Shown here one piece after another: positions 1 through 64,000 of a DNA stretch of 64,000 nucleotides. This DNA is from a virus (taxonomy: Duplodnaviria > Caudoviricetes), in the IMG/VR virus record IMGVR_UViG_3300036770_003093, positions 1-64,000 of that record; one strand, written 5' to 3'. Numbering within the stretch: position 1 is the first letter of the stretch; every line of letters starts with the position of its first letter. Below the pieces are notes generated by a model. The model was not told the origin of the DNA and did not search any database. It saw only the letters and a program-made list of their open reading frames with translations. A program made the translations under genes and the position numbers.

Positions 1-2027
1 TTTGGTTGTATAGCATTTACATTACTTAAAGAAGGATATTTAGTATAGCTAACACCAAGCAGTTCAGATTTTTTATCCTTGCTCACTTTTTCAGAAGCAT
101 CCCACACACTTCCTGAATAAACATCTGCATTGGCAGCCCATTTAATATCTTTAGATTTGGGATAGATTTTAAACCTAATCTTTCCTCCTCCACCTTCTAA
201 ATGACTAATTGTTCTATCTACAGGTTTAGTGAATGCTGAGATAGTGAACTCACCACCTGCTTTCTCATTATCCTCTATATGCTGCAATAGATTTTGCATC
301 ATGAGGTTTACATCAAAATCTGAATAAGCTCCTAAAACAGATACAAACTCTTGTCCTCTTGAATATATTTCTTCAGGGTTATATCGAATATTATTTACTT
401 TCTTCCAAGTTTCTATAATTTCTTTAGCTTGTTCATATTCTTTATTTTTTTCTATGAAACTTTGAGGTAATTCTCCTGCATTATCTAATTTTAGTTCTCC
501 TACATATTTATTTTTACTTAAACGATTTAGATATTCAATTGCTTCTATTTCAGTATTAAATTCTTCATTTATATATCCATCTGCTATAACACTTCCGTCT
601 TCATCATAAGACCACGTTAATCCAGTTACTCTCCATTTATTATTTGGTTTAAAATTACTCAAATCAACATCTTCAACATTTTTAGCTAACTCACTTATAT
701 GATTACTAGCTTCAGCATAAGTTTTAAACTTCCTATTGTCTGGAGTAGTATATTCTACTTCATATCCCGGAAGAATAAGTTTACTATTAGAATACGCTAA
801 TAAATCAGCTAAATCTCCAATAGTCATATTATCAGGAAGCTTATTTATTTCTACTTCTTTAAGACTTAATAAAGAACGAACAAATTGTTTCATTTCTTTA
901 AGAAGTCTTTTAAGTAATGATATTAACTTACCGTCTTTAACTTTATCTAATCTATCAGCAGTATATAAACCAAGCAACTCTACAATAGCTTCTTCTTGTT
1001 GTTCTTCTAAAGAATATTTATTATCAGGACTTTCTAAATATGGTTTGGCTTCTTCTGGAGAATCAAAATATCTATAACCAGATCTACCATTACTTAATCT
1101 ATAATTACCTAATTCAAAATATCCTTTTTCTAAAGTATTTTTATACTTATAATCTCTTTTAATCCTATCTAATACTTCTTTACCTCTGCCATATTCAAGT
1201 TCTTTGAGTAGGTTTTGGTATAGTTGAGAATTAGGTTTACTTAATTTTAAAGATTTAGCATAACTCTCAGCTTCTTTTCTAGTATCAAAATAATCAACAT
1301 CTCCTAAATTTTCATTAGAAAATGTTTCTAATTCAAATTTACCAGGAGCTTTAGGATCATTAGTTTTTCTTATCTTATATTTGAATCCACTAAGCTCTAC
1401 GCCATTTTTAATAGCTCTAATAATAGGGTGTCCTAATATTTCATGTATGGGAGTATCTAAAGTAGCATAAGCTAAATTAATTATAGCTGTATTATTTTTA
1501 ATTTTACCTTTGTATTCCTTACTTCTATCAGATTCAAATCTTACAGGAATACCTATTCTATCAGATACTCTTGCAGCTAAATCTCTAATAGTTTTTTCAG
1601 ATGCTATTTGTCCTTCTGTTGAGGCTAATTGAAAAGATCTATTTACATCTGGTTTAATTGGTGTTCCTAACTCTTGATAAAGGGCTTCAGGTTCAACACC
1701 AGCAAGTTCATCATTTGCTTGATCTAGAGATTTTAATCCAAGCTTTACTTCATAGGCTTTGATTAGTTTAGTTGGCGCCGCAAAGCTTACCACAACTTCT
1801 TTGGGCCCAGCATTGACCGTATACCAGTTATCTGTAAAAGCTGTGTTCTTATATTGACCAATTGACCAGTCTTTTACCATCTTTTCTAGATCACTCTCAG
1901 AAAAGTTTTCTGCTGATGTAGTTAAAGTTGTACCTTCTGGCTTATATAAACCATTAGTTTTTACAACTATATCTGTTATTAGTGATTGAACAGCACTGTC
2001 TGTTAAGTTTCTAATTTTGCACGCCAT
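1..2027 (-). CDS. large virion cargo protein with zincin-like metallopeptidase domain (partial, runs off the window's left edge)
   Basis: Not in the ORF track. Manual translation from ATG at 2027 (MACKIRNLTD...) stays open to base 1. Contains TLDTPIHEILGHP (HExxxH) and downstream EEAIVELLG. Follows the RNAP gene after a 19-nt gap. Confidence 0.85.
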   Translation of the reverse strand, partial: MACKIRNLTDSAVQSLITDIVVKTNGLYKPEGTTLTTSAENFSESDLEKMVKDWSIGQYKNTAFTDNWYTVNAGPKEVVVSFAAPTKLIKAYEVKLGLKSLDQANDELAGVEPEALYQELGTPIKPDVNRSFQLASTEGQIASEKTIRDLAARVSDRIGIPVRFESDRSKEYKGKIKNNTAIINLAYATLDTPIHEILGHPIIRAIKNGVELSGFKYKIRKTNDPKAPGKFELETFSNENLGDVDYFDTRKEAESYAKSLKLSKPNSQLYQNLLKELEYGRGKEVLDRIKRDYKYKNTLEKGYFELGNYRLSNGRSGYRYFDSPEEAKPYLESPDNKYSLEEQQEEAIVELLGLYTADRLDKVKDGKLISLLKRLLKEMKQFVRSLLSLKEVEINKLPDNMTIGDLADLLAYSNSKLILPGYEVEYTTPDNRKFKTYAEASNHISELAKNVEDVDLSNFKPNNKWRVTGLTWSYDEDGSVIADGYINEEFNTEIEAIEYLNRLSKNKYVGELKLDNAGELPQSFIEKNKEYEQAKEIIETWKKVNNIRYNPEEIYSRGQEFVSVLGAYSDFDVNLMMQNLLQHIEDNEKAGGEFTISAFTKPVDRTISHLEGGGGKIRFKIYPKSKDIKWAANADVYSGSVWDASEKVSKDKKSELLGVSYTKYPSLSNVNAIQP

Positions 2028-2046
2028 GATACTAATATACTAAATA

Positions 2047-5000
2047 TTAAGCACGGAAACATGTTCCGTCTAAATCTAGACCATTTAGATCTTCTTTATT
2101 GATTTTGTCTGCTTCTACACCTTCAATACCTTGTTGGTTCTCTCGTATGAGTTCTCTAACAGAAAATTTACCGGTGCCAGAAATTGGTAGACCAAACCTT
2201 TTATATATCTCACCATAAAGATAATCAGCAATAGCTTTTGACCCAGCATAGTCGCCGGCGATATCTTTAGTTTTCTGAGATATAAGTAAGCTATTATCCA
2301 TGATCACATTGTTCTCAGGATTGCTTAATACCTCTTCTATTTTTGCAAGCTGTTGATCAATTATCTTTTTTGCTTGTTCTACATTAGGAGTCTTAGCATC
2401 TGTAATACTTGGTGTTTGTAAAGGAGTCTTTGTAATACCTTTAGTACTAGATACACCCTGTACTGCAGGTTGTTTGTCTCTAACTTCAAATTCTTTAGGG
2501 AGAACTATGTTATCTGCTATAATATAGTTTTCATGTATATCTTGCCAAATTTGCTTAATTTCTTCTGTAGTAAATCCCGCTAAATCAGTTCCAAATTTTG
2601 TAACGTAGAACTTTAAGTCATCTCTAACTTTAGCTCTATCATTTAAGTCAATTACTTGATTATATATACTGTCTAAAGAAACACTTCTTTTTCCTTTAGA
2701 AAGATCTTTAGTTATAATTGCATACGATTGTCCTTGTAATCCTTTTGGTTCACCATATTTAGCACCAAATTTATCTACAGCAGTTTTAGCGGCTCCATCA
2801 CCATGTCTTCCTTCAGTATTACTACCAAATACAAATACTTCATTTGATTTAAGAGATGTAATATTTTCAGGAGTATATTCTATTTGAGAAGGTTGTACTG
2901 TAGTTTGAGTAGAGGGTTGAATTACTTCAAACTCTATAGCATAAGGATATTTTCCTACTAAGTTATCTGTTACAGCTTTCTCCCAACCTTCTTTTTGCCA
3001 TGTAGCATCTTGATACTCTTGGGTAAATGGTGTAACTTTTGTAATTCTAGTATATACTTGTCTTCCTGTTTTATCAGTCATCCTTATAACTTTACCAACA
3101 AGATCTGATATTTTAGATAAATTATAATCCTTAGCCATTCTTTGTATATCAGTCTTAGCTCTAGTAGTTCTAGTTCTATCTCCTGACATAATAAGATCCA
3201 TGGTAGATTTACCTGCAAACTGTGGTTGCATTTTTCTACCTCCATCTCCATCTTTAAAGTTTTGTTGAATCGGAGTTAGATTATCTGCTACGTCAAATTC
3301 ATTAGCAACGGTAGATGGTTGAGTAGCTCTAAATGTATTAGCATATAAATTATCTATAGCTTTTTTACCAGCTTCATTTATTTTACGCGTGCCTATACCC
3401 GCAAAATTTTTAGTAAGTTTTGGAATGCCTGAATACTCTTTAAATATTTCATCTATATAATCATATTGATACCATTTGTTATCAGATTGATTAAACACAT
3501 AAATAGGTCTCTCTCTTCCATCTATTTTTTCAGCAGCATAAGCAATTGCCCATCCTGTACCTCCAGATACATTAGCCATATCAAGGTTTCCTGTATCAGG
3601 TCTTGTATAAAAACTTTCAACTATAGCAAATACAGCATCTGAGTTTTTAATTTGGTACCAGTTTCTTCCTAACTTATTTATTGTTGCGGGATTTTTTGCA
3701 GCCTTTCCTAATCTTGATGCTCCTATTTGAACAACTTTTGCATATTCACTTTCGTCAGTTATAAGAGCTTGTGGATTATTTTCCATCAACCCTATTATTA
3801 GGTCTTTTTCTTTTCCTTCTTTTGCTCTTTTTAGCATGTCTTGATTATGCCAATTCATATTTGATACAGGATAATCAGCTGACCTAAAGTTAAAGTAAGC
3901 ATCAGCACCACGAGCTGCTCCAGAGTTATTTATATTTGATTGAGTTCTTCCTAACTTAATAGTTTTACCTTGTAAGGTAAATGTTGTTTCTGGCCCAGGT
4001 AAGTTAGTAGATGGTTGAGTAGGTTGTACTTCTATGTAACGTAAACCTGTTGATAAGTCTACATCTGAAATATAAAGCTCTCCTGTTTCCTGATCTATTA
4101 AATCATACAAGTTTTTTTCATTCAAAAACCATTTAGTGCTCTGAGGAGCAGTTTCTCTTTTGCCTGTTTGCGTATTATAAAACTCTTTAAATCTAGTCTT
4201 TGATGTAAAAAATTCTTCAGGTAAAGCTCTATTTCCTCTATACTGATTAAAGAGTCTAACATCCTCATCAGATATAATCTTTTCAGTTCTATATTGTTTT
4301 GGTTGAGGTTGTTGTTTAACTGTTTGTTCACCACCTTCCACAAAACCATCTTCTATATTATTAAAACCTATGGCTATTGGTATATAGCGAGCTTTTGTTT
4401 TAGAGTTTCTTATGTACGAAGATTTGGCGGCTTTCTCTTGATTTAAGACAGTTGGATAAACAACATAAATAACATTACTACTTTGATCAATAATACGATC
4501 ATATTGTTCATAAGGTTTTCGTGCATCTCTTAATTGCATGAACAAAAGATTGTTCATCTTTTTAGATCTAACTCCTCTTATTTTTTCTGGTATAAACCTG
4601 GTATATGCGCCTGGAACAGGTTTTACCTTACCCCGATTCCTATAAATTTTTACAGGTATTTTATTACCAATTCTGTTATTTTCCATAAAACTGGCATAAA
4701 AACTTTCTAAAAAGTTTTGAAAACTTTCTTTTTGATCCTTATTAACAGCATTTATAGCATTCTGAATAATAGGATTGATTTCAGTTTTAAAGTCAATAAG
4801 GTTTACCAGATTGCTAAAGTTTTTATTCAAACCCTCTTGTAAAAATATTACCTGCGGCAACATTCTGAACAAAAAGTTTATGGTCTTGATAGAGTCATCT
4901 GATAAACTTGGCACACGCTGCTTAACAGCATTAAAGTCTTTAAGGGCTTTTAATTCATTGTAATAAGAGGTACCGGTTATATTATCTAAACCTTTATCCT

Positions 5001-8000
5001 TAAGAGTAATGGTATCATAACCTTCTACAGACTCTACAAACAAACTTTGTAGAACAACAAACTGCTCTCTTAAAGCCTGGTTCTTTAACGCCAATTTGTT
5101 TAAAATCCTAGCAAAACTATTACGCTGGTTTTGGAATATAGCATAGCTATTAAGACTCTTAAAGTTTGCCCTATTTACCTTTTTAGTTTCTGAATCTAAC
5201 TCAGGATTGGTGTAATCTAAAATAGAATACTCAATCAAAAATCTAGCATAATCATCTACGTAAGGATAAAAGTTTTTAAAGTTGTCATTCTTTGATGCTT
5301 GATCATTATACATCTTGTATATCTGATTGGCATCTACCATTATTACAGGAACACCATTTTCAAAAGCTATATGAACACCTGATTTTAAAAAGTCAGCATA
5401 CTTTACAGGAGTATCTCTAGTAACACCTATCCCGTTGTAAGATGTAGATGAACCTAAAGTAAATCCTCTAACAGCATTTTGATATAACGCTAGTATAAGA
5501 TCGTTTCTAAAAAGGCTATTAATAATCTCATTACCATTGTTTTTACCAGATGTTTTGGCTTTTGCTAGTTTTCTATACTCATCATCATCATTAGATTTAC
5601 TGTTGATAAAGTCATCAACCTCAGACATAAACCTAAAAGGTAAAACTTCTTTTGCGAGCGCTATAGCAAAGTCTCCAATAAAAAATCCACCTAATATAGA
5701 TTTTTCAGGATCTTGAACCGCCTCTATTAAAGACCGATCTATTCTACCATCATAAAAAAGTTCAGCTATAGCAGCTTCTCTAGATCTTGTTGATAGATAT
5801 GTGTTTTCTCTAGTAGTATCCACATTTGTTGCCCGCGTAAATTTGGTAAACGCATCTGACATATTTAATATCTCAACAAAGTGTAATAACACTTTCTCTT
5901 GATAGTCTTTATCATAACCAGTAGGATCTAGCTGACTCTTTAAATCTGCAAGTTTAAAATCTTCAGTTACTTCTTGCTGAGATATATATACAATTCTTTC
6001 TACACTCTTTTGACCCAACAATTCTTCTAGAGCTTTTTCTTTTGATGTACCTGCTTTAACTTTTACAAACTCTCTTATTATAGGTTGAGATACAAAATAT
6101 ACAGCATATTCTACAGGTACCCCGGCCATGATCATATACATCAAAACTGGTGTGATCTCTTTATTACCCTGAATATAAAATATCCATGGATCTTTACCTA
6201 CGTCAACCCAACCATTAATCATCTGGTTAAAGACATCAGATATTTTATGAGAAGCGGCATCTTTTGTCTTAGCTGTATATGTGTTACTCAATGATATCCT
6301 TTTGCCACGTTTTTGATGAGGCATTAATATTCTAACAGGTATCTCTACAGTTTCCTGTCCAATATCAACTGTATAAGATTCTGGTGAAACAGCACCTAAG
6401 CTATTAAGTAATACATTATAAGTGTTCATGATGGCGCCAATACCTAAAGCATCCATGGCCGTCATATAAGCTTCATACTTACTAATGTTATACTCAGATT
6501 CAAATAGTCTTGTTGGACTAATAACTCCTGTATTTTTTGAAGTTGTGAGTCTTTCTAGAGGATTATAAGTCTGAGTTTTTCTTTTAAGCTCTGCTGCTAA
6601 ATCATCAAATATATCTGTGCTGTTAGGTGTTACTAAAGACACATAGTTTTCAGGGCTTAGTAATATATCTGTTGCTGTTTCTAGGAGGTCTGTTTGCAGC
6701 GCGCCGGTGAAATCACGCTCAACATCTAAAACATACTTAATCTCAGAAAGAAAATCTGATGACCTATCAATTGCGTCATTGAACTCATTTCTTACATCTT
6801 TAAGTTGTTCTATCTGATTGCGTAAAGGTTCTAGCTCTTCAAATTTTAACTTATCAAACTCCTGAATTTTGGAATATAGTCGTTTGTTAAACCTCTCCAA
6901 AATATTTTCACCTTTCTTGTTTAAAATCTTAGATGATATACGAAGAGCTTTTATAATGTCTTTATTCTCATAATCTGGTTTTGAAAGAGCTTTTTGTAAT
7001 GGTTTGGGTAAAAACTTTGATTGACCATTCTCTATATCTAAAGCAATCAGTTTATTAATATCCTCAACAATAAAGTCTCTACGAATCTTAGCATACTCAA
7101 GAATATTTGCGACACTATTAAGTTCTTCTTTAGTTACTTTCTTGTCAGCCTTAAGATTATCGATGATTTCTTTAACATACTTTTTAACATCTTTCCTATC
7201 TAAATTTAGCTCTTTCTCTAATTCAGAAATTCTATTTCTAACATCTTGTTTTGTAGCATATTTACTGGCAGATATTATTTTTCCAGACCTACTAATTCTT
7301 GGAAACAAAGATGGTAGTTTGTCAAAGTCAAAGTCACCACCAGACTTACCAACAATCTCAGATGGTAAAACAATTATGTTGCCTGCGCCAGGAGGTAAGA
7401 ACTCATATATCTCAGCAGCATCAATTGAACTTTGACCCTGAACAGGTATCCTTACACCAAGTATTGTTATAGCTTTACGATTATCATCCTTATCTAACCA
7501 CTTATCATCTTTTATAAGAGTATTCAACCTTTTAAGACTAGCTTCTAGATTAAGTACTTTTTTAGTAGTACCATCTTCTTGTTCAACAAATTCGTAGGTA
7601 CCTATTTTAATACCATTCAAATCTTTTCTCTGAAACAAGTTAAAATAATCACCATGCATTGTAAGAGCAACCTTCATAGCTTTTACTCTAACAGGATCAT
7701 ATTCATAAAATGGTAAGAAGTTATTTGTCCCTAACCATTTTTTACGCTCTGACTCAGTAGCTTTTCTCCAAAAAGATCCAGGTACCTGTACTAATCCTTC
7801 ACCATATGACTTTTGAAGTATAAGCCGGCGGCTGATTACAGAGAAAATAATAGACTCTATTATCTGAGCATTGGGTATCGCAGATAAATCATTTATGAAC
7901 GTACCCTCTTCAGTAACAGATAAAAGATCTACTATATACGATGGTATGTTCTTCTTCTCTAATTGCTTCTGTAAAAACGCTGCAAGCTTTTCTTTTGATC

Positions 8001-11000
8001 CTGAATATGTACCATCAGGATTCTTTACCCAACCAATTTCGTCTAAAAGATCATTCTCTAAGCTTTCTGTAACATCTTTAATTCTTTCTAAATACTTTTC
8101 TACTAGAACCTCCTTGCCAGGGATAATTCTGCCGTCTAAAAACAAGTTCTCAACAATTAACTTACGCATCTGCGTAGCAAATGTTTGACCTGCTTTCCAA
8201 AGATTAGTATTACTTGTAACCTCTTTTAAGTAAGAAATATTAACAGGATTGACAACAAACTCAACATCCATGTTAATCTTGTTGCGATCATTATCCTCAT
8301 ATAAATCTACAGGGTTTTCAACATTGGATATCTTTGAACCACTAGGGTATGTAATGTAATCAATGTTGTTGATAATCATAACTTTATGAATATCATTCAA
8401 CAAAGAATCTTCAATTACATTAGGTATTAAAGGTGAAAGACTAAACTTATGAAGCGCTGTAATAGGAGCTTCTGTTTGTAGATCACCATACATTTGAAGC
8501 TTGTATGTAGGAAAGAAAAACTTCGCGTCGTTTTCATCAAGTGTTTCTCCATTTACAATCTTTTGGTACAGCGCTTCTTGTTGAGGTAACCAGTTATCCT
8601 GTGCAATTTTTAAGTGACGGTATGTATCTAAATTGATATAACCGTGACCATCACCAATCTTCATACCGGCACCATAAGCTTTATCAAAAGCTTTTATAAC
8701 TTCATCTTTAATTTTCTTTTTGCTTCCTTTCTCTCGTTGATGTCTTAGCTCGGTAACCTTATTAATCATGTCATCAAGACTAACAGATCTAATACCTGTA
8801 TCTTCTTTAATGATTGATGTGTTAAGAATTTCTGTTGTAGCTTTTACAGCATTGTCTGGGCGAAGTTCTCGCATAACAGACTCACTGTATGTTTTGGGGT
8901 AATTTTTGTTTATTTCATCTAATATCCACTGATCTGTTATAAATCCAGGCCCACCAGAAGCAGCACCTGCATCATATTTGGTACCAGCTTCTTTTGTATG
9001 ATCATATTGAGCCATGTCACCATAGTAGAAATTATTCATTTCAAACCGGTGTATAAAGTAGTTAACAGTATAAGCTCTTAACAATACATTGTTTTTATCT
9101 TGAGGATTTAATCTTTCATTGTTTTGAGTATCAAAAACTCTATCTACAATGTTTTGGTCGATGAAAATTTCACTAGATGACTCATTAAATCTTTTTGTAT
9201 TTAACGCCTCATTCTTTTCAAAATAACTTCTTAAATCATTAGCAATTGCTGCCGAATTATTATCAATACTAACTCTAGAAGAAACACCTTCGGCAATATC
9301 TCTATAAAGATTTTCTTTAGTTTCTGCTGATAAAATATCATCAAATGCCGTAAATACATCGCCGGCTTTTCTAGTAACCTCTTTACCCTCAGAATCAATA
9401 ACTATTACATCTTTGTTTAAAGCTTGGTTTTTCTTGTAAAGATCATCTGTCTTAAATAAAAGAATCCTTTCATACTCAGCTCTTATATAGTTGTTTATAA
9501 TAATGTTAGCCTTAGAAGGTAAAATAGTATCTACAAAGCTATTAGCATCAACATATAAACTTGCGGAACCATTTTGATCCTGTATGTAATTCACGTACAC
9601 ACTAGATTTACTTTCATGCACAAGAGTAGGCATAATACCCTCTAGCATAAATGAGTAAAAGTCATTTATAAACTTCTGGTTTGCTGTTAAATCTGAGGCC
9701 GCTAAACCCTTAACTATATTACCATATTCATCTAATTTCTGGTATCCTAAATGGTAACCTATAAAAAGACTAAAGTTCTTAGTTCTTCTACCGTTTTTAT
9801 CAAACAGTTTTGATCTTACAATACTGTGTTTAAAGAAAGGGTTTAGCTCTTCATTGAACGCTGCATTAAAATCAACAGCCTGAGTAAGGTTTGAACTGCT
9901 GTTTATTGCCGCGGTTTTCCTAGTCATAGAATTATGCATAGAAACATCTGTCACGATATCCCCGTTTGCATTTAAGACGATGCTGTTATTATATAAAGGG
10001 CTATAAAGCATTTCAATATCTGCAATTTTACCCAGAAGTGTTCTTTGTGAAGTAAACTTTTTGACTTTTACAGTAAAGAATGAAAGAGGATTAGCTAAAA
10101 AATCTTGATTGTTTTTATGAGTTTCAATATCATTTTTCATTGAGAGAACCGCTTCTTTCAAAGCATCAAGCGAAATTTTTCCTGATCTGATAACGTTTTT
10201 AGTTGTATCTGTTAACTCAACACCTAATACCTCTAAAAACTCAAAAACCTTATCATATGATACCTTCTCAGTAATTCTTGGAAGTTTAGCAGGATCTAAA
10301 AGAATACTACCATCTCTATTAATAGGCGTTTTATACTTAAAATTAGAAGACCAATTATTGAAAACATTATTAAGACTGTTTGTTGCTCTACCAATAGTAA
10401 AAAGGTTACCTCTTATTGTTTCACCTTGTTCCGCATCTGCTTGTTGTGGCGATTGTCTGTTTAAAAAAGCTTCCATTTTAGCTTTATCAAAAGCCTGCCA
10501 GAAACCAATTAATATGTCAAGAAGGGTTTGTTTCTGTACAGTTTTTGAAGTCTGAGTAAAAGAGTCTTGGTTTGGCAACATTGCTTTTAAAACACCTAAT
10601 ACTGGAAAAGCATCAACAGCCTCACCTAGTTTATAAAGCATGTTATCATAAGAAGACTCATTGATCAAAGTCTTAGTTATTGCATTAATTGTATGACCTA
10701 GATTTTTAACCTTTGGAAAACCTAAACTATTACGTTTGTAAACAAACATTTTACCTCCAGCAATCAAGTCTGCATCTCGCCCCTCTGTAATGCTCACATC
10801 AGGAATTAAGCTAAGAATGGTTAATAACGCCTTTGGTAGATAGTCTATAATCAAATGATTATTTATCTTCTTATCTCCCATTTGTCCTTGCAACTCTTTG
10901 TTATCAGTAGCATCCGGGTTTGTTTCAGCCTCTATATCCTCATCATTTATAGAAACTAAGTTTGATATAGAGCTATTAGAAGATCTAGAATAGAAATCTA

Positions 11001-13839
11001 GTATACCGGTTGTTTCTTTATTTTGAGCATAAGCATCAATATCTCCAAAATTATCAACAACTATTTGTAAAATTCTTTTTTGGTTATTAAGATTATAGTT
11101 GTCTGGATCTTCCTCTAACTGCTCATTTATCTCTCGAAGCTTATCGTTAAAAGCAAATCTTATATCAGTAAATAGTATTCTCCTACCATTTTGTGTGTAT
11201 AAGAATAGCAGCGCTTTAGATTGTTGTTCAATACCTGATTTCTTAAGTATAGTATCTATTACCATACCATCTATAGACTCCCGTATAAGATTTAAATCCT
11301 CATCATTTAAGTTTAATGGTGTTTGATCTACAACACTCTTAGCACTGTTAAGAACATTAAACATTGAGTTGTTGATATTCGGTTGTAGATTTAATACTTG
11401 ACCAAAGTACAGTTTGTTAAATGCTTCCGCCACCGCGGGTACACTCATCGCATCTACATAAGCAGTTTTGTTGGTTACACCACCAAACAAAGACTTAAGA
11501 AAATTCCAGATTCTCCTAAACAAAGTATTTTTTACAGGAGAGCCTTTTTCTGGAGTTTGTTGGCGAGCATAATCTCTAAATTGCTCGGCCAAGTATTCTT
11601 CTATTTGAAAGAAAGAAGCATTACTAAACTTAACAACTTCTCCAGAAACAGTTTTAAAGGTGCCCGGTTTTTTACGAACCTCATTATATAACCTGGTTTT
11701 TTCTGCTACAGTTAAATACAACTGTGTAAATCCATGCCAAGCTTCGTGGTATATGTCTACAGCACTCGATCCTTTATAAAGGGTAATGCCTGATTTACTA
11801 AAAGTAGCCCACGCATTACTATTAACAATAGCTAATAATCTGTTTAGAGGAATATGTTTAGACAAAGGACTTTGGGCCCACCACTTTTCAGCAGCATCTA
11901 TCTCTTCCTGGGTAACCTTATTCTCTAGATCAGTTTGCCTAAAGAGCTCATCAAAATCAAAATTATCTGTATCTATAGACCCTTCTGGGTTTATATTTTT
12001 TGCATCGTCTTCTTCTGGTGTAGTTTCTGGCACCTCATCTGTTTCAACAGGAAGTTCTTCTTGAGCCGTAACATATTTAAAGTCTCTAGATAAAGCAAAA
12101 ACAAACGCAGGGTTCTGTGCTCTAAATTGACCATTTGCGTTTAAACCTGTAGCTTTTACACTAACATTGTTGTATACCCATTCATAATAGTTTCCGTTTT
12201 CTACTACGTTTAAAGTATTGTTTCTAACAGAAATATCATAGAATCTTCCTGATCGCCAGTTATTACGATTAATATTAACAGATAAATACTGTGAATTTCT
12301 ATCACTAAAAAACGCTTCTAATACTTCTTTAAGATTTTCAGCATCATTAATGTTATATACTTGAGTTTCTTTAGTTTTATCTTGTTTTACTATAATAGTG
12401 GTAACTGTTCCAGAATTTTTATCAAATATTAGATTGTTTGTCCTAGTATTTGGAATTGTTAATAGACCTTTACCCTTAACTTCTTGAAAAAAGGTTTTGA
12501 GATATTCAAATCTGGTTTGAAAATCAATAGCTACACCGCCTACAGTAATTTCTTTTTCTGATAAAAGAAAGATTACAGCATCTCGTAAATCAGTAAGATC
12601 GTTAAAAAGGGGTTTGTTAACCTCTAATGCTTGATTACTATTAGCAACTAAACCATTAAGTTTAAGAAATTGTTCCCATATAGCATTTTTGGCTGCAAAC
12701 TCTGTAAACTGAATCTTTTCACGGCGCTCTTCTTGCGGAACCTCATCCAGCTGTATCTCTAAACCATTTGCATCTAGTCTAATATCTTTTATTCGAGTAG
12801 GCCCAGAAGTATTAATATTTGGTGCCAGTATACCAGTAATTGGAAAAATGATTTTTGCACCCTTACGCACCTGACTTTTAGCTTCTTCTAAATGATAAAT
12901 TAACTCTGCCTGTTGTTCTGGAAAATTTTTTGAAGGAGCAATCTGTTCTTTTTCTCTTGGATATGTATATACTACTTTACCATTATCTTGATCAGTAATA
13001 TTCCCTTCCTCATCAAAGAATAAAGGGTTGCCATTTTTATCTGTTATTAATAAAATTAGTCCGTTGTTTTTTCTGTTTGAAAAAACATTTCTTTCAGCAG
13101 GTGTCATTAGACGAACATCTTTACTAAAGAAATCAAGTTCTAAACTCTTGTCTAAATCATTATGACGCATCAAGGTGTAGAACAAGTCTTCACCCTGAAA
13201 ATTAATTTGATTAATCCCTGAGTCTTCAGATTCAGAATCAGATTCACTTCTAAAAACAGCTCGCTTAAGATTATAAATACGTTGTTTAAATGGTGTAGTA
13301 TCCTCTAAATTTTGTGTAGCTGGTTCTACTTCTCCTTGACTAATTGGAGCAGCTTCCTGAAAAGTATCACTATTTGGTATCTCTCTATAAGTAAACTGTA
13401 CTGGTCTATTAGCTGCCTCAATACGACGCTTAGTATCTTCATTATTTTCATATTGACTAAGTACAATTCTTTGTTTGTCAACAATCTCTAATAACTCTCT
13501 TATATTTTTACTTTGAGCAACTACAAACTTTTTTACTTTATCAATATTTTTAAATGTTTCAATAGACTCACGAAGTTTGTTTAAGTCAAATCCTTTTTGT
13601 GCTAAATAACCCTCAATGTCTTGATTATAAAAAGCTATACCTCTAATCAAACCAGGTACTAAACGTGCATAAGCTAATGCTGTATTCTCATCATTAGTTG
13701 AGTTAAGAACTAACTTATATACTTTTTGAACACTTGGTATTAAAGAATATTCTCTATCTGCATTCTTAAGCTTTATAATATCACTTTTAAGAATAGCAGT
13801 AAGAGTTTTAATCTGTTCATCTGGAATAGCACAGTTCAT
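2047..13839 (-). CDS. giant virion-associated DNA-dependent RNA polymerase (crAss-like two-barrel RNAP) with N-terminal zincin and C-terminal accessory domains
   Basis: GKSGGDFDFDKL catalytic DxDxD motif (7321-7335) preceded by RIPVQGQSS, matching the crAss-like RIPxQ...DFDxD pattern (DFDID in phi14:2 gp66). HEAWH zincin at 11734-11748 with EEYLAE. C-terminal SLOG-, ASCH- and Macro-like segments. Confidence 0.9.
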   Translation of the reverse strand: MNCAIPDEQIKTLTAILKSDIIKLKNADREYSLIPSVQKVYKLVLNSTNDENTALAYARLVPGLIRGIAFYNQDIEGYLAQKGFDLNKLRESIETFKNIDKVKKFVVAQSKNIRELLEIVDKQRIVLSQYENNEDTKRRIEAANRPVQFTYREIPNSDTFQEAAPISQGEVEPATQNLEDTTPFKQRIYNLKRAVFRSESDSESEDSGINQINFQGEDLFYTLMRHNDLDKSLELDFFSKDVRLMTPAERNVFSNRKNNGLILLITDKNGNPLFFDEEGNITDQDNGKVVYTYPREKEQIAPSKNFPEQQAELIYHLEEAKSQVRKGAKIIFPITGILAPNINTSGPTRIKDIRLDANGLEIQLDEVPQEERREKIQFTEFAAKNAIWEQFLKLNGLVANSNQALEVNKPLFNDLTDLRDAVIFLLSEKEITVGGVAIDFQTRFEYLKTFFQEVKGKGLLTIPNTRTNNLIFDKNSGTVTTIIVKQDKTKETQVYNINDAENLKEVLEAFFSDRNSQYLSVNINRNNWRSGRFYDISVRNNTLNVVENGNYYEWVYNNVSVKATGLNANGQFRAQNPAFVFALSRDFKYVTAQEELPVETDEVPETTPEEDDAKNINPEGSIDTDNFDFDELFRQTDLENKVTQEEIDAAEKWWAQSPLSKHIPLNRLLAIVNSNAWATFSKSGITLYKGSSAVDIYHEAWHGFTQLYLTVAEKTRLYNEVRKKPGTFKTVSGEVVKFSNASFFQIEEYLAEQFRDYARQQTPEKGSPVKNTLFRRIWNFLKSLFGGVTNKTAYVDAMSVPAVAEAFNKLYFGQVLNLQPNINNSMFNVLNSAKSVVDQTPLNLNDEDLNLIRESIDGMVIDTILKKSGIEQQSKALLFLYTQNGRRILFTDIRFAFNDKLREINEQLEEDPDNYNLNNQKRILQIVVDNFGDIDAYAQNKETTGILDFYSRSSNSSISNLVSINDEDIEAETNPDATDNKELQGQMGDKKINNHLIIDYLPKALLTILSLIPDVSITEGRDADLIAGGKMFVYKRNSLGFPKVKNLGHTINAITKTLINESSYDNMLYKLGEAVDAFPVLGVLKAMLPNQDSFTQTSKTVQKQTLLDILIGFWQAFDKAKMEAFLNRQSPQQADAEQGETIRGNLFTIGRATNSLNNVFNNWSSNFKYKTPINRDGSILLDPAKLPRITEKVSYDKVFEFLEVLGVELTDTTKNVIRSGKISLDALKEAVLSMKNDIETHKNNQDFLANPLSFFTVKVKKFTSQRTLLGKIADIEMLYSPLYNNSIVLNANGDIVTDVSMHNSMTRKTAAINSSSNLTQAVDFNAAFNEELNPFFKHSIVRSKLFDKNGRRTKNFSLFIGYHLGYQKLDEYGNIVKGLAASDLTANQKFINDFYSFMLEGIMPTLVHESKSSVYVNYIQDQNGSASLYVDANSFVDTILPSKANIIINNYIRAEYERILLFKTDDLYKKNQALNKDVIVIDSEGKEVTRKAGDVFTAFDDILSAETKENLYRDIAEGVSSRVSIDNNSAAIANDLRSYFEKNEALNTKRFNESSSEIFIDQNIVDRVFDTQNNERLNPQDKNNVLLRAYTVNYFIHRFEMNNFYYGDMAQYDHTKEAGTKYDAGAASGGPGFITDQWILDEINKNYPKTYSESVMRELRPDNAVKATTEILNTSIIKEDTGIRSVSLDDMINKVTELRHQREKGSKKKIKDEVIKAFDKAYGAGMKIGDGHGYINLDTYRHLKIAQDNWLPQQEALYQKIVNGETLDENDAKFFFPTYKLQMYGDLQTEAPITALHKFSLSPLIPNVIEDSLLNDIHKVMIINNIDYITYPSGSKISNVENPVDLYEDNDRNKINMDVEFVVNPVNISYLKEVTSNTNLWKAGQTFATQMRKLIVENLFLDGRIIPGKEVLVEKYLERIKDVTESLENDLLDEIGWVKNPDGTYSGSKEKLAAFLQKQLEKKNIPSYIVDLLSVTEEGTFINDLSAIPNAQIIESIIFSVISRRLILQKSYGEGLVQVPGSFWRKATESERKKWLGTNNFLPFYEYDPVRVKAMKVALTMHGDYFNLFQRKDLNGIKIGTYEFVEQEDGTTKKVLNLEASLKRLNTLIKDDKWLDKDDNRKAITILGVRIPVQGQSSIDAAEIYEFLPPGAGNIIVLPSEIVGKSGGDFDFDKLPSLFPRISRSGKIISASKYATKQDVRNRISELEKELNLDRKDVKKYVKEIIDNLKADKKVTKEELNSVANILEYAKIRRDFIVEDINKLIALDIENGQSKFLPKPLQKALSKPDYENKDIIKALRISSKILNKKGENILERFNKRLYSKIQEFDKLKFEELEPLRNQIEQLKDVRNEFNDAIDRSSDFLSEIKYVLDVERDFTGALQTDLLETATDILLSPENYVSLVTPNSTDIFDDLAAELKRKTQTYNPLERLTTSKNTGVISPTRLFESEYNISKYEAYMTAMDALGIGAIMNTYNVLLNSLGAVSPESYTVDIGQETVEIPVRILMPHQKRGKRISLSNTYTAKTKDAASHKISDVFNQMINGWVDVGKDPWIFYIQGNKEITPVLMYMIMAGVPVEYAVYFVSQPIIREFVKVKAGTSKEKALEELLGQKSVERIVYISQQEVTEDFKLADLKSQLDPTGYDKDYQEKVLLHFVEILNMSDAFTKFTRATNVDTTRENTYLSTRSREAAIAELFYDGRIDRSLIEAVQDPEKSILGGFFIGDFAIALAKEVLPFRFMSEVDDFINSKSNDDDEYRKLAKAKTSGKNNGNEIINSLFRNDLILALYQNAVRGFTLGSSTSYNGIGVTRDTPVKYADFLKSGVHIAFENGVPVIMVDANQIYKMYNDQASKNDNFKNFYPYVDDYARFLIEYSILDYTNPELDSETKKVNRANFKSLNSYAIFQNQRNSFARILNKLALKNQALREQFVVLQSLFVESVEGYDTITLKDKGLDNITGTSYYNELKALKDFNAVKQRVPSLSDDSIKTINFLFRMLPQVIFLQEGLNKNFSNLVNLIDFKTEINPIIQNAINAVNKDQKESFQNFLESFYASFMENNRIGNKIPVKIYRNRGKVKPVPGAYTRFIPEKIRGVRSKKMNNLLFMQLRDARKPYEQYDRIIDQSSNVIYVVYPTVLNQEKAAKSSYIRNSKTKARYIPIAIGFNNIEDGFVEGGEQTVKQQPQPKQYRTEKIISDEDVRLFNQYRGNRALPEEFFTSKTRFKEFYNTQTGKRETAPQSTKWFLNEKNLYDLIDQETGELYISDVDLSTGLRYIEVQPTQPSTNLPGPETTFTLQGKTIKLGRTQSNINNSGAARGADAYFNFRSADYPVSNMNWHNQDMLKRAKEGKEKDLIIGLMENNPQALITDESEYAKVVQIGASRLGKAAKNPATINKLGRNWYQIKNSDAVFAIVESFYTRPDTGNLDMANVSGGTGWAIAYAAEKIDGRERPIYVFNQSDNKWYQYDYIDEIFKEYSGIPKLTKNFAGIGTRKINEAGKKAIDNLYANTFRATQPSTVANEFDVADNLTPIQQNFKDGDGGRKMQPQFAGKSTMDLIMSGDRTRTTRAKTDIQRMAKDYNLSKISDLVGKVIRMTDKTGRQVYTRITKVTPFTQEYQDATWQKEGWEKAVTDNLVGKYPYAIEFEVIQPSTQTTVQPSQIEYTPENITSLKSNEVFVFGSNTEGRHGDGAAKTAVDKFGAKYGEPKGLQGQSYAIITKDLSKGKRSVSLDSIYNQVIDLNDRAKVRDDLKFYVTKFGTDLAGFTTEEIKQIWQDIHENYIIADNIVLPKEFEVRDKQPAVQGVSSTKGITKTPLQTPSITDAKTPNVEQAKKIIDQQLAKIEEVLSNPENNVIMDNSLLISQKTKDIAGDYAGSKAIADYLYGEIYKRFGLPISGTGKFSVRELIRENQQGIEGVEADKINKEDLNGLDLDGTCFRA

Positions 13840-13843
13840 AGAA

Positions 13844-16800
13844 TTAACATTTTGCGTTGTTAGCTAAATCGTTTTCAAGACCTTCAGAATCTTCAGTAAC
13901 CTCTTGTGTAAAAAATGAAGGATCAACCATTACTCTTTGTAAGTTTTCATCAGTAATGTTCAGCAAAAGAGTTTCTTCTGTAGTTAATTCTACAGGTGTT
14001 TCTGTTGCATCAACAATTGGATCAAACGTATTCATAAACTGAGAAGTACTAATTGTTTCTTTAACACTAGGATCTGTTACCAAAGATACAGTGATTTCTT
14101 TTTTAGTTGCATTATAAGATACGATTTTATAAGCAGTATTTATAGAAGGTGTTTCATCTTTTTTATGAAAAAAGTCAAACTCGCCAATTGGCCTAATCTT
14201 TAAATTATTAAGTTTCTCATCTAAAGCCTTAGTTAATAAATCTGTTGTTTCATCATAACCATAGTCTATAAGAAACTTAACTATATCATTTTTTAGAAGA
14301 TAAAGCTCTTCTGCTGTAGTCGCATTTGAAATTTTTTCGCGCAGTATGTCCGTAGCTTCTTGTTTATTTCTAAAGACACCTGTATCTGTTACAGCAACCC
14401 GTCCTATTGTTTCCCCGGTTTCTTTATCAACAATATTTAAAACATCTTCATAAACCATTGATATACCAAAATCTTCAATGACAGATTCTGATAATAGAGA
14501 GATTGTAAACTCTTTATCGCCGGGGTCTTGATATTGTTCTTTTTTATCAGTGTCTATATAAACAGCAAGCTTTACTATTTTTCCACTTATAGGTATCTTT
14601 AGTGTAAAACTATTATATTGTTTATTATAAGTTATTTTACCAGATAAAGTGTTTCCTGCTTTTATAAGTTCTCTAATAAAATCTGCTTTCTCGACTATAT
14701 ATTCAGCCTTTGGTCTTCTCTCTATTTTATTTAGAGTTTTAACTTGCTCATCAGTTAACTCAATTTCAGTGGGTGTTTCTTCAGCACCCTCTTCTAGAGC
14801 AGCTAGTTCTGCATAAGCACTGCTATCTTTTCTACCAACTTCTTCAAGAGCTTTCATAGCCTGCTCTCTAGTCATTGTGCCCTTTTTAACAGCGTCTACA
14901 TATTTTGCATCGTATTCATTGTTGATTTTATCAACATTATTATTGTATTTAAAAACAAAAAAAGTATCCGACGTTTTATCTACTTTTGTAAAACCTACTT
15001 CTGTTATTTTACCCTCTCTTGTAAAGATTTTATCTTCTTTTAATATACTCTTATCAGGGTTTTTTACATCATTGCTTAAAGAATTTTTATAGATTGTTTC
15101 TTTATCATTTAGTTTTTCCTGTCTTCCTCTTTCTATATCAGCTTTAGCACCTGTACCTGTGGCACCTTCACCTTCTAAAGCTTTTAGTTCTGCATCATAT
15201 TTAGCGTTGACAAAAGTTTCTAATGATGCAAGTTGTTTATATGAGTTTGCAATTTTAATAACTCCAGTCCCTGTAGGAGTAGAAAATTTAATACCGTTTG
15301 ATAAAGTAATTTCAATATTGTCGTTTTCTTTTGACATATAGAAATACGTAATATCCCAGTTAAAGTTTGTTTCTAGGAATTTCCAAATCTTTTCTGCAAA
15401 TTTTTTAGAGTCGGTATCCTGTATACTAATAAATTCACTTTGCAGCCTTTTAGCTTTTTCTATCTCAGCTTTAGCATCTGTAGCCCCACCAACTTCTTCT
15501 GTTTCTTCTTCTGTATCCTCAGTTTCTTCTTCTGTAACAAATGCTGATCTTTCTTTAAAGATTTCATCTACCATTTGAGATAGAGTCATTTCTCTTTTAG
15601 TATCATCATCTACAGAATCGCTAGCAAATACTACAAACTTTTCGTTCTCATTAATGGTGATAAAGGGTTGCTCTGGAGACAGCTCCTGATTCTTAACTTT
15701 TGAAGGTTGCTCTACACCATTTATTTTTCCTGTTGCTAAATCATAATCAACTTGTAATGGTAGAATACCAAGGTTTACTTTATCTAAACCGGTTATCTTT
15801 TGTAAAATACGTTTGTATATAATCTGCTGTAAAGCGTTTTTTATATAATTTTTATAAGTATCTGTACCTAAACCGTATTTTTTCCACTTTCCAGCTGTAC
15901 CAGTTTTTACGTCTACAATCCACCACTCTTGATTCTCGTCTATAAACAATAAGTCCATTTGACCAGCAATCTTTGTGTCTTCATCAAACAAGATTTCTGT
16001 TTCAGATGCTATTTGACCAACAGCCTCTCTAAAAGGTTTTAGAAGTTCTTCAAGTTGTTTTGCAGCTTCTTTAGATAATAGTTCTGTTTCTTTTACACTT
16101 GTATCTACATCCGCTACAAAGTCACGTACTCCAGCATCAAACTCGTCACCTACTTCTCTTGATGTATCATATAACCTTTCAGAAAGTGCTAATCCAAAAT
16201 CATCAAAATACTCTGTAAGAACATCTTTTGGAGTAGTAGGATTAGCCAATACTTCTAAAAAATCTGGTTTAGAAGCTATGTATTTATCAAATGCTTTTAA
16301 GGCTCTTTCTAAATTAAAGGCACCTCTTGTATATTTTACAATTGATTCTTCAAAATGTTTTCTTACATCAGTAGCCCTATTATTTTCTACTTCTTTTCTT
16401 AACTCAAGTAAATAAGTACTTACTGTGCTAACAACACCAAAAGGTTTAATTCTAAAATACCTTTGTAATATACCTTCAACAATTACAGTTACCCGGGCGT
16501 AATCTTCTTCATTAATCAAATATGCAGTAGATGACTTTAAAGGTTTACCGTCAGTTCCTGTTTCAACTGCCTGCATTCTTGCGGAAATAGCATTTAGTAC
16601 TCTTTCAATTTCTTGTTCTACAATAGCAACATCTTTATTTCTAAATGATTGTAGCTCTTTTAGAAATGCGCCAAGGTTATTTACATCTTCTTGTAAATCA
16701 GCGTAGCCAGCATCTGTTTTATTTAAACCAGAAAGTTTGTTCTTTAAAGACTGATAAAGACTACTAACATATAACAAAGACTGATCAGAGGTAACTTCTT

Positions 16801-17530
16801 GACCAGTTGTTTTGAGTTTAATATTGTCAGGCTTTTTTCTGCTTGGTGATACAGCGCCGGTACTTAATGCAGTATTATATTGTTCAATAATAGTCCTGGC
16901 AATCGTTGTCTTTAAAAAGTTATTTATATCCCTGTATAATAAAGGCTCTTTAGATTTAAGATCAGTAAACTTCTCATCAAGTCTGTCTTTAAGGGCCCGC
17001 AATTGAGCAAACTCAGAAGTATTAGGTAATAGCTCAAAGTCCTCATATGTAATATCAGAGACTACTATTTTTTCTCCAGGTACAAGACTAGTTTCTTTTT
17101 CTTCTTCCTCTTCTTCCTCTTCTGCAGATATAGGCGTAGTTGTCGTGGTGGTAGCAGTAGCAGGCCCCGTTGCTGTTGTACTTGGTAATGTCCCCGCAGG
17201 TCTAAATCCAATGTATATAAAAATGCGCTCTAAACCTTCTACAGGATCAGTAAACCTGTTAACCATGTCTAGAATAGCATCTTCTCTATACTTTGTTTCA
17301 TCTAGCAAAGTTTTAAAAGTAGAAATGCTTCTACCCTTATTGATAATAGCAAAAGCTGTTTGAACAAACATGGCCGCGCGATTTACACTACCAGTTTGTA
17401 AAGCGACCATATCAAACAAATCAGTCATATACTGATCAATGTCAAATGTCTCAGCATTCGCATTGATGTGAGCATACACATCATTAGCAAGATCAAATAC
17501 CTGTTCCCGGGTTAAAGCACAAGTTATCAT
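13844..17530 (-). CDS. large virion cargo protein with PD-(D/E)xK nuclease domain
   Basis: IAGQMDLLFID...WWIVDVKTG...ALQQIIY is a RecB/Cas4-like PD-(D/E)xK signature (about 15820-15970). Two AKA[ED]IE...AEL[KA]ALE modules. Sits in the cargo gene block. Confidence 0.75.
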   Translation of the reverse strand: MITCALTREQVFDLANDVYAHINANAETFDIDQYMTDLFDMVALQTGSVNRAAMFVQTAFAIINKGRSISTFKTLLDETKYREDAILDMVNRFTDPVEGLERIFIYIGFRPAGTLPSTTATGPATATTTTTTPISAEEEEEEEEKETSLVPGEKIVVSDITYEDFELLPNTSEFAQLRALKDRLDEKFTDLKSKEPLLYRDINNFLKTTIARTIIEQYNTALSTGAVSPSRKKPDNIKLKTTGQEVTSDQSLLYVSSLYQSLKNKLSGLNKTDAGYADLQEDVNNLGAFLKELQSFRNKDVAIVEQEIERVLNAISARMQAVETGTDGKPLKSSTAYLINEEDYARVTVIVEGILQRYFRIKPFGVVSTVSTYLLELRKEVENNRATDVRKHFEESIVKYTRGAFNLERALKAFDKYIASKPDFLEVLANPTTPKDVLTEYFDDFGLALSERLYDTSREVGDEFDAGVRDFVADVDTSVKETELLSKEAAKQLEELLKPFREAVGQIASETEILFDEDTKIAGQMDLLFIDENQEWWIVDVKTGTAGKWKKYGLGTDTYKNYIKNALQQIIYKRILQKITGLDKVNLGILPLQVDYDLATGKINGVEQPSKVKNQELSPEQPFITINENEKFVVFASDSVDDDTKREMTLSQMVDEIFKERSAFVTEEETEDTEEETEEVGGATDAKAEIEKAKRLQSEFISIQDTDSKKFAEKIWKFLETNFNWDITYFYMSKENDNIEITLSNGIKFSTPTGTGVIKIANSYKQLASLETFVNAKYDAELKALEGEGATGTGAKADIERGRQEKLNDKETIYKNSLSNDVKNPDKSILKEDKIFTREGKITEVGFTKVDKTSDTFFVFKYNNNVDKINNEYDAKYVDAVKKGTMTREQAMKALEEVGRKDSSAYAELAALEEGAEETPTEIELTDEQVKTLNKIERRPKAEYIVEKADFIRELIKAGNTLSGKITYNKQYNSFTLKIPISGKIVKLAVYIDTDKKEQYQDPGDKEFTISLLSESVIEDFGISMVYEDVLNIVDKETGETIGRVAVTDTGVFRNKQEATDILREKISNATTAEELYLLKNDIVKFLIDYGYDETTDLLTKALDEKLNNLKIRPIGEFDFFHKKDETPSINTAYKIVSYNATKKEITVSLVTDPSVKETISTSQFMNTFDPIVDATETPVELTTEETLLLNITDENLQRVMVDPSFFTQEVTEDSEGLENDLANNAKC

Positions 17531-20500
17531 TTACACTCAAGATTACTAGATAATTTATTTCTACTTGCAGTAACATCTGCGTTAAAAGCAAATGTATCAT
17601 CAATTAAAGAATCAACGCTACTAACACTTGAGTTAGCAAAACCTTTTTCTTCTTCTGTCACATCTGGTACATCACCACGCTCTTCTACAGGAACTGAATC
17701 TTTATTGTTAAGCTGACGTACAATCTCAAGAACCTCTATATAGTTTTGATACTCAAGAGAGTCAGAATCTACAATTACTCCTCGTCTTGTATCAATAAAA
17801 TTTATGGAAGTCTTTCTATTACTAGGCGCATTCACATAGTTTGTAAACTCTTCTGGAGAAATGTATATCTGAAAATTTTCAGCAAGATAGTTTAGAGCAG
17901 CATTCTTCTCATGGTTCTTTAAAAAGTTGTTGACAATTTTATCAGCATATGTTTTACGTTTGTTATACATATCCTGCATTATCAAAAAGTTTCTATTATA
18001 CTGCTCACTTAAAGCCGCCGGATCAAAGAAAGAATCAATAAATGGTTGTATGCTGCGTAAATTAGATTCTATAGTATGATAATCTACAAGTTTACCTAAA
18101 AACTTTTGAAGCTTCTCATCTTCTATATTTGATAAACGGGCACCTTCTTGTGTAGCAAGTGTAGTAAAAATGTTCTTTGATTTAGTATGAATACGAGCTC
18201 TTAGTTCTTGAGTTTTTTGCTCATATTTTTTCTTTAAGTTCCTTGTCATTTTCGCCTTTGCGCCACGTTTAGCAGTTTTATAAGCAGCACTGTTTTTAAG
18301 ATTTTGCCAAGCTAATTTAAACACATCATCATATCTTTTATACATCTGAATAAGATTGATCACTGAAACATTTTCAGGAATATTAAATGCGCCAAATGCA
18401 AACGCATCATCTAAAGATATCTCACCTAAAGATGTACCAACAGGTCCAGATATCATTGATAACAACTCTTTCTTTTTCTTTAGAGTTTCCTTGTCTTGTG
18501 GTTTAGTTGATGCTTCTAGTATCTCAATCTCACTTTCTAAAAGAACTATTTCATTGTAGGCTGTTTCTGGATTAAACATCATCTGGAATAAACTATTACT
18601 TCCTTTGTTTACTTCTGAGTGTAAATCCATGGCCTCTTTATAAAGGGCCTCCTTCCTCTCAAGTTGAGCATCAAAAAGTTCCCCGTGGAATGCCGCATTA
18701 AACACAGTATGATGATAAGCTTTCTCCCTAAGTTTAGCTAAAACATATTCTGGAGAATCTTTAATCATGCCTTCAGTTGATGCCTCTGCAGGTTTTTCAA
18801 AGTTTTCTAATACATAATTATATCTAGATTGAATAGCTTGAACCTTTTTCTTAAACTCTGGTGCCTGCTCTTTCATACTTTGAGCTTTCTCTTCAGTCAC
18901 ACCATATGCATCGGCAATGTCTTTTACATCAAGTTCTTCTAAAGTATCTAAGTTTTCCAAATAGTAATCAAGTGTTCCTGTTTGTATAGCAGTTAATATC
19001 CCGGATGCTCTTGCTGCATCACGCTCATTTTTCTGTTGCCATTCGTCATTTCTTAACTGAGCATTATCCATACCTTTTGCAAACTCATCTTGTGCTGCAG
19101 TATTAAAGAACCTACTGTCAAACATTACATCAACATCCTGCATCATTTCAGTCAATGTCTTTGCTAACTCAGGACCGTATTTATCTCTTGCTAGTTTATA
19201 ATTTTCATACTCAGCTTTATCAAAGAAATAGTTATAAGCAATTGGCGCCTTTTCAATACCGGCATTAATAGGTTTCATATGCATACCTATCAAGAAGCCA
19301 GAAAGAAATGTTTCTAAACCTTGACCGCTTAATTGTTTTTTTGCTCCATGTAAATACGCAGCTCTATGTGCAAGAGCATTTGCCGCCGTAGGATTGTCAA
19401 AAGCTTCTATGTAATACTTCTTTGCTCCCAGAGAAACAGCTTCTTGAAAAACTTCCTGGAAACCTTCCATAAAGTTAGACGCAGTATATCTTAATGCACT
19501 ACGAAGATGTTTTCTAGGATTTGTAAAAACTTTTAGAGGAGGTAAAATAGTGTCTTTTATAAAATCTATACTTGGTTTTTTACCTTTACCCGCAGCGTTT
19601 ATAACAAAATAACCGCCTTTTCTTTTAACTACATTGTCTGCAAAAGCGTTGCTTATTTCTCTGATTGGTTTAAAACCTCTAAAGGCATTACCAATAGTCA
19701 TACGATTACTTAGATATATAATCGGCCAGTTTAACCACGCGGCTTCTTGACCAGCTGATTCAGCACTTGTATAGATCTCTTTTACCTTAGCATCAGATAA
19801 AGGTTGATTGTTATTTTTTTGTAACTCTTTAGCATACAAACTTTTGTAAACTTCATTGTTTACAAAACCACCTTCTAGATTTGATTCAGATAAAGCAACA
19901 GATAACTCTTTAACATCTCTAAAAAATGCACCACCTGTGGTTGCTACTTTAGCTAAAGATGTAAGGTTCTTAGATTTTCTAAGATCCATAAATGCCTCTG
20001 TTGTTTGACGCAAAGGGTTAGCAAAGTTTACAAAATCACTACCCGCTGCTTTCCAGAATGTTTTAGCACGCATAGGATTTTTAGAAAGATTCTGTAATGC
20101 TTTACGAGTTTTGTTTAATGCACCATAGATATCACCAACACTACTAACTATTTTACTACCGCTACGCAGAGCTGCAGGTGCAGTACCTAGTCCTCTAGTT
20201 GCAGCCGTAATAGCAGCAGTTTCTGCTAATGACTCCATCGCTATACCAACAGTATAAGCAAAAGACATTTGTATATTAGATAGGCTTGATAGCATGCCTC
20301 CCCTGGATGAATAACCCATCTCTGTAGCTTTCTCATACTCACGAGCCTGATCAATATTACCAAGAGTTTTATTACTTGAGCTCAATAAATCTGGGATAGC
20401 CATAAATGAATCAATGGCACCACGTTTAGCTAATGGGAAAAAACTTTTAGTCATCATTCTGGTCCAATCATCAAACACACTTGTATTTGCATTGTACACA

Positions 20501-20871
20501 GATTCGTTATCTCTATAAGGATTAAAACCTAATTTGTTTTTTACATCTCCTAATGCATAGTATCTTTCAAAAGATTGACCAGATAAATCTTTACCACCAT
20601 ATTGAAACAGAGATGCTAGTCTTGGAGATCTAGCAGCATTAATGTTTGCAGCATCAGCTTTTTGTTGTAACTGTTGTTGAAAAAGTGTTGCTGGATCTCC
20701 TGATGTAGATGTTATTCCTGATGCTAAAGGATCCGCCGTTGTAGCATATGGATTAGGTCTACCAATAGCATTATTATAACCGCTTTGTAATACAGGATCT
20801 TTTGGTAAAATATCTCTTTGAATACCTGCTAATGGATCAAAATTAGCATTTGGTTCTTGTAACTCAGCCAT
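17527..20871 (-). CDS. large virion cargo/ejection protein with Ala/Gly-rich hydrophobic helices
   Basis: 1114-aa ORF with hydrophobic stretches (FAYTVGIAMESLAETAAITAATRGLG; FLSGFLIG) and an EGFQEVFQE motif. Position resembles crAss-like ejected proteins. Confidence 0.6.
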   Translation of the reverse strand: MAELQEPNANFDPLAGIQRDILPKDPVLQSGYNNAIGRPNPYATTADPLASGITSTSGDPATLFQQQLQQKADAANINAARSPRLASLFQYGGKDLSGQSFERYYALGDVKNKLGFNPYRDNESVYNANTSVFDDWTRMMTKSFFPLAKRGAIDSFMAIPDLLSSSNKTLGNIDQAREYEKATEMGYSSRGGMLSSLSNIQMSFAYTVGIAMESLAETAAITAATRGLGTAPAALRSGSKIVSSVGDIYGALNKTRKALQNLSKNPMRAKTFWKAAGSDFVNFANPLRQTTEAFMDLRKSKNLTSLAKVATTGGAFFRDVKELSVALSESNLEGGFVNNEVYKSLYAKELQKNNNQPLSDAKVKEIYTSAESAGQEAAWLNWPIIYLSNRMTIGNAFRGFKPIREISNAFADNVVKRKGGYFVINAAGKGKKPSIDFIKDTILPPLKVFTNPRKHLRSALRYTASNFMEGFQEVFQEAVSLGAKKYYIEAFDNPTAANALAHRAAYLHGAKKQLSGQGLETFLSGFLIGMHMKPINAGIEKAPIAYNYFFDKAEYENYKLARDKYGPELAKTLTEMMQDVDVMFDSRFFNTAAQDEFAKGMDNAQLRNDEWQQKNERDAARASGILTAIQTGTLDYYLENLDTLEELDVKDIADAYGVTEEKAQSMKEQAPEFKKKVQAIQSRYNYVLENFEKPAEASTEGMIKDSPEYVLAKLREKAYHHTVFNAAFHGELFDAQLERKEALYKEAMDLHSEVNKGSNSLFQMMFNPETAYNEIVLLESEIEILEASTKPQDKETLKKKKELLSMISGPVGTSLGEISLDDAFAFGAFNIPENVSVINLIQMYKRYDDVFKLAWQNLKNSAAYKTAKRGAKAKMTRNLKKKYEQKTQELRARIHTKSKNIFTTLATQEGARLSNIEDEKLQKFLGKLVDYHTIESNLRSIQPFIDSFFDPAALSEQYNRNFLIMQDMYNKRKTYADKIVNNFLKNHEKNAALNYLAENFQIYISPEEFTNYVNAPSNRKTSINFIDTRRGVIVDSDSLEYQNYIEVLEIVRQLNNKDSVPVEERGDVPDVTEEEKGFANSSVSSVDSLIDDTFAFNADVTASRNKLSSNLECK

Positions 20872-20873
20872 AG

Positions 20874-23800
20874 TTATTGAGGTATTACAGATTCAGGACT
20901 GATAATAGCTTTTATGTTTGCCATTGTAACTTGATCCATCATGTCATCATATTGTCTTAAAAGCTGGCTAAACTGAGCGCCGTTTGTAACTACGTTTCCT
21001 AAAACAGGATTAGTAACAGTATTGGTTTTATAAACCTGTTTTATAGGATCAAAGAATCTATAATCAACAGTTGCTGTATAACCTTGATATACTGGATCAA
21101 ACTGTATGTTTAAACTTGCATCACCACGGCGATTTTCTTCTTGATAGAATGGGCGCCCTTTATCATCTTTATTACTAGCAAAAATATTATATCGTGGATC
21201 TATATTATAGCTATCAAACAAACCAGATGTAAAACCATCTTCATCTCCATAAATAGTAAAACCTTGAGTTGTTAATTTATCTTTTATTGAAACAGCTGTC
21301 TCATCTGGAAGAGCTAGTTGTTTTATTGTAGAGTTAATAATCTCATCTGGGATGTTTGTAAACATATAACCCCGTTTATCTACACTACCGCCAATTTGTA
21401 ATAATGGAGCAATCTGAAATGATTGTTTACTATCTGGATCAATAGCTTCACTATATAATCTTTTGGTAATTTCTTTTATAACTTTTAACTCATCTTCATC
21501 AGCTAACTCTTTAGGATCATAACCTATTGATATTTTAGGAGCACCAACTAATTGCTGGTCAACTTTAGCTAAAGCAGATTTAATATCTGTCTGATAAGCT
21601 TGAAAATAACTCATATTAGTAGGTGTCTGCTTATACTCACCGGCAATTTTAAAGTTATTTACAGAAAGCTTACCATCAACACTTGTACCAAAAACACCTA
21701 AGCCTGCAGTCATAGGACTGCTAGGACTTATTTTTAATCCCATTTGTGGATCAGCTGCCATTTCTGCAGCTGTAGCATTTAAAGCTTTAAAAGCTTGATC
21801 ACTTATAGATTCAAAAAATACTTTTTTACCAGCTTCATCCGTAAGACGAGCGTTTTTAGGAGTATCAACATTATCTTGTATTAATTCACCCTTGTAAAAA
21901 ATATTCATTTTAGGTACATAAACACCAGACATAAAACCTGAAGGAGCAATAACATGTTGAATAGTTATATCTTTTCCAAACTTTAAATTCATATCTCTAG
22001 CAATCTCTTGAGGACTTCTTAATCCACCATCTGAATCAAGCATGCTTTGTTTAATCATATTAAACTGAGACTCACGAGCTTGTTTAACTTTTTCACTTGG
22101 TTTTAATAACCAACCAACAGCTCCAAGTACTGCTCCTGCACCATAAGGTACACTTTTAAGACTCTCTGCAGCTTCTCCAACATCTTCTAGCCAACTATTA
22201 CTTGACTCTTCATATGCTCTCATTGTAGCATCTAAAACTCTTCTATTAAACTCGTTAGTTTTTGATAAATCAACCTGTGCTGATTTAATACTTTGGTCAA
22301 TTTTTCTAAGTTCTCCAGCATATTGTACAAGCTGTTGACCAATTTTAGTTTTTAATAATCCCTCATTACCCGGTTTTAAAGGATCAATTGCTTCTAATAC
22401 AGGATTTATTGCAAATAAGCCGGTTGTTTTAGTTGCTTCACGATTTTGTTTAATCTTACTAAGAATGACTTTAGCTGTTGCAGCATCTGGTGTATTACTT
22501 TTTGAAACCTCATTTAAGTATTTAACTGTATTATTTACAGTAGTAATCTGTGTGTTTTTAACAGTTCTTTCACTTTCAGTAACAGTTTTTGCATAATCAA
22601 GAGGTTCTCTATCTTCATCAAGAAGATCTGCTGAAATTTCTTCAGTACCTATTTGTAACATGTTTAAGTTTAGAGCTTCTTGTTCTTTTTCACGCTGTTT
22701 AATCTTTTGTTCTTCTTCTAACCTTTTCCATGCTTGTTCTTCTCTAAACTGAGCACGAGCATTAGCACCTGCTTCACGCATTCTTGCTAAAGCAACAGCA
22801 TTAGCTTTAACTTTAATTTCAGCACCAAGAGCAGAGTTATTTATAGCGGCATATAGAAAATCACGATTCATCTTATAGTAAGCAACTATTGCATCTGCAC
22901 CTTGTGGTGTATATTGAGGTCCTGTTTGTCCAGATGAAATACCAGAAGGTAATACAGTTTTATAGCCACTATTAATATCATCGGCAATCTGTGTTACAGA
23001 TCTACGATTAATTTCATTGACCTGTATCTGTTCTTCAAGATTTTGTTTAGTTTGAACAAGGGGATGATTCTCTGTAAGATTAGGTATATCTGCAAGAAAC
23101 TTCTTTATCTGATCTAACTGATTCTGTAATGATGTCCCTTGAGTTTCAGCATTTTTCTTTGCATCATCAATCATTAATTGATAACCCTCATACTTTTCTT
23201 TAGCATATATAGAGTTGGCTTCTTCGCGAGATATACCCTGAGCCTCAGCACTACGTACAAAGTTTTCACGTTCTACATATGCATCTACAGCATACATTTT
23301 TTTAACAGCAGGATCCTCACCAATTAATGCTTTATAGTGCTCGTATAAAGGTACCTGTACAAGTTGACCATTCTTTTTAGTAACAATGTACATTCCTTGA
23401 GGAGTCTCTTGAACTACAGGTTTAAACTCTTTTGCTAGGTCTAAAGCCCGCTTCATTACATCAATCCTCGGTACAGCATCTGGTGCTGACATTAATAATG
23501 CTTGATCTGCAGAAGCATTCTTATACTCCTCCATTTTATACTGTATATACTGCGCACCAGGTTCCCAATATTTACCAGGACAGTTTTCACCAACACATGA
23601 TTTTAATGACTCTAATGAAGAAAAGTTTTCCATGGATTTTTTAGTGTAACCCATGTCATGTAAAAGATTCTTGTCATTATACAATGGTGAAAAAACCTGA
23701 AGAGCTTGCTGGACATTTTGATCCAAAGACAAGTCCATGCTAGTAATCTTTTGTATAGCAGCAACAGATTGTTTAAAATACTGATCTCTGTTTTTAATAT

Positions 23801-23978
23801 TATCCTCTCTGGTTAATGGAGCATTTAAAAACTTACCGTATACAGTATTTAACTTAGACCAGTTTTTATCATACTGATCTTGTTTCTTCTGAATAACACC
23901 CGCAAAAAAATTAAAATCAGGCTGAAAAGGCTGATACTGCGGAATATAATCTGTTACACCTTGTAAATAAGTAGCCAT
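20874..23978 (-). CDS. virion cargo protein (crAss cargo-protein-1-like)
   Basis: N-terminus YIPQYQPFQPDFNF...KKQDQYD resembles crAss-like cargo proteins. Coiled-coil regions and one hydrophobic segment (GAGAVLGAVGWLL). Synteny supports the call. Confidence 0.55.
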   Translation of the reverse strand: MATYLQGVTDYIPQYQPFQPDFNFFAGVIQKKQDQYDKNWSKLNTVYGKFLNAPLTREDNIKNRDQYFKQSVAAIQKITSMDLSLDQNVQQALQVFSPLYNDKNLLHDMGYTKKSMENFSSLESLKSCVGENCPGKYWEPGAQYIQYKMEEYKNASADQALLMSAPDAVPRIDVMKRALDLAKEFKPVVQETPQGMYIVTKKNGQLVQVPLYEHYKALIGEDPAVKKMYAVDAYVERENFVRSAEAQGISREEANSIYAKEKYEGYQLMIDDAKKNAETQGTSLQNQLDQIKKFLADIPNLTENHPLVQTKQNLEEQIQVNEINRRSVTQIADDINSGYKTVLPSGISSGQTGPQYTPQGADAIVAYYKMNRDFLYAAINNSALGAEIKVKANAVALARMREAGANARAQFREEQAWKRLEEEQKIKQREKEQEALNLNMLQIGTEEISADLLDEDREPLDYAKTVTESERTVKNTQITTVNNTVKYLNEVSKSNTPDAATAKVILSKIKQNREATKTTGLFAINPVLEAIDPLKPGNEGLLKTKIGQQLVQYAGELRKIDQSIKSAQVDLSKTNEFNRRVLDATMRAYEESSNSWLEDVGEAAESLKSVPYGAGAVLGAVGWLLKPSEKVKQARESQFNMIKQSMLDSDGGLRSPQEIARDMNLKFGKDITIQHVIAPSGFMSGVYVPKMNIFYKGELIQDNVDTPKNARLTDEAGKKVFFESISDQAFKALNATAAEMAADPQMGLKISPSSPMTAGLGVFGTSVDGKLSVNNFKIAGEYKQTPTNMSYFQAYQTDIKSALAKVDQQLVGAPKISIGYDPKELADEDELKVIKEITKRLYSEAIDPDSKQSFQIAPLLQIGGSVDKRGYMFTNIPDEIINSTIKQLALPDETAVSIKDKLTTQGFTIYGDEDGFTSGLFDSYNIDPRYNIFASNKDDKGRPFYQEENRRGDASLNIQFDPVYQGYTATVDYRFFDPIKQVYKTNTVTNPVLGNVVTNGAQFSQLLRQYDDMMDQVTMANIKAIISPESVIPQ

Positions 23979-23982
23979 GTTT

Positions 23983-26900
23983 TTAACTAAATAATCCTTT
24001 GTATTGAGTAAAGTAATTAGGATCTATACCCTGTTGCTGAGAAGATGCTTTATATTCACGGTCATAATCTTCTTTTGCCAGTTTAGTAGCTTGACTATCA
24101 TCTAGATTAAACTTAGTTTTAAGCATATCTTTTCTTTTTGCAACCTCATCCCAATCATATGTAGATGCTGTTTGAGAACCATCAAATGGTTTACCAACAC
24201 CTGTTGGAAATATCATACCACCTGTAGATGGATCTACTCTATACTGTGGATAAAGGGTATTCAGTGCCTGCGCCTTGGCAGCATTAGTTATAGCATTAGT
24301 ATATGACTGAACATATTGCTGACGAGCTTGATTTTTTGAGTTTTCAAACTGTTGGTTAGCAATAGTGTTCTTATCAAATATATTGGTTGCCCTATCAGCA
24401 GCAGCTTTCCTACCAGCGTCTTGCAAACTAAGATTTATTTGATTTGCCTGGTTATAGATGTTTTGATTAGCATTATTTACAGAGGCCAGAGTATCAGCAA
24501 TGCTTTTAGCAGCATTACCCTGTAAGTCTGACATCCTAGAAGAAAATGCTTGTGGTCCACTATATGATGCTAATCCTTGAACAGCTTGTCCTGCAGCTTC
24601 ATTTATAGCTGCTATTTGACGATCTGGATCAATGTATGATGCAAACATTTGAGGTGGTTCGTATGGTGCCACAAAAGGCAACTGTTTGTTTATGTTATAT
24701 AAGCTTCCAAAGGTAGCTAAATTTATTGCTTCATCTTGAGCCCACCATGGAGCACCGCCCACCATAGGAGGTTGTGTAGTAACATCTTGTTTGGTTTCAT
24801 CTTGGGTTACTGTTTCATCAACAGGTTGTTCTGGTGTAAAGTCTTCCTCGCCATATTTACCAAAATCATATCCGGCAATTTGACCACGAGTAGTGTTAGC
24901 TAAAATAGCATCTGCTTGAGAAATAGAACCTGCAGCTTGACCTTCTAAACTCTCGTTAAATCTACCACGCTGTTCAATACTAAACTTGTCAAGTTTTGGT
25001 TTTACTTTTTCAGATGGACTTTGTAACAAATCTCTATACGCAATATAAGACATCTGTTGTGCTAATCCCATATCTCTTTTTGGTGGCGTAATACCTATTT
25101 GTCTTAGTTTAGCATCAATGTCTTTAGATGTTTCACCTTGACCTTTAACATCATAATTATGAGCAGCTAAAGCAAGATTAGCTTTTTCAAATTCTAGAAA
25201 TTGTTTGACTATCTCATCAGGTTCTAAGTTTCTAAGTGCATCTTTCTGGGCTTGTGTAATGTTTTTACCAAAGTATTGATTCTTGTCTAAACCATCTTCA
25301 AACTTTTGAACAAACTCTGCTCTTACATCAGGATCATCAAATGCTTTTTTTAACTCTTGATACTGAAAAGCAATGCCTTTATTCTTATTAAAAATCTTTG
25401 TAAACTCATCAGAATTTTCATCTATATCAAACGTTGCTGGTTGACTGGTAACTTTTTTAAACTTACCAGCTGTTGTCTGATATATGTCTCCAACCTGCAG
25501 TTTAGATTTATCAAATCCCGGGTCTGATTCTTTTGGATATTGATTATTATTCCCAGGAACTTTACTTGCTGGTACAGTTTGAGTTTGAGTTGTAGCTGTA
25601 GCTGGAGTTGTAGCTGGAGTTGTAGCTGGAGTTGTTACAGGAGTATACTCTGATAAAGTTTTATCAAAAGCAGCAGCTTGATTCTTTTTAGCATATGCGT
25701 CTTTTGCTATTGTTGGTCGGTAATCATAAGTGCTTTGATTTTCAATATAAAACTCACGTGGTGTTTTATTTGTCGTAGGCGCATTTTTTGTAAAGTCAAA
25801 ATTATTCCACATTAAAGATCTAGGAACAAAGTTTTCTTTAAAGTTTCTAACATACACATCAGGGTCAGCATTTACATTTTGCCCTGTTTGATATGCACCA
25901 ATAATTTTAGCATCATCAATACTACTGATATTACTAGGATTAGTTAGAAAAGAATTGTAATCAAAGGTTGGTACATCCTTAACTGTACCACCCATTGTAG
26001 TAGGATCTATCTCTCCGCTAGCAGCTAAAACCAAATCTTTAATTGATCTACCAGTATTAAATTTATAATCAACAAGTCTTACTTGCATTTCAGGTGGTAA
26101 AGAGTTATAATCTACACCTAAAGTGTTAAGTTCATCTACTGTTTTAGTTATATACTCTTTCATTTTGGTCTTATTGTTACCTGTCCAGTTATTATCTGAA
26201 TAGGTGTTTTGATAAGACGTATTGCTTTGCGTAGCTGTTTTACCACCAGTCATGCCAGCATCTCTTTCATGCTTTAGAATATATTTTGTCCACTCATCTT
26301 TCCAATTATTATAAGCTGTGGTAGGATCTCCTGTAGAACCACCGTCATCAAATATTGGTAAAGTTACACGCACACGAGATTTTGTTTGTCCACCGGCGCG
26401 CATATAATTTCTTGGTACACCACCATATTCCATTACTGGATTATAGTATGAGCCACCGTACATCATCATCATCTCCGGTGATACACCTTGCATCATTTCT
26501 GGACTCATCATCTCTTGGCCCATCATCTCTTGATCAGGTGCCATCATTTGTTGAGCTTCTGGCTCTTCTTGAATAGGGCCCTGGTTATATGATTCTCCAG
26601 GTGTTTCTTCTAATTGCTCTTGACCAGGTTGTCCTTGTGGTATTAACATTTCTGGACTAATACCTTTGGACTCTAGATAAGGCATCGCAATCACAGGTAT
26701 TCCTTGGGGGAAACCTTTAATAGATTCTTGGGCTAGTGCTAAAGCCCCGAGTTTAAGATTGATGTTCTTTAACATCATCTCTGCAGTACGAACTTGTAAA
26801 GTATCACTGTTTTTATCTTGGAGTGCTTTACGAAACTCATTACCCTTTTTATTGATATGCTCAGATATTTGCGCCGGCGTATATGCATTCTTACCCTTTT

Positions 26901-27267
26901 TTGTAGGCATACCAAAGTAGGCTAACAAATCAGGATCCTTTATCAACATAGCACGCGTGTCCGAAAAGATAAAGCTATTCTCAGGAAGATTTAAAGGTAC
27001 ACCACCACTTGAATGTCGTGGTCCAGATATCTTGTAGAATTCTGGTAAACTGTCTTGGTTAATATCTCCAAATACAGTTTCACCACCTTCTGCTTCAAGA
27101 TTAGCTTCTTCACGAGGAACACGAGTTAGTGTTTTGCGTTCTTGTAAATTAGGTTGTTTAAACTTATTTACATCAGCACCACCCCACATGCTCATCTGGC
27201 GAGCATTGGCAGTAACTTCATTTCCGTACTGTGCTTTAGGCAATGTTACTCTAACTTTCATAATCAA
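23983..27267 (-). CDS. virion cargo protein with EGGE/GPxH domain and lysozyme-like domain
   Basis: EAEGGETV...GPRHSSGGVPL motif seen in crAss-like structural proteins. ILKHE...LPPEMQVRLVDYKFNTG resembles lysozyme-fold muramidases. Confidence 0.55.
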   Translation of the reverse strand: MIMKVRVTLPKAQYGNEVTANARQMSMWGGADVNKFKQPNLQERKTLTRVPREEANLEAEGGETVFGDINQDSLPEFYKISGPRHSSGGVPLNLPENSFIFSDTRAMLIKDPDLLAYFGMPTKKGKNAYTPAQISEHINKKGNEFRKALQDKNSDTLQVRTAEMMLKNINLKLGALALAQESIKGFPQGIPVIAMPYLESKGISPEMLIPQGQPGQEQLEETPGESYNQGPIQEEPEAQQMMAPDQEMMGQEMMSPEMMQGVSPEMMMMYGGSYYNPVMEYGGVPRNYMRAGGQTKSRVRVTLPIFDDGGSTGDPTTAYNNWKDEWTKYILKHERDAGMTGGKTATQSNTSYQNTYSDNNWTGNNKTKMKEYITKTVDELNTLGVDYNSLPPEMQVRLVDYKFNTGRSIKDLVLAASGEIDPTTMGGTVKDVPTFDYNSFLTNPSNISSIDDAKIIGAYQTGQNVNADPDVYVRNFKENFVPRSLMWNNFDFTKNAPTTNKTPREFYIENQSTYDYRPTIAKDAYAKKNQAAAFDKTLSEYTPVTTPATTPATTPATATTQTQTVPASKVPGNNNQYPKESDPGFDKSKLQVGDIYQTTAGKFKKVTSQPATFDIDENSDEFTKIFNKNKGIAFQYQELKKAFDDPDVRAEFVQKFEDGLDKNQYFGKNITQAQKDALRNLEPDEIVKQFLEFEKANLALAAHNYDVKGQGETSKDIDAKLRQIGITPPKRDMGLAQQMSYIAYRDLLQSPSEKVKPKLDKFSIEQRGRFNESLEGQAAGSISQADAILANTTRGQIAGYDFGKYGEEDFTPEQPVDETVTQDETKQDVTTQPPMVGGAPWWAQDEAINLATFGSLYNINKQLPFVAPYEPPQMFASYIDPDRQIAAINEAAGQAVQGLASYSGPQAFSSRMSDLQGNAAKSIADTLASVNNANQNIYNQANQINLSLQDAGRKAAADRATNIFDKNTIANQQFENSKNQARQQYVQSYTNAITNAAKAQALNTLYPQYRVDPSTGGMIFPTGVGKPFDGSQTASTYDWDEVAKRKDMLKTKFNLDDSQATKLAKEDYDREYKASSQQQGIDPNYFTQYKGLFS
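25597..25635. repeat. 12-bp tandem repeat (three copies) encoding a TPAT linker
   Basis: tgtagctggagt x3 inside the 1094-aa ORF. Confidence 0.9.
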
Positions 27268-30200
27268 ATGTATTCAATTGTTCCACCCATTTGCTGAATG
27301 TATGCTATTTCTTCTGGTGATAAATCCATTTCATATGTACCACCATACTTTAATACACCACCAAATTTACCAAAACCAGATGTAACACCTGGGCTAAACT
27401 GCTGACGTTGACCCATAAAAGAAGTGTAGTTTCTAGCAGTATCACCTAGATTTGCTTCTATACCTCCATCAAAATTAGCAAAAGTACTAGGTGTATAGTT
27501 AATAGGATCAGTTTCTCTTTCTAACATCTGAGCTTGAGCTAATTCCTGATCAGCTCTGTTCTTTAAGTTAGTTACAAGATTGGTTCCTGAATAAGCAATG
27601 TCTGCCCACTGTGAAGCACTTAAAGGATTCTTTACAAAATCAGCTTTAAGAGTTTTCATTGATGGATTAGCGCCAGCTTCAGCAGTAACTTCTTGCAAAG
27701 ATTTTGTAGGAAGATTAACTGTTTTACGTTGTTGATCTAACAATGAAGTATCAAATTCTTCCATAGGATTAATATCACCAAATGTTTTTCCACTAATATT
27801 AACTGTTTCAGGATATCTACTTCTTCCAACAAAATCTTCCATTTGAGATTGACCTTCATTTAAAGGACCTATTTGACCAGGAAGCATTATACTTCCTGGG
27901 ATGTTTTCTTCAGCAATAAATCTTGATGTGGTTCTTATATTATTTTGCCCTTGAGGGTTTTCTCGAGAATATAGACTTGGATTATTATAACCTTCTTGTA
28001 CCAAACTTGTCACATAATCTTTTACTTGTTTAGGAACAACATATTCACCGGTGTTTTGAAAAGTAGGTAATCCACCAGTTCTATAAAGATAAAGTTGACC
28101 ACCTTTTTGTCTATTTTTAAGAGGTGGCGCCACAGGAAATTTTTCAATAAACCTTTTATCTTCTGGATTTCGAGAATCAATATAAACTGCAGTATCTCCT
28201 TCTGTACCAAATCTTTCTGTTAAACACTCTAAAGAATATGGTTCAAAATTTGTACAACCATAACTACCAAATCTATTATCCGGTTGACTAAATCTTTCAA
28301 GTCTTGATTGATATTCTTCTGGATTATAATATGGTTTTGCACCTTTACCCTGTGAAGGATCCCACGTATAACCAGGTTTTGCTCCTGCACCATATACAAT
28401 ATGCATTGCTAAAGGAGTTGTAGCAATAGGCGCTTTTTTTCCAAAAGCAGCAATAGGCTGTTGTAAATATCCAGGCCAACCATAAATACTCTTATCGTAT
28501 TTCATTTTATATGTTCCTGTTGGAGTAGACCTTGCAGCAGGATTATTTCTTAAATATGGTACTTTATAAGGATTAACATTAGGATCTGTTTCATAATTTT
28601 TACCAGCTAGTCCTGTTAATACTGGAAATTTTTGATCAATTTTCCCCTCTCTTACAAAATTAATAGTTCCCGTCGCCTTATCAACAATAACTCCAGATTC
28701 AAGAGTATTTCTAAGATCATCCTCATAATACCCTTCACCTCTACCAAACAAAGAATTATCCACAGCATCTCTAACATCAAATGATCTTCTTTTTAACAAA
28801 GGTGGTGTTTCAACTTTTACTTTGTTAATCTCTTTAATGTTTTGTTTTTTTGCCTGTTGAACTTCTTTAGAAACTGTTACTTTTTGTTTAGTATTAGTAG
28901 AAACTTGTTTACCATAGTATCCTGGGCCCTTAAACATTTCATTAGTGCCTGCAGCAAAATCTTTAACAACTTGATTGTTAGCAGCAATTGTTGAAGGGAT
29001 TTTTGATTTTTGTACAGGTTGTTTTTTAACGGGTTCTGCAGAAGCAGTTTGATTAGGTTTTTTATTAATAAGTTGAATGTCTCCAGAAAGAAGTTTATTT
29101 CTTAACTGAGCATTTTGTTCATAAGTACCTGTATAAGGTTCATCAAAATAATCTTGGAATATTTTTTTTCTAGATTCAAAAGATGGATCATACCCTTTAC
29201 TCTTTACTATATCATAAAGTGTTGATCCACCTTTTTGAAAAAGTTTTGGATTTTTATAACCTGTTTTTTGAATAGAACTATTATTATTATAAGAACGTTG
29301 TAAAATATTTTCTTCTCTTATATTAAGAGCATCTATTTCATCTTGATTACTTAAATCAATAGGACCAACACCACTAATGTCAACTGTTTGAGGATCTGCA
29401 GTTGTTCTTAGATAATTTGTATTAAAAGAAAAAGGTTGTGTAGTTGATACATTTTTTGGATCTAACAAAGGAGGAACTCCAATAGCAGCTGATGTATTAT
29501 TTTGTGCAGAAGTATTACTTCCAGAAGATTGAGCTGCAGCAGGATTAGCAGGAGAAGATGATGTTTGTGTTCCTGAACCAATTGTTACAGGAGGAATTGT
29601 AATGTCAGAAGGGTTTGTATTTACTCTAATATCTTGATTCCAAGAAGAAGGTGCATTTTCAGCAGGTGTTACAGATGTTGAAGTAGATGATCCAGGAGCA
29701 TTTATTTGAGGAAGAGCTCTGCTAAAAGTCATTGAAACTTTACGAGGATTATATATGTTTCCTAGAAAACCTTTTGTTGCTTCTACATTAGATAGATAAG
29801 ATGCTTCTAAAGGAATTTTACCAGAGAGCATTAATTGATCTTTAAGATCTTTTTGACTTCTATTTGTCATGCGATATCCCCGGGGCATATACCAATCATT
29901 AGATATTGGTGCGGCGCCAAACATATGAAGCAAGCTACCTAATCCTCTACCGCCATATCCTCCATAGTTGCCAGGGTAATAACCTTGATTAGAATATTGT
30001 CTTGCTAACAACTGATTAAACTGCTCAGGAGTTAAGGTTATATTTTGAGTAGTTTGAGTATTTGTGTTTCCTGTAGTTTGGCTTCCATCTGTACTACCTT
30101 CGTATCTTGGTAAACCTCCATAACGCATCATCTCAGGTTGCTCAAAATAATCCATACTTTGGTTAAAAGCTTCCTCAGCCATGTTATTAGCAACATTGCG

Positions 30201-30860
30201 CTGTATTCCTGAAACAAACTTTTTTAAACGCTCGCCGCCATAAGAAGATGTACCCGTAGGCACACTATCTGTATTTACCATTTCTTGAGCCATGCCCCGG
30301 GCCGCTTTCTTAAGTTGAGATGTAAACTTGTTGCGGCCACGCTTCTTGCTACCACCATACATGTACTCCTCATCATAATCTGCTGTAGCTGCTTCAACAG
30401 CAGCATCATACTCAGCTTCTTCTTCTAAACCAGCAATTTCATCTGGAGTAGGTGAAACTATAGGTTTTTGTGGACTAGCATACTCATCCTCTTCTTCATC
30501 GCCATACATAGATTCGCCTTGCTCATCAACCATTTGATCTTGTTGACGAGACTGCTGCATAGTATAGTACTCTTGTATTGTACCAACAATTTCTTGTAAA
30601 GCAGCTTGCTGATCCTCTTGACTCATAGATGAAACTTTCTCATATATGTCATTAGGATCTTGTTGAGTAATCTCAGAATACATTTGTATGTATTCGATGA
30701 GTTGTTCATTACCACCACCTTGTTGTTGCTGTTGTTGCTGTTGAGACCATGGTGTTCCACCAACTTGATAACGAAACGTGTTTACATTGTCATCAGTCTG
30801 CATGTTGCCATAAAAAGCATAATCATATAGGTTGGCGCCGGGAGTATATTCTGGTAGCAT
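27264..30860 (-). CDS. multidomain cargo protein with L,D-transpeptidase (YkuD)-like and DUF3597-like domains
   Basis: VIVDKATG...FPVLTG...TPTGTY...AMH...SYGCTN follows the YkuD pattern. STLYDIVKSKGYDPSFESRKK...YTGTYEQNAQL resembles DUF3597. PolyQ and acidic N-terminus. Confidence 0.65.
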   Translation of the reverse strand: MLPEYTPGANLYDYAFYGNMQTDDNVNTFRYQVGGTPWSQQQQQQQQGGGNEQLIEYIQMYSEITQQDPNDIYEKVSSMSQEDQQAALQEIVGTIQEYYTMQQSRQQDQMVDEQGESMYGDEEEDEYASPQKPIVSPTPDEIAGLEEEAEYDAAVEAATADYDEEYMYGGSKKRGRNKFTSQLKKAARGMAQEMVNTDSVPTGTSSYGGERLKKFVSGIQRNVANNMAEEAFNQSMDYFEQPEMMRYGGLPRYEGSTDGSQTTGNTNTQTTQNITLTPEQFNQLLARQYSNQGYYPGNYGGYGGRGLGSLLHMFGAAPISNDWYMPRGYRMTNRSQKDLKDQLMLSGKIPLEASYLSNVEATKGFLGNIYNPRKVSMTFSRALPQINAPGSSTSTSVTPAENAPSSWNQDIRVNTNPSDITIPPVTIGSGTQTSSSPANPAAAQSSGSNTSAQNNTSAAIGVPPLLDPKNVSTTQPFSFNTNYLRTTADPQTVDISGVGPIDLSNQDEIDALNIREENILQRSYNNNSSIQKTGYKNPKLFQKGGSTLYDIVKSKGYDPSFESRKKIFQDYFDEPYTGTYEQNAQLRNKLLSGDIQLINKKPNQTASAEPVKKQPVQKSKIPSTIAANNQVVKDFAAGTNEMFKGPGYYGKQVSTNTKQKVTVSKEVQQAKKQNIKEINKVKVETPPLLKRRSFDVRDAVDNSLFGRGEGYYEDDLRNTLESGVIVDKATGTINFVREGKIDQKFPVLTGLAGKNYETDPNVNPYKVPYLRNNPAARSTPTGTYKMKYDKSIYGWPGYLQQPIAAFGKKAPIATTPLAMHIVYGAGAKPGYTWDPSQGKGAKPYYNPEEYQSRLERFSQPDNRFGSYGCTNFEPYSLECLTERFGTEGDTAVYIDSRNPEDKRFIEKFPVAPPLKNRQKGGQLYLYRTGGLPTFQNTGEYVVPKQVKDYVTSLVQEGYNNPSLYSRENPQGQNNIRTTSRFIAEENIPGSIMLPGQIGPLNEGQSQMEDFVGRSRYPETVNISGKTFGDINPMEEFDTSLLDQQRKTVNLPTKSLQEVTAEAGANPSMKTLKADFVKNPLSASQWADIAYSGTNLVTNLKNRADQELAQAQMLERETDPINYTPSTFANFDGGIEANLGDTARNYTSFMGQRQQFSPGVTSGFGKFGGVLKYGGTYEMDLSPEEIAYIQQMGGTIEYI

Positions 30861-30887
30861 AATGTATGTATTACAGTTAAAATACGA

Positions 30888-33800
30888 TTATTTTTTGGAT
30901 TTAGAAAATCTGCGGGGTTGTTGTTGGGTTATGAAGTTTAGTACTGGGTCTGTTTGTAAAGGACCGCCGTCATCAAATCTATATTTAATTCCCGCATTGA
31001 TCATTGGTCTATTATCAAACATGTTGGCGCCGATATATGCACTACCTCTATTACCAACAGATTGTTCTATACCAAAACCAGGGTTAATAAAAGAACCATA
31101 ACCAGGTTCAAAAGCAAACTGATTACTTAAATATGGAGAAGTACCTGTGGGTAAATCATAACTTAAACCAACATCACCATATACACCAGTTCCAGATTCA
31201 CCTGGATATGTTCTTATCATACCATAAGGGTTTAATTTTGATCCACCACGTTGATAACTTTCTGGTTGTTGATTCATTAGTTGATTTGCTCCCACAGCTC
31301 CTGCTGCTCCTGTACCTATAGCATAAGGTGCTATTGCAGGAGCGTTGTTTATAATTTCTAAAAGTTTATTTTTATCTTTTATCTTCCAAGGAAGATCATA
31401 TCCATCCGATATTAAATGTAAATTATCTTCCATTGTTTTTAAATCAATAGTTTGTCCTGGCTTTAATCCCAATTTATTTCTAAATCTAAAAATTTCAGGA
31501 TATGCTTCAGAAGGTATTAATCTAACAGCATCTGTAAAATCATTCCACAATCTATGTAATATAGGATTATTTGTACCTAAAAGTAATTTTGTTTTATGAA
31601 TACCTTCATGTACCCCAATATCTTCTGTAGCATTTAAAGGAATAGACGCTTGATCAAATGGTTTTACATATACTCCACCTGGTTGATTTTGTCCCCATAA
31701 ATAATTACTTTTAATAGGGTTTTCTAAACTATTTAAAACATCTTCCCATTCAGCCTCTGTACCTCCATAATCTATAAACTTTTTCTTTGTTTCTGGGTTA
31801 TAAAACCAATCTTCTAGCCATTTATCAGCAGCTCTTGAAGTTTGAGTTCTTTGGTACGGTGCTGAATAAAATGAAGGTGTTTCAAATTTAGGGAGCACGT
31901 TTATATTTTCTTCTTGTTCAAAGTATTGAGATGGTTTTATATTTGATGGATTAGTATTTAATTCTACTGACTTATTAGGAACATTTACTTTAGGTTGTTC
32001 TGTACCCCTAAGACCATCTACAAAATCTTTTAGTGAATTACTATTTCCTGTTTTAGATGGTTTAACATCATGAACATGCATTTTTCCAGCTATATCTTCT
32101 ACTAAAGCCCTTTCATAATTTTTTTTATTTCCTTTTCCAAACTTATTAAGCATATCCATTTCATCAAAATCTAATATCATATTGTTATGATATTTTAATC
32201 GTACATCGTGTACATCTAAACCTTTTTCCAGAATTTTATTATAATCTCCTAAACCTCTACCTACATTATCTACAACAGAAACTGCATTAGGCGAACCTGG
32301 TATTTGTCTTGGTACTTCTACTTGTGGATATCCTTTCCACCAGTGAGGTGTATTAAAAGCTTTATCTTGTTGTATAAGTTGTTGCAAATCATTTGTACTA
32401 AAGACTTCAGCCTGGTTTAATTTATCTTTTGGTACAATAAATTCTGTATCATAGTTTAAACTAGCTTTTTGAGCTTCAGGAAAATTTTTTAAATTGTACG
32501 CCATACCTTCTTTTTTAGGTACTTTTAGTCTAAGTATGTTACCCTCATCTCCATCTAATCTACCCTCCATATAAAAATTCATTCTGCTAGGGTTTTTATC
32601 AAACCATTGACCATGATACTCATCAAGTGCTTTTCTAAAAGGCTCAGGTTCGTATTTTATTCGATTAAGTTTTCCTTGTAAATGATATGGTACTTTTTCT
32701 CCTTTTAGTATTTTATCTGCTATTAAATCTTCTAAAAATTGTTGTTCTGTGTAACCAGCAACAAAATCTTTAGGTTGTGTTCTATAAAGAAACATTTCAG
32801 GATTTTCTTCTAAAGCTTTAGGATTTAATCTCCAAGCATTTCTTAAAGGAGTCTTTGTTGTAGCATATCTACCAGCTTGTCTTAATCCTTGTGCTCCTAA
32901 ATTGACAGCACCTTTTGCTAATGGTGCAGCCATTGCAATCACTGTACCATAATCTGACATAGCTTGGATTTCTTCAGGAGTAAACTCTCTACGCAAACCC
33001 ATCATTCCAGATACTGGACTAGAGCCAATTAATAACTGATCAACACCTGTAAGGAAATCATTTATACTTTCTGGATTTTGAGCAATTCTCATTATAGAAG
33101 GTACACCGGTGTACTCTGCAAGAGGCGTGGGATCATAACCACCAGGTTTGAAATAACTACTTGCCCGCACTGGAGCATTTCTTATTACACCACGATTTCT
33201 TTCATACTCTTCAGCAGCAGTTGCATTAATTTGTCTAGCTGCTTTTATTGGATCTGGTTTAGTAGCAACATTAGTTGAAGATCTCTCCGCGGCTTTTTGT
33301 TTAGGTTCAAAATCTCTAAGCTGAGGTTTAGCTTTTGGCTTCTCCCAATTATATCTACCAGTTAATGGATTAGGTTGAAACAGTTGAGGATTAAATTGAC
33401 CTAGCATTTGAGCTTTTGGTAAAGAACCGCCAATTTGATATGGAAAATATTTTCTTGGTATTCGTATACCTGCAAATTTTATAGGCTGGTAATTAGAATT
33501 AATAATATTACTTACACCTTCACCTATTTCTTTTCTAAACAATGTTTTTTCAGGAAGTGATAATGTTGAAAAATCTTTATTTGAATAATTAGGACTTAAA
33601 TACTCGGAAGGATTTACATCAAACCTAATATTCATGTTTGGATTATTTCTTATTTCTGGTGGAAGAGTTAACTCCCCTTGTAAATAATCATCTGATACTG
33701 TTACTGATTTAGGTTTACCAGACATACCTTTAGCAGCAGGACTCATAGATTTTTCTAAATTTCTAATTTGTCTTTCTGATAATCTGTTAACTAGTACATT

Positions 33801-35447
33801 ACCTGGTCCAGGTCTTGTTTGCGGATAAAAACCAAGTCCTGATAAAACGTCAATTTTTTGATTAGGATTAGAAAGACTGCTATTAAAAGTTGCTGGATCA
33901 TATCCATACCAAGAACCTTTTAATGCTTTTTGTTCATCTGTAAGATTTAAATTACCTGCTTTTAAAAAACCTGGAATTTCATCTGGTTGCCAACGAACAG
34001 CATTAGCATATTGAGGAAGTTTTCCTCTTGGTATACTATATGCCAAATCTTTACCATAATCAACTACACCTTTTGGAATAGTATTAACAGCTTGTTTCAT
34101 TCCTGCAGTAACAGGAGCTTTAAGTGCTGAACCTAATACTGTTGCTGTACCTACAGCATCTAATGTATTAAAAGCTCCTTCAACATCTTCTGCCCTAAAA
34201 GATCCTTCACCAGTTAGAGGATTAACACCTTGTGTAGCATATTGAATCCCACCTGCAGGATTCATCCTAGCAAATGCGCCAACTGTCATTCCTAAATCAA
34301 CAAGAGTATTACCAGCACCTTTTAAACTAGTAACTGGATTTTGAGCAAATCTAACTGTTCCTGGAATACCTGTTAACTCTGCAGCTCCTTTAACACCTAA
34401 TACAGCAGCTCTTGATAAATCATCTCTTAAACTTGTATACTGGGGTGTTATTTTAAATTCTGGTAATGTTCTAGCTCTAACAAAATCTTCAGGATCACCA
34501 GACAAACTAGTAGTTAGTGTTCCTTGATTATATGCTTGCTCATATTCTGGTGTACCATATTTTACCTCATTAGGATTTTCTGTTTGTAATCCTGGTTGAG
34601 CTTTAGGTAATGACCCACCTGATTTAAAGTTTTTTCTAAAAGCTCTAAATGGTAATTTGTCTTTACCATCAGGGTATTTATGAATATTACTTTTTACTAA
34701 AGGTTTATCTTTTGAACCATCTCCTACATATTCATCATCTCCTACATAAATTCCTAAATGTGTTGGTCTATCTTTTTCATAGTACTGAATAATATCACCA
34801 ACTTGAAGTTGTTCATTAGGAACAAGGGTAAATCCGTATTTTGAATAATTTTCAAGGAAATCTTTGTTGTTAAGAACATCTTCAGGAATACCTGAATTTA
34901 AATTTGCTTCTTTAAATATATCACATACACCTTTTACACAAGTGTTGTCATAATACTTTTTTTCACCAGGAATAAAAAAATCTGAAATCTTTTCTGTAAA
35001 ACCTGCAGCAGGTCTTGACACATCATATAATTCTTCAACTAGTCTTTTTGCTGTATTAGCTAATCTTATGTTTTCTGGAATTTTTTCATCTATAACTGTA
35101 TACTCAGGTAAATTTATAATAGGTGTTGATAAACCATTTTGAGCCATGGGTAACTCAAGTACATTTAGACCAGGAACCTTGGGCTCCTCAAGTATATATC
35201 GACCACGAAACTTATACTTTTTTCCTGGATACATCATTTGTGTGTATCCTGTTTCATCCTGGCCTAGCACTGGATAAGGAACGTCTTCCATAGTGATATT
35301 ACCATCATCTGTTGGCACCAACGTAGTCATAAATGGAAAATCCCATTGACCTCTTTCAGATACAATGATACCTTTTACCTTTTGAAACATTTCATTAGGG
35401 CCCCCAGGTAACCCTTGACGAGAAGATTTAGAATATGCTTTTTTCAT
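30888..35447 (-). CDS. polyvalent cargo protein: NlpC/P60-like peptidase, two ART-like domains, HExxH zincin, C-terminal beta-rich domain
   Basis: NTCVKGV...VGDIIQY...THLGIYVG (NlpC/P60 Cys-His); LYR...GQWF...ILRLKVP...EFIVP (ART-like); HEGIH at 31596-31610. Domains are separated by xxGGSLPKAQ linkers. Confidence 0.6.
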   Translation of the reverse strand: MKKAYSKSSRQGLPGGPNEMFQKVKGIIVSERGQWDFPFMTTLVPTDDGNITMEDVPYPVLGQDETGYTQMMYPGKKYKFRGRYILEEPKVPGLNVLELPMAQNGLSTPIINLPEYTVIDEKIPENIRLANTAKRLVEELYDVSRPAAGFTEKISDFFIPGEKKYYDNTCVKGVCDIFKEANLNSGIPEDVLNNKDFLENYSKYGFTLVPNEQLQVGDIIQYYEKDRPTHLGIYVGDDEYVGDGSKDKPLVKSNIHKYPDGKDKLPFRAFRKNFKSGGSLPKAQPGLQTENPNEVKYGTPEYEQAYNQGTLTTSLSGDPEDFVRARTLPEFKITPQYTSLRDDLSRAAVLGVKGAAELTGIPGTVRFAQNPVTSLKGAGNTLVDLGMTVGAFARMNPAGGIQYATQGVNPLTGEGSFRAEDVEGAFNTLDAVGTATVLGSALKAPVTAGMKQAVNTIPKGVVDYGKDLAYSIPRGKLPQYANAVRWQPDEIPGFLKAGNLNLTDEQKALKGSWYGYDPATFNSSLSNPNQKIDVLSGLGFYPQTRPGPGNVLVNRLSERQIRNLEKSMSPAAKGMSGKPKSVTVSDDYLQGELTLPPEIRNNPNMNIRFDVNPSEYLSPNYSNKDFSTLSLPEKTLFRKEIGEGVSNIINSNYQPIKFAGIRIPRKYFPYQIGGSLPKAQMLGQFNPQLFQPNPLTGRYNWEKPKAKPQLRDFEPKQKAAERSSTNVATKPDPIKAARQINATAAEEYERNRGVIRNAPVRASSYFKPGGYDPTPLAEYTGVPSIMRIAQNPESINDFLTGVDQLLIGSSPVSGMMGLRREFTPEEIQAMSDYGTVIAMAAPLAKGAVNLGAQGLRQAGRYATTKTPLRNAWRLNPKALEENPEMFLYRTQPKDFVAGYTEQQFLEDLIADKILKGEKVPYHLQGKLNRIKYEPEPFRKALDEYHGQWFDKNPSRMNFYMEGRLDGDEGNILRLKVPKKEGMAYNLKNFPEAQKASLNYDTEFIVPKDKLNQAEVFSTNDLQQLIQQDKAFNTPHWWKGYPQVEVPRQIPGSPNAVSVVDNVGRGLGDYNKILEKGLDVHDVRLKYHNNMILDFDEMDMLNKFGKGNKKNYERALVEDIAGKMHVHDVKPSKTGNSNSLKDFVDGLRGTEQPKVNVPNKSVELNTNPSNIKPSQYFEQEENINVLPKFETPSFYSAPYQRTQTSRAADKWLEDWFYNPETKKKFIDYGGTEAEWEDVLNSLENPIKSNYLWGQNQPGGVYVKPFDQASIPLNATEDIGVHEGIHKTKLLLGTNNPILHRLWNDFTDAVRLIPSEAYPEIFRFRNKLGLKPGQTIDLKTMEDNLHLISDGYDLPWKIKDKNKLLEIINNAPAIAPYAIGTGAAGAVGANQLMNQQPESYQRGGSKLNPYGMIRTYPGESGTGVYGDVGLSYDLPTGTSPYLSNQFAFEPGYGSFINPGFGIEQSVGNRGSAYIGANMFDNRPMINAGIKYRFDDGGPLQTDPVLNFITQQQPRRFSKSKK

Positions 35448-38400
35448 CGAGATGAGTATTGAAGCTTTTCATTAAACGATCTTAGAATCATGTTTACATT
35501 TCCAGAAACACGTCTTCTAAAAAGTACATAGTTAAGATAGTGTCTAAACTTCTTACGCTGAGTTTGAAGTTTATTATAGTTTAGATTGTTTGGATTCAAA
35601 TCTTTTAAATAACCATTTGGTTGTGTGTTCCAAATTTGCCTTTGAGCAATAGGGTTAAACTCGCCGCGATCATCCGTGATATCCCAGAACTGATTAAAAC
35701 GAATTTTCTGTTCTTCTTTAGCATAAAGAATATCTATGCTGCCGGGGTTAATAATTGGATATGCAAGGTTTGCTATACCGTTATTCTTAGACTGCAGATT
35801 TAAGCGTAACAAACCAGAAGTTTGTTCTGTATTCCAGATCACTGCCTCATCAAAGTTGTAGTCTAAAATCTGAAAATCATCAGTACAGTTATTAAGATTT
35901 CTTGCAACAAAGGATTCTACAGTATATTCAACACTACGCATTGTAAATACTTGTTGTCCTGTTGCTACCGGGATCTCAATTTCAAAAGGATAGTCTACAC
36001 CATAATAGTTACAGTATTGCGCGCAGGTATTGTTGTGTCGCCATATACCAGATCCTTTAATACTAGAGAAGTGATTTTTTGAAGGTAATAATAGATCAGG
36101 TTTCCAATCATGGAAACTTATCCACATCTCATTTTTAAGGTCATAACTAATTGTCCATGATGCATCTTCAAAGTAGTTAAAGAATGCCTGATCACCGATC
36201 TTTACACGGATTACTCTATCAACAACAAACTCGTTAGTAGACGCATCATATAAAACTCGTTTGGTTCCTTTGTATTGATCCTTTAGATAGAAATCTTTCT
36301 TGGTAATATAAAGTATGGTGTCTACGTTTTCGTAGATTGTTTGCATACCAATACCGGCCACAGGGTTATCAATTAGTTTGAAGTTTGGAAAGTCTTTTAG
36401 CAATTCATATTGCATGTATTTAAAGAACCACCATTTCAAACCTGATAGAGATATCTCTTTTAGTTGACCGGTATACTGATATACTTTACCTTGATTTTGA
36501 CTAGTCCAAAACAATCCACCAGGGGTACTTATTACAGAACGTATGTCTTGACAAGACGCATACTCAAATGAGTTCTCAGCATTTACAATTCTTTGTTCCG
36601 CTTGAGAAAATAGTGCACCGTCGCCTAAAGTAACCTTTGTACCAAGATCAGTTTTAAGTTCATCTACACCTTGAAATATTACCGGGCTAGCATCTCTAAA
36701 GAAAAAGATTGCGCCATTTTTACTAATACTCTTGATCCCAGTAATATAGTTACGATAATCTTTATAGTTATTAGCTAAATAGATTCTCCAGCTATCTCTT
36801 ATCTGCTCATCTTGCTGAGGTAGTGAATACAATATCCGGTATGGAAAATATTGATAACAAAGTTGTGATACCTGCGGATCATAATTACGAGCTTGTAATT
36901 CACCCCAGGATATAAAGTTGTTGAATAACCTACTTATACTAAAAGACTCATCGTATGCATAGAAGTTATCAAACGGTATAACATTTGGGTTTGCGTTGAA
37001 CATGGTTTCCAGATCATTGAAACCATATGGATCATAGAACTTGTCTTTATCTTCTAAACCTTGTTCTCTAAACTCAGATAAGCGTTCTGTCTCAACAAAG
37101 AAATCTCTTACACCAGAATTGAATAGATAAAAGCAAGCATCAACATTATCAAAAACATTATTCTCATTATCTAAGTCATAAAAGTCTTCAGGCAGAATAC
37201 CACTACCTGATGATGGACTTGGCAAACTACCTGTTAAAATAGAGTTCATCGCTGAATTTACAGCTCCAGATAAAGTAAACTGTTTACTATTAACCCAAAA
37301 TCTAGGTTTTGTCAACATCCTATATGTATAGTAGTTGTATTCAAACCCATCAGGTTGACCATACAACCAATCATTAAAATAAAAGAATGTTGTCTTTTCA
37401 GTGTATCTCTGTATGTATGTGTCTCCACCAAAATATAAACATTGCGGCGCCGTAGTGCTATTAAGATTTAAACCAGAAGGTATAACTCTCTTAGTATAAG
37501 TTTTACCATTAACAGTAAAGCTAGATTGTATAAGAGTAGAGAAATCAATTTTCTGTTCGCAGTCTGTAATAGGAATTTGTTTAATACTATCTAGCTGACC
37601 ATACTGATTTTGTATTCTTACTTTAATACCACCATACCATGATGAGATATTTCTTTCAAACTCTTGTCTTGGATCTGAATAACTTGCTGGTTTAGCTAAA
37701 CTGTCATCTAGATTTGGTGGTAATAATAAGATTGTACTCTGATTATTAAGTGTAGTTTTTATACCAACAAAAGTATTTCGCTTAATATTATTGATTTTAA
37801 AATCCTCATCAAAAGTTATAAGCCCCGGTCTAATATATGCGTTTCTATCAATTTCTCTAGTTATGTTGTTAATAATTGGTCTTGCAGAATTTGAATAAAA
37901 ACCGTGGGCAATACTTTGAAGCGCATATTGAGCAAAAGGTGTAAATGCATAAATAGCACGCATTGCTGTTTCAGCACCTTCTGTAAAGAAATTAATAAAA
38001 TTAAAAAAAGGAAATAACGCATCAACAGCACCTAATGGAAGACCGTCATATGGTGTAGACTCATAAGTTTCTCTATACTCACCTGTTAAAAAACCTGGTA
38101 GAGTTTTTGCAAAACTATCATCTGCTGCTTGTGTTGCTTGCGATGTTGATGATTGACCACCAGGAAGTGCCGCTTGGCCTATTGCCGAAATACTACTTGC
38201 TGAAGTGCTACCTGCTGTAGATTGAAACGCGCTTGTAACATGTGCTCCTGGAATTGGAAAAAATGGAAAAAATGTTCCAGGAAGAGTTGTACCATTTAAT
38301 GTAGGTGGAAAAGCTATATTAAGACCCCTTGGTGAAGAATAACTTCTTTGCTTTTTACCATTAAGTTTAATGATACCATAAGCGGCACCTGCTATTACAG

Positions 38401-40486
38401 CAAATAGAACAAAAATGTTTTTGATTAATTTGAACTGTGGATGATCTTCAGGCTCCTGGAAATAATGTAAAGATTTACCATAAATGTTACTGTAGATCTT
38501 TAATTGTTTAGTACTTAGATATGGTCTATTAAAGTTTGTATCAGGTGAATGAAAACTTAAATAGTCATAAGTAAACTGATTTACAGTTGGACTTATATCT
38601 AAGAATGGATCTAGTTTAAGATCATTGAATGGGTAGTTTTGATACAGTACTGTTTCAATAAGATTACCCGTATTATCTTTTACATCATACTTACGCATGT
38701 TGTTGACAAGACCTTTAGCAATAATTGATCTGTTACCCTGACGTGTTCCTCTTAGTATTTCATACCCTACTATGTTTGTTATATCATTGCCGTCGTTGTC
38801 TTTAGGGAGCGCGATGTTTTCAAACCTTACACCCATGATGCGGATGAACTGATTTCCATTTGCATCTACCCTGAAATGCACAAGCTCGTTGCGATTTGAA
38901 TAACCATTAGGGTTATATTGATAGGTCTCAGGAAATTTGTGATGGCGAATATTTTTACCACACAAATCATAACTGCTATTAGGTATATTAAACACCCCGG
39001 TCCATGGCTGAGAACTTGAATTCCAAATATCTGGTTTATCATCAGGGTATATCTCTGTTGATTCCCAGTATCCCATATCACCTTCCGCAATGATTTGCCC
39101 TTGATAAGGTACGTCATCAACAGGCTTTGATATGTTTGGTGCAGAGGTAATAACCGCTGTGTTATATACCTGCCAGATTTCATTACCAGAACCCTCAGCA
39201 ATATTTTGTGCAGCATCTGCATTTGATACTGTTAAGAGATCATAGTTGTTATTTAAATTAGCAACACGCCCCGGTATATGATAAGAACGACTTTTATCAC
39301 CGGTATCATAAACCCACCTTATAAAAAATGAATATACCTCATCTCTTAAATAAGATGTTCTAAAGCCCCCTTTCTGATAATAATCGGCAGGGTATTCAAC
39401 AGAAACCCATTTAGCACCAATTAAGTTTGCTAGAGGTTGATAGTTGAAGTCTAACTTACCAGTTGGCCTAATTCTGAGTAAATACCTATTTACATCAAAC
39501 ACACCTTCGCTTTTCTCAAACACAGGATTTCTTAAAGGTATATTCTCAATAGGTACCGATGGTAACTCAGTAGCAATAATGTCTAGAGATATAATGTTTT
39601 GCCGGGTGCTGTAAACACCAATCCTCTTAGCAACAGTTTGTTGAGAAACTATAGATACAATTACAAGTTCAAACTCACTAAAGTTCTCTGTATCAGCATC
39701 CACTTCAATTTCTAAAGATCCTGCAAACTCAGAATCTCTATCAAATAAAACTTGAACATTACTCGGAGAAAAGTAGTTTGTTACTGTTTGTCCATCAATA
39801 CAATATGCTACTACTGCATAATATGAACCTGCTTGAAGATTACCACCACCGGGACCTTGACGCACCTTTAAACAAGGTGTTTTCATTAATGATGCTAAAC
39901 GCAATTTATCACAATCAAGCTGTGGTAAATCAACATATGTTGTACAACCATTAACTGTAGTAGGGTCTTGTTTCCATGGTGGACCATCCCACAATGACAA
40001 AGGTTGAATACAATCTTGTGGCCAAAGTTGTGGGTTACCAATGTTCATAACCCTGTCTGGGTTTAAACCATCAGCCCAATAAATTGACCATGTACAATCA
40101 GCATTTTCTCTTGATACACCAAGAATAAGATTCTCTTTCTTAAATGAAAGACAGTCGTCGTTTACAATTGTCAAATAACAACACTCGCTCTCATCATAAA
40201 GACCTATTTCTGAGTTAGTATTATTAGTAGAGTAAATAATCCACTTGTCACCAAATAGATGTGTTGTCCCTATAATTGGATATGGCGCAGCACCACACAA
40301 AAAGTTAGCAGGCTCATTTGATACTGTACCAACATCACCTGTAACAGTATTGTTTTGTAAATTTCTAGCATGTGTCCAAAAACCTTCAGGTAAGAATGTA
40401 GTATCTACATCCTTATTCATACCTTTTGTAAAAGGTCTTGTTACAACTGTGCTGCTAACATTTTCTGATGAACCTTTCTTTGCCAT
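35444..40486 (-). CDS. tail stabilisation / muzzle protein (P22 gp10-like, crAss-type)
   Basis: 1680 aa. N-terminal FTKGMNKDVD...WTHARN, YLRDEVYSFFIRW, and C-terminal WTISYD...WISFHDWKP motifs typical of crAss-like tail stabilisation proteins. Follows the ring genes. Confidence 0.75.
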   Translation of the reverse strand: MAKKGSSENVSSTVVTRPFTKGMNKDVDTTFLPEGFWTHARNLQNNTVTGDVGTVSNEPANFLCGAAPYPIIGTTHLFGDKWIIYSTNNTNSEIGLYDESECCYLTIVNDDCLSFKKENLILGVSRENADCTWSIYWADGLNPDRVMNIGNPQLWPQDCIQPLSLWDGPPWKQDPTTVNGCTTYVDLPQLDCDKLRLASLMKTPCLKVRQGPGGGNLQAGSYYAVVAYCIDGQTVTNYFSPSNVQVLFDRDSEFAGSLEIEVDADTENFSEFELVIVSIVSQQTVAKRIGVYSTRQNIISLDIIATELPSVPIENIPLRNPVFEKSEGVFDVNRYLLRIRPTGKLDFNYQPLANLIGAKWVSVEYPADYYQKGGFRTSYLRDEVYSFFIRWVYDTGDKSRSYHIPGRVANLNNNYDLLTVSNADAAQNIAEGSGNEIWQVYNTAVITSAPNISKPVDDVPYQGQIIAEGDMGYWESTEIYPDDKPDIWNSSSQPWTGVFNIPNSSYDLCGKNIRHHKFPETYQYNPNGYSNRNELVHFRVDANGNQFIRIMGVRFENIALPKDNDGNDITNIVGYEILRGTRQGNRSIIAKGLVNNMRKYDVKDNTGNLIETVLYQNYPFNDLKLDPFLDISPTVNQFTYDYLSFHSPDTNFNRPYLSTKQLKIYSNIYGKSLHYFQEPEDHPQFKLIKNIFVLFAVIAGAAYGIIKLNGKKQRSYSSPRGLNIAFPPTLNGTTLPGTFFPFFPIPGAHVTSAFQSTAGSTSASSISAIGQAALPGGQSSTSQATQAADDSFAKTLPGFLTGEYRETYESTPYDGLPLGAVDALFPFFNFINFFTEGAETAMRAIYAFTPFAQYALQSIAHGFYSNSARPIINNITREIDRNAYIRPGLITFDEDFKINNIKRNTFVGIKTTLNNQSTILLLPPNLDDSLAKPASYSDPRQEFERNISSWYGGIKVRIQNQYGQLDSIKQIPITDCEQKIDFSTLIQSSFTVNGKTYTKRVIPSGLNLNSTTAPQCLYFGGDTYIQRYTEKTTFFYFNDWLYGQPDGFEYNYYTYRMLTKPRFWVNSKQFTLSGAVNSAMNSILTGSLPSPSSGSGILPEDFYDLDNENNVFDNVDACFYLFNSGVRDFFVETERLSEFREQGLEDKDKFYDPYGFNDLETMFNANPNVIPFDNFYAYDESFSISRLFNNFISWGELQARNYDPQVSQLCYQYFPYRILYSLPQQDEQIRDSWRIYLANNYKDYRNYITGIKSISKNGAIFFFRDASPVIFQGVDELKTDLGTKVTLGDGALFSQAEQRIVNAENSFEYASCQDIRSVISTPGGLFWTSQNQGKVYQYTGQLKEISLSGLKWWFFKYMQYELLKDFPNFKLIDNPVAGIGMQTIYENVDTILYITKKDFYLKDQYKGTKRVLYDASTNEFVVDRVIRVKIGDQAFFNYFEDASWTISYDLKNEMWISFHDWKPDLLLPSKNHFSSIKGSGIWRHNNTCAQYCNYYGVDYPFEIEIPVATGQQVFTMRSVEYTVESFVARNLNNCTDDFQILDYNFDEAVIWNTEQTSGLLRLNLQSKNNGIANLAYPIINPGSIDILYAKEEQKIRFNQFWDITDDRGEFNPIAQRQIWNTQPNGYLKDLNPNNLNYNKLQTQRKKFRHYLNYVLFRRRVSGNVNMILRSFNEKLQYSSR

Positions 40487-41535
40487 TACAGTATATATGA
40501 TCTTCTATAAGGATAAGCTATCTGATTCCATGGATAGCTCTTAAACATGTCATAGTATTTAGCATACATTGCACGCCGGTTAGTTTCCCAGAGCTGTTTC
40601 ATCTCAGCAAAGTTTGGCATGTTGATAAAGCTTAATGCTGTATTACGAGCAGCTCTATATCTGGCTTCTATTAACTGCATCTTGGCAGTCACATCTTCGC
40701 CGTTCATAAGGAGATTCTCGAGTATGCGTTGTTTCAGCGCGTACTCATAATACTCATTAAGATACTCATGATCTGGCACCAGTAGATTACCATCTTCGTC
40801 TTCTAAAGAACCTTGGTAGTTTAGATACACATTACCATGCTCAAAATTGACATATAGGAAACCATCTTTGATCCAACCCTCGTGTTGTGATTTCCAATAT
40901 AAGTTTGGGCAACCACATTCTACGTCTTGTGATTCACGCAATCTTAATGGGTGCACACTACGATAATGACGAGTTTGTGATTTTAGAATCTGTACAATCT
41001 CATACTGCTCTCCCTTTTGATTCACAAAAGTTCGCGGGCGCACGCATACATTACCATATGGATTATTAGGATCATACACATTAGTTTGTGTATATACAGT
41101 ACCATTATCTCCGGGCATGCACATAGCAGGTGTACAACCACAAGGTGTGCAACCACAATCTGCACAGTTTACTGTAGGCTCTGCACACTGATTAATTGTT
41201 CCAGGTGTTTCTGTATAAGTAGGAACAACCTTAACTTCTTCAATATGAGTACCTTGTGGAACAAACTCTTTTGTTGTAAGATCTGCACAAATCAATGCGT
41301 AGTTTACACTAAAGAAATCTTCTGGAAGTTGAACCTTATAATTACAAACTTCTAGTACAGTTTCTTTAGTCATGTAAATCCTGAGACCTAAATCATAGGT
41401 AACACGTTTTGCAACCTTGATCAAAGTTTGTGGGTCAATCATATTATCCAAAGCATATTGCCTGAAATCAACGTTGACGTCCTCTAACAAACTGTCAAAG
41501 GTTTTATATTTAATTGTATAGTTATACGTAGCCAT
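40486..41535 (-). CDS. tail ring / tail tubular protein
   Basis: GNVYLNYQGSLEDEDGNLLVPDH motif of crAss-like tail tubular proteins. Carries a Cys-rich insertion. Adjacent to the muzzle gene. Confidence 0.65.
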   Translation of the reverse strand: MATYNYTIKYKTFDSLLEDVNVDFRQYALDNMIDPQTLIKVAKRVTYDLGLRIYMTKETVLEVCNYKVQLPEDFFSVNYALICADLTTKEFVPQGTHIEEVKVVPTYTETPGTINQCAEPTVNCADCGCTPCGCTPAMCMPGDNGTVYTQTNVYDPNNPYGNVCVRPRTFVNQKGEQYEIVQILKSQTRHYRSVHPLRLRESQDVECGCPNLYWKSQHEGWIKDGFLYVNFEHGNVYLNYQGSLEDEDGNLLVPDHEYLNEYYEYALKQRILENLLMNGEDVTAKMQLIEARYRAARNTALSFINMPNFAEMKQLWETNRRAMYAKYYDMFKSYPWNQIAYPYRRSYIL

Positions 41536-42206
41536 TACCGTAGAATATTCTGTTTATCATCTTGACCATCACTTGGAATACTGGCGCCGGCAGTAAGTTC
41601 TTTTAAAGCAAACTGCTCTATCTCAGCAAACAAGTAATCTGGTACATTAAAGTTTTGTTCCTGGCGCGGTATACACTGTTCTTCTGAGTCACACTGAAAA
41701 GCTCCAATATTACCTTCAAAGATTGCTTCTACCTTAATGGCTTCCCATGTTTGATTAGGTATATAGATATAATCGTTTATGATCCAGCAATAGACATTCT
41801 TGTTGTACTTAAAAGTACTAGTCTTAGTCATGGATGTGTATGTACCGGGATCAGTAATCGTTACAGATTGAGATCCATCAATAGATGTAATTGATCTAAA
41901 CATGGGACCATAAGTAGCATCTAAGATCTTTGGGAGTTTGTCTTTAGTACGCATGATGGTACAATTTGTTTTGATCCCAGAGCAACATGCTTCTATCTTG
42001 TCAACCTCAATAAGTTCTACACAAGGTAGCACGCTATAGATAGATGACATGCGAATAATCTTACCGCGGTCATCATCTCTCTTTATCAAGAGTTTAGCAT
42101 ATTTCAATATTACTGTATACAACATACGATCAGTAATGAAGCTGTCTTCATTGACAGCTTTCATTATACTCCGTAATCTTGATACAGCATCACCTATAGT
42201 ATTCAT
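41535..42206 (-). CDS. tail ring protein
   Basis: 223 aa with VLPCVELIEVDKIEACC...MRTKDKLP. Size and synteny match crAss-like ring proteins. Confidence 0.55.
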   Translation of the reverse strand: MNTIGDAVSRLRSIMKAVNEDSFITDRMLYTVILKYAKLLIKRDDDRGKIIRMSSIYSVLPCVELIEVDKIEACCSGIKTNCTIMRTKDKLPKILDATYGPMFRSITSIDGSQSVTITDPGTYTSMTKTSTFKYNKNVYCWIINDYIYIPNQTWEAIKVEAIFEGNIGAFQCDSEEQCIPRQEQNFNVPDYLFAEIEQFALKELTAGASIPSDGQDDKQNILR

Positions 42207-42787
42207 ACATCAAATTCATTATAGTTAACCAGAGACTTTTCAATTAAGAACTTGCTCCGGCGTTTTTTAATTTGATCTTCAATTAGTTTAGAGATCTTCT
42301 TTTTACTGTCTACTACAATATATGTCTGCCAATAATCAGGAAAGGTTTTAGCAACAGTTCTTGAAAATAAACGCGCGGGTTTAAATTGCCATAACTCTCT
42401 GTTAGGAAAAGTATAACGGCTAGCATAATTGCTATAGAAGATCTTACCTAAATAACTATCAGATCCAATATTACTATGAATAACCTTTACGCCATATTTA
42501 ATTGATTTACCAAAGTCTATATTTTCTTTTTTAGGTCTTTGACAACTACCAATAAATACGTATCCCATTCTTTGTGGTAACTCTACACCGTCTCTGTTTT
42601 CAATAACTCTTTCAGTAACTTCAATGTTAAACTTCCTGATCACAGTTTTAAATTCTCTTATTGATAGCTTAGGCATATCAGGATTCTTTTCTGCAAATCT
42701 TTTTAAAAAGTCAGCATCAATCAAACTGATTTGTTTTTGAGCGAATCTAGGGAGATTTAAATCAGGCTTTTTAAACGCTTTATTCAT
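42203..42787 (-). CDS. IHF/HU-like DNA-binding protein (crAss-type)
   Basis: Basic 194-aa protein with GVELPQRMGYVFI and WQFKPAR motifs, like the IHF-related gene conserved upstream of crAss tail genes. Confidence 0.55.
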   Translation of the reverse strand: MNKAFKKPDLNLPRFAQKQISLIDADFLKRFAEKNPDMPKLSIREFKTVIRKFNIEVTERVIENRDGVELPQRMGYVFIGSCQRPKKENIDFGKSIKYGVKVIHSNIGSDSYLGKIFYSNYASRYTFPNRELWQFKPARLFSRTVAKTFPDYWQTYIVVDSKKKISKLIEDQIKKRRSKFLIEKSLVNYNEFDV

Positions 42788-42830
42788 AATTATAATATAC
42801 TAATTATATGGCTTCTTTACAAATATATAC

Positions 42831-42862
42831 AAAAAGCAAGCCCCCATTAAAGGGGGCCGCTT
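42831..42862 (-). terminator. intrinsic terminator downstream of the Cys-rich gene block
   Basis: Minus strand AAGCGGCCCCC-tttaat-GGGGGCTTGCTT followed by a T run. Confidence 0.8.
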
Positions 42863-42865
42863 CGT

Positions 42866-42894
42866 TGTCACAGATAAACCAACAAACTGAGACA
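42866..42894 (-). other. 3'-UTR stem-loop, candidate antisense RNA element
   Basis: TGTCTCAG-(TTTGTTGGTTTAT)-CTGTGACA, 7 of 8 stem positions paired. The loop is complementary to the AAACCAACAAA leaders. Confidence 0.45.
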
Positions 42895-42898
42895 TATT

Positions 42899-43789
42899 TT
42901 AGCAAGGATCTCCTACAGTTACTGTACCACCTACAATATACCAAGAGTTATTGCTTGCACATACAGCCAGGGTACCTAATGGAGCAATAGCTGTTGGGCC
43001 AATAAACTCTCCACTGCAATCTACATAGTAAGCATTTGCACCACCACCGCCGGCAGTAAAGGTGATGTTGCGACAATCGTAGCAGCAACCACCAGGTGTA
43101 ATTACAATACCACTTGGTACAGGAATAATGGTTAAGTCATTTACTGAGCAAACAGAAACAGTTTCATTGACATCAATTGATGGGAATGCCTCTGTTGAAC
43201 CATCACAATCTGTAATGTTAAAGGTTGCACAAGGTGTAAGTGTTGCATCAGCAGTAGCAGTTACTCCTGGTACAGGAGGAGGATCAATAACTACACTAGG
43301 TGTACTAGTATAACCAGTTCCTGGCGCTACTAAGTTTACTGCAGCAATAGTATTTCCACCACCTACTACAGCATTAGCAGTAGCACCTAAACCACCTCCA
43401 CCAGTAATTGTTACTGTAGGCGGATTTAATGGATCATAGTTGGTACCAGCATTTGTTACAGTAAATGTCATTACTGTATACTGACACTCGATATCATAAC
43501 CATCACATGTAGGTACAGGGGTGAATGTTACTGAAAAAGGTACACGTTTGTTTAATGATACCTCTGATTCACAAGTTGGTTGTACGTATCCCTCAAAGGT
43601 TACTGCGTCACATGTCTCGTTATCAACAGTAGTAATAATGTTTGCATTACAAGATGCTCCTCCACCGGTACATGTTACAACAGTTGTACAATCATAAGGT
43701 GAAGAAGGACTGGTTCTCCAACATACGCGATGATTTCCTGCGTAGTTAGAATTAAAGGTTACCGTAATTGTTGCTGGTATTGGTGCCAT
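42899..43789 (-). CDS. Cys-rich virion structural protein
   Basis: Contains VTNAGTNY...PTVTITGGGGLGATANA...GTGYTSTPSV, a beta-repeat common in phage structural proteins. Many Cys. Confidence 0.55.
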   Translation of the reverse strand: MAPIPATITVTFNSNYAGNHRVCWRTSPSSPYDCTTVVTCTGGGASCNANIITTVDNETCDAVTFEGYVQPTCESEVSLNKRVPFSVTFTPVPTCDGYDIECQYTVMTFTVTNAGTNYDPLNPPTVTITGGGGLGATANAVVGGGNTIAAVNLVAPGTGYTSTPSVVIDPPPVPGVTATADATLTPCATFNITDCDGSTEAFPSIDVNETVSVCSVNDLTIIPVPSGIVITPGGCCYDCRNITFTAGGGGANAYYVDCSGEFIGPTAIAPLGTLAVCASNNSWYIVGGTVTVGDPC

Positions 43790-43792
43790 GAA

Positions 43793-44335
43793 TTATGAGT
43801 TTAATGTTCTTACTCTAATAGTTACTGAATTACAAGGGCCGCCACTAGCACATGCTGTAACAACACGAATGTAATATTCTGTGTTAGCAGTTAGACCAAT
43901 GAGTGTGTCTGTTAATAAGGTAGTCGCCACATTAGGTTGTGTAAATGGTCCTAACAAACTAGTAGCGACAGATAATTGATAATTTACTGCAGTAGGATTA
44001 CTTGTCCAGCTAACAGTAATAGCACTAGATGTTACATTACTTACAGATAAACCAGTAGTTGCTAGACATGTACCTGTTGGATCAATACAACCATCAATTT
44101 GATTAAGGATGTATTTTTCCATAATGTTACAGAGAGTGTCTCCTGTTTCAATAATAAATGGGTCAAGATCTACAATAGTGGGCCCGTTATAAACGACACA
44201 ACACATATTATAAAACTCTGAACAAATCTCAGGAGTAGGACAACCCACACCGCTTGGACAAGCAGGTGGGGTTGTCATGTAAGAATCACAAGTACATTTA
44301 GTCTTGCTGCAGTTACAATTGTTGCAGGTGCTCAT
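43793..44335 (-). CDS. Cys-rich structural protein with fibronectin type III domain
   Basis: TGLSVSNVTSSAITVSW...YQL...GLTANTEYYIRVVT is an FN3 pattern. Cys-rich N-terminus. Confidence 0.7.
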   Translation of the reverse strand: MSTCNNCNCSKTKCTCDSYMTTPPACPSGVGCPTPEICSEFYNMCCVVYNGPTIVDLDPFIIETGDTLCNIMEKYILNQIDGCIDPTGTCLATTGLSVSNVTSSAITVSWTSNPTAVNYQLSVATSLLGPFTQPNVATTLLTDTLIGLTANTEYYIRVVTACASGGPCNSVTIRVRTLNS

Positions 44336-44336
44336 T

Positions 44337-45833
44337 TTAGTATGTTAAGTTAGCTATTACTGAATCTGGAGCTTCACAAAGATCTGACAAAGTACTGGTT
44401 ATGTTATAAGAACATTCTTGTTCTTCAGAACCAACAACTATGCGCAGACGCACGCGATATGTGGTAGAACTTGTCAATCCACTAAATGTACCACTATAAG
44501 CAGCAGGAGCAGCTCCAGCAACTTGTACATATGTAGTAATCAAAGAGCCTGGTGAACCACCATCCCATAACTCAACATTGTAGGTAGCTACACCACCAGG
44601 GTGGTTAAAGCTCCATGCAATAGTAGTTGCTGTAGGAGTAAGTGTTACCACAGGACAAGGAATAGTATTATTCACAGTATCATTGAGCACTTGGAAACAA
44701 GTTTGACCAATAGATGTATTAGTAAAACATGTTGTAGCACTAATCGTAAAATCCAACAAAGGATTCAACGGTGTACTAGCTATTGATATTCCATAGTAAG
44801 TGCTATTGATAAGTGAAGGAATACTAACAATGGCATTGTAGAGATTTCCTGCTGTATCCAAAATTGTAAATGTGGTTGAACCAGAACACTCAACAAAACC
44901 TGCAGGAATAGTGCCGGTAAAGTATAAGCGAAGTTCTCCACTTACAACCAGAGCTTGAAGAACAATATCTAAATCTTCACAACCATTTGGACAACAGTTT
45001 GCTTGAATATTTTGTACTGCAGCACGCAAATCACATATGGTTAACCACATGTTTGTCACTGAGTCAGATAAGTTTGTTACAGTATTAACCCATCCAGGAA
45101 GAGATGACATATTACCTAAACCTGGTGCAAGTGCTGGGCTATTGTTTAGATTAGGACACTGATTAGCAATTGCTGAAAAAATATCAGCTGGTAAACCAGT
45201 AGAAGTTCTTAATTGACAAAACTGAGTTTCAAGAGCTTCTAAAATAATGTCAATTGTTGTAGGTACTGGTGGTGTAATTACACAATCAGGAGTAAAGCTT
45301 GGTAGTGTAAATGTGGGCGCCGGTGCATTTTCTAATGCTGTAACCCGAATATTTAACTGAGATATTGCTAACTGTATCTGAGTAATATCACTTACAATAT
45401 CACACAACCTGTTACCAATTAGATTTACGTAATCTGTTAGTGACAAAAAGCGAACTTGATCACCAAGGTTATTCGTGTAATAGAAGCATTCTGCAATTGG
45501 TACAACACAGTTATCTGGACAACCACCACCAGTGCTAGAAATACCAGGGACAGAATTTCCCTGTAATTCACAAATCTTCTGGATCAGAATATTGATAAGA
45601 TCCTTGAAGTTTTCTGGCGTAGGACAACCTAAATTTAAACATGTAAGATCATAATGTTGAAGATCAAACATGTCAATAAGTTTGCACAATTCTGTAGCTA
45701 ACTTATAAACTACATCAGTAATAGTATCTCCACTGCATAGATTAATGCATGGAATATCTGGGCCCTGCCACACTACACAGTTTGATGAAACCGGTGTGCA
45801 TCCGCCATTCTTATTTTTATTTACTGGTACCAT
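44337..45833 (-). CDS. Cys-rich fibre-like structural protein with coiled coils and C-terminal FN3 domain
   Basis: The track ORF starts at 45887, but ATG 45833 (MVPVNK) avoids overlap with the upstream gene and follows a TATATTA motif. SSNCVVWQGPDIPC motif; GLTSSTTYRVRL FN3-like end. Confidence 0.65.
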   Translation of the reverse strand: MVPVNKNKNGGCTPVSSNCVVWQGPDIPCINLCSGDTITDVVYKLATELCKLIDMFDLQHYDLTCLNLGCPTPENFKDLINILIQKICELQGNSVPGISSTGGGCPDNCVVPIAECFYYTNNLGDQVRFLSLTDYVNLIGNRLCDIVSDITQIQLAISQLNIRVTALENAPAPTFTLPSFTPDCVITPPVPTTIDIILEALETQFCQLRTSTGLPADIFSAIANQCPNLNNSPALAPGLGNMSSLPGWVNTVTNLSDSVTNMWLTICDLRAAVQNIQANCCPNGCEDLDIVLQALVVSGELRLYFTGTIPAGFVECSGSTTFTILDTAGNLYNAIVSIPSLINSTYYGISIASTPLNPLLDFTISATTCFTNTSIGQTCFQVLNDTVNNTIPCPVVTLTPTATTIAWSFNHPGGVATYNVELWDGGSPGSLITTYVQVAGAAPAAYSGTFSGLTSSTTYRVRLRIVVGSEEQECSYNITSTLSDLCEAPDSVIANLTY

Positions 45834-45862
45834 GTTATTTAATATACAATTTTTTGGGTTAT

Positions 45863-47560
45863 TTAGCAACTTGAACAACCTATACAACCAGATGTACAGT
45901 CAGATGTACAATTAGATGTACAACCACACTGACTGCTTACGCTAGTACAATTTTGAGGACCTGTTAGTTGCAACATTAGAAGTTTTTCTCTTTCTAGATA
46001 TGTTTCAAGCAGATCATACTCACAACATACAGTTATCCCATATCTCTTGGATAACATGTCTGAATAATATGCTTCAACAAATGCACAGTTTACAAGAATT
46101 TCTTTCTCCTCTGTACATGCTTTAGGAATATATCCAGGTTCAACATAAAACTTGGTTTTCTTTACAGGTTTAGGTAAACATAAATCACAGCGACTAAAGG
46201 ACGCAGTTTTTACAGTTGCTTGAATACAATCGCAACCTTCTTCACTACCTGCAGATACAGTCCAGCATTTTGGAGAACCTTGTATCTGAATTACATTACC
46301 AATTTCATTAGTAAGATCTTCATTAGAATAGATAATATCTGTAGGATCCTCACAGTTTGTTAGAATAAAACATGGTATTCTACAAACATCACAATCAGCA
46401 ATAATCTCATAAATAAAAGGTGATGGTGTAATAATAACCTCATCACAAGAACCATCAATAATTGTGTAGCAACCTTTTATACTCTCAGGTTGAGATATAT
46501 AAATAGTTGTACCAATCATGTTATTTAAATCAACACTAATGCTAATCTGTGAACCATCAGCACATGATTGTAATACGGTACATGTTGATGCTGCTGTATC
46601 TTCACTCCAAACAGCTCGTGGTAGATAATAAACATTATCAGATACTGAAACATTCAGCATTTCATCTGTAGTAGAATACACTGGACCACCACTACCTGCG
46701 CCACTTCCTGTTACATATCCATCAGTGGCAGTATACATATGAGCACCATGATGAAAATCCGCACCTGGTGTAGGACCACTTAAAACTATCCAGTTAGCAC
46801 CAGCATCAATAGTTTGCAGTCTAAGTTCTGAGTTACCGGTTGCCCATAATAAATTATCACTTCTCCATGTTAAGTGTAAAAGATTAGAACGTAGCTCAGG
46901 CGTGTATACAACAGTAAAAAGACCACCAGCATTTGTGCTTCTCCAAATATTATTATTGGTAACAGCAATAATTGTTTGTTGATCTTGGCTGATATGTATA
47001 CCAACAATAGGATCATTAATTGTTCCAATTGATCCTGGTAATGCACCCCAGTTAGAACCAGCATCTAAAGTGTAATATACCTCACCATTTACACCACCAA
47101 CAACGCCTATATTACTAGTGATAAAATGTACTGAATATAGATCAACCGGATTAGATGAATTATCTAATACTTGTCCAACTAAATTAAATGAATTAGCTTG
47201 ATTGTTAGAATAGGCAACTCTTCCTTGATCACCAACAACAACAACGTTGTTAGCATCAATATACCATACTTCACGCCAGGTAAATGCATTAGTCCACACA
47301 CTTTGGTAATTACCAGAAGGTGAAGCCCACAATACACCAGCATTGTTAGAAACAATAATACCTTTACTATTAGAAGGTACAGAACCTGTCATACCAACAG
47401 CAACTACTGAATCAGCAGATCCTGGTTTTGCCATGATATCCAATATGGAATCCATGCGCAAATTGGGAAAAAGATTAGATGTTAAATCAACCCATGGTGT
47501 GGTATGATTATCTAATCTTTTTACAAGACTATTGTCTCCAACTACATATGTTTTAAACAT
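45863..47560 (-). CDS. BNR/Asp-box beta-propeller protein with Cys-rich C-terminus (putative receptor-binding/appendage protein)
   Basis: Repeated S/TxDAGxxW-type boxes (SNNAGVLW, TLDAGSNW, STNAGGLF, TIDAGANW). Confidence 0.7.
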   Translation of the reverse strand: MFKTYVVGDNSLVKRLDNHTTPWVDLTSNLFPNLRMDSILDIMAKPGSADSVVAVGMTGSVPSNSKGIIVSNNAGVLWASPSGNYQSVWTNAFTWREVWYIDANNVVVVGDQGRVAYSNNQANSFNLVGQVLDNSSNPVDLYSVHFITSNIGVVGGVNGEVYYTLDAGSNWGALPGSIGTINDPIVGIHISQDQQTIIAVTNNNIWRSTNAGGLFTVVYTPELRSNLLHLTWRSDNLLWATGNSELRLQTIDAGANWIVLSGPTPGADFHHGAHMYTATDGYVTGSGAGSGGPVYSTTDEMLNVSVSDNVYYLPRAVWSEDTAASTCTVLQSCADGSQISISVDLNNMIGTTIYISQPESIKGCYTIIDGSCDEVIITPSPFIYEIIADCDVCRIPCFILTNCEDPTDIIYSNEDLTNEIGNVIQIQGSPKCWTVSAGSEEGCDCIQATVKTASFSRCDLCLPKPVKKTKFYVEPGYIPKACTEEKEILVNCAFVEAYYSDMLSKRYGITVCCEYDLLETYLEREKLLMLQLTGPQNCTSVSSQCGCTSNCTSDCTSGCIGCSSC

Positions 47561-47762
47561 CGCTTAATCTTACACTTACTTTTTGAATAACAGGTGCATC
47601 AGATTTTGTAGGATTTGGTTGTACAAGTTTGTTTCTGTTTGTAAGAGACAGATCGTACTCATACTTCGCCGCGCAGTTTACACAAACTGAGCGTCCATCA
47701 GTAGCTGTTTTACGTTGACAACCACACCCTAGTTTACTTTTGCAATTTGAACATTGTGCCAT
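47553..47762 (-). CDS. small Cys-rich protein
   Basis: CSNC...GCGC...CVNC in 69 aa, preceded by an AAACCAACAAA leader. Confidence 0.65.
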   Translation of the reverse strand: MAQCSNCKSKLGCGCQRKTATDGRSVCVNCAAKYEYDLSLTNRNKLVQPNPTKSDAPVIQKVSVRLSDV

Positions 47763-47781
47763 ATTTGTTGGTTTTAAATAG

Positions 47782-48324
47782 TTAGCAGGTTACACAATTA
47801 ATTTTATCAAGAAGTTTTACAGCATAGTTGTAAATATCCATACCTTTTGTTGGCTCGTGGCAGTATTCAACTGCAGCTTTAGCCGCATCTAATAGTGTAC
47901 GAATATATTGCAACTGACGCAGTTTATCTTTAACCTTAGCTGTAGGATCACAGTTTGCAAGGTTTAAAGCGCACAAAGCTTTCTCATATTTTTTGAGGGC
48001 TGCTGTTATACGCAGATGATTGTACTCTACATACAACTGATCAGATGGAGATAGACTATACTTAATAATCCATATTCCATCTGGTAAGTCTGTATATGTG
48101 GTACCACAACCACTAGTTTGTGTTCCTAAATCACAGGCCGTAATATTTAGATTAAAGTTTTCTGTTACACTTAACTCTTTAGAAAAAGAATATCCTGGCA
48201 ATGTTATATGCAGTGTAGGACAAGTGATAGGTAAACCTGTAGCATAAACGCTAGTATCTACCACTTTAAGAACACAACCAGTCATTATGGTTGGTACATC
48301 AAGACTTAAAACGTGATTTGCCAT
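47782..48324 (-). CDS. structural protein (tail hub/appendage-like)
   Basis: 180 aa with LKVVDTSVY and DLPDGIWIIKYS motifs seen in crAss-like structural genes. Confidence 0.5.
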   Translation of the reverse strand: MANHVLSLDVPTIMTGCVLKVVDTSVYATGLPITCPTLHITLPGYSFSKELSVTENFNLNITACDLGTQTSGCGTTYTDLPDGIWIIKYSLSPSDQLYVEYNHLRITAALKKYEKALCALNLANCDPTAKVKDKLRQLQYIRTLLDAAKAAVEYCHEPTKGMDIYNYAVKLLDKINCVTC

Positions 48325-48338
48325 ATGCTAAGATATAT

Positions 48339-48378
48339 AAGAAAAGGGAGAGGAGAGATAAACTCTCACTCTCCCTTT
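48339..48378 (-). terminator. intrinsic terminator
   Basis: AAAGGGAGAGTGAGAG...CTCTCCTCTCCCTTTTCTT on the minus strand, just after the stop of the 542-aa gene. Confidence 0.8.
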
Positions 48379-48399
48379 AACTTAAGATTTCAGAAATGA

Positions 48400-50028
48400 T
48401 TAGGGTATGTCAATCAAAGATGTTTCACAAGGAGTGCAAGATACCACCTCTAATTCTGGACACTGAGCGCAAGCAGTAAGCCATGCGTTAACCGTTTGTT
48501 CAAAACTAGTAGAGCGTGCATTTGCAACAATCTCCAACATGTACCGGTCATTATCAAACACTCCAGTAGGATTGTTGAAACGTGGTACACTGTGCAACAA
48601 GTAGTAACGATAGTAACGAGTGCTACGGTTAATTACATTGAACACGTTATCACCTTGAGTGATTTCCCGGATACGAATATCGGTTGCAAAGAAGTTTTGA
48701 CGATAGCTCTCAGAAAGAATCAAGTCACGCAAAACAGTCTCACCAAATCCGTTACCTTGTAGACCAAGACACTCAGTGCGGTTTACGCAGATGCCTTCAA
48801 ACTTACAAGGATCTCCAGTGTAATCTACCATAGAAGCATAGATCTGAATTGGCTCAACTTCATAGAAGTCAGATACTTGGAAAGAGCAGTTACCAAAAGT
48901 GGTATCTACATATGCACCAAACAATACCAAACCAGCACACTCACCAGAAGTATGACCAGGAGATACATAATTATCCCAAGTTCCATATACCACACCTGCA
49001 GGAGCAGGAGTTAATGCAGAAGTATTTGTTCCAGGAGGATACAACCAGTAAGTGCTACCACTTACAGTTTCAGAAATTACTACAGGGTAGATAAAATCTG
49101 CAAGGTAAGGTACGTTACGAGTAGTGTCCATGATTTGAGAGGCCCAGCCAATCATAACCAAGGTAGAATCTACAGGAGTAGGTGCCAATACACCAGGAGC
49201 GCAGCAACCAGTATAGTGATCCAAAGTGTTATACACTTGGTGGTTCAAGAAACGTAGTGCAGGAGAACCTTTGATGTCAAGACGCAAGTAGTAGGTCTCG
49301 TCACAAAGGAATTCAAAGCAACACTCACCATCTACACTGCTTCCATTTACTGCAGTTATAGTAATTGTAGCATCACCACTGTCACCAACAACTGTTACAA
49401 CATCACCAACTTTGTATCCATATCCAGGATTAACAATTGAAAAAGTTGCAATTGGATCAGGAGAAGGACCAGTTAAGGTTAAAACATTAATGGTCAAACC
49501 ATTACCGCTACCACCACTAGTAGTTTTTACACCAACTGTGTAGTTAGTACCAGGAGTAGTTAATGAAGCAGAAGTAACTGCAGTGTTGAACGGAGTTTTA
49601 CCAATGTTCACAATTGCTTGTTGAGGAACACAAGGCTCAACAACATAGAAATTTTGAACATATTTAGGATTGATCTCTTTAGACTTGTTGGTCTCTTGGT
49701 ATCCACCATGAAATTTACCAATCTTGTCATTTTCATAAAAAGATGAACCAGCAAGGATCAAAGGGCAACATGCACTAGCACCGCTCCATGAAGTATCAGT
49801 TCCTACAGATGCATAAGTATCTTTGTAAAAAAGACCATAAGCAGGAGTTGCTTTAGGATTGGTAGGAGCAATACTACGACCAGTAACAAATGCACCATTA
49901 AGGTTTACCATAGGCATACCTACACTGGTAACATAACCTTGATCCAAGCCTGCCGCCGTTGGCGACTCAACTTGATTTCCAGCAGTTCCTACGAACACTT
50001 TCTGGAAAGAATGATTAAAATAAGCCAT
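48400..50028 (-). CDS. abundant structural protein (auxiliary capsid protein-like)
   Basis: 542 aa. Codon bias resembles the MCP, it has its own promoter-like motif and terminator, and its position matches the crAss conserved capsid block. Confidence 0.55.
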   Translation of the reverse strand: MAYFNHSFQKVFVGTAGNQVESPTAAGLDQGYVTSVGMPMVNLNGAFVTGRSIAPTNPKATPAYGLFYKDTYASVGTDTSWSGASACCPLILAGSSFYENDKIGKFHGGYQETNKSKEINPKYVQNFYVVEPCVPQQAIVNIGKTPFNTAVTSASLTTPGTNYTVGVKTTSGGSGNGLTINVLTLTGPSPDPIATFSIVNPGYGYKVGDVVTVVGDSGDATITITAVNGSSVDGECCFEFLCDETYYLRLDIKGSPALRFLNHQVYNTLDHYTGCCAPGVLAPTPVDSTLVMIGWASQIMDTTRNVPYLADFIYPVVISETVSGSTYWLYPPGTNTSALTPAPAGVVYGTWDNYVSPGHTSGECAGLVLFGAYVDTTFGNCSFQVSDFYEVEPIQIYASMVDYTGDPCKFEGICVNRTECLGLQGNGFGETVLRDLILSESYRQNFFATDIRIREITQGDNVFNVINRSTRYYRYYLLHSVPRFNNPTGVFDNDRYMLEIVANARSTSFEQTVNAWLTACAQCPELEVVSCTPCETSLIDIP

Positions 50029-50091
50029 TGTTTTAGATTAAAAGGGTTATAAACATATTATAATATAAGAAAAAGTTTTTCAAATGCAAAA

Positions 50092-50589
50092 CTATGAAAG
50101 AAAAAGAAGTTTATATTTTGCAGCATTTATACTGTCTTTTACTGTATCTAAACTATTTACTATTTCAGAGTAAGGCATTTTAGCTTGCAGTTTTGTAATT
50201 ATTGCATACATATCTCTTAGATAATTTACAGCGTCTTGTAAATCATCTAGTTGTCTAGGGACAGATTCTGTATACTTTAATAGTTTTTCAGAAGCACCTT
50301 GATATCCTTCAATTAAAGAATCAGCATGATCTGGTAATGCATCATATAGATCATTAAGAGCTTTATGTGCAGCATATGAACCAGGTCCTGTAATCTTTAG
50401 ATGTAGTTTATGAAAGCTTGATGCTGCATTCATCATCTCTGTTGCACAGGCAGCAGTCATTGTGTCTAAGGAACTACCGCCCACACCTGTATCTGAAACA
50501 GGTTGTGGTTTTGCAGTTTCTTTATCTACAACTGGCCTGCTAATCTGTTTTGCAGGCTGCGGGTTGCGTTTTAGTAATCTAGTTTCCAT
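50092..50589 (-). CDS. ferritin/Dps-like protein (DUF5856-like)
   Basis: FHKLHL...SYAAHKALNDLYD...DSLIEGYQG four-helix ferritin-like motif. Confidence 0.7.
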   Translation of the reverse strand: METRLLKRNPQPAKQISRPVVDKETAKPQPVSDTGVGGSSLDTMTAACATEMMNAASSFHKLHLKITGPGSYAAHKALNDLYDALPDHADSLIEGYQGASEKLLKYTESVPRQLDDLQDAVNYLRDMYAIITKLQAKMPYSEIVNSLDTVKDSINAAKYKLLFLS

Positions 50590-51287
50590 TAGTTATTTTG
50601 TTCTACGCGTTGTTGTTCTCGCTGGTACTGAGTAAAGATCTCCATATCACCAGCAAGAATTGATGCTGCTTCGTCAATCATGACTTCTACAACATCATCT
50701 TTAAATTCACTTGTTACATCAGTTGTAGATGTGATTCCTGTATAAGGATCTACACAACCGGTAATCTGAATACGCCGAGGTTGGCGGTAATAGATAAAGT
50801 CTCCTTTTGTAACTTCAAACTCTTCGTTGGTATAAACAAAAAGTTTGCCGTCACGCAATGTAGCTACTGTCTCACCCCACTCAAAACTTGGACGTTTGTT
50901 TGTATCCTTTAGAATAATATCTAGGTTACCTTCTTCAACAAGATACACTACCATTCTCTTAGTGGGACAACATTCATTTTTAGCATGTACAGTTATTCTC
51001 TTCCATTGAAAATAATCAGCAGGTATTAGACCAAAACTGTAGTTTTCTTTGTCAGTAAGAATAAGGTTTGCTGAGGTTAAAAGAATTTGAAGGTCATCAA
51101 TGCGTCGATTGCTTTGCTCATCACCTTCTTTAAATTGGTTAAAACCATGAAGTTGACGGCGGCACCATTCGACTTGCGCTTTATTAAAAGCCTCAACAAT
51201 ATGCCAACACTCAAGATTATCATAATCCTGGCTATCAAGTTTGTTAAGCCGTTGTTTAATCTTTAAGGTAATTGTACTATTTAGCAT
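50589..51287 (-). CDS. tail ring / head-tail connector protein
   Basis: LNKLDSQDYDN...FNKAQ...EQSNRRIDDLQIL...YYRQPR motifs, like conserved crAss ring proteins. Confidence 0.6.
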   Translation of the reverse strand: MLNSTITLKIKQRLNKLDSQDYDNLECWHIVEAFNKAQVEWCRRQLHGFNQFKEGDEQSNRRIDDLQILLTSANLILTDKENYSFGLIPADYFQWKRITVHAKNECCPTKRMVVYLVEEGNLDIILKDTNKRPSFEWGETVATLRDGKLFVYTNEEFEVTKGDFIYYRQPRRIQITGCVDPYTGITSTTDVTSEFKDDVVEVMIDEAASILAGDMEIFTQYQREQQRVEQNN

Positions 51288-51293
51288 GTCTTT

Positions 51294-51740
51294 TTACTTT
51301 TTACGTGCATTCTTTTTTGCACCAGCAATTCTATCAGCAGCTGTAGGTTTATTGTATGGGGGAGCTAGAGCAGCAAACTTAGCAGCTTTAGTAGAACCTC
51401 CTACTTTCATTTTAACACCACCTTTTTTTGCTTTATTGGGTATTGTATCCTTTACAAAATATTTTTCAGGATACATCAACATATTTGTATTTCTTCTTAC
51501 ATCAGAAGGATAATTTTTCATATACTCCTGAAAATTTAAACTCTCCTCAAGCTTTCTAGCATCTTCTTTAGCTTTTTGAAAGTCAAAAGCATTAATGTCT
51601 TTATTATCTACTGGACCTGCGGCCTGATATTTTTTTAATGACTTTTTATATGCAGACATAGCACCACCAGCTTTTTTATAAGCCATAGCTTTATTATCAT
51701 TAAAAACTTTAAGTGGATTGGGTTTATTAGTCTTTTTCAT
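51294..51740 (-). CDS. small basic protein with xxGG motifs
   Basis: Lys-rich; KKAGG, KKGG and MKVGG motifs; C-terminal FAALAPPYNKPTAADRIAGA. Confidence 0.7.
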   Translation of the reverse strand: MKKTNKPNPLKVFNDNKAMAYKKAGGAMSAYKKSLKKYQAAGPVDNKDINAFDFQKAKEDARKLEESLNFQEYMKNYPSDVRRNTNMLMYPEKYFVKDTIPNKAKKGGVKMKVGGSTKAAKFAALAPPYNKPTAADRIAGAKKNARKK

Positions 51741-51742
51741 TT

Positions 51743-52006
51743 TTATCCTCTTTTAATATTTTTCCTCATCTTACCAAGAGTCTTAGCAAGTCTAGCTCTT
51801 TGAGCAGTCTTACCGGTACCTTTAGCTTTTTCGTTTAACCATGATTTTTTAATAGTGCCTTCAGGAGTAATTGCACCAGCTGCTTTAGCTGTAGCACGCA
51901 ATGACCCAGGTTTTTTAATAGCACCTTTAATCCAGCTGCCGCCAGATTTCATTTTAGTAAGCTTAGTTGGTGTCATAGAGCCACCACCACACATCATGCA
52001 CTTCAT
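51743..52006 (-). CDS. small basic protein
   Basis: WIKGAIKKPGSLRA...RARLAKTL; Lys-rich. Confidence 0.7.
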   Translation of the reverse strand: MKCMMCGGGSMTPTKLTKMKSGGSWIKGAIKKPGSLRATAKAAGAITPEGTIKKSWLNEKAKGTGKTAQRARLAKTLGKMRKNIKRG

Positions 52007-52008
52007 AA

Positions 52009-52341
52009 TTATTTTTTCTTAGTTTTAATAGCTCCCCCACGTTTTTTGATCGGTGTTATTGTAGATTCAGTAACACTTCTTCTTGAATTTTTGCGAGGAC
52101 TTACAGTTTTTAAATTCATTCTAATAGAATCATCTTTACTAAAAAGATCTATATTATCTGTTCTAGAGTAGCTTTTAGGTTTAGCACTATATTTTTCAAA
52201 TTTTTTTACATACTCCTTCTCTGATATAGGTTTAGATCTTGTAAAAAGATTGCTTTTCGTATAACGCTTACGTGAATCAGAATCTTGCTTTGCTCCACCA
52301 GCTTGTGCTTTTTTTAAAGGTTTTTTAGATACATTTTTCAT
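52009..52341 (-). CDS. small basic protein
   Basis: KKAQAGG near the N-terminus and KKRGG near the C-terminus. Confidence 0.65.
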   Translation of the reverse strand: MKNVSKKPLKKAQAGGAKQDSDSRKRYTKSNLFTRSKPISEKEYVKKFEKYSAKPKSYSRTDNIDLFSKDDSIRMNLKTVSPRKNSRRSVTESTITPIKKRGGAIKTKKK

Positions 52342-52361
52342 GGTTATATAAAATTAAAAGG

Positions 52362-52643
52362 TTAACAATTCCATTTGCGCAAACTTTTATTAATCCTGCT
52401 ATTTGGATCTCTAGCTGTTTTAGCGCTTGTTAGTTTTTTCTTCATGCCCTCCATTCTTGAACAAAAGGATTTACGACGTTTGGCATCTTTGCTACCAGCT
52501 TTAAGCTCAGATGGTTTTTTGGTTACTGCAGTTTGTAACTTACTACCAGGATTTTCCCGGCGATAAGATGCTACACCTTTTTTGTTAAGACCCCCTTTGG
52601 GATCTTTACCCTCTTTACGTTGCCACGCAGCTGTCTTTGCCAT
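52362..52643 (-). CDS. small basic protein (DUF6321-like)
   Basis: GKDPKGGLNKKG...RRKSFCSRM...SRINKSLRKWNC. Confidence 0.7.
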   Translation of the reverse strand: MAKTAAWQRKEGKDPKGGLNKKGVASYRRENPGSKLQTAVTKKPSELKAGSKDAKRRKSFCSRMEGMKKKLTSAKTARDPNSRINKSLRKWNC

Positions 52644-52813
52644 CAGTTTTCACTTTTTAATAATTCCATAGCTTTCAAAAACCCGGCTTCATAAGCTTCT
52701 TTTACTTCTTCATATCTTTCATACTTAGAAATATGATCGCCTGTTTCCATTTTATGTTTTGAGGAGGCATATTCATCTGCTAATCCCCAATAATTAATTT
52801 CTGTCTTTGCCAT
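52643..52813 (-). CDS. hypothetical protein, 56 aa (below the track cut-off)
   Basis: Manual translation MAKTEINYWGLADEY...KAMELLKSEN. Start overlaps the upstream stop (TAATG) and stop overlaps the next start (TGATG). Confidence 0.7.
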   Translation of the reverse strand: MAKTEINYWGLADEYASSKHKMETGDHISKYERYEEVKEAYEAGFLKAMELLKSEN

Positions 52814-53037
52814 TACTTTTTAAGTTTACGTACAGAAGTTCTCTGTGCAGGTTTAGATGCGTTATTTTGAACAATTGTAGACAATGCAGAAAGTTGCTGT
52901 TTAGCAAGATTCTGTACAGCTGACATACGAGATTTATCAGCCATGATTTCTTTAGCGCGTTGTAGAGTTGATAAGTCAGACTCAGTGCGCCACTTTTTTT
53001 CATCTACAGAAATAGAGATTGCTTTAGACTTAGCCAT
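52813..53037 (-). CDS. small basic protein
   Basis: 74 aa, KWRTESDLSTLQRAKEIMAD; tightly packed in the operon. Confidence 0.7.
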   Translation of the reverse strand: MAKSKAISISVDEKKWRTESDLSTLQRAKEIMADKSRMSAVQNLAKQQLSALSTIVQNNASKPAQRTSVRKLKK

Positions 53038-53039
53038 AA

Positions 53040-53186
53040 TTATTTGGTTTTTGGTTTAACATTTCCGCCACGTTTGTAGGCAGGTTTCTTTTTACCAGCA
53101 GCTTTAAAGCGCTGTAGTTCTTCTACGCCGGCGCCACTTTGTACACCACCGTAAGCTTTTTTCTTTAAGGGTTTAGTCTTTTTCAT
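53040..53186 (-). CDS. small basic protein, 48 aa (below the track cut-off)
   Basis: Manual translation MKKTKPLKKKAYGGVQSGAGVEELQRFKAAGKKKPAYKRGGNVKPKTK. A GTATATTA motif lies 5 nt upstream. Confidence 0.7.
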   Translation of the reverse strand: MKKTKPLKKKAYGGVQSGAGVEELQRFKAAGKKKPAYKRGGNVKPKTK

Positions 53187-53204
53187 AAGATTAATATACA
53201 AAAA

Positions 53205-53471
53205 TTAACGATATCTTTTAGCTTTTTCGCGAGCACTTTTAGGTTGAGGTACAAACTGCTTACCTCTCTTATTACCTGCAGCTTTAGCTTTGTTTGTTGC
53301 GGCTTTCTCTCCTGCTGATAAGGAATCCCACGCGGCCTTGGGTAGATAGCGTTTCTTACCCTTGGATTTTACTTCTTTTGATGAACCACGTTTTTTGTTA
53401 GAATGTGTGCCAGAAGTCATCCATTCTTGCTTGGTCCAATCACGTAAACTTTGTTGTGGATCCTTAGCCAT
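53205..53471 (-). CDS. basic protein, DUF5872-like C-terminal half
   Basis: QQSLRDWTKQEW...RYLPKAAW...TNKAK...GKQFVPQP. Confidence 0.65.
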   Translation of the reverse strand: MAKDPQQSLRDWTKQEWMTSGTHSNKKRGSSKEVKSKGKKRYLPKAAWDSLSAGEKAATNKAKAAGNKRGKQFVPQPKSAREKAKRYR

Positions 53472-53671
53472 TACTTTTTGGTTTTATAACCGCCACCAGA
53501 TTTTTTATACTCACTAGCTAATAGTTGTGCTTTGCGGGCACTCCATTCACCAGGATCACCTCCCTTAGAACCAGCTTTGATTCTATTGAAGATCGTCTTA
53601 CGTAAACCAGGCTTGGTGTAAACACCAGCCTGATTTACTTTAGACTTAGTTTTTGACTTAGAAGCAGCCAT
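53471..53671 (-). CDS. basic protein, DUF5872-like N-terminal half
   Basis: YTKPGLR...GSKGGDPGEWSARKAQLLASEYKKSGGGY. Confidence 0.65.
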   Translation of the reverse strand: MAASKSKTKSKVNQAGVYTKPGLRKTIFNRIKAGSKGGDPGEWSARKAQLLASEYKKSGGGYKTKK

Positions 53672-53880
53672 TACTTTTTGCGAGCAGCGCCGCCTTTTTT
53701 CATCATAGATTTCTTGGCACCACCGTACATCATTTTGCCTTTGCCATCAGCAGCAAATGCAGGTACCATTTTGCCATCTTTTTTTACCATAGGCATAGAT
53801 CCGCCTTTTTTCATCATAGGTTTTGCTTTAGCAGCTCCACCTTTTTTCATGGTATTCATTTTGGGTTTTACAGCGTTCAT
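53671..53880 (-). CDS. small Lys/Met/Gly-rich protein with repeated MKKGG
   Basis: MKKGG x3 plus MMYGG in 69 aa. Confidence 0.7.
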   Translation of the reverse strand: MNAVKPKMNTMKKGGAAKAKPMMKKGGSMPMVKKDGKMVPAFAADGKGKMMYGGAKKSMMKKGGAARKK

Positions 53881-53898
53881 TGTATAAAGGATTAAGGG

Positions 53899-54903
53899 TT
53901 AAAGTGTCCAGTTACGCTCAACCTTCTTGGTAAGATCAAGCAGAATATCCTCATGCAACGGATTCTTTAAATACTCTACAACGTCAGCAACATTTCTTCC
54001 TAACAAAGCATTTGTTTCAGTGTGATAGATATAACCATCACCTTTGGTTAAAATGAACTTGTAGAAAGTTGAGTCTTTAACAATTGACCGGATTTTCAAA
54101 GTCTCCATGTCTAACTTAGTTGTATCCAGGAACTGATTAGCCGCGCGGGTTTTATTAGACTCAACACCTTCACCATTAATGAATCTGTCCATGGCGTCAT
54201 AGATAACGTCATTTGGAGTATTCTTTTTATAGATCTGGCTAGCTGCATCTACAACTTTAGCAACATAGAACAACTTACTGCTATTCTTATCATAAAGCTT
54301 TTGCAGTTCAGATAGTGCGCGGTTGCGTAGTTTTTTACCCTCGGTCTTAGTAACCATGGTTTCTTCTACCCTATCAAGATAAAATTTAGGTGGTACCGCG
54401 CGTGCGCGTGCGTCATCTAAACTTTTAGCAACAATAGAAAAACCTCCAGCATTAATAGCATGAAGCTTAATCCTGTCAAATGGATCACTAGGATCTAAGA
54501 ATACAGGATCGTTACCACAGCGCAACGTAATCTTGTTCCAGAAAGTTTTGTTGTTGGGTTGAAGCAGTTCAACCTTGTTCCAAAAATCTTTATCTTCTGG
54601 ATCAATAATGTTAGCTGCAAGCTCACGCTCTAGTTCAGCAACTGATGCGCGAATCTCACGAATATGAGCTTCACGAACTTCAGGGTCTAGTTTTTTGATT
54701 TCAGGAGCAAACTCGTTTAAACCGGTAAGGTAACGAGTAACACCATTCATCTCTACACAAGCTAACTGCTCTTCATGGTAAACACCATCATATAGAGTAA
54801 GCCCGTATTTTTCAAGACCTAGGTTAGAAATGTTGCCATCAAAATATGGCCTTACAGAAACAGGTGTTAGTTTCTTTGGATCTAAAGTTTCGACAATTGT
54901 CAT
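53899..54903 (-). CDS. conserved crAss-like capsid-module protein
   Basis: 334-aa ORF just downstream of the MCP region, in the position of the conserved crAss gene following the MCP. Confidence 0.5.
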   Translation of the reverse strand: MTIVETLDPKKLTPVSVRPYFDGNISNLGLEKYGLTLYDGVYHEEQLACVEMNGVTRYLTGLNEFAPEIKKLDPEVREAHIREIRASVAELERELAANIIDPEDKDFWNKVELLQPNNKTFWNKITLRCGNDPVFLDPSDPFDRIKLHAINAGGFSIVAKSLDDARARAVPPKFYLDRVEETMVTKTEGKKLRNRALSELQKLYDKNSSKLFYVAKVVDAASQIYKKNTPNDVIYDAMDRFINGEGVESNKTRAANQFLDTTKLDMETLKIRSIVKDSTFYKFILTKGDGYIYHTETNALLGRNVADVVEYLKNPLHEDILLDLTKKVERNWTL

Positions 54904-54925
54904 GATTTGTTGGTTTTAAAAAGGG

Positions 54926-55417
54926 TTAGTTAATTACTAAAAAGTGAATAGTCAAAGTGTTATTGAATGCATTTGTATCAATATTATAAATACGGATATC
55001 AAATGATCCAGCAGCAGGAGGACCATCAACAATAACTACAGGAATACCTGCACCAGGATGTTCTACAGTAAGAAGAATTGTACTAGTAGCAGTTACCTCG
55101 CTGTTATTCACAGTAAAGGCGGCATTGCTACCACCGGCTAGGGTACTAGAAACAGTTGTGATGCGACCAGATGCAGCATTAAGAGTAACAGCAGTTGAAA
55201 TAGCAGTTTGCTGAGTAACAGTAGAATTAGTTCCTAGAAAAGAATCATACAAATCAGAAACAAGCACATTTTTAAAGCTAGTAAACTCAATAGCCCATGT
55301 TTTGTAACCATCATCACGAGTAGAATCAGGATTACCAAACAATAGTAAGGCATTATCAGGTACAGTGGTAGAAACGATTTCGTTTGCTACTAAATATGAA
55401 AAATTAATCAGTTCCAT
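54926..55417 (-). CDS. putative capsid decoration/fibre protein
   Basis: VTQQTAISTAVTLNAASGRITT...FTVNNS...GSFDIRI...IHFLVI beta-rich pattern; directly after the MCP terminator. Confidence 0.5.
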   Translation of the reverse strand: MELINFSYLVANEIVSTTVPDNALLLFGNPDSTRDDGYKTWAIEFTSFKNVLVSDLYDSFLGTNSTVTQQTAISTAVTLNAASGRITTVSSTLAGGSNAAFTVNNSEVTATSTILLTVEHPGAGIPVVIVDGPPAAGSFDIRIYNIDTNAFNNTLTIHFLVIN

Positions 55418-55435
55418 TGTTATAAGTTTTGGTAA

Positions 55436-55469
55436 GTAAAAATGGGGAGGATTTGACTCCTCCCCATTT
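55436..55469 (-). terminator. intrinsic terminator of the MCP gene
   Basis: AAATGGGGAGGA-gtcaaa-TCCTCCCCATTTTT on the minus strand, shortly after the MCP stop. Confidence 0.85.
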
Positions 55470-55486
55470 GTTACTCAAGTTTATGA

Positions 55487-57103
55487 TTAGAATGAGCCGC
55501 CAGTGATTGGGTTACGCATAACAATCTTCAAAACTTTGGTAGGGTCTTTTACCCAGATTGCAGGCATAGTCTGAGTCATATACACACGGTAACCGTTGAA
55601 TTGACCAGAGCTTGCAAATCCTTGAGAACGTCCCATGTAATCCATGGTACCGTTTTGGTAGAACCACTTCAACTGATTATCCCAAGATAACTTCAACAAG
55701 AAGATGTTGTCATTAGTGTTATCAGTGATATCAAAGATGATGAAGCTGTAAGAAGACAAAGGATAACCATCAATGATTGGGTTTTCAATGTCGTTAGTAA
55801 ATACGTTATCAAACGCAGGGTTCAATACAAACTTCACGTTGGCCAAGAAAGGAATCACATAGCTAGTGTACGCAAATCCAAAGTTCAAGTCCATACCTTT
55901 ACCAGTGATAGCACCGATATCAGCAGCTTGAATCACCAAACCAGAGCTGATAGCTTCTTGTTTGATAGCCTCGTTGACCATACGCATACCACCCATACCA
56001 GTTTGTACAACTAGTGAACGTTGTGGATCTGGACCTTTGAATTCAACTTTACCATTGAAGAAGTTGAAGATCTCAGAGCGGAACAAGTCAAGGTTGAAGT
56101 TGTTCTTGTTGTAAACACGCTTGAAAGAGTTATCAAGCTGCTTCCATAGACCTACAGACAAACGCAAATCATCTGGACCATCTTGTTTGATACGTCCACC
56201 ATGTCCCCACATCAAGTAGGTTTCGATGTCAGTAGCAATTTTGGTCAAGTGAGCAGCTTCCATTGTGGTCAAGAAAGTGCGAGACAAATCTCCATTTTCC
56301 ATAGCACGCTTAACAGCATCTTTACCCATAGTTTTTACCATGTCTTCCAAAGACGTGATAGAAGGATCCATGCGCTTATCAAAGTTACGCCAGATCTCAG
56401 TTACAGGTACAGTACCGTCAGCATTCATACCACCTTTGATCATAAGATCAGCGCGAGAAGAAATGCTATAGTGAACGTGAGCTTCAGCACCACCTACGTA
56501 GTTGTAGAACTCACGGTATCCAGCACCGGTTTGAATATCAGAGAAACGCTCTCCATATTCTCCACGCGCAGAACCTTTACGGAATACACGGGTACCATTA
56601 GCAAGATACTTGTTGTCCAAGAACCGGTAGTTGTCATTGTTCACCAACTGCACAGTGTAGATAAATCCATCACCAATAGGCAGGATATCTTCAGCAGTGA
56701 TGTACAATTCAGCGCCGTTGTATTTGTCATAAGTGATGATATCACCATGACCAAACTCACGCTTGTTAATTTTAATCTTGAAGGTTTGACCATCAATACC
56801 TTTAGTAAGGTTGTTAGGCTCAATATCTTCAATAATGTAAGGAAGCTCAAGGCTTACTGGGGTTTGCCATTTGTACTCACCGCGAGCGTTATCAACCTGG
56901 ATAACATTCTTACCGCCAAAAGAGGACATTTGATAAAGAGGCATTTCTACTTTCTGAGCCATTGCCCAAAGGTCAACGGGGCCCATATCCATAGGTTCTG
57001 CATCTTTCAACATGTTCACTAAGTGGTAAGAATCCACGTGAGAACTGGCAGCATACTTGGTATCTCGGAGGAATATACCATTATTTAAAACTGGAGTTGC
57101 CAT
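55487..57103 (-). CDS. major capsid protein (crAss-like HK97 fold)
   Basis: 538 aa, strongest codon bias in the window, order portal-scaffold-MCP, strong terminator, C-terminal WVKDPTKVLKI motif. Confidence 0.85.
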   Translation of the reverse strand: MATPVLNNGIFLRDTKYAASSHVDSYHLVNMLKDAEPMDMGPVDLWAMAQKVEMPLYQMSSFGGKNVIQVDNARGEYKWQTPVSLELPYIIEDIEPNNLTKGIDGQTFKIKINKREFGHGDIITYDKYNGAELYITAEDILPIGDGFIYTVQLVNNDNYRFLDNKYLANGTRVFRKGSARGEYGERFSDIQTGAGYREFYNYVGGAEAHVHYSISSRADLMIKGGMNADGTVPVTEIWRNFDKRMDPSITSLEDMVKTMGKDAVKRAMENGDLSRTFLTTMEAAHLTKIATDIETYLMWGHGGRIKQDGPDDLRLSVGLWKQLDNSFKRVYNKNNFNLDLFRSEIFNFFNGKVEFKGPDPQRSLVVQTGMGGMRMVNEAIKQEAISSGLVIQAADIGAITGKGMDLNFGFAYTSYVIPFLANVKFVLNPAFDNVFTNDIENPIIDGYPLSSYSFIIFDITDNTNDNIFLLKLSWDNQLKWFYQNGTMDYMGRSQGFASSGQFNGYRVYMTQTMPAIWVKDPTKVLKIVMRNPITGGSF

Positions 57104-57145
57104 GTTTTGTTGTTTGATTAAGGGTTAATTATTAAGTGTTAAAAG

Positions 57146-58402
57146 TTAAAATTTGAAAATGTTTTTGTTAGCGCGTTGTATAGTTTTTCTGGATTTATTA
57201 GTTGCTGTATCACTTTCACGCTCTACTACTGCAGAACCTACTCTACGAGCTTGTTCTGTTTTTAAGGAGCGCACAGTTTGCTCAGTTGCTGCGCGATTAC
57301 CTTGAGATTTAATTTTAGTTTTAAATCCTTCAGGATCTGCTAGCAACCATAGAGCTTCAGCAATTAACTCATGATTAGGTTCAACCCACTGATACTTTTC
57401 TAAAAGGTGCCCCAACAAGTTAGTTGGTTTACCACTAATAGATGGATATCCTGGTTGTACTAATCCAGTATAAAGCATATTTTGAGTCTTACGATCAAGC
57501 TTTACACCACCAAGTTCACCTTTTTCAAGAACACCATATACACTATCTACAAATTGACCTGCGATAGCTTGTTGTTGTTCTTTTTGTTTTTCCTGCTCTG
57601 CAATGCGACGGGCAACTTCTTTTTCTCGAACAGCCTCTAGTTTAGGTTTATACTGACTAGCTTTTTGCTCAAGACGATCCATATCTTTAAATGTTGCAAT
57701 CTCGTCTTCAATCTCGTCTTGTGACATATCACCTTTTAGAGATAAATACTGGCGAACAATTATTTCCTGATCATTAGGATCAGAAGGATCAAGTTCCATT
57801 GCCTCATTAACTTGAGACAGTTGTTGCATCATACCTTTCAAATCTGTTCCACCTTTAGATATATAATCCATAAGGTATTGCATTTCTCCAGGCATAGATT
57901 GAAAAATCTGCTGAGGAATTCTTTGAGAAAGTTCTGCTTCTTTTTCTTTCATGTTAGCTTCAAAAAGCTCACGAAAGTCTTTTGCAGAATACTCATCTAA
58001 AGGCTTGTCGTCATCAAATGGAAAAAGAACACCTTCTTCAATCATTTTTGATGCAAGTTCTACAAGACCACTCTTGTCAACTTTTTTACGACCACGACCA
58101 CTAGAATCCTCTTGTTGAGAGATTAAACTATCAAGTTCATTCAATGCTTCTTCAGCATCTTCAGTGCTTAATGATTCATCATCATTTGAAGTTTCAACCT
58201 TTGCAGCAGGTTTTGCTGGTTGCGGTTTATTGTCAAGGAACGAAGTGTCTACACCTGTAGACGAAAAGATATTAGGTTTTTTCTCATCTTCCTCTTCACC
58301 TTGAACAATGATGTTCTCGGCGCCGGGAAGAGCAAACAGTTCATCAATGTTGACATCTGCTTGTGTAACCTGTGTTACCTCTTCATTTTTATTTTCTGCC
58401 AT
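57146..58402 (-). CDS. acidic scaffold-like protein between portal and MCP
   Basis: Acidic N-terminus, coiled coils, conserved position in the crAss capsid module. Confidence 0.6.
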   Translation of the reverse strand: MAENKNEEVTQVTQADVNIDELFALPGAENIIVQGEEEDEKKPNIFSSTGVDTSFLDNKPQPAKPAAKVETSNDDESLSTEDAEEALNELDSLISQQEDSSGRGRKKVDKSGLVELASKMIEEGVLFPFDDDKPLDEYSAKDFRELFEANMKEKEAELSQRIPQQIFQSMPGEMQYLMDYISKGGTDLKGMMQQLSQVNEAMELDPSDPNDQEIIVRQYLSLKGDMSQDEIEDEIATFKDMDRLEQKASQYKPKLEAVREKEVARRIAEQEKQKEQQQAIAGQFVDSVYGVLEKGELGGVKLDRKTQNMLYTGLVQPGYPSISGKPTNLLGHLLEKYQWVEPNHELIAEALWLLADPEGFKTKIKSQGNRAATEQTVRSLKTEQARRVGSAVVERESDTATNKSRKTIQRANKNIFKF

Positions 58403-58422
58403 TGTTTGTTGGTTTATGTTAT

Positions 58423-58430
58423 TAATATAG
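58423..58430 (-). promoter_or_regulatory. putative late-promoter element TATATTA
   Basis: The same heptamer lies upstream of six starts (2033, 42793, 45840, 50061, 53192, 58423). Confidence 0.5.
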
Positions 58431-58510
58431 ACAAATTTATTATATAAACTTTAAAAAGTTGAAATCGTTAGAGTTGTAATCAGGAAAAATAGTTTATTAT
58501 ATAGCACGCA

Positions 58511-61285
58511 CTATTTTTTCTTCTTATTTGATTCTGCTTCTTTCTCTTTTTTAATGTTCTTTAAATCATACTGATTCTTGTTTTCACGAGCAATTTGTAC
58601 CTGAGCATTTATTTTTTCTCGTTCAACTTGTAACTTTTCTCTTTGAATATTTAGTTTTTCAGCCTCTGTAAGCTTTCTATTAGTTTCTTTTTCTCGTTGA
58701 AGATTAGTTTGCTCTTGGTATTGTTCTGTTTCTCTGATTTCTTTCATGGCATCTTGATAGTCAGATTGCTCATTTTTATTAATATCCATCATAGAACCAT
58801 AGCCGGCAGCTCTAATTTCAGCAACAAGAATATCTTTTTGACGATCTTTCTCTTTTTCTGCAGCCTCATATTGTTGTTTCATCTGCTCTTCTTGTTGTTT
58901 AGCCTGTTGTGCTTGTTGAGCAAGTTGCTGTTCTTGTTGATACTGCTCTTGACGTTGAGCATTAGTTTTCTCCTCAATCTTCTTAAGAACACCAGAAACA
59001 TCTGCCATAGATTCAGCCTCAATGATTTGGCCAAGATCATATATGCTTGCGCCGGCAGTATTGTTTTGAACAGCTAGTTGTTTAATCTGATCTAAGATAG
59101 CTCTATGATTAGCTTTGGTTGTAGCATATACACCAATGTCTCTTAACAACAGATCAGTGCCATTCATCTGGAAGTTAACAATCTCGTCTTTAGAAGAGAT
59201 GTATTGTAAACGAGATGAAGGTTTAGTAGAATAGTAGTATTGTGCAATGTCCGTGCGCATCTGATGCACGCGAGGCATTAGATAGTCACAGTGTTGTATA
59301 AAGTACTGTTCTGTTTGAGCATATGACCCAACAACAGCTTGCTCAATAGCAGTAGCTGTTTGTTGACCAATTTGTTGACCCATACGTTGTGGTGTTACAC
59401 CAACTACTTCAAAAGCTTGCATCTTAAAGTAATTAGCAAGCTGGATCCTAGACATTAGTCTTTCTGTTTGAGAAAGATCTAGTTTTTGGAAGTGATTAAA
59501 GTTTAACGCATTCTCAGTATTAGTTATACTAGTATCTAAAGGTAGCATCTGAAAGTTCTTCATTGCTACATACGCCTTGGCTAGATTATTCCTACCCCAG
59601 TCTTCACCTGCAGAGTGGCGAGGTAAAGTATTTTGATCAAGTAGAATTACTGTACCAAGCTCGTCAACAAGAATATCAGCAATCTGGTTATTAACAATGT
59701 TATAACCAATTTGGAAAGGTTTCATCAAGTCGACGAGCGAAGTTGATCTAGTATTACGATCTGAGAAAACAGAACCCTCAACAGGCAACTTACAACCATA
59801 CAAGGTAGTATCACCTTTCATTTGGTAGCGTAGTCTTCCTGGACGATTCTTTTGTACACCTAGGTAAATAGGATTAATACCGCCGGGGTTATTCATTCCC
59901 CAAAAAGAAGGGTGATTGGGACCAATCTTTACACCACCCCAAACATCATTAATCCAGATCCAATCAATGTGCTCACCAAAAATTAAATTGTCTTTGTTTT
60001 TATTCTTAAACAGAGTAGTGTCATATACAGGCTTATCAGTCACAATATAATCTTCTCCAATAACAGCTGTTTCTACATTTCCTAGTTCATCAATTTTAGT
60101 TAGATGGCCTACGCGTCTTTGTGACTTCCAATATACAGTTGTTACTCTTAGTAAGTGGGCCACGCCAACATCCAAGTAATCCTCGCTCTCAGAAAGAATC
60201 CAGTTTACAATATCACCACCATTATAAATCCAGTTGTCATATACAGATGTAAACTGACGATATGCAAGACTTGGCATACTAGTATTCCACTCATGAGATT
60301 TCGTAGCATCATAGTAGGTGCCATCATTTTGATAACCTTGAATAGGATAACCTGCAGAGCGCACCGGGTAAATAGCTTCTAATGACTTAAGTTCATCCTC
60401 AGTCATCAAATAACCATATTTATCAATGACATCTGAAACAGATAACATATCTGTTTTACCTACCCAGTTACCCTGGGAGATATAACGAATATCCGGCGAC
60501 TTGTGATAGAAAGTTAAAACTGGATTCCAGAGCTCTACATCATAGTCATCTTCCATCATGTGAAAATGCCAAAACTCTCTATCTGTGATCAACATGTCAC
60601 GAAAAGCGCGTTCTTCTAACTCTTCAATTTTGAAACGCTCCATGTCATGCTGCATAAGGTGGGTAGCCCACTGTTCTGCTTGTGACTTATAGTTAGTTCT
60701 AAAGTAATCTTCAATTTCCGGTAAACTCTTTAGCTTTTCAGGTGATAGTTCTTGTTGAGCTTCTTCAGATTCAATATCCATGCCCATTTCGAGCAACTTA
60801 TTTGTAATCTTAATTTGAGCATCAGTTAAAAGATACTCTTCAACCATGGACTTCTTTTGTTCAAGAAGCTCATTATATGAATACTCGTCAATAGCTTTAA
60901 AATTGATTTTAGTGTTTCTTTTAGCAAATTCAGACACAAGAACATTAATTACATTTGGGATAATAGGATAGAACTTAAGTTCTAGTGCACTATAGTCTTC
61001 TTGTGTAAGAGTTTCAACAAGATCTGACATTTCATTGTTTTCACTAACAATATAGTCTGTCTTATCAATGATCCCCTTTGCTAATTTGTAGTTCTTCATA
61101 AGGCGCCGCGCATTACGACGCAGTTGCTTTATACCATTCCACTCTAACCAGTCAACATTCCAGGCTGCCCACTCATCAGTCTTTTCTTTGTCAGGTATAA
61201 ATTGTAAGGGTTGGGTAACACTACCTAACCTATTGTAATCTGCCTTTGCTCCATTCTTGAGCTGTAATGCATTATATATTTGCAT
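58511..61285 (-). CDS. portal protein
   Basis: 924 aa, directly after the terminase. YPIIPNVINVL and SLVDLMKPFQIGYNI motifs and a Gln-rich coiled-coil C-terminus, typical of crAss-like portals. Confidence 0.85.
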   Translation of the reverse strand: MQIYNALQLKNGAKADYNRLGSVTQPLQFIPDKEKTDEWAAWNVDWLEWNGIKQLRRNARRLMKNYKLAKGIIDKTDYIVSENNEMSDLVETLTQEDYSALELKFYPIIPNVINVLVSEFAKRNTKINFKAIDEYSYNELLEQKKSMVEEYLLTDAQIKITNKLLEMGMDIESEEAQQELSPEKLKSLPEIEDYFRTNYKSQAEQWATHLMQHDMERFKIEELEERAFRDMLITDREFWHFHMMEDDYDVELWNPVLTFYHKSPDIRYISQGNWVGKTDMLSVSDVIDKYGYLMTEDELKSLEAIYPVRSAGYPIQGYQNDGTYYDATKSHEWNTSMPSLAYRQFTSVYDNWIYNGGDIVNWILSESEDYLDVGVAHLLRVTTVYWKSQRRVGHLTKIDELGNVETAVIGEDYIVTDKPVYDTTLFKNKNKDNLIFGEHIDWIWINDVWGGVKIGPNHPSFWGMNNPGGINPIYLGVQKNRPGRLRYQMKGDTTLYGCKLPVEGSVFSDRNTRSTSLVDLMKPFQIGYNIVNNQIADILVDELGTVILLDQNTLPRHSAGEDWGRNNLAKAYVAMKNFQMLPLDTSITNTENALNFNHFQKLDLSQTERLMSRIQLANYFKMQAFEVVGVTPQRMGQQIGQQTATAIEQAVVGSYAQTEQYFIQHCDYLMPRVHQMRTDIAQYYYSTKPSSRLQYISSKDEIVNFQMNGTDLLLRDIGVYATTKANHRAILDQIKQLAVQNNTAGASIYDLGQIIEAESMADVSGVLKKIEEKTNAQRQEQYQQEQQLAQQAQQAKQQEEQMKQQYEAAEKEKDRQKDILVAEIRAAGYGSMMDINKNEQSDYQDAMKEIRETEQYQEQTNLQREKETNRKLTEAEKLNIQREKLQVEREKINAQVQIARENKNQYDLKNIKKEKEAESNKKKK

Positions 61286-61286
61286 C

Positions 61287-63491
61287 TTATTTAAAGTTTT
61301 TAAATGGACTCCTCTTCATACCTACTGGCAATACAGATTTGCCCATGTGTCTAAACGGACTATTATTAAATTTACTCAATTTATCTGATTTTTCCAATTT
61401 ACCGTCATCTCTAATTACACGCTTTACATATCCCCGGTTTGTTTGCTGAATTTTAGCAAATGCTACCAGGGCAGAAAAAGCAACTAATCTATCCACGTTA
61501 AGACCATCTTGATAAGCCTGCATTTCGCGCAATAGCATTATATCAGGTATACGTTCAACACCAAATTTTGTACGTACAACTTTACCATCTTCATCTATTT
61601 CCTCATCTAGCTTTTCTTGCAGATACTCAATAGCATAAGATAGAAGATGACTTTTAAATAAGGTGCCGGTATTCTTCCAACCATAATCTGCATATACAGC
61701 TTTGTTAGAAGTAATTTCTTTCAAGAAAAGTATCTGATCTTTTGGTACCAAATACTTTTGCTTACGCTTCATCATCATGTATTGAATAAATAAGCTGACG
61801 TTATTCTCTACAAGAGTCCAAGCATTATAAAATTCAATTATGTTTTCTAGGCGCTCATGAGTTTGCTTAATATCATCAAAACGGCCACACCAGGATGCAA
61901 CAATTTTATCTCCCTCTACATAACTATTTACAGTATCAGCTTCAACCTTTGTAACTTCCGTTGGAGCTTTATACACAAATATCGAGCACAACGAATCTGA
62001 CGTTGTAGTTTTTCCTTCTCCCACAGGGTCAATAGACGCGTAGTACATGCCAAAAGACGGATCCTTAACAGGGCGCTCGTATATAACCACGACACCCTCT
62101 TTATCAACCGCATTTTTAGGGACTGGAAATTCATTAATAGGGAGCTTACGAGTTTCTTTAATAACAACTTTATCATGTTCATCACGAATTAAATTAACAT
62201 ATTCAATAGAAATTTCTTTATCTAAAATACGTCTAATTTGCGCATTAACAAGATGTTGTGGAAACTTTGACTCCTTTCTATAAGCAAAAGCCTCTTCTAT
62301 ATTTCTAGGATGCTGTGATATACGCAATTGATACTTATCTGCCGGCAACTCTTTCTTCCATGTGGCAAACTGTTCTTCTAATGCTACAAGGGCTTCTTCC
62401 ACTTTTGAATTGCCATATTCGTCGATAAAGGGTGGCATTGACCACTGCTCTGGTATGAATAATCCAGATTTTCCATGGGTGCCGTCTTTATCAATAAGAT
62501 TTGATTCCACCGCGTAAATATCATTTACCTCTGGTTTTAGAATCATTTCTTTGAGAGGTTCACATTGATCAAGATCACCTACAGATCCTGCTGCTATAAA
62601 CATACCACTGGTTATAAAACCAGATTTTAGTGCAGGTCTTATATACTCAAAAGTATCATTCATCTTTGGTGCAATACCGGCTTCTTCATGAAAGAAGTAT
62701 TTACATGGACCACCTACACCATTTGTGGGATCTTTCTCAAATGACATACCTTGAATAGTACCTTTAAGACCAACCTCACTTTTTCTATTACCCTTACGCA
62801 CCTCAATCTTCTGTTGCCACATTAATGTCTTACTAGGATTGAATGGTCTATACCATGCAGTATGCTCATTCAAGAAAGCAGCATATTCATCTAGCATTTT
62901 CCAGGTACCTTTCTCATTAATGTAATCTTTAAGACTAGCACCCATTTTTAAGGTAACACCCTCTTCAAACCAAACCTGATTTATAAGCTTTGCAGAATGA
63001 AAGTATGAACTAGCAATCTGACGTTTCTTAAGAATGGCGCTGTGTTTATAATGAAGCTCTGCTAGTAACTCATAAAGGGCCATATGATACTGCGCGTCGC
63101 GAACTTTTGCAAAACCAAACAGGCTCTCTTCCTTATCGTAAATAGGTAAGAAATTAAGCCACATGTAGTAATCACGGCATACATACCATGTCTTATCACC
63201 AGAAATAACTATTATACCATTTCTGTTTTTTACTTTCTGATCATCCCAGTAGTTGACAAAATCTTTGCTTTTAATAGGCGCCTGGCAAAAATAGTTGCGT
63301 TCATTAAATATGGTTGCCTGTTCGTTAAAGATAGCAGTGTCTTCATTAAAACCATACTGACCTGGTTCTTTAAACCGGTCAAGTACAAAAGATTTAAACT
63401 CTTCACGATTACCAAATTCTGTAACTTCCCAGTTTCCATTACGCCAGGTTGGTATACGCTCATAGTATTTTACACCACTCCTACTGATCAT
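61287..63491 (-). CDS. terL: terminase large subunit
   Basis: LKKRQIASSY Walker-A-like motif, FFHEEAG Walker B, YYASIDPV nuclease motif, LVENN, and NVDRLVAF. Confidence 0.92.
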   Translation of the reverse strand: MISRSGVKYYERIPTWRNGNWEVTEFGNREEFKSFVLDRFKEPGQYGFNEDTAIFNEQATIFNERNYFCQAPIKSKDFVNYWDDQKVKNRNGIIVISGDKTWYVCRDYYMWLNFLPIYDKEESLFGFAKVRDAQYHMALYELLAELHYKHSAILKKRQIASSYFHSAKLINQVWFEEGVTLKMGASLKDYINEKGTWKMLDEYAAFLNEHTAWYRPFNPSKTLMWQQKIEVRKGNRKSEVGLKGTIQGMSFEKDPTNGVGGPCKYFFHEEAGIAPKMNDTFEYIRPALKSGFITSGMFIAAGSVGDLDQCEPLKEMILKPEVNDIYAVESNLIDKDGTHGKSGLFIPEQWSMPPFIDEYGNSKVEEALVALEEQFATWKKELPADKYQLRISQHPRNIEEAFAYRKESKFPQHLVNAQIRRILDKEISIEYVNLIRDEHDKVVIKETRKLPINEFPVPKNAVDKEGVVVIYERPVKDPSFGMYYASIDPVGEGKTTTSDSLCSIFVYKAPTEVTKVEADTVNSYVEGDKIVASWCGRFDDIKQTHERLENIIEFYNAWTLVENNVSLFIQYMMMKRKQKYLVPKDQILFLKEITSNKAVYADYGWKNTGTLFKSHLLSYAIEYLQEKLDEEIDEDGKVVRTKFGVERIPDIMLLREMQAYQDGLNVDRLVAFSALVAFAKIQQTNRGYVKRVIRDDGKLEKSDKLSKFNNSPFRHMGKSVLPVGMKRSPFKNFK

Positions 63492-63993
63492 ATGCTAAGT
63501 TTTGGCCTCCGCGAACTGAGGATTGTTGTTCATCTTTAAGATCTCTGTATGCACCTTTAAAGCTTTCACGAATCTGTTGATACTTAGCTGCAGCATTAAC
63601 AAGAGAGTTGATATTACCATCTCTACCATGCTCAATTGGCGTATTTTCCATGTAATCTGCCAATCTATCAAGCATTGTTTTGATTCCCCTGTACGCGCGC
63701 GATGTTGGTGTTTCATACAGTTTCTTAACAACATCTAATGCATGCATGATATAAGCATCCTCTGTAGAAAAGTCAGCATCTATTTCTTGAAGAATAAGCT
63801 CTTCGCGATCAATATCTGGAACATCAAAAAAAGGATTTAGATCCGGGTTCATACAGGTCATGTAAAACACATACTGATAAATCTTAATATAGTTATCAGG
63901 ATATTCATCCATGATAGTCTTAAGACTTTTCATAGTGTAGCAGTGCTCAGTAGGCACCACAGCACCATTTTGAATATCAAATATTCTCACCAT
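63481..63993 (-). CDS. conserved protein upstream of terL (possible terminase small subunit)
   Basis: 170-aa helical protein overlapping the terL start; function inferred from position only. Confidence 0.45.
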   Translation of the reverse strand: MVRIFDIQNGAVVPTEHCYTMKSLKTIMDEYPDNYIKIYQYVFYMTCMNPDLNPFFDVPDIDREELILQEIDADFSTEDAYIMHALDVVKKLYETPTSRAYRGIKTMLDRLADYMENTPIEHGRDGNINSLVNAAAKYQQIRESFKGAYRDLKDEQQSSVRGGQNLAYDQ

Positions 63994-64000
63994 TGTAATT

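Follow-up and report, generated by a model that had tools for sequence, protein, structure and literature searches.

Four neighboring genes on the minus strand of a viral genome encode proteins of 1114, 1228, 3930 and 3402 aa that together contain only 6 Cys among 9674 residues. Each of the six lies within four residues of a terminus that faces the adjoining protein; no Cys occurs near either outer terminus. Such Cys pairs go with gene-split points: homologous positions that are fused carry no Cys. The explanation that on balance we favor is that the four genes, from a divergent crAss-like phage, code for successive segments of an RNAP/cargo complex that the virion carries and ejects, and that these segments are joined through their terminal Cys into a chain.

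The window, i.e., the whole stretch of DNA analyzed, comprises 64,000 nt of a record that is a single contig of 118,243 bp, beginning and ending with the same 100 bases. The protein at the start of the chain (1114 aa, positions 17527–20871; all features are on the minus strand) has as its sole Cys the penultimate residue, Cys1113 (TGT, 17533–17535), and none at its N-terminus. The 1228-aa gene (13844–17530), whose start overlaps the preceding stop in an ATGA, encodes Cys4 (17519–17521) and, as the last residue, Cys1228 (13847–13849). The third protein, 3930 aa with a zincin-type motif and the virion RNA polymerase (2047–13839), has only Cys3 (13831–13833) and Cys3927 (2059–2061), the fourth residue from its end. 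The chain-end protein has its first 675 residues in the window (1–2027); its gene runs on across the record ends and was completed to 3402 aa by reading through their join. The C-terminus thus obtained is the same as in relatives and contains no Cys. Cys3 (TGC, 2019–2021) is its sole Cys, and the counts along the chain are therefore 1-2-2-1 in gene order. A first-pass annotation had claimed that all Cys in about 6900 residues of these proteins are terminal. Every Cys coordinate it gave was reproduced when we re-examined the ORFs, and the claim was, if anything, understated, since the count is still six over 9674 residues. Its remark that a chain start should lack an N-terminal Cys also holds, and it applies equally to the C-terminus of the 3402-aa protein.

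With uniform placement, the chance that 6/6 Cys fall within four residues of one of the eight termini is about 1e-15. The control set was 226 ORFs outside the chain, each 100 aa or longer, drawn from this genome and from 11 loci in named Crassvirales genomes. Their residues are 1.21% Cys, vs 0.12% in chain proteins; only 4/226 (1.8%) have a Cys at residues 2–6, and 26/226 (11.5%) have one among the last 10. The tail genes in the window are Cys-rich (3–8%).

The polymerase assignment of the 3930-aa protein, also proposed in the first pass, is confirmed by an invariant DFDxD motif and by homology to crAss001 gp50 and phi14:2 gp077. The motif (D2169-F-D-F-D2173, in GDFDFDK; 7321–7335) has D2169, F2170, D2171 and D2173 invariant in a 12-sequence alignment (A6), and DFDxD is also mentioned in the Drobysheva preprint's abstract. 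In blastp the protein matches phi14:2 gp077, which is identical to chain A of PDB 6VR4, with E 2e-12 and 7e-8, and crAss001 gp50 with E 3e-15. Residues 1645–2238 align with gp50, and residues 530–757 with residues 1983–2203 of crAss001 gp47. An HExxH zincin-type motif (H698-E699-x-x-H702, in YHEAWHGF; 11734–11748), with Y697, H698, E699 and H702 invariant in A6, marks the protein as a fusion of part of the gp47-like module with the RNAP; a Pfam search of the 3930-aa protein gave no family above threshold, including no curated zincin model. The 1228-aa protein has a PD-(D/E)XK nuclease domain (residues 482–619; 15674–16087; Pfam PF12705), which at 23.7 bits passes the gathering cut-off of 22 by a narrow margin, and the 3402-aa protein has blastp matches to the crAss001 gp49/cr118_1 gp15 module. 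When the conserved RNAP core (residues 1587–2612; 6004–9081) was used as query, tblastn found matches in 79 Crassvirales and crAss-like phage records, and a search of cluster representatives matched 1856 at E ≤ 0.001.

The crAss001 set gp47/gp50/gp49 and the phi14:2 set gp65/gp66/gp67 (gp078/gp077/gp076 in GenBank) are homologous to the chain proteins, share DFDxD, occupy the same locus after the tail and muzzle genes and obey the same terminal-Cys rule. However, the window phage is cut at other positions, giving four chains (1114, 1228, zincin plus RNAP 3930, and 3402), and its RNAP core is only about 23% identical to theirs. Papers on phi14:2 and crAss001 describe the RNAP as carried in the virion and delivered into the host by ejection; homology and the position of its gene beside tail and muzzle genes suggest the same for the RNAP of this phage.

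A lack of terminal Cys in homologs would have counted against the linked chain; this was checked by large-scale tabulation across named genomes, RNAP clusters and IMG/VR loci, which did not refute it. In 15 named Crassvirales genomes (Steigviridae, Intestiviridae, Suoliviridae and one unclassified, including crAss001, phi14:2 and p-crAssphage), all 19 of 19 split RNAP-block junctions have Cys on both sides, one of them counting only after the start in cr110_1 was re-called; genomes G001 and G002 follow the same rule. In phi14:2, specifically, the sole Cys of gp078 is its last residue, gp077 has only Cys3 and Cys2179, and gp076 only Cys3. Among full-length RNAP cluster representatives, 122/137 have Cys at both ends and 104/137 have no internal Cys; over 498,721 residues of RNAP representatives, 260 of the 304 Cys are terminal, for a Cys frequency of 0.06%. 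Fourteen of the 137 lack an N-terminal Cys in the first eight residues, four of which are explained by mis-called starts (P0067 and P0144), a Cys at residue 9 (P0118) or a fusion (P0107). One protein, P0037, has no Cys at all.

At 72 non-redundant IMG/VR loci the Cys pair is present at 57/58 upstream and 65/65 downstream junctions. In 28/42 complete trios the three proteins carry exactly 1, 2 and 1 Cys, and of the 185 Cys in the complete trios 167 are at facing termini, the other 18 being internal. The individual families behave alike: exactly one Cys, 0–5 residues from the C-terminal end, in 18/19 homologs of the 1114-aa protein at identities down to 23% (C1113 is an invariant column in alignment A5); the same two Cys and no others in 15/18 members of the 1228-aa family, the remaining three being truncated at one end and keeping the Cys at the intact one; and an N-terminal Cys in 37/38 matches to the 3402-aa protein, seven of which, mostly shorter, split forms, also have a C-terminal Cys. 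We found no report of the rule in the searchable literature; 'cysteine' has 0 occurrences in the searchable text of Yutin 2021, Bayfield 2023, the Crassvirales review of 2023, the N4 2026 paper and the Drobysheva preprint.

The N-termini of the 1228- and 3930-aa proteins, which had looked related in the first pass, are homologous by deep-profile comparison (hhalign probability 98.9%, E 2.8e-17, 107 columns in register), and an HMM built from 124 RNAP N-termini matches the 1228-aa protein in register, starting at residue 1 (E about 1e-15). In the 1228-aa protein the domain is all-helical (residues 1–109; 17204–17530), with Cys4 as its cap and a T/P/E-rich linker after it. In the 3930-aa protein it is likewise helical (about residues 1–131; 13447–13839), with Cys3 on a short arm ahead of helix 7–26 (AlphaFold2 model from a 55-sequence alignment, pLDDT 88.6), and a PDB fold search with it gave no match at E ≤ 0.001. 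Profile comparison found no homology of the 3402-aa N-terminus to either of these, but N-termini unrelated to this domain, among them those of the 3402-aa family, still have Cys at positions 3–6. That is the range on the N-terminal side generally, and on the C-terminal side Cys lies 0–10 residues from the end; in structure models both Cys are on lower-confidence terminal arms. C3 is the sole invariant column among 55 aligned N-terminal domains, as is the Cys among 52 aligned C-terminal tails, and neither alignment has a conserved His, Asp, Glu or second Cys beside it.

We propose that Cys has been purged from the segments, as in other ejected phage proteins, except that every terminus arising where a gene is split bears a single Cys on a short, flexible arm. 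At the C-terminus this Cys would tip an acidic amphipathic tail helix and meet the Cys at position 3–6 of the next protein, whose N-terminal domain may dock the tail, as the first-pass annotation suggested. From the sequence patterns it is highly probable that the facing termini physically pair, head to tail. Once the virion is released, the meeting Cys most likely form a disulfide between the chains, and we give this kind of link a modest preference. The product would be a pseudo-single polypeptide of about 1.1 MDa, nearly unbranched since each Cys is only a few residues from its chain end. Such a chain could unfold and pass, always in the same order, through portal and tail, after which the reducing host cytoplasm would separate the segments; we put ordered threading and reductive release forward tentatively. 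Against a disulfide, many of these phages live in anoxic guts and assemble in reducing cytoplasm, so that oxidation would need to follow release. No thioredoxin or glutaredoxin was detectable in the window's genome, and in the search for Erv/ALR the control matched nothing in any control genome. The accessible text on crAss001 describes disulfides in tail and portal-vertex proteins of purified virions, and constrictions narrower than 50 Å through which the cargo proteins must partly unfold.

Paired, conserved terminal Cys are equally expected if the facing residues coordinate, as thiolates, a metal (Zn, Fe or Cu) shared between subunits, which clamps the termini non-covalently, and a single Cys per terminus fits a disulfide or a metal bridge alike. 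Coordination of a metal would require no oxidizing step, which suits phages of strict anaerobes. In a variant, a single Cys4 site might draw on at least two junctions belonging to different copies; the literature suggests that each cargo protein is packaged in several copies. However, metal coordination is unlikely given that Cys is alone in being invariant in both alignments, with no conserved additional ligand, and a Cys4 site would be a bulky branch point that cannot be threaded before the metal is released. A two-ligand site is also unusual for Zn. A zinc hook or structural Zn site was rejected as a candidate: the termini have a single Cys each, rather than a CxxC or at least three conserved ligands.

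Nor do we think it probable that the Cys pairs act only transiently, guiding co-assembly or packaging, or re-association of the RNAP complex after ejection, with the chains unlinked in the virion. There is a precedent in the P22 tailspike, which according to the accessible text of PMC3357383 forms transient inter-chain disulfides during assembly and has none in the native state, and head-to-tail pairing that tracks gene splits would fit transient contacts as well. But they leave unexplained why in every lineage the Cys is 0–9 residues from the ends, and why all other Cys have been purged; extreme-terminal placement is what a threadable link needs.

The distribution of Cys over split and fused genes bears on a further alternative, in which each terminal Cys has a partner or modification of its own (attachment to the portal or inner capsid, a homodimer of like termini, acylation) and there is no link between the proteins. 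Two orphan C-terminal Cys, in p-crAssphage gp47 and Rudgehvirus g49, where the next gene has no N-terminal Cys, are of the kind this would produce. Yet such Cys should be independent of the neighboring protein, and they are not: the outer termini of the complete trios are Cys-free in 40/42 at each end, and the four exceptions all have a partner Cys next door. Specifically, in L079 and L085 the last trio protein has a C-terminal Cys and the next ORFs begin MGQLC and MAGTC, and in the two trios with an N-terminal Cys on the first protein, the preceding protein ends with a C-terminal Cys. The start-and-end logic of the first-pass annotation is thereby borne out: where an outer terminus has a Cys, its partner is in the neighboring gene. 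Moreover, fused forms drop both Cys together. P0030 and P0037, which are natural 1114+1228 fusions, and P0107, in which a 1114-like module is fused to the RNAP, lack both the junction Cys and the N-terminal domain. The same holds for Cys in the two directions of a reciprocal comparison: the window's split between the 1228- and 3930-aa proteins falls within the single crAss001 protein gp47, and the crAss001 split between gp47 and gp50 falls within the window's 3930-aa protein, neither of which has any internal Cys. We regard independent partners as very improbable.

The pattern does not lie at the DNA level, because crAss001 encodes gp47 and gp50 on opposite strands, Cys pairs are kept despite inserts of 735–814 nt between genes, and both TGT and TGC occur at all four Cys sites. 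The same three facts excluded a junction DNA motif as a candidate. A nucleotide or annotation artefact (a translational-coupling motif, read-through of a giant ORF, or a split intein) could draw on the window itself, where paired Cys codons are 4–13 codons apart and two junctions are tightly coupled, by the ATGA overlap and a 4-nt spacer, but it has a negligible chance of being right given also that junction gaps range from −11 to +30 nt in differing frames and that the residues flanking the invariant Cys vary freely. Split inteins were rejected in their own right, since with Cys 0–10 residues from the C-terminal end and at positions 3–6 on the other side the intein blocks cannot fit.

If the disulfide-linked chain is extended beyond this phage, crAss-like phages could stitch separately encoded ejected proteins into one megadalton, almost unbranched thread by terminal disulfides, allowing continuous translocation in an order set by the chain, with reduction by host cytoplasmic thiol systems freeing and activating the virion RNA polymerase. 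We offer this as a conjecture, in which the terminal disulfide may be a post-translational substitute for the peptide bond at each point of gene fission. It takes in a large uncharacterized crAss-like clade with more than 1800 RNAP clusters. If true, it would explain the free fission and fusion of genes in the RNAP block, bring the multi-chain crAss system into line with the single-chain N4 vRNAP and add a redox-gated step to phage infection. The accessible text of the N4 2026 paper states that crassvirus ejection proteins still await structural resolution. The sequence rule predicts which termini touch, in what order and through which residues, also in the cultured models crAss001 and phi14:2, whose crystallized RNAP (phi14:2) has exactly two Cys, each terminal, and so bears on how crassviruses store, order and eject their huge cargo proteins. 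For annotation, it fixes mis-called starts, exposes unannotated chain members and delimits the ejected set in metagenomic phages.

Several known systems share parts of this proposed design. In AB toxins, two chains held by one disulfide pass unfolded through a narrow channel and are separated by reduction in the cytosol. The likeness to the proposed chain is in working principle only, without homology; the toxins are not phage virion proteins, and their chains come from nicking one precursor whereas the crAss-like chains come from separate genes. Split inteins likewise combine a split gene with a Cys near the split, but need about 100 + 35 flanking intein residues. In Rad50-type zinc hooks, Cys of separate chains clamp at a defined point with a CxxC from each chain, whereas a crAss-like terminus offers one Cys and no conserved second ligand. 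The external tail and portal-vertex proteins of crAss001 have, in the accessible account of purified virions of this gut crassvirus, inter-subunit disulfides, but they contain many Cys, unlike the internal, Cys-depleted cargo proteins.

A further comparison is with the Schitoviridae (N4, DEV), in which a giant RNAP is packaged and ejected before the DNA and the ejected proteins are strongly Cys-poor, like the crAss-like set. The accessible literature describes Schitoviridae ejection proteins as almost Cys-free and ties the depletion to an earlier suggestion of passage through an oxidizing periplasm. The crAss-like proteins share the low Cys frequency of this class but not its absence of conserved Cys, their terminal Cys being invariant. 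The N4-type vRNAP is, in the same accessible sources, a single polypeptide of ∼3500 residues (NTD, core and CTD) with essentially no Cys, whereas the crAss-like set consists of 2–5 polypeptides with Cys only at the chain breaks.

The 64-kb window is the first part of a single viral record of 118,243 bp. On the window's minus strand, genes for terminase, portal and major head protein, Cys-rich tail genes and a gene for a muzzle-like protein of 1680 aa make up a structural module of crAss-like type, and after it comes a run of giant ORFs whose last four form a Cys-capped set. Taken from the front of this chain, all on the minus strand, these are ORFs of 1114 aa (17527-20871), 1228 aa (13844-17530) and 3930 aa (2047-13839), and a chain-end ORF that starts at 2027 and runs out of the window. 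Read across the record ends, the last encodes 3402 aa, with Cys3 as its sole cysteine and a C-terminus identical to that of its relatives. Because this gene spans the record ends, the record is a circular permutation cut within the gene; its opening 100 bases (window 1-100) are repeated exactly at its end (G000:C1:118085-118243), in a 159-bp copy that is not identical throughout.

The four chain proteins contain 1, 2, 2 and 1 Cys respectively, a total of six among 9674 residues. Each of the six sits at one of the three junctions where the termini of neighbours face each other, and the two outer termini are free of Cys; the chance of this placement is ~1e-15 if positions are drawn uniformly. 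The first-pass annotation, which proposed that these giant cargo proteins are joined C-to-N by terminal disulfides, had every one of these positions right when we re-read them from the ORFs. The tail-module ORFs (40486-50028, minus strand) contain 3.1-8.3% Cys, compared with 0-0.2% in the cargo genes, in agreement with the disulfide-stabilised tail described for crAss001.

The 3930-aa protein has an invariant DFDxD at 2169-2173 and an invariant HExxH at 698-702. Its residues 1645-2238 match crAss001 gp50, and residues 1730-2180 match phi14:2 gp077, whose sequence is that of the crystallised RNAP (PDB 6VR4); a further stretch, residues 530-757, aligns with the C-terminal part of crAss001 gp47. 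In the 1228-aa protein a PD-(D/E)XK domain scores just over the Pfam cut-off and gp47 residues 1713-1803 are weakly matched, and the 3402-aa protein matches gp49 and the cr118_1 gp15 module. From these matches to gp47, gp50 and gp49, the four genes are the RNAP-associated cargo block of Crassvirales, with an RNAP core only ~23% identical to that of named members. Judged by sequence similarity, the block of the window is the gp47-gp50-gp49 block cut at other places, with the 1114-aa protein added in front. For the chain-end protein, Pfam returned no family in the last 2726 residues. The 1228-aa protein gave no match by tblastn against INPHARED or in a single-sequence scan of IMG/VR; an alignment-based scan then gave two loci.

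The Cys pattern is kept in close relatives. Two related IMG/VR genomes (G001 and G002) have it complete in all four proteins, and 15 of the 18 members of the 1228-aa family (two clades, 75-94% and ~50% identity) contain exactly Cys4 and a last-residue Cys; the remaining three, each truncated at one end, retain the Cys at their intact end. Lengths in this family range from 1118 to 1506 aa in close relatives. The N-terminal domain is followed by a T/P/poly-E linker (residues ~110-150) and the middle third is hypervariable, and both termini are conserved nonetheless. Down to 23% identity, 18 of the 19 members of the 1114-aa family carry a single Cys that lies 0-5 residues from the C-end, flanked by sequence unrelated among members; P0037 is the sole member without Cys.

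Conservation across CRASSVIRALES was assessed by reading the RNAP block in 15 named genomes. The block comprises three chains with two Cys-paired junctions in Steigviridae (crAss001, cr112_1 and phi14:2) and in Dulem virus 41; in phi14:2 there is no Cys beyond the 4 at the junctions, among 5398 residues. The facing residues are gp47 Cys2339 and gp50 Cys5, then gp50 Cys2404 and gp49 Cys5, in crAss001, a phage of Bacteroides intestinalis, and gp078 Cys1797 and gp077 Cys3, then gp077 Cys2179 and gp076 Cys3, in phi14:2, a phage of Cellulophaga baltica. If linked, crAss001 gp47, gp50 and gp49 (262.5, 276.9 and 154.5 kDa) would add up to about 694 kDa. There is a single Cys pair in Intestiviridae (p-crAssphage, Rudgehvirus, cr110_1, cr11_1 and cr271_1), where the block is laid out as A, then B-C, and in Suoliviridae (cr118_1, cr50_1, cr52_1, cr55_1 and cr10_1), where it is laid out as A-B, then C. 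The genome cr108_1 has one clear Cys pair plus a break between genes 54 and 53 (L008 21824-22115); these genes are parted by a 290-nt gap and a TTG start, jointly cover the RNAP core match, and may be one gene interrupted by an intron or a frameshift. The terminal-Cys conservation that the first-pass annotation called on us to check is borne out: at 19 of 19 clear junctions the upstream protein has a Cys 0-10 residues from its C-end and the downstream one has a Cys at position 3-6; here cr110_1 is counted only after shifting the annotated start 14 codons downstream, to MSC as in its relative cr11_1, the downstream ORF of cr10_1 is absent from the annotation, and cr52_1, which has a recoded stop, was read with table 11, only annotated termini being relied on.

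It follows from the Cys rule that the start of cr110_1 gp40 (L017 11663-24916) is probably placed 14 codons too far upstream, given the internal MSC, and that an unannotated ORF beginning MKIICPNL lies downstream of cr10_1 gp32 (L021, after 19525). An orphan near-C-terminal Cys is found on the first cargo protein of p-crAssphage (gp47, Cys856 of 857; L009 2694-5267) and of Rudgehvirus (g49, Cys747 of 757; L015 528-2801); the next genes have no N-terminal Cys, and the homologs in cr110_1 and cr11_1 have no C-terminal Cys.

The same pattern is observed at larger scale. A phmmer search with the RNAP core against 1.84 billion cluster representatives gave 1856 matches at E <= 0.001, of which we examined the best 150; 137 of these are at least 3000 aa long with a Met start. 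Among these 137, drawn from the best 150 of 1856, Cys is found in both the first 8 and the last 12 residues in 122, at the C-terminus alone in 14 and at the N-terminus alone in one; 104 have no internal Cys, and terminal positions account for 260 of the 304 Cys in 498,721 residues. Ten of the 14 representatives without an N-terminal Cys may be truncated calls. For P0067 and P0144, which lack it as called, an internal Met would give MK[VI]TC; P0118 has Cys9 in place of a Cys inside the first 8 residues, and P0107 has a 1114-like chain-start module fused ahead of the RNAP. An alignment-based IMG/VR scan yielded 79 loci, 72 of them non-redundant, in which Cys is present on both sides of 57 of 58 assessable upstream junctions and 65 of 65 downstream junctions. 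Only L045 departs from this; its junction has a gap of 197 nt and its start is doubtful. For the 42 complete trios (the RNAP protein and its two neighbours) the Cys counts are exactly 1, 2, 1 in 28, and facing termini hold 167 of the 185 Cys.

The chain logic also makes correct predictions at the outer termini. As anticipated for a chain start, the first protein lacks an N-terminal Cys in 40 of 42 trios; in the other two it is the 1228-type protein of G001 or G002, and the protein preceding it carries a C-terminal Cys. Similarly, just two of the 42 trios (L079 and L085) end in a protein with a C-terminal Cys, and there the next ORFs begin MGQLC or MAGTC; the extra ORF of L085 also ends in Cys, and is followed by an ORF beginning MKC. 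In the chain-end family an N-terminal Cys is present in 37 of 38 matches (in one at position 12, after an internal Met), and the 38th match is marginal. Seven also have a C-terminal Cys, mostly short sequences of 2158 aa or less that cover part of longer homologs. Chain-end relatives (P0196, P0197, P0200, P0202, P0205, P0207, P0209, P0217 and P0219) have variable precomputed Pfam domains (kinase-like PF06414/PF13671, PF18760 and LysM PF01476) and a conserved module of ~750 aa whose position varies, which suggests a modular, shuffled cargo protein.

The split points themselves differ between phages. The window's split between the 1228- and 3930-aa proteins lies within crAss001 gp47, and the crAss001 split between gp47 and gp50 lies within the window's 3930-aa protein; both gp47 and the 3930-aa protein have zero internal Cys. 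The natural fusions P0030 and P0037 (1114+1228) and P0107 have no Cys at the fused position, and no N-terminal domain either. Since continuous and fused positions are free of Cys, the cysteines appear at polypeptide breaks and vanish where the polypeptide is continuous.

Three upstream cargo-like proteins on the minus strand contain a close internal Cys pair: C128/C133 in the 1034-aa protein (20874-23978; exactly one pair, conserved in G001 and G002), C170/C175 in the 1519-aa protein (30888-35447; exactly one pair) and C869/C879 in the 1198-aa protein (27264-30860). The 1092-aa protein has zero Cys and no Pfam family, and Pfam matches for the 1034- and 1198-aa proteins are sub-threshold only. 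In the latter, residues 724-839 weakly match YkuD (L,D-transpeptidase; E 1e-3, 20.1 bits, under the 23.4 cut-off), with an SYGC motif at Cys869, and on this basis it may be an ejected cell-wall enzyme with Cys869 as the catalytic residue. The idea that these internal pairs are staples at fused junctions is weakened both by that motif and by the lack of Cys in fused homologs of real junctions.

The claimed homology between the N-termini of the 1228- and 3930-aa proteins (~110 residues) reached only 40% probability in hhalign with 3-sequence profiles, and was borne out with a deep profile of 124 RNAP N-termini (98.9%, E 2.8e-17, 107 columns in register from Met1). The RNAP N-terminus HMM matches all full-length members of the 1228-aa family from residue 1 (E ~1e-15 to 1e-17), and just one of 151 domain matches begins past residue 30, a second partial match in P0179. 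Cys3 is the sole invariant column in an alignment of 55 such domains. An AlphaFold2 model of the domain is all-helical (pLDDT 88.6), with Cys3 on a short arm preceding helix 7-26, and a Foldseek search with it against the PDB gave no match at E <= 0.001, the best E being 0.84. Hydrophobic residues occur at -2, -5/-6 and -10 from the Cys in the upstream tails, which are acidic and amphipathic, and the Cys is again the sole invariant column (52 sequences); in the tail model a terminal helix of lower confidence stops three residues short of it. By profile comparison the 3402-aa N-terminus has no homology to the 1228- or 3930-aa N-termini. Chain-end N-termini nevertheless bear Cys at positions 3-6, so the requirement goes with being a chain end rather than with any one fold. 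When residues 935-1114 of the 1114-aa protein (alignment A5) were submitted to complex prediction together with the first 112 residues of the 1228-aa protein (alignment A1), the scores were 0.31 and 0.01, the mark being 0.32, with the controls not folded; this counts neither for nor against binding.

On the most economical reading, a link joining the two new termini would bridge each gene split. With overhangs of 0-9 and 2-5 residues the product would be almost unbranched, and could be threaded. According to published work on crAss001, cargo must partly unfold at constrictions narrower than 50 A, its exit order is unexplained, and inter-subunit disulfides are present in tail and portal-vertex proteins of purified virions; the three RNAP-block proteins are also reported to be fused as one polyprotein in some phages. 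The link would be a disulfide between the facing Cys, which fits because there is a single Cys per side and there are no other conserved ligands; we infer that the segments would be ejected in a fixed order and freed by reduction, as the first-pass annotation had it. The anoxic habitat of many members argues against a disulfide, and a thiolate-metal bridge between the same facing Cys is possible. Searches with working controls found no thioredoxin or glutaredoxin in the window's genome; for Erv/ALR the search's own control matched nothing in any control genome. The Cys could also serve a transient role in assembly, or each could have an independent partner. A DNA-level cause of the Cys pairs is rejected, given that crAss001 gp47 is on the strand opposite to gp50 and gp49, that pairs are kept across inserts of 735-814 nt and at junction spacings of -11 to +30 nt, that both TGT and TGC occur at all four sites, and that control ORFs, with a ten-fold higher Cys content, have Cys at residues 2-6 in 1.8% and in the last 10 in 11.5%. 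These inserts, which may be mobile elements, lie between the RNAP gene and the next chain member at L038, L042, L043, L045, L071 and L075.

In the literature searched, of which the Nature phi14:2 paper and supplements were not part, we found no statement on terminal Cys in the cargo proteins or RNAPs of crAss-like phages, and no mention of the Cys-pair rule, its tracking of gene-fission points or the Cys-capped N-terminal domain. Cys depletion of ejected proteins is already known in N4-like phages: the ejection proteins of Schitoviridae are nearly free of Cys, which their authors relate to an earlier suggestion about crossing the oxidising periplasm. The chain proteins themselves belong to a known kind, the ejected RNAP/cargo block of Crassvirales.

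Follow-up and report, generated by a model that had tools for sequence, protein, structure and literature searches.

A conserved stem-loop before a late terminator of a crAss-like phage as a candidate antisense regulator of three virion-module genes

A stem-loop in the 3' UTR of a late gene of an environmental crAss-like phage carries a G/U-rich loop that is complementary to C/A-rich motifs just ahead of the start codons of three virion-module genes, which encode proteins of 418, 334 and 69 aa. The element forms a defined structure, recurs in relatives, finds its complement at specific genes and co-varies in part with their leaders. The sequences suggest that it probably acts on translation starts as a phage antisense regulator not described before, and we put it forward as a candidate. 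With moderate confidence, we propose that this late 3'-UTR stem-loop pairs with the three leaders and most likely lowers their translation initiation.

The stem-loop and its complementary leaders in the window genome

The 64-kb stretch of DNA analyzed here (the window) is the start of a crAss-like genome, the whole record of which comprises 118,243 bp. Its late-region genes all lie on the minus strand, in an order that runs from the terminase to giant virion proteins (Table 1). No DNA similarity to named phages was found by blastn, and the nearest named phages by protein were the Cellulophaga phages phi17:2 and phi4:1, the Flavobacterium phage FpV4, the Leptolyngbya phage Lbo-JY46, and gut crAss-like phages, at 26-32% identity. 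A run search found the stretch in 20 runs, all of them stored as assembled contigs. Near-identical DNA was present in 16 of the 16 listed DNA runs, which represent freshwater, lake, subsurface, and aquaculture metagenomes, and the likely hosts are Bacteroidota. The 296-aa protein showed partial PHROG matches to tail fibre, baseplate, and virion structural families, and the 223-aa protein is homologous to what the record of phage csAssE-Sib labels a ring protein.

Table 1. Features of the late region of the window and of the element, in the order of the minus strand
Feature	Position	Strand	Basis or remark
Terminase	61287-63491	minus	ORF list and protein searches
Portal	58511-61285	minus	ORF list and protein searches
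Leader motif of the 418-aa gene	58404-58417	minus	14-nt perfect complement of loop plus closing G; ends 1 nt before ATG
418-aa gene	57146-58402	minus	between portal and MCP
MCP	55487-57103	minus	ATG at 57103
163-aa gene		minus	between MCP and 334-aa gene
Leader motif of the 334-aa gene	54906-54916	minus	11-nt loop complement; ends 2 nt before ATG
334-aa gene	53899-54903	minus	downstream of MCP and 163-aa gene
Small genes, 542-aa gene, 180-aa gene		minus	in that order after 334-aa gene
Leader motif of the 69-aa gene	47764-47774	minus	11-nt loop complement; ends 1 nt before ATG
69-aa cysteine-rich gene	47553-47762	minus	short gap after 180-aa gene
Tail-like genes		minus	between 69-aa and 296-aa genes
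296-aa tail-fibre-like gene	42899-43789	minus	ORF list; element is its 3' UTR
Stop TAA of the 296-aa gene	42901-42899	minus	followed by AATA, then the hairpin 5' arm
Seed hairpin	42866-42894	minus	7-of-8-bp stem, 13-nt loop; sequence and RNAfold
Hairpin 5' arm TGTCTCAG	42894-42887	minus	sequence
Hairpin loop TTTGTTGGTTTAT	42886-42874	minus	13 nt; sequence
Hairpin 3' arm CTGTGACA	42873-42866	minus	sequence
Intrinsic terminator	about 42863-42829	minus	G+C-rich stem, 6-nt loop, T-run; fold and terminator scan
Promoter-like stretch (TATATTA-type motif) and short leader of the 194-aa gene	42788-42828	minus	sequence
194-aa gene	42203-42787	minus	first gene after the element
223-aa virion protein, then giant virion proteins		minus	after 194-aa gene

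A terminator-linked hairpin with a stem of 7 of 8 bp and a 13-nt loop had been predicted behind the stop codon of the 296-aa gene, and both the sequence and RNAfold confirmed it. Folding of positions 42825-42905 (minus strand) returned exactly this hairpin plus the terminator, with a minimum free energy of -26.9 kcal/mol (z = -3.85), and none of 200 shuffles was as stable. The loop is G/U-rich, with the core TTGTTGGTT (DNA letters). Only 4 nt separate the stop codon from the hairpin, and 2-5 nt separate the hairpin from the terminator. The latter has the features of an intrinsic terminator, namely a G+C-rich stem-loop (seven pairs, six of them G-C) and then a T-rich tail on the transcribed strand, as found by a consensus terminator scan of the minus strand. 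The hairpin lies within an mRNA 3' UTR and ends at the terminator of that mRNA, which is the layout of 3'-UTR-derived sRNAs.

The element closes one transcription unit, because a promoter-like stretch and the leader of the next gene (194 aa) follow it. A sigma-70-like match was found at 42822-42794 (minus strand; a consensus match only), and the TATATTA motif also precedes the 194-aa homologues in relatives. Inspection of the sequence just upstream of the hairpin gave no promoter motif of the TATATTA type, so a separate small RNA would need processing. In a cmscan of positions 40000-64000 against Rfam 15, no family was found at the element at E values up to 1. The sole match in that range was a chance match to a snoRNA, away from the element.

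The RNA material consisted of the assembled contigs of four RNA or possible-RNA runs, in which DNA carry-over is possible. Two metatranscriptome runs of one study yielded short contigs across the late region, from which transcript ends, strand, and level are not readable. One metatranscriptome contig (42695-42962), likewise with neither ends nor strand readable, spans the hairpin and the terminator, and another (42554-42830) begins right after the T-run, although the ends of an assembled contig are not informative.

The loop was said to be a perfect 14-nt complement of the leader of the 418-aa gene, and an exact match was found: positions 42874-42887 of the plus strand are a copy of the 14-mer at 58404-58417 of the minus strand. 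The motif core that had been placed before the ATGs at 54903 and 47762 is present as well. The 11-mer AAACCAACAAA occurs four times in the window, in three minus-strand leaders that adjoin the ATGs at 58402, 54903, and 47762 and once in the loop (plus strand). By shuffling, 0.12 copies are expected, and none of 100 shuffles reached four; no further copy was found in the whole 118,243-bp record, and the reversed-pattern control gave zero. The shorter string AACCAAC has 22 copies in the genome; apart from the three leader copies, none comes within 20 nt of an ORF start, which argues against a random scatter of the core.

Among 202 ORF leaders, the three leaders ranked 1st, 5th, and 6th by duplex energy. 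When the 70-nt 3' UTR was cofolded with individual leaders, the ddG was -14.9 for the 418-aa gene, -12.8 for the 334-aa gene, and -10.0 for the 69-aa gene, and it ranged from -1.7 to -6.2 for 11 of the 12 other leaders. The terminase leader also reached -10.0, via contacts outside the loop. Two features count against the pairing: with a 13-nt loop, duplexes of 11-14 bp are impossible unless the stem opens, and these duplexes are A/U-rich. In the cofolds, the 5' arm also paired with codons 1-2 (GGCA or GACA); this was treated as a coincidence of the window genome because the sequence of the 5' arm differs in relatives.

The MCP had also been counted among the tuned targets. A near copy of the motif is indeed present before its ATG at 57103, but it pairs only with a bulge (ddG -5.7). 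Furthermore, the MCP leaders of relatives are simply A-rich and lack the motif; with no conservation of the near copy as a target, the MCP was rejected.

The labels "scaffold" and "head-assembly" that the target genes had been given turned out to be positional guesses. Pfam and PHROGs gave no family for the 418-, 334-, and 69-aa proteins, and a PDB sequence search with the 418-aa and 334-aa proteins gave no match. The AlphaFold model of the 334-aa protein (pLDDT 85.5) had no Foldseek match in the PDB at E <= 0.001, and the best rows covered a RecA-like stretch of about 60 residues. The Atlas placed the targets in unnamed viral clusters, with scaffolding at 0.83 for the 418-aa protein as a weak lead.

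Conservation of the element and co-variation of loop and leaders

The element is conserved across more than 150 loci selected by protein, since relatives were gathered via neighboring proteins and never via the motif. In a search with the 296-aa protein, the hairpin followed the homologous gene in six of seven loci, including one with a homologue of only 38% identity; the seventh locus ends within the gene. An alignment search with the 223-aa protein gave 107 relatives, from which 80 loci were kept and 79 were evaluable. An automatic rule (at most one mismatch to the 9-nt core and at least four bridging pairs) found the hairpin in 77 of these 79 loci; of the two misses, L049 has the hairpin but a variant loop, and L115 is truncated by the edge of its locus. 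A second clade, in which one more gene separates the element from the 194-aa gene, contributed 255 relatives and 80 kept loci. Here, the rule picked 77 of 80, one pick being false, and the three misses have short flanks. In a third search, the hairpin was present in all 26 loci (15 by rule and 11 by eye). The conservation that the original prediction depended on was thus found in both large sets (77/79 and 77/80).

The synteny of the 180-aa gene, the 296-aa gene, the element, the 194-aa gene, and the 223-aa gene is retained in relatives, and a terminator of different sequence follows the hairpin at a distance of 2-5 nt in all relatives seen. In a MAFFT alignment of 56 distinct sequences, all seven stem pairs had changed on both sides, which bears out the stem covariation that had been proposed as a check. 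In these sequences, 92.1% of the cells were paired, as compared with 28-41% when the partner was slid by 1-3 columns, and the covariation score was reached by none of 500 shuffles. While the stem varies, the loop core stays invariant or nearly so, as a conserved single-stranded seed does.

The element is also present in cultured Cellulophaga baltica phages. Cellulophaga phage phi17:2 has a 5-bp stem with the loop TTTTTGGTTTTT, plus a terminator, in the gap between gp047, the tail-fibre gene, and gp046, the ring-protein homologue. The leader of its gp065, which follows the gene in the MCP position, contains AAAACCAAAAA and is the best of 23 leaders (-10.0), against a background that is high for a U-rich loop, with several unrelated leaders reaching -8.3. 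The "targets" in phi17:2 are only positional homologues, because alignments of the 418-aa and 334-aa proteins found no homologue in this phage. Leptolyngbya phage Lbo-JY46 carries a 7-bp stem with the loop TTTGTTGGTTG and a terminator, 1.7 kb upstream of the ring gene. Its 20 AACCAAC copies all lie away from starts; a homologue of the 334-aa protein was found in it, but none of the 418-aa protein, and the leader of the former pairs only with a bulge. Lbo-JY46 is mild evidence against pairing as a universal role. In FpV4, Bacteroides phage DAC17, and csAssE-Sib, the inspected gaps ahead of the ring-protein homologues showed no hairpin of this kind.

The leaders of homologous genes were compared in the 20-kb late modules of 29 relatives. 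Homologous starts were located by tblastn and the nearest ATG, leader rows were dropped when the tblastn match began after query residue 25, and the measure was the longest perfect run between the loop of each genome and the 35 nt before each start. The median run was 10 nt for the leaders of the 418-aa gene (27 genomes) and the 334-aa gene (30 genomes), and 8 nt for those of the 69-aa gene (28 genomes). For the leaders of the portal, MCP, 542-aa, 180-aa (two families), 565-aa, 498-aa, and 194-aa genes, it was 3-5 nt (8-30 genomes each). The reversed-loop control gave 6 nt on the three target leaders and 3-6 nt on the others. In these 30 genomes, the complement is kept only at the three homologous leader families and not at the eight others, and the seed is complementary to the translation-start regions of its targets across relatives.

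The C/A-rich leader motif reads (A)AACCAAC(A)A and lies about 2-13 nt before the start codon, with its CC about 8-11 nt before the ATG, that is, at the Shine-Dalgarno position. Many relatives carry two or three tandem copies of the motif in the leader of the 334-aa gene, and in the 69-aa leaders of many relatives the central C is replaced by T, which retains a G.U pair.

The informative position for co-variation is the loop G 5' of TTGGTT, which faces the base 3' of AACCAA in the leaders. In 52 genomes, every AACCAA copy within 35-45 nt of a start was counted, and mismatches are inflated because overlapping tandem copies were all counted. In the 38 genomes with loop G, the facing base was C in 93 leader copies, T in 25 (G.U), A in 15, and G in 1. 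In the 12 genomes with loop A, it was T in 26 copies, A in 23, G in 2, and C in none. The single genome with loop T had A in three copies, and the single genome with loop C had one copy with T and one with A.

Loop and leaders change together in two lineages, and the co-variation is partial; it rests on two compensated events, and the tests ignore kinship. One event is that of genome G030, in which the loop G has become T and all three leaders read AACCAAA, one of them giving a 14-nt perfect match. In the set of genomes to which G030 belongs, A stands at that position in 6 of 114 copies of the other loop-G genomes, which gives (6/114)^3 = 1.5e-4 for three of three, with the sites assumed to be independent. 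The loop and leaders of G030 are the mutual best fit in both directions when compared with cross combinations. Its loop state is derived, since its nearest relatives (66% ring-protein identity) and its tree sister have the canonical loop.

The other event is a change of the loop G to A in 14 contigs, which form one clade on the ring-protein tree and 12 of which were examined for leaders. Fitch parsimony requires two changes in all, the other being that of the single C-loop contig. Within the wider second clade, leader C was found in 5 of 20 copies with loop G versus 0 of 51 with loop A (Fisher p = 0.0012, kinship ignored), and the rise of T from 6 of 20 to 26 of 51 was not significant (p = 0.12). 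Loop-G sister genomes with leader T (G.U) represent the wobble intermediate that is expected on the way from G-C through G.U to A-U. In addition, the 418-aa leader of G042 matches the ATAT-variant loop of that genome over 13 nt. Averaged duplex energies were -11.17 for own and -10.82 for cross-genome combinations (permutation p = 0.006), which is not independent proof because it is driven by one genome, G030.

The co-conservation of loop and leader that the original prediction called for was therefore borne out in G030 and the loop-A clade but not throughout. Among the loop-A genomes, a pairing copy is present in only 21 of 32 leaders, with 23 of 51 copies carrying the mismatched A, and G033 shows pairing in one of three leaders. 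The one visible leader of G047 (loop C) is not compensated, nor is the extra loop A of G046. The TAG or AAG loops of G006, G008, and G009 are also uncompensated, and their pairing shrinks to a core of 7-8 nt. Even among the loop-G genomes of the second clade, AACCAA is found in only 16 of 22 leaders. The loop variants with matching leader changes, these counter-examples, and the element in cultured phages are the new observations of this study.

Proposed function and alternative explanations

From the sequences, it is quite probable that loop-leader pairing is the function of the element. We take pairing as the function because the complement is found at three landing sites only and was matched through one or two switches. 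We regard the element as an RNA and not a DNA site because of its covarying stem, its fixed orientation on the transcribed strand, its position before the terminator, and its wobble-compatible variation. The stem-loop, part of the 3' UTR of a tail-fibre-like late gene, would mark the 3' end of late transcripts, because it stands directly before an intrinsic terminator, and a short 3' fragment that contains it may be released. The G/U-rich loop would base-pair with the C/A-rich motif ahead of the starts of the 418-, 334-, and 69-aa genes, and the duplex would cover the ribosome landing site of these virion-module genes, so that their translation initiation would be lowered. This lowering would set in as late transcripts accumulate, and the stem-loop may act in trans or from the 3' end of long late mRNAs. 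The simplest consequence of a blocked start region would be repression, which is probably the effect and has an analogy in GcvB and SgrS; pairing in the cell and a discrete small RNA are both what we infer from sequence data. The hairpin had also been considered as a decoy, an alternative that is not favored because the loop complements the leader motif instead of copying it.

The same pairing might instead serve as a long-range contact within late RNAs, made by the hairpin with leaders on its own or sister transcripts, that provides nuclease protection or controls terminator efficiency, the state of the hairpin setting read-through into the genes for the ring protein and the giant virion proteins. 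The hairpin is 2-5 nt from the terminator in every relative seen, the freed 3' arm extends the terminator helix in the cofold, and the metatranscriptome contig that bridges hairpin and terminator may be a weak hint in this direction. The three leaders lie upstream on the same strand, and some transcripts could carry both partners; however, further terminators stand on the way from the targets to the hairpin, such as those behind the MCP and ahead of the 180-aa gene. Moreover, read-through is not needed, because the next gene has a promoter-like motif of its own, and the leader motif, located at -2 to -13, suggests a role at the ribosome landing site. We consider such a long-range contact unlikely. 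A low probability is likewise given to the motif being a protein-binding site, either a double-stranded DNA operator that a phage regulator reads both ways or a loop that serves as the RNA site of the protein, its match to the leaders having some other purpose. All copies could also change in concert, as they did in G030 and the loop-A clade, if the specificity of one protein altered; the tandem leader copies resemble operator arrays, and A mismatches are frequent at the variable position (15 of 134 and 23 of 51 copies). Yet the inverted copy always sits in a hairpin loop with a covarying stem, on the transcribed strand and just before the terminator, which would be needless for a DNA site, and the leader copies are always opposite in orientation to the loop. 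Nor would an RNA-binding protein recognize both a sequence and the complement of that sequence. The commonest leader variant, C to T (25 of 134), keeps a G.U pair, and the loop-A clade adjoins genomes that carry it.

It is very unlikely that the hairpin does no more than stabilize or help to process the 3' end, or act as a second terminator hairpin, with a loop conserved for unrelated reasons and a functionless leader match. Double hairpins are common at 3' ends, Lbo-JY46 keeps the hairpin with no clear leader copies, and U-rich loops easily match A-rich leaders in A+T-rich genomes. Such an element does not explain why the complement is kept at the same three gene families and not at eight others in 30 genomes, why the 11-mer is otherwise absent from the genome, or why loop and leaders switched jointly in G030 and the loop-A clade. 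Chance resemblance in a single genome would be in keeping with a match that was spotted after the fact in A+T-rich DNA, but four copies stand against 0.12 expected, and more than 150 protein-selected loci conserve the element with stem covariation; we regard its probability as close to nil.

A further, rather improbable extension of the pairing is a phage-private "address code" for translation, in which the tag replaces the ribosome-binding site in hosts that scarcely rely on Shine-Dalgarno pairing, the hairpin RNA is the single reader by which a small assembly-gene regulon is turned on or off, and the system is orthogonal between relatives. The hairpin may then be an adaptor or activator instead of just a blocker, and the matched switches (G to T in G030 and G to A in the clade) would prevent cross-regulation between co-infecting relatives. 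If the address code were true, it would be an RNA-based specificity system like the C4 immunity of P1/P7, used for virion assembly.

In crAss-like phages and phages of Bacteroidota, control by base-pairing RNAs after transcription has hardly been explored. The element described here is kept in hundreds of environmental phage contigs (107 and 255 relatives in the protein searches) and combines one small structured RNA and its frozen G/U-rich loop with a matching tag at the ribosome-binding position of three virion-module genes. Should the pairing prove real, RNA would clearly serve here to adjust how much of each assembly protein the phage makes relative to the others. Natural "compensatory mutants" exist in G030 and the loop-A clade, and the cultured Cellulophaga baltica phages offer the element as well.

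Comparison with known RNA regulators

In full-text searches of the literature outside subscription journals, no description of the element was found. Base-pairing sRNAs derived from 3' UTRs are known from bacteria, including those of the CpxQ, SroC, DapZ, and SdhX type. The element shares with them its location in the 3' UTR of a coding gene, the use of the intrinsic terminator of that gene, and a short conserved single-stranded seed directed against the translation-start regions of several mRNAs. It differs in that it belongs to a lytic-type crAss-like phage, is directed at the virion genes of that phage, has its seed in a hairpin loop, and is known from sequence alone. Bacteroidota are not known to possess Hfq and make little use of Shine-Dalgarno pairing. 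Of the bacterial examples, SdhX is presented in PMC6393394.

GcvB masks CA-rich translational enhancers and SgrS acts on an S1-dependent enhancer (PMC7534054). The likeness is that a G/U-rich regulator would mask a C/A-rich element just upstream of several starts. In the GcvB comparison, the seed would be frozen because one seed controls many targets. The element has no sequence or structure homology with GcvB, as it matched no Rfam family at E values up to 1; in addition, the C/A motif here replaces the ribosome-binding site, and a 3'-UTR loop, as opposed to a separate gene, is the regulator.

The third comparison is with the C4 antisense RNA of phages P1 and P7, which pairs with its target through loops and underlies the heteroimmunity of the two phages. 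C4 is a phage-encoded structured RNA (PMC8198154). C4 and, as predicted, the present element are structured phage RNAs on the same strand as their targets, with loops that pair, or in our case would pair, at the ribosome-binding region. Specificity in C4 can be switched by matched changes of loop and target, as would be the case in G030 and the loop-A clade. The gene context differs: C4 belongs to the immunity operon of a temperate phage, where it precedes its target and controls an antirepressor, whereas the present element lies at the end of a late structural operon and faces three dispersed leaders. The element is not a member of the C4 family as defined by the Rfam C4 model and a position in an immunity operon upstream of icd/ant, since it gave no match to that model and belongs to the late structural operon of a crAss-like phage. 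Taken together, these comparisons suggest that the element would resemble a 3'UTR-derived sRNA in its layout, the GcvB seed in its chemistry, and the C4 antisense RNA in its biology.

Leader motif copies and a possible fourth target

The leader motif, the complement of the hairpin loop, was repeated in tandem, two or three times with 10-15 nt spacing, upstream of the 334-aa homologue in five related genomes (loci L129 in G013, L128 in G012, L134 in G018, L145 in G029, and L147 in G031). These tandem copies suggest dosage effects or that the hairpin loop binds cooperatively.

Two further sites were found in the phage's own genome outside the window. An 84-aa ORF has AAACCAACAA at codons 2-5 and a TATATTTG-type promoter upstream, and the same layout of promoter and AAACCAACAA at codons 2-5 likewise occurs in the relative G001. 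This ORF may be a fourth target of the hairpin, with the pairing site just within the coding region. The leader of a 128-aa ORF contains AGATAAACCTAACAAC, a relative of the leader motif with one mismatch, and ranked third by duplex energy among the 202 leaders of the own genome.

Features identified in the window and elsewhere in the phage genome
Feature	Position	Strand	Location
163-aa gene	54926-55417	-	window, between MCP and 334-aa gene
TAACCCTT(T)(T)AA(T) motif	15-25 nt upstream of ATGs 57103, 54903, 53880, 50028, 52341	-	window
Promoter-like pair, GTTTAT then TATATTA	58420-58450, 42795-42815, 50040-50070	-	window
84-aa ORF (MENQQE...)	G000:C1:66989-67243	-	own genome, outside window
Leader of 128-aa ORF	G000:C1:~90990-91017	+	own genome, outside window

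Second leader motif and promoter-like pair

Several late genes share a second motif in their leaders, TAACCCTT(T)(T)AA(T). It was seen only in the window and in the two relatives closest to it, and could represent a promoter element or a site of processing. The promoter-like pair was repeated at the same places across the relatives (L122-L150), upstream of the 418-aa, 194-aa, and 542-aa genes. In the window and the relatives compared, this pair was absent before the 334-aa and 69-aa genes, which have a terminator or stop codon directly upstream and therefore must be translated from longer RNAs.

Variable genes of the late module

The 163-aa gene occupied its position in only 3 of the 30 genomes. 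Its product matched a PHROG of unknown function and, below threshold, K1-lyase_C (26.2 bits against a cut-off of 27), and the gene may be an inserted fragment of a head fibre or depolymerase tail. In two or three runs, related strains had contigs that skipped 498 bases at 51260-51759 and 346-353 bases at 52008-52362. Because these skipped stretches correspond to small genes of 148 aa and 110 aa, the two genes are, judging from the contigs, presence/absence cassettes among near-identical phages.

Hairpin in Leptolyngbya phage Lbo-JY46

Leptolyngbya phage Lbo-JY46 (PP438436.1, 91500-91900) has the same hairpin as the window, lying within a 410-nt gene-free stretch together with many other hairpins. 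The recorded host of this phage is cyanobacterial, yet both the crAss-like ring-protein module and the hairpin are present.
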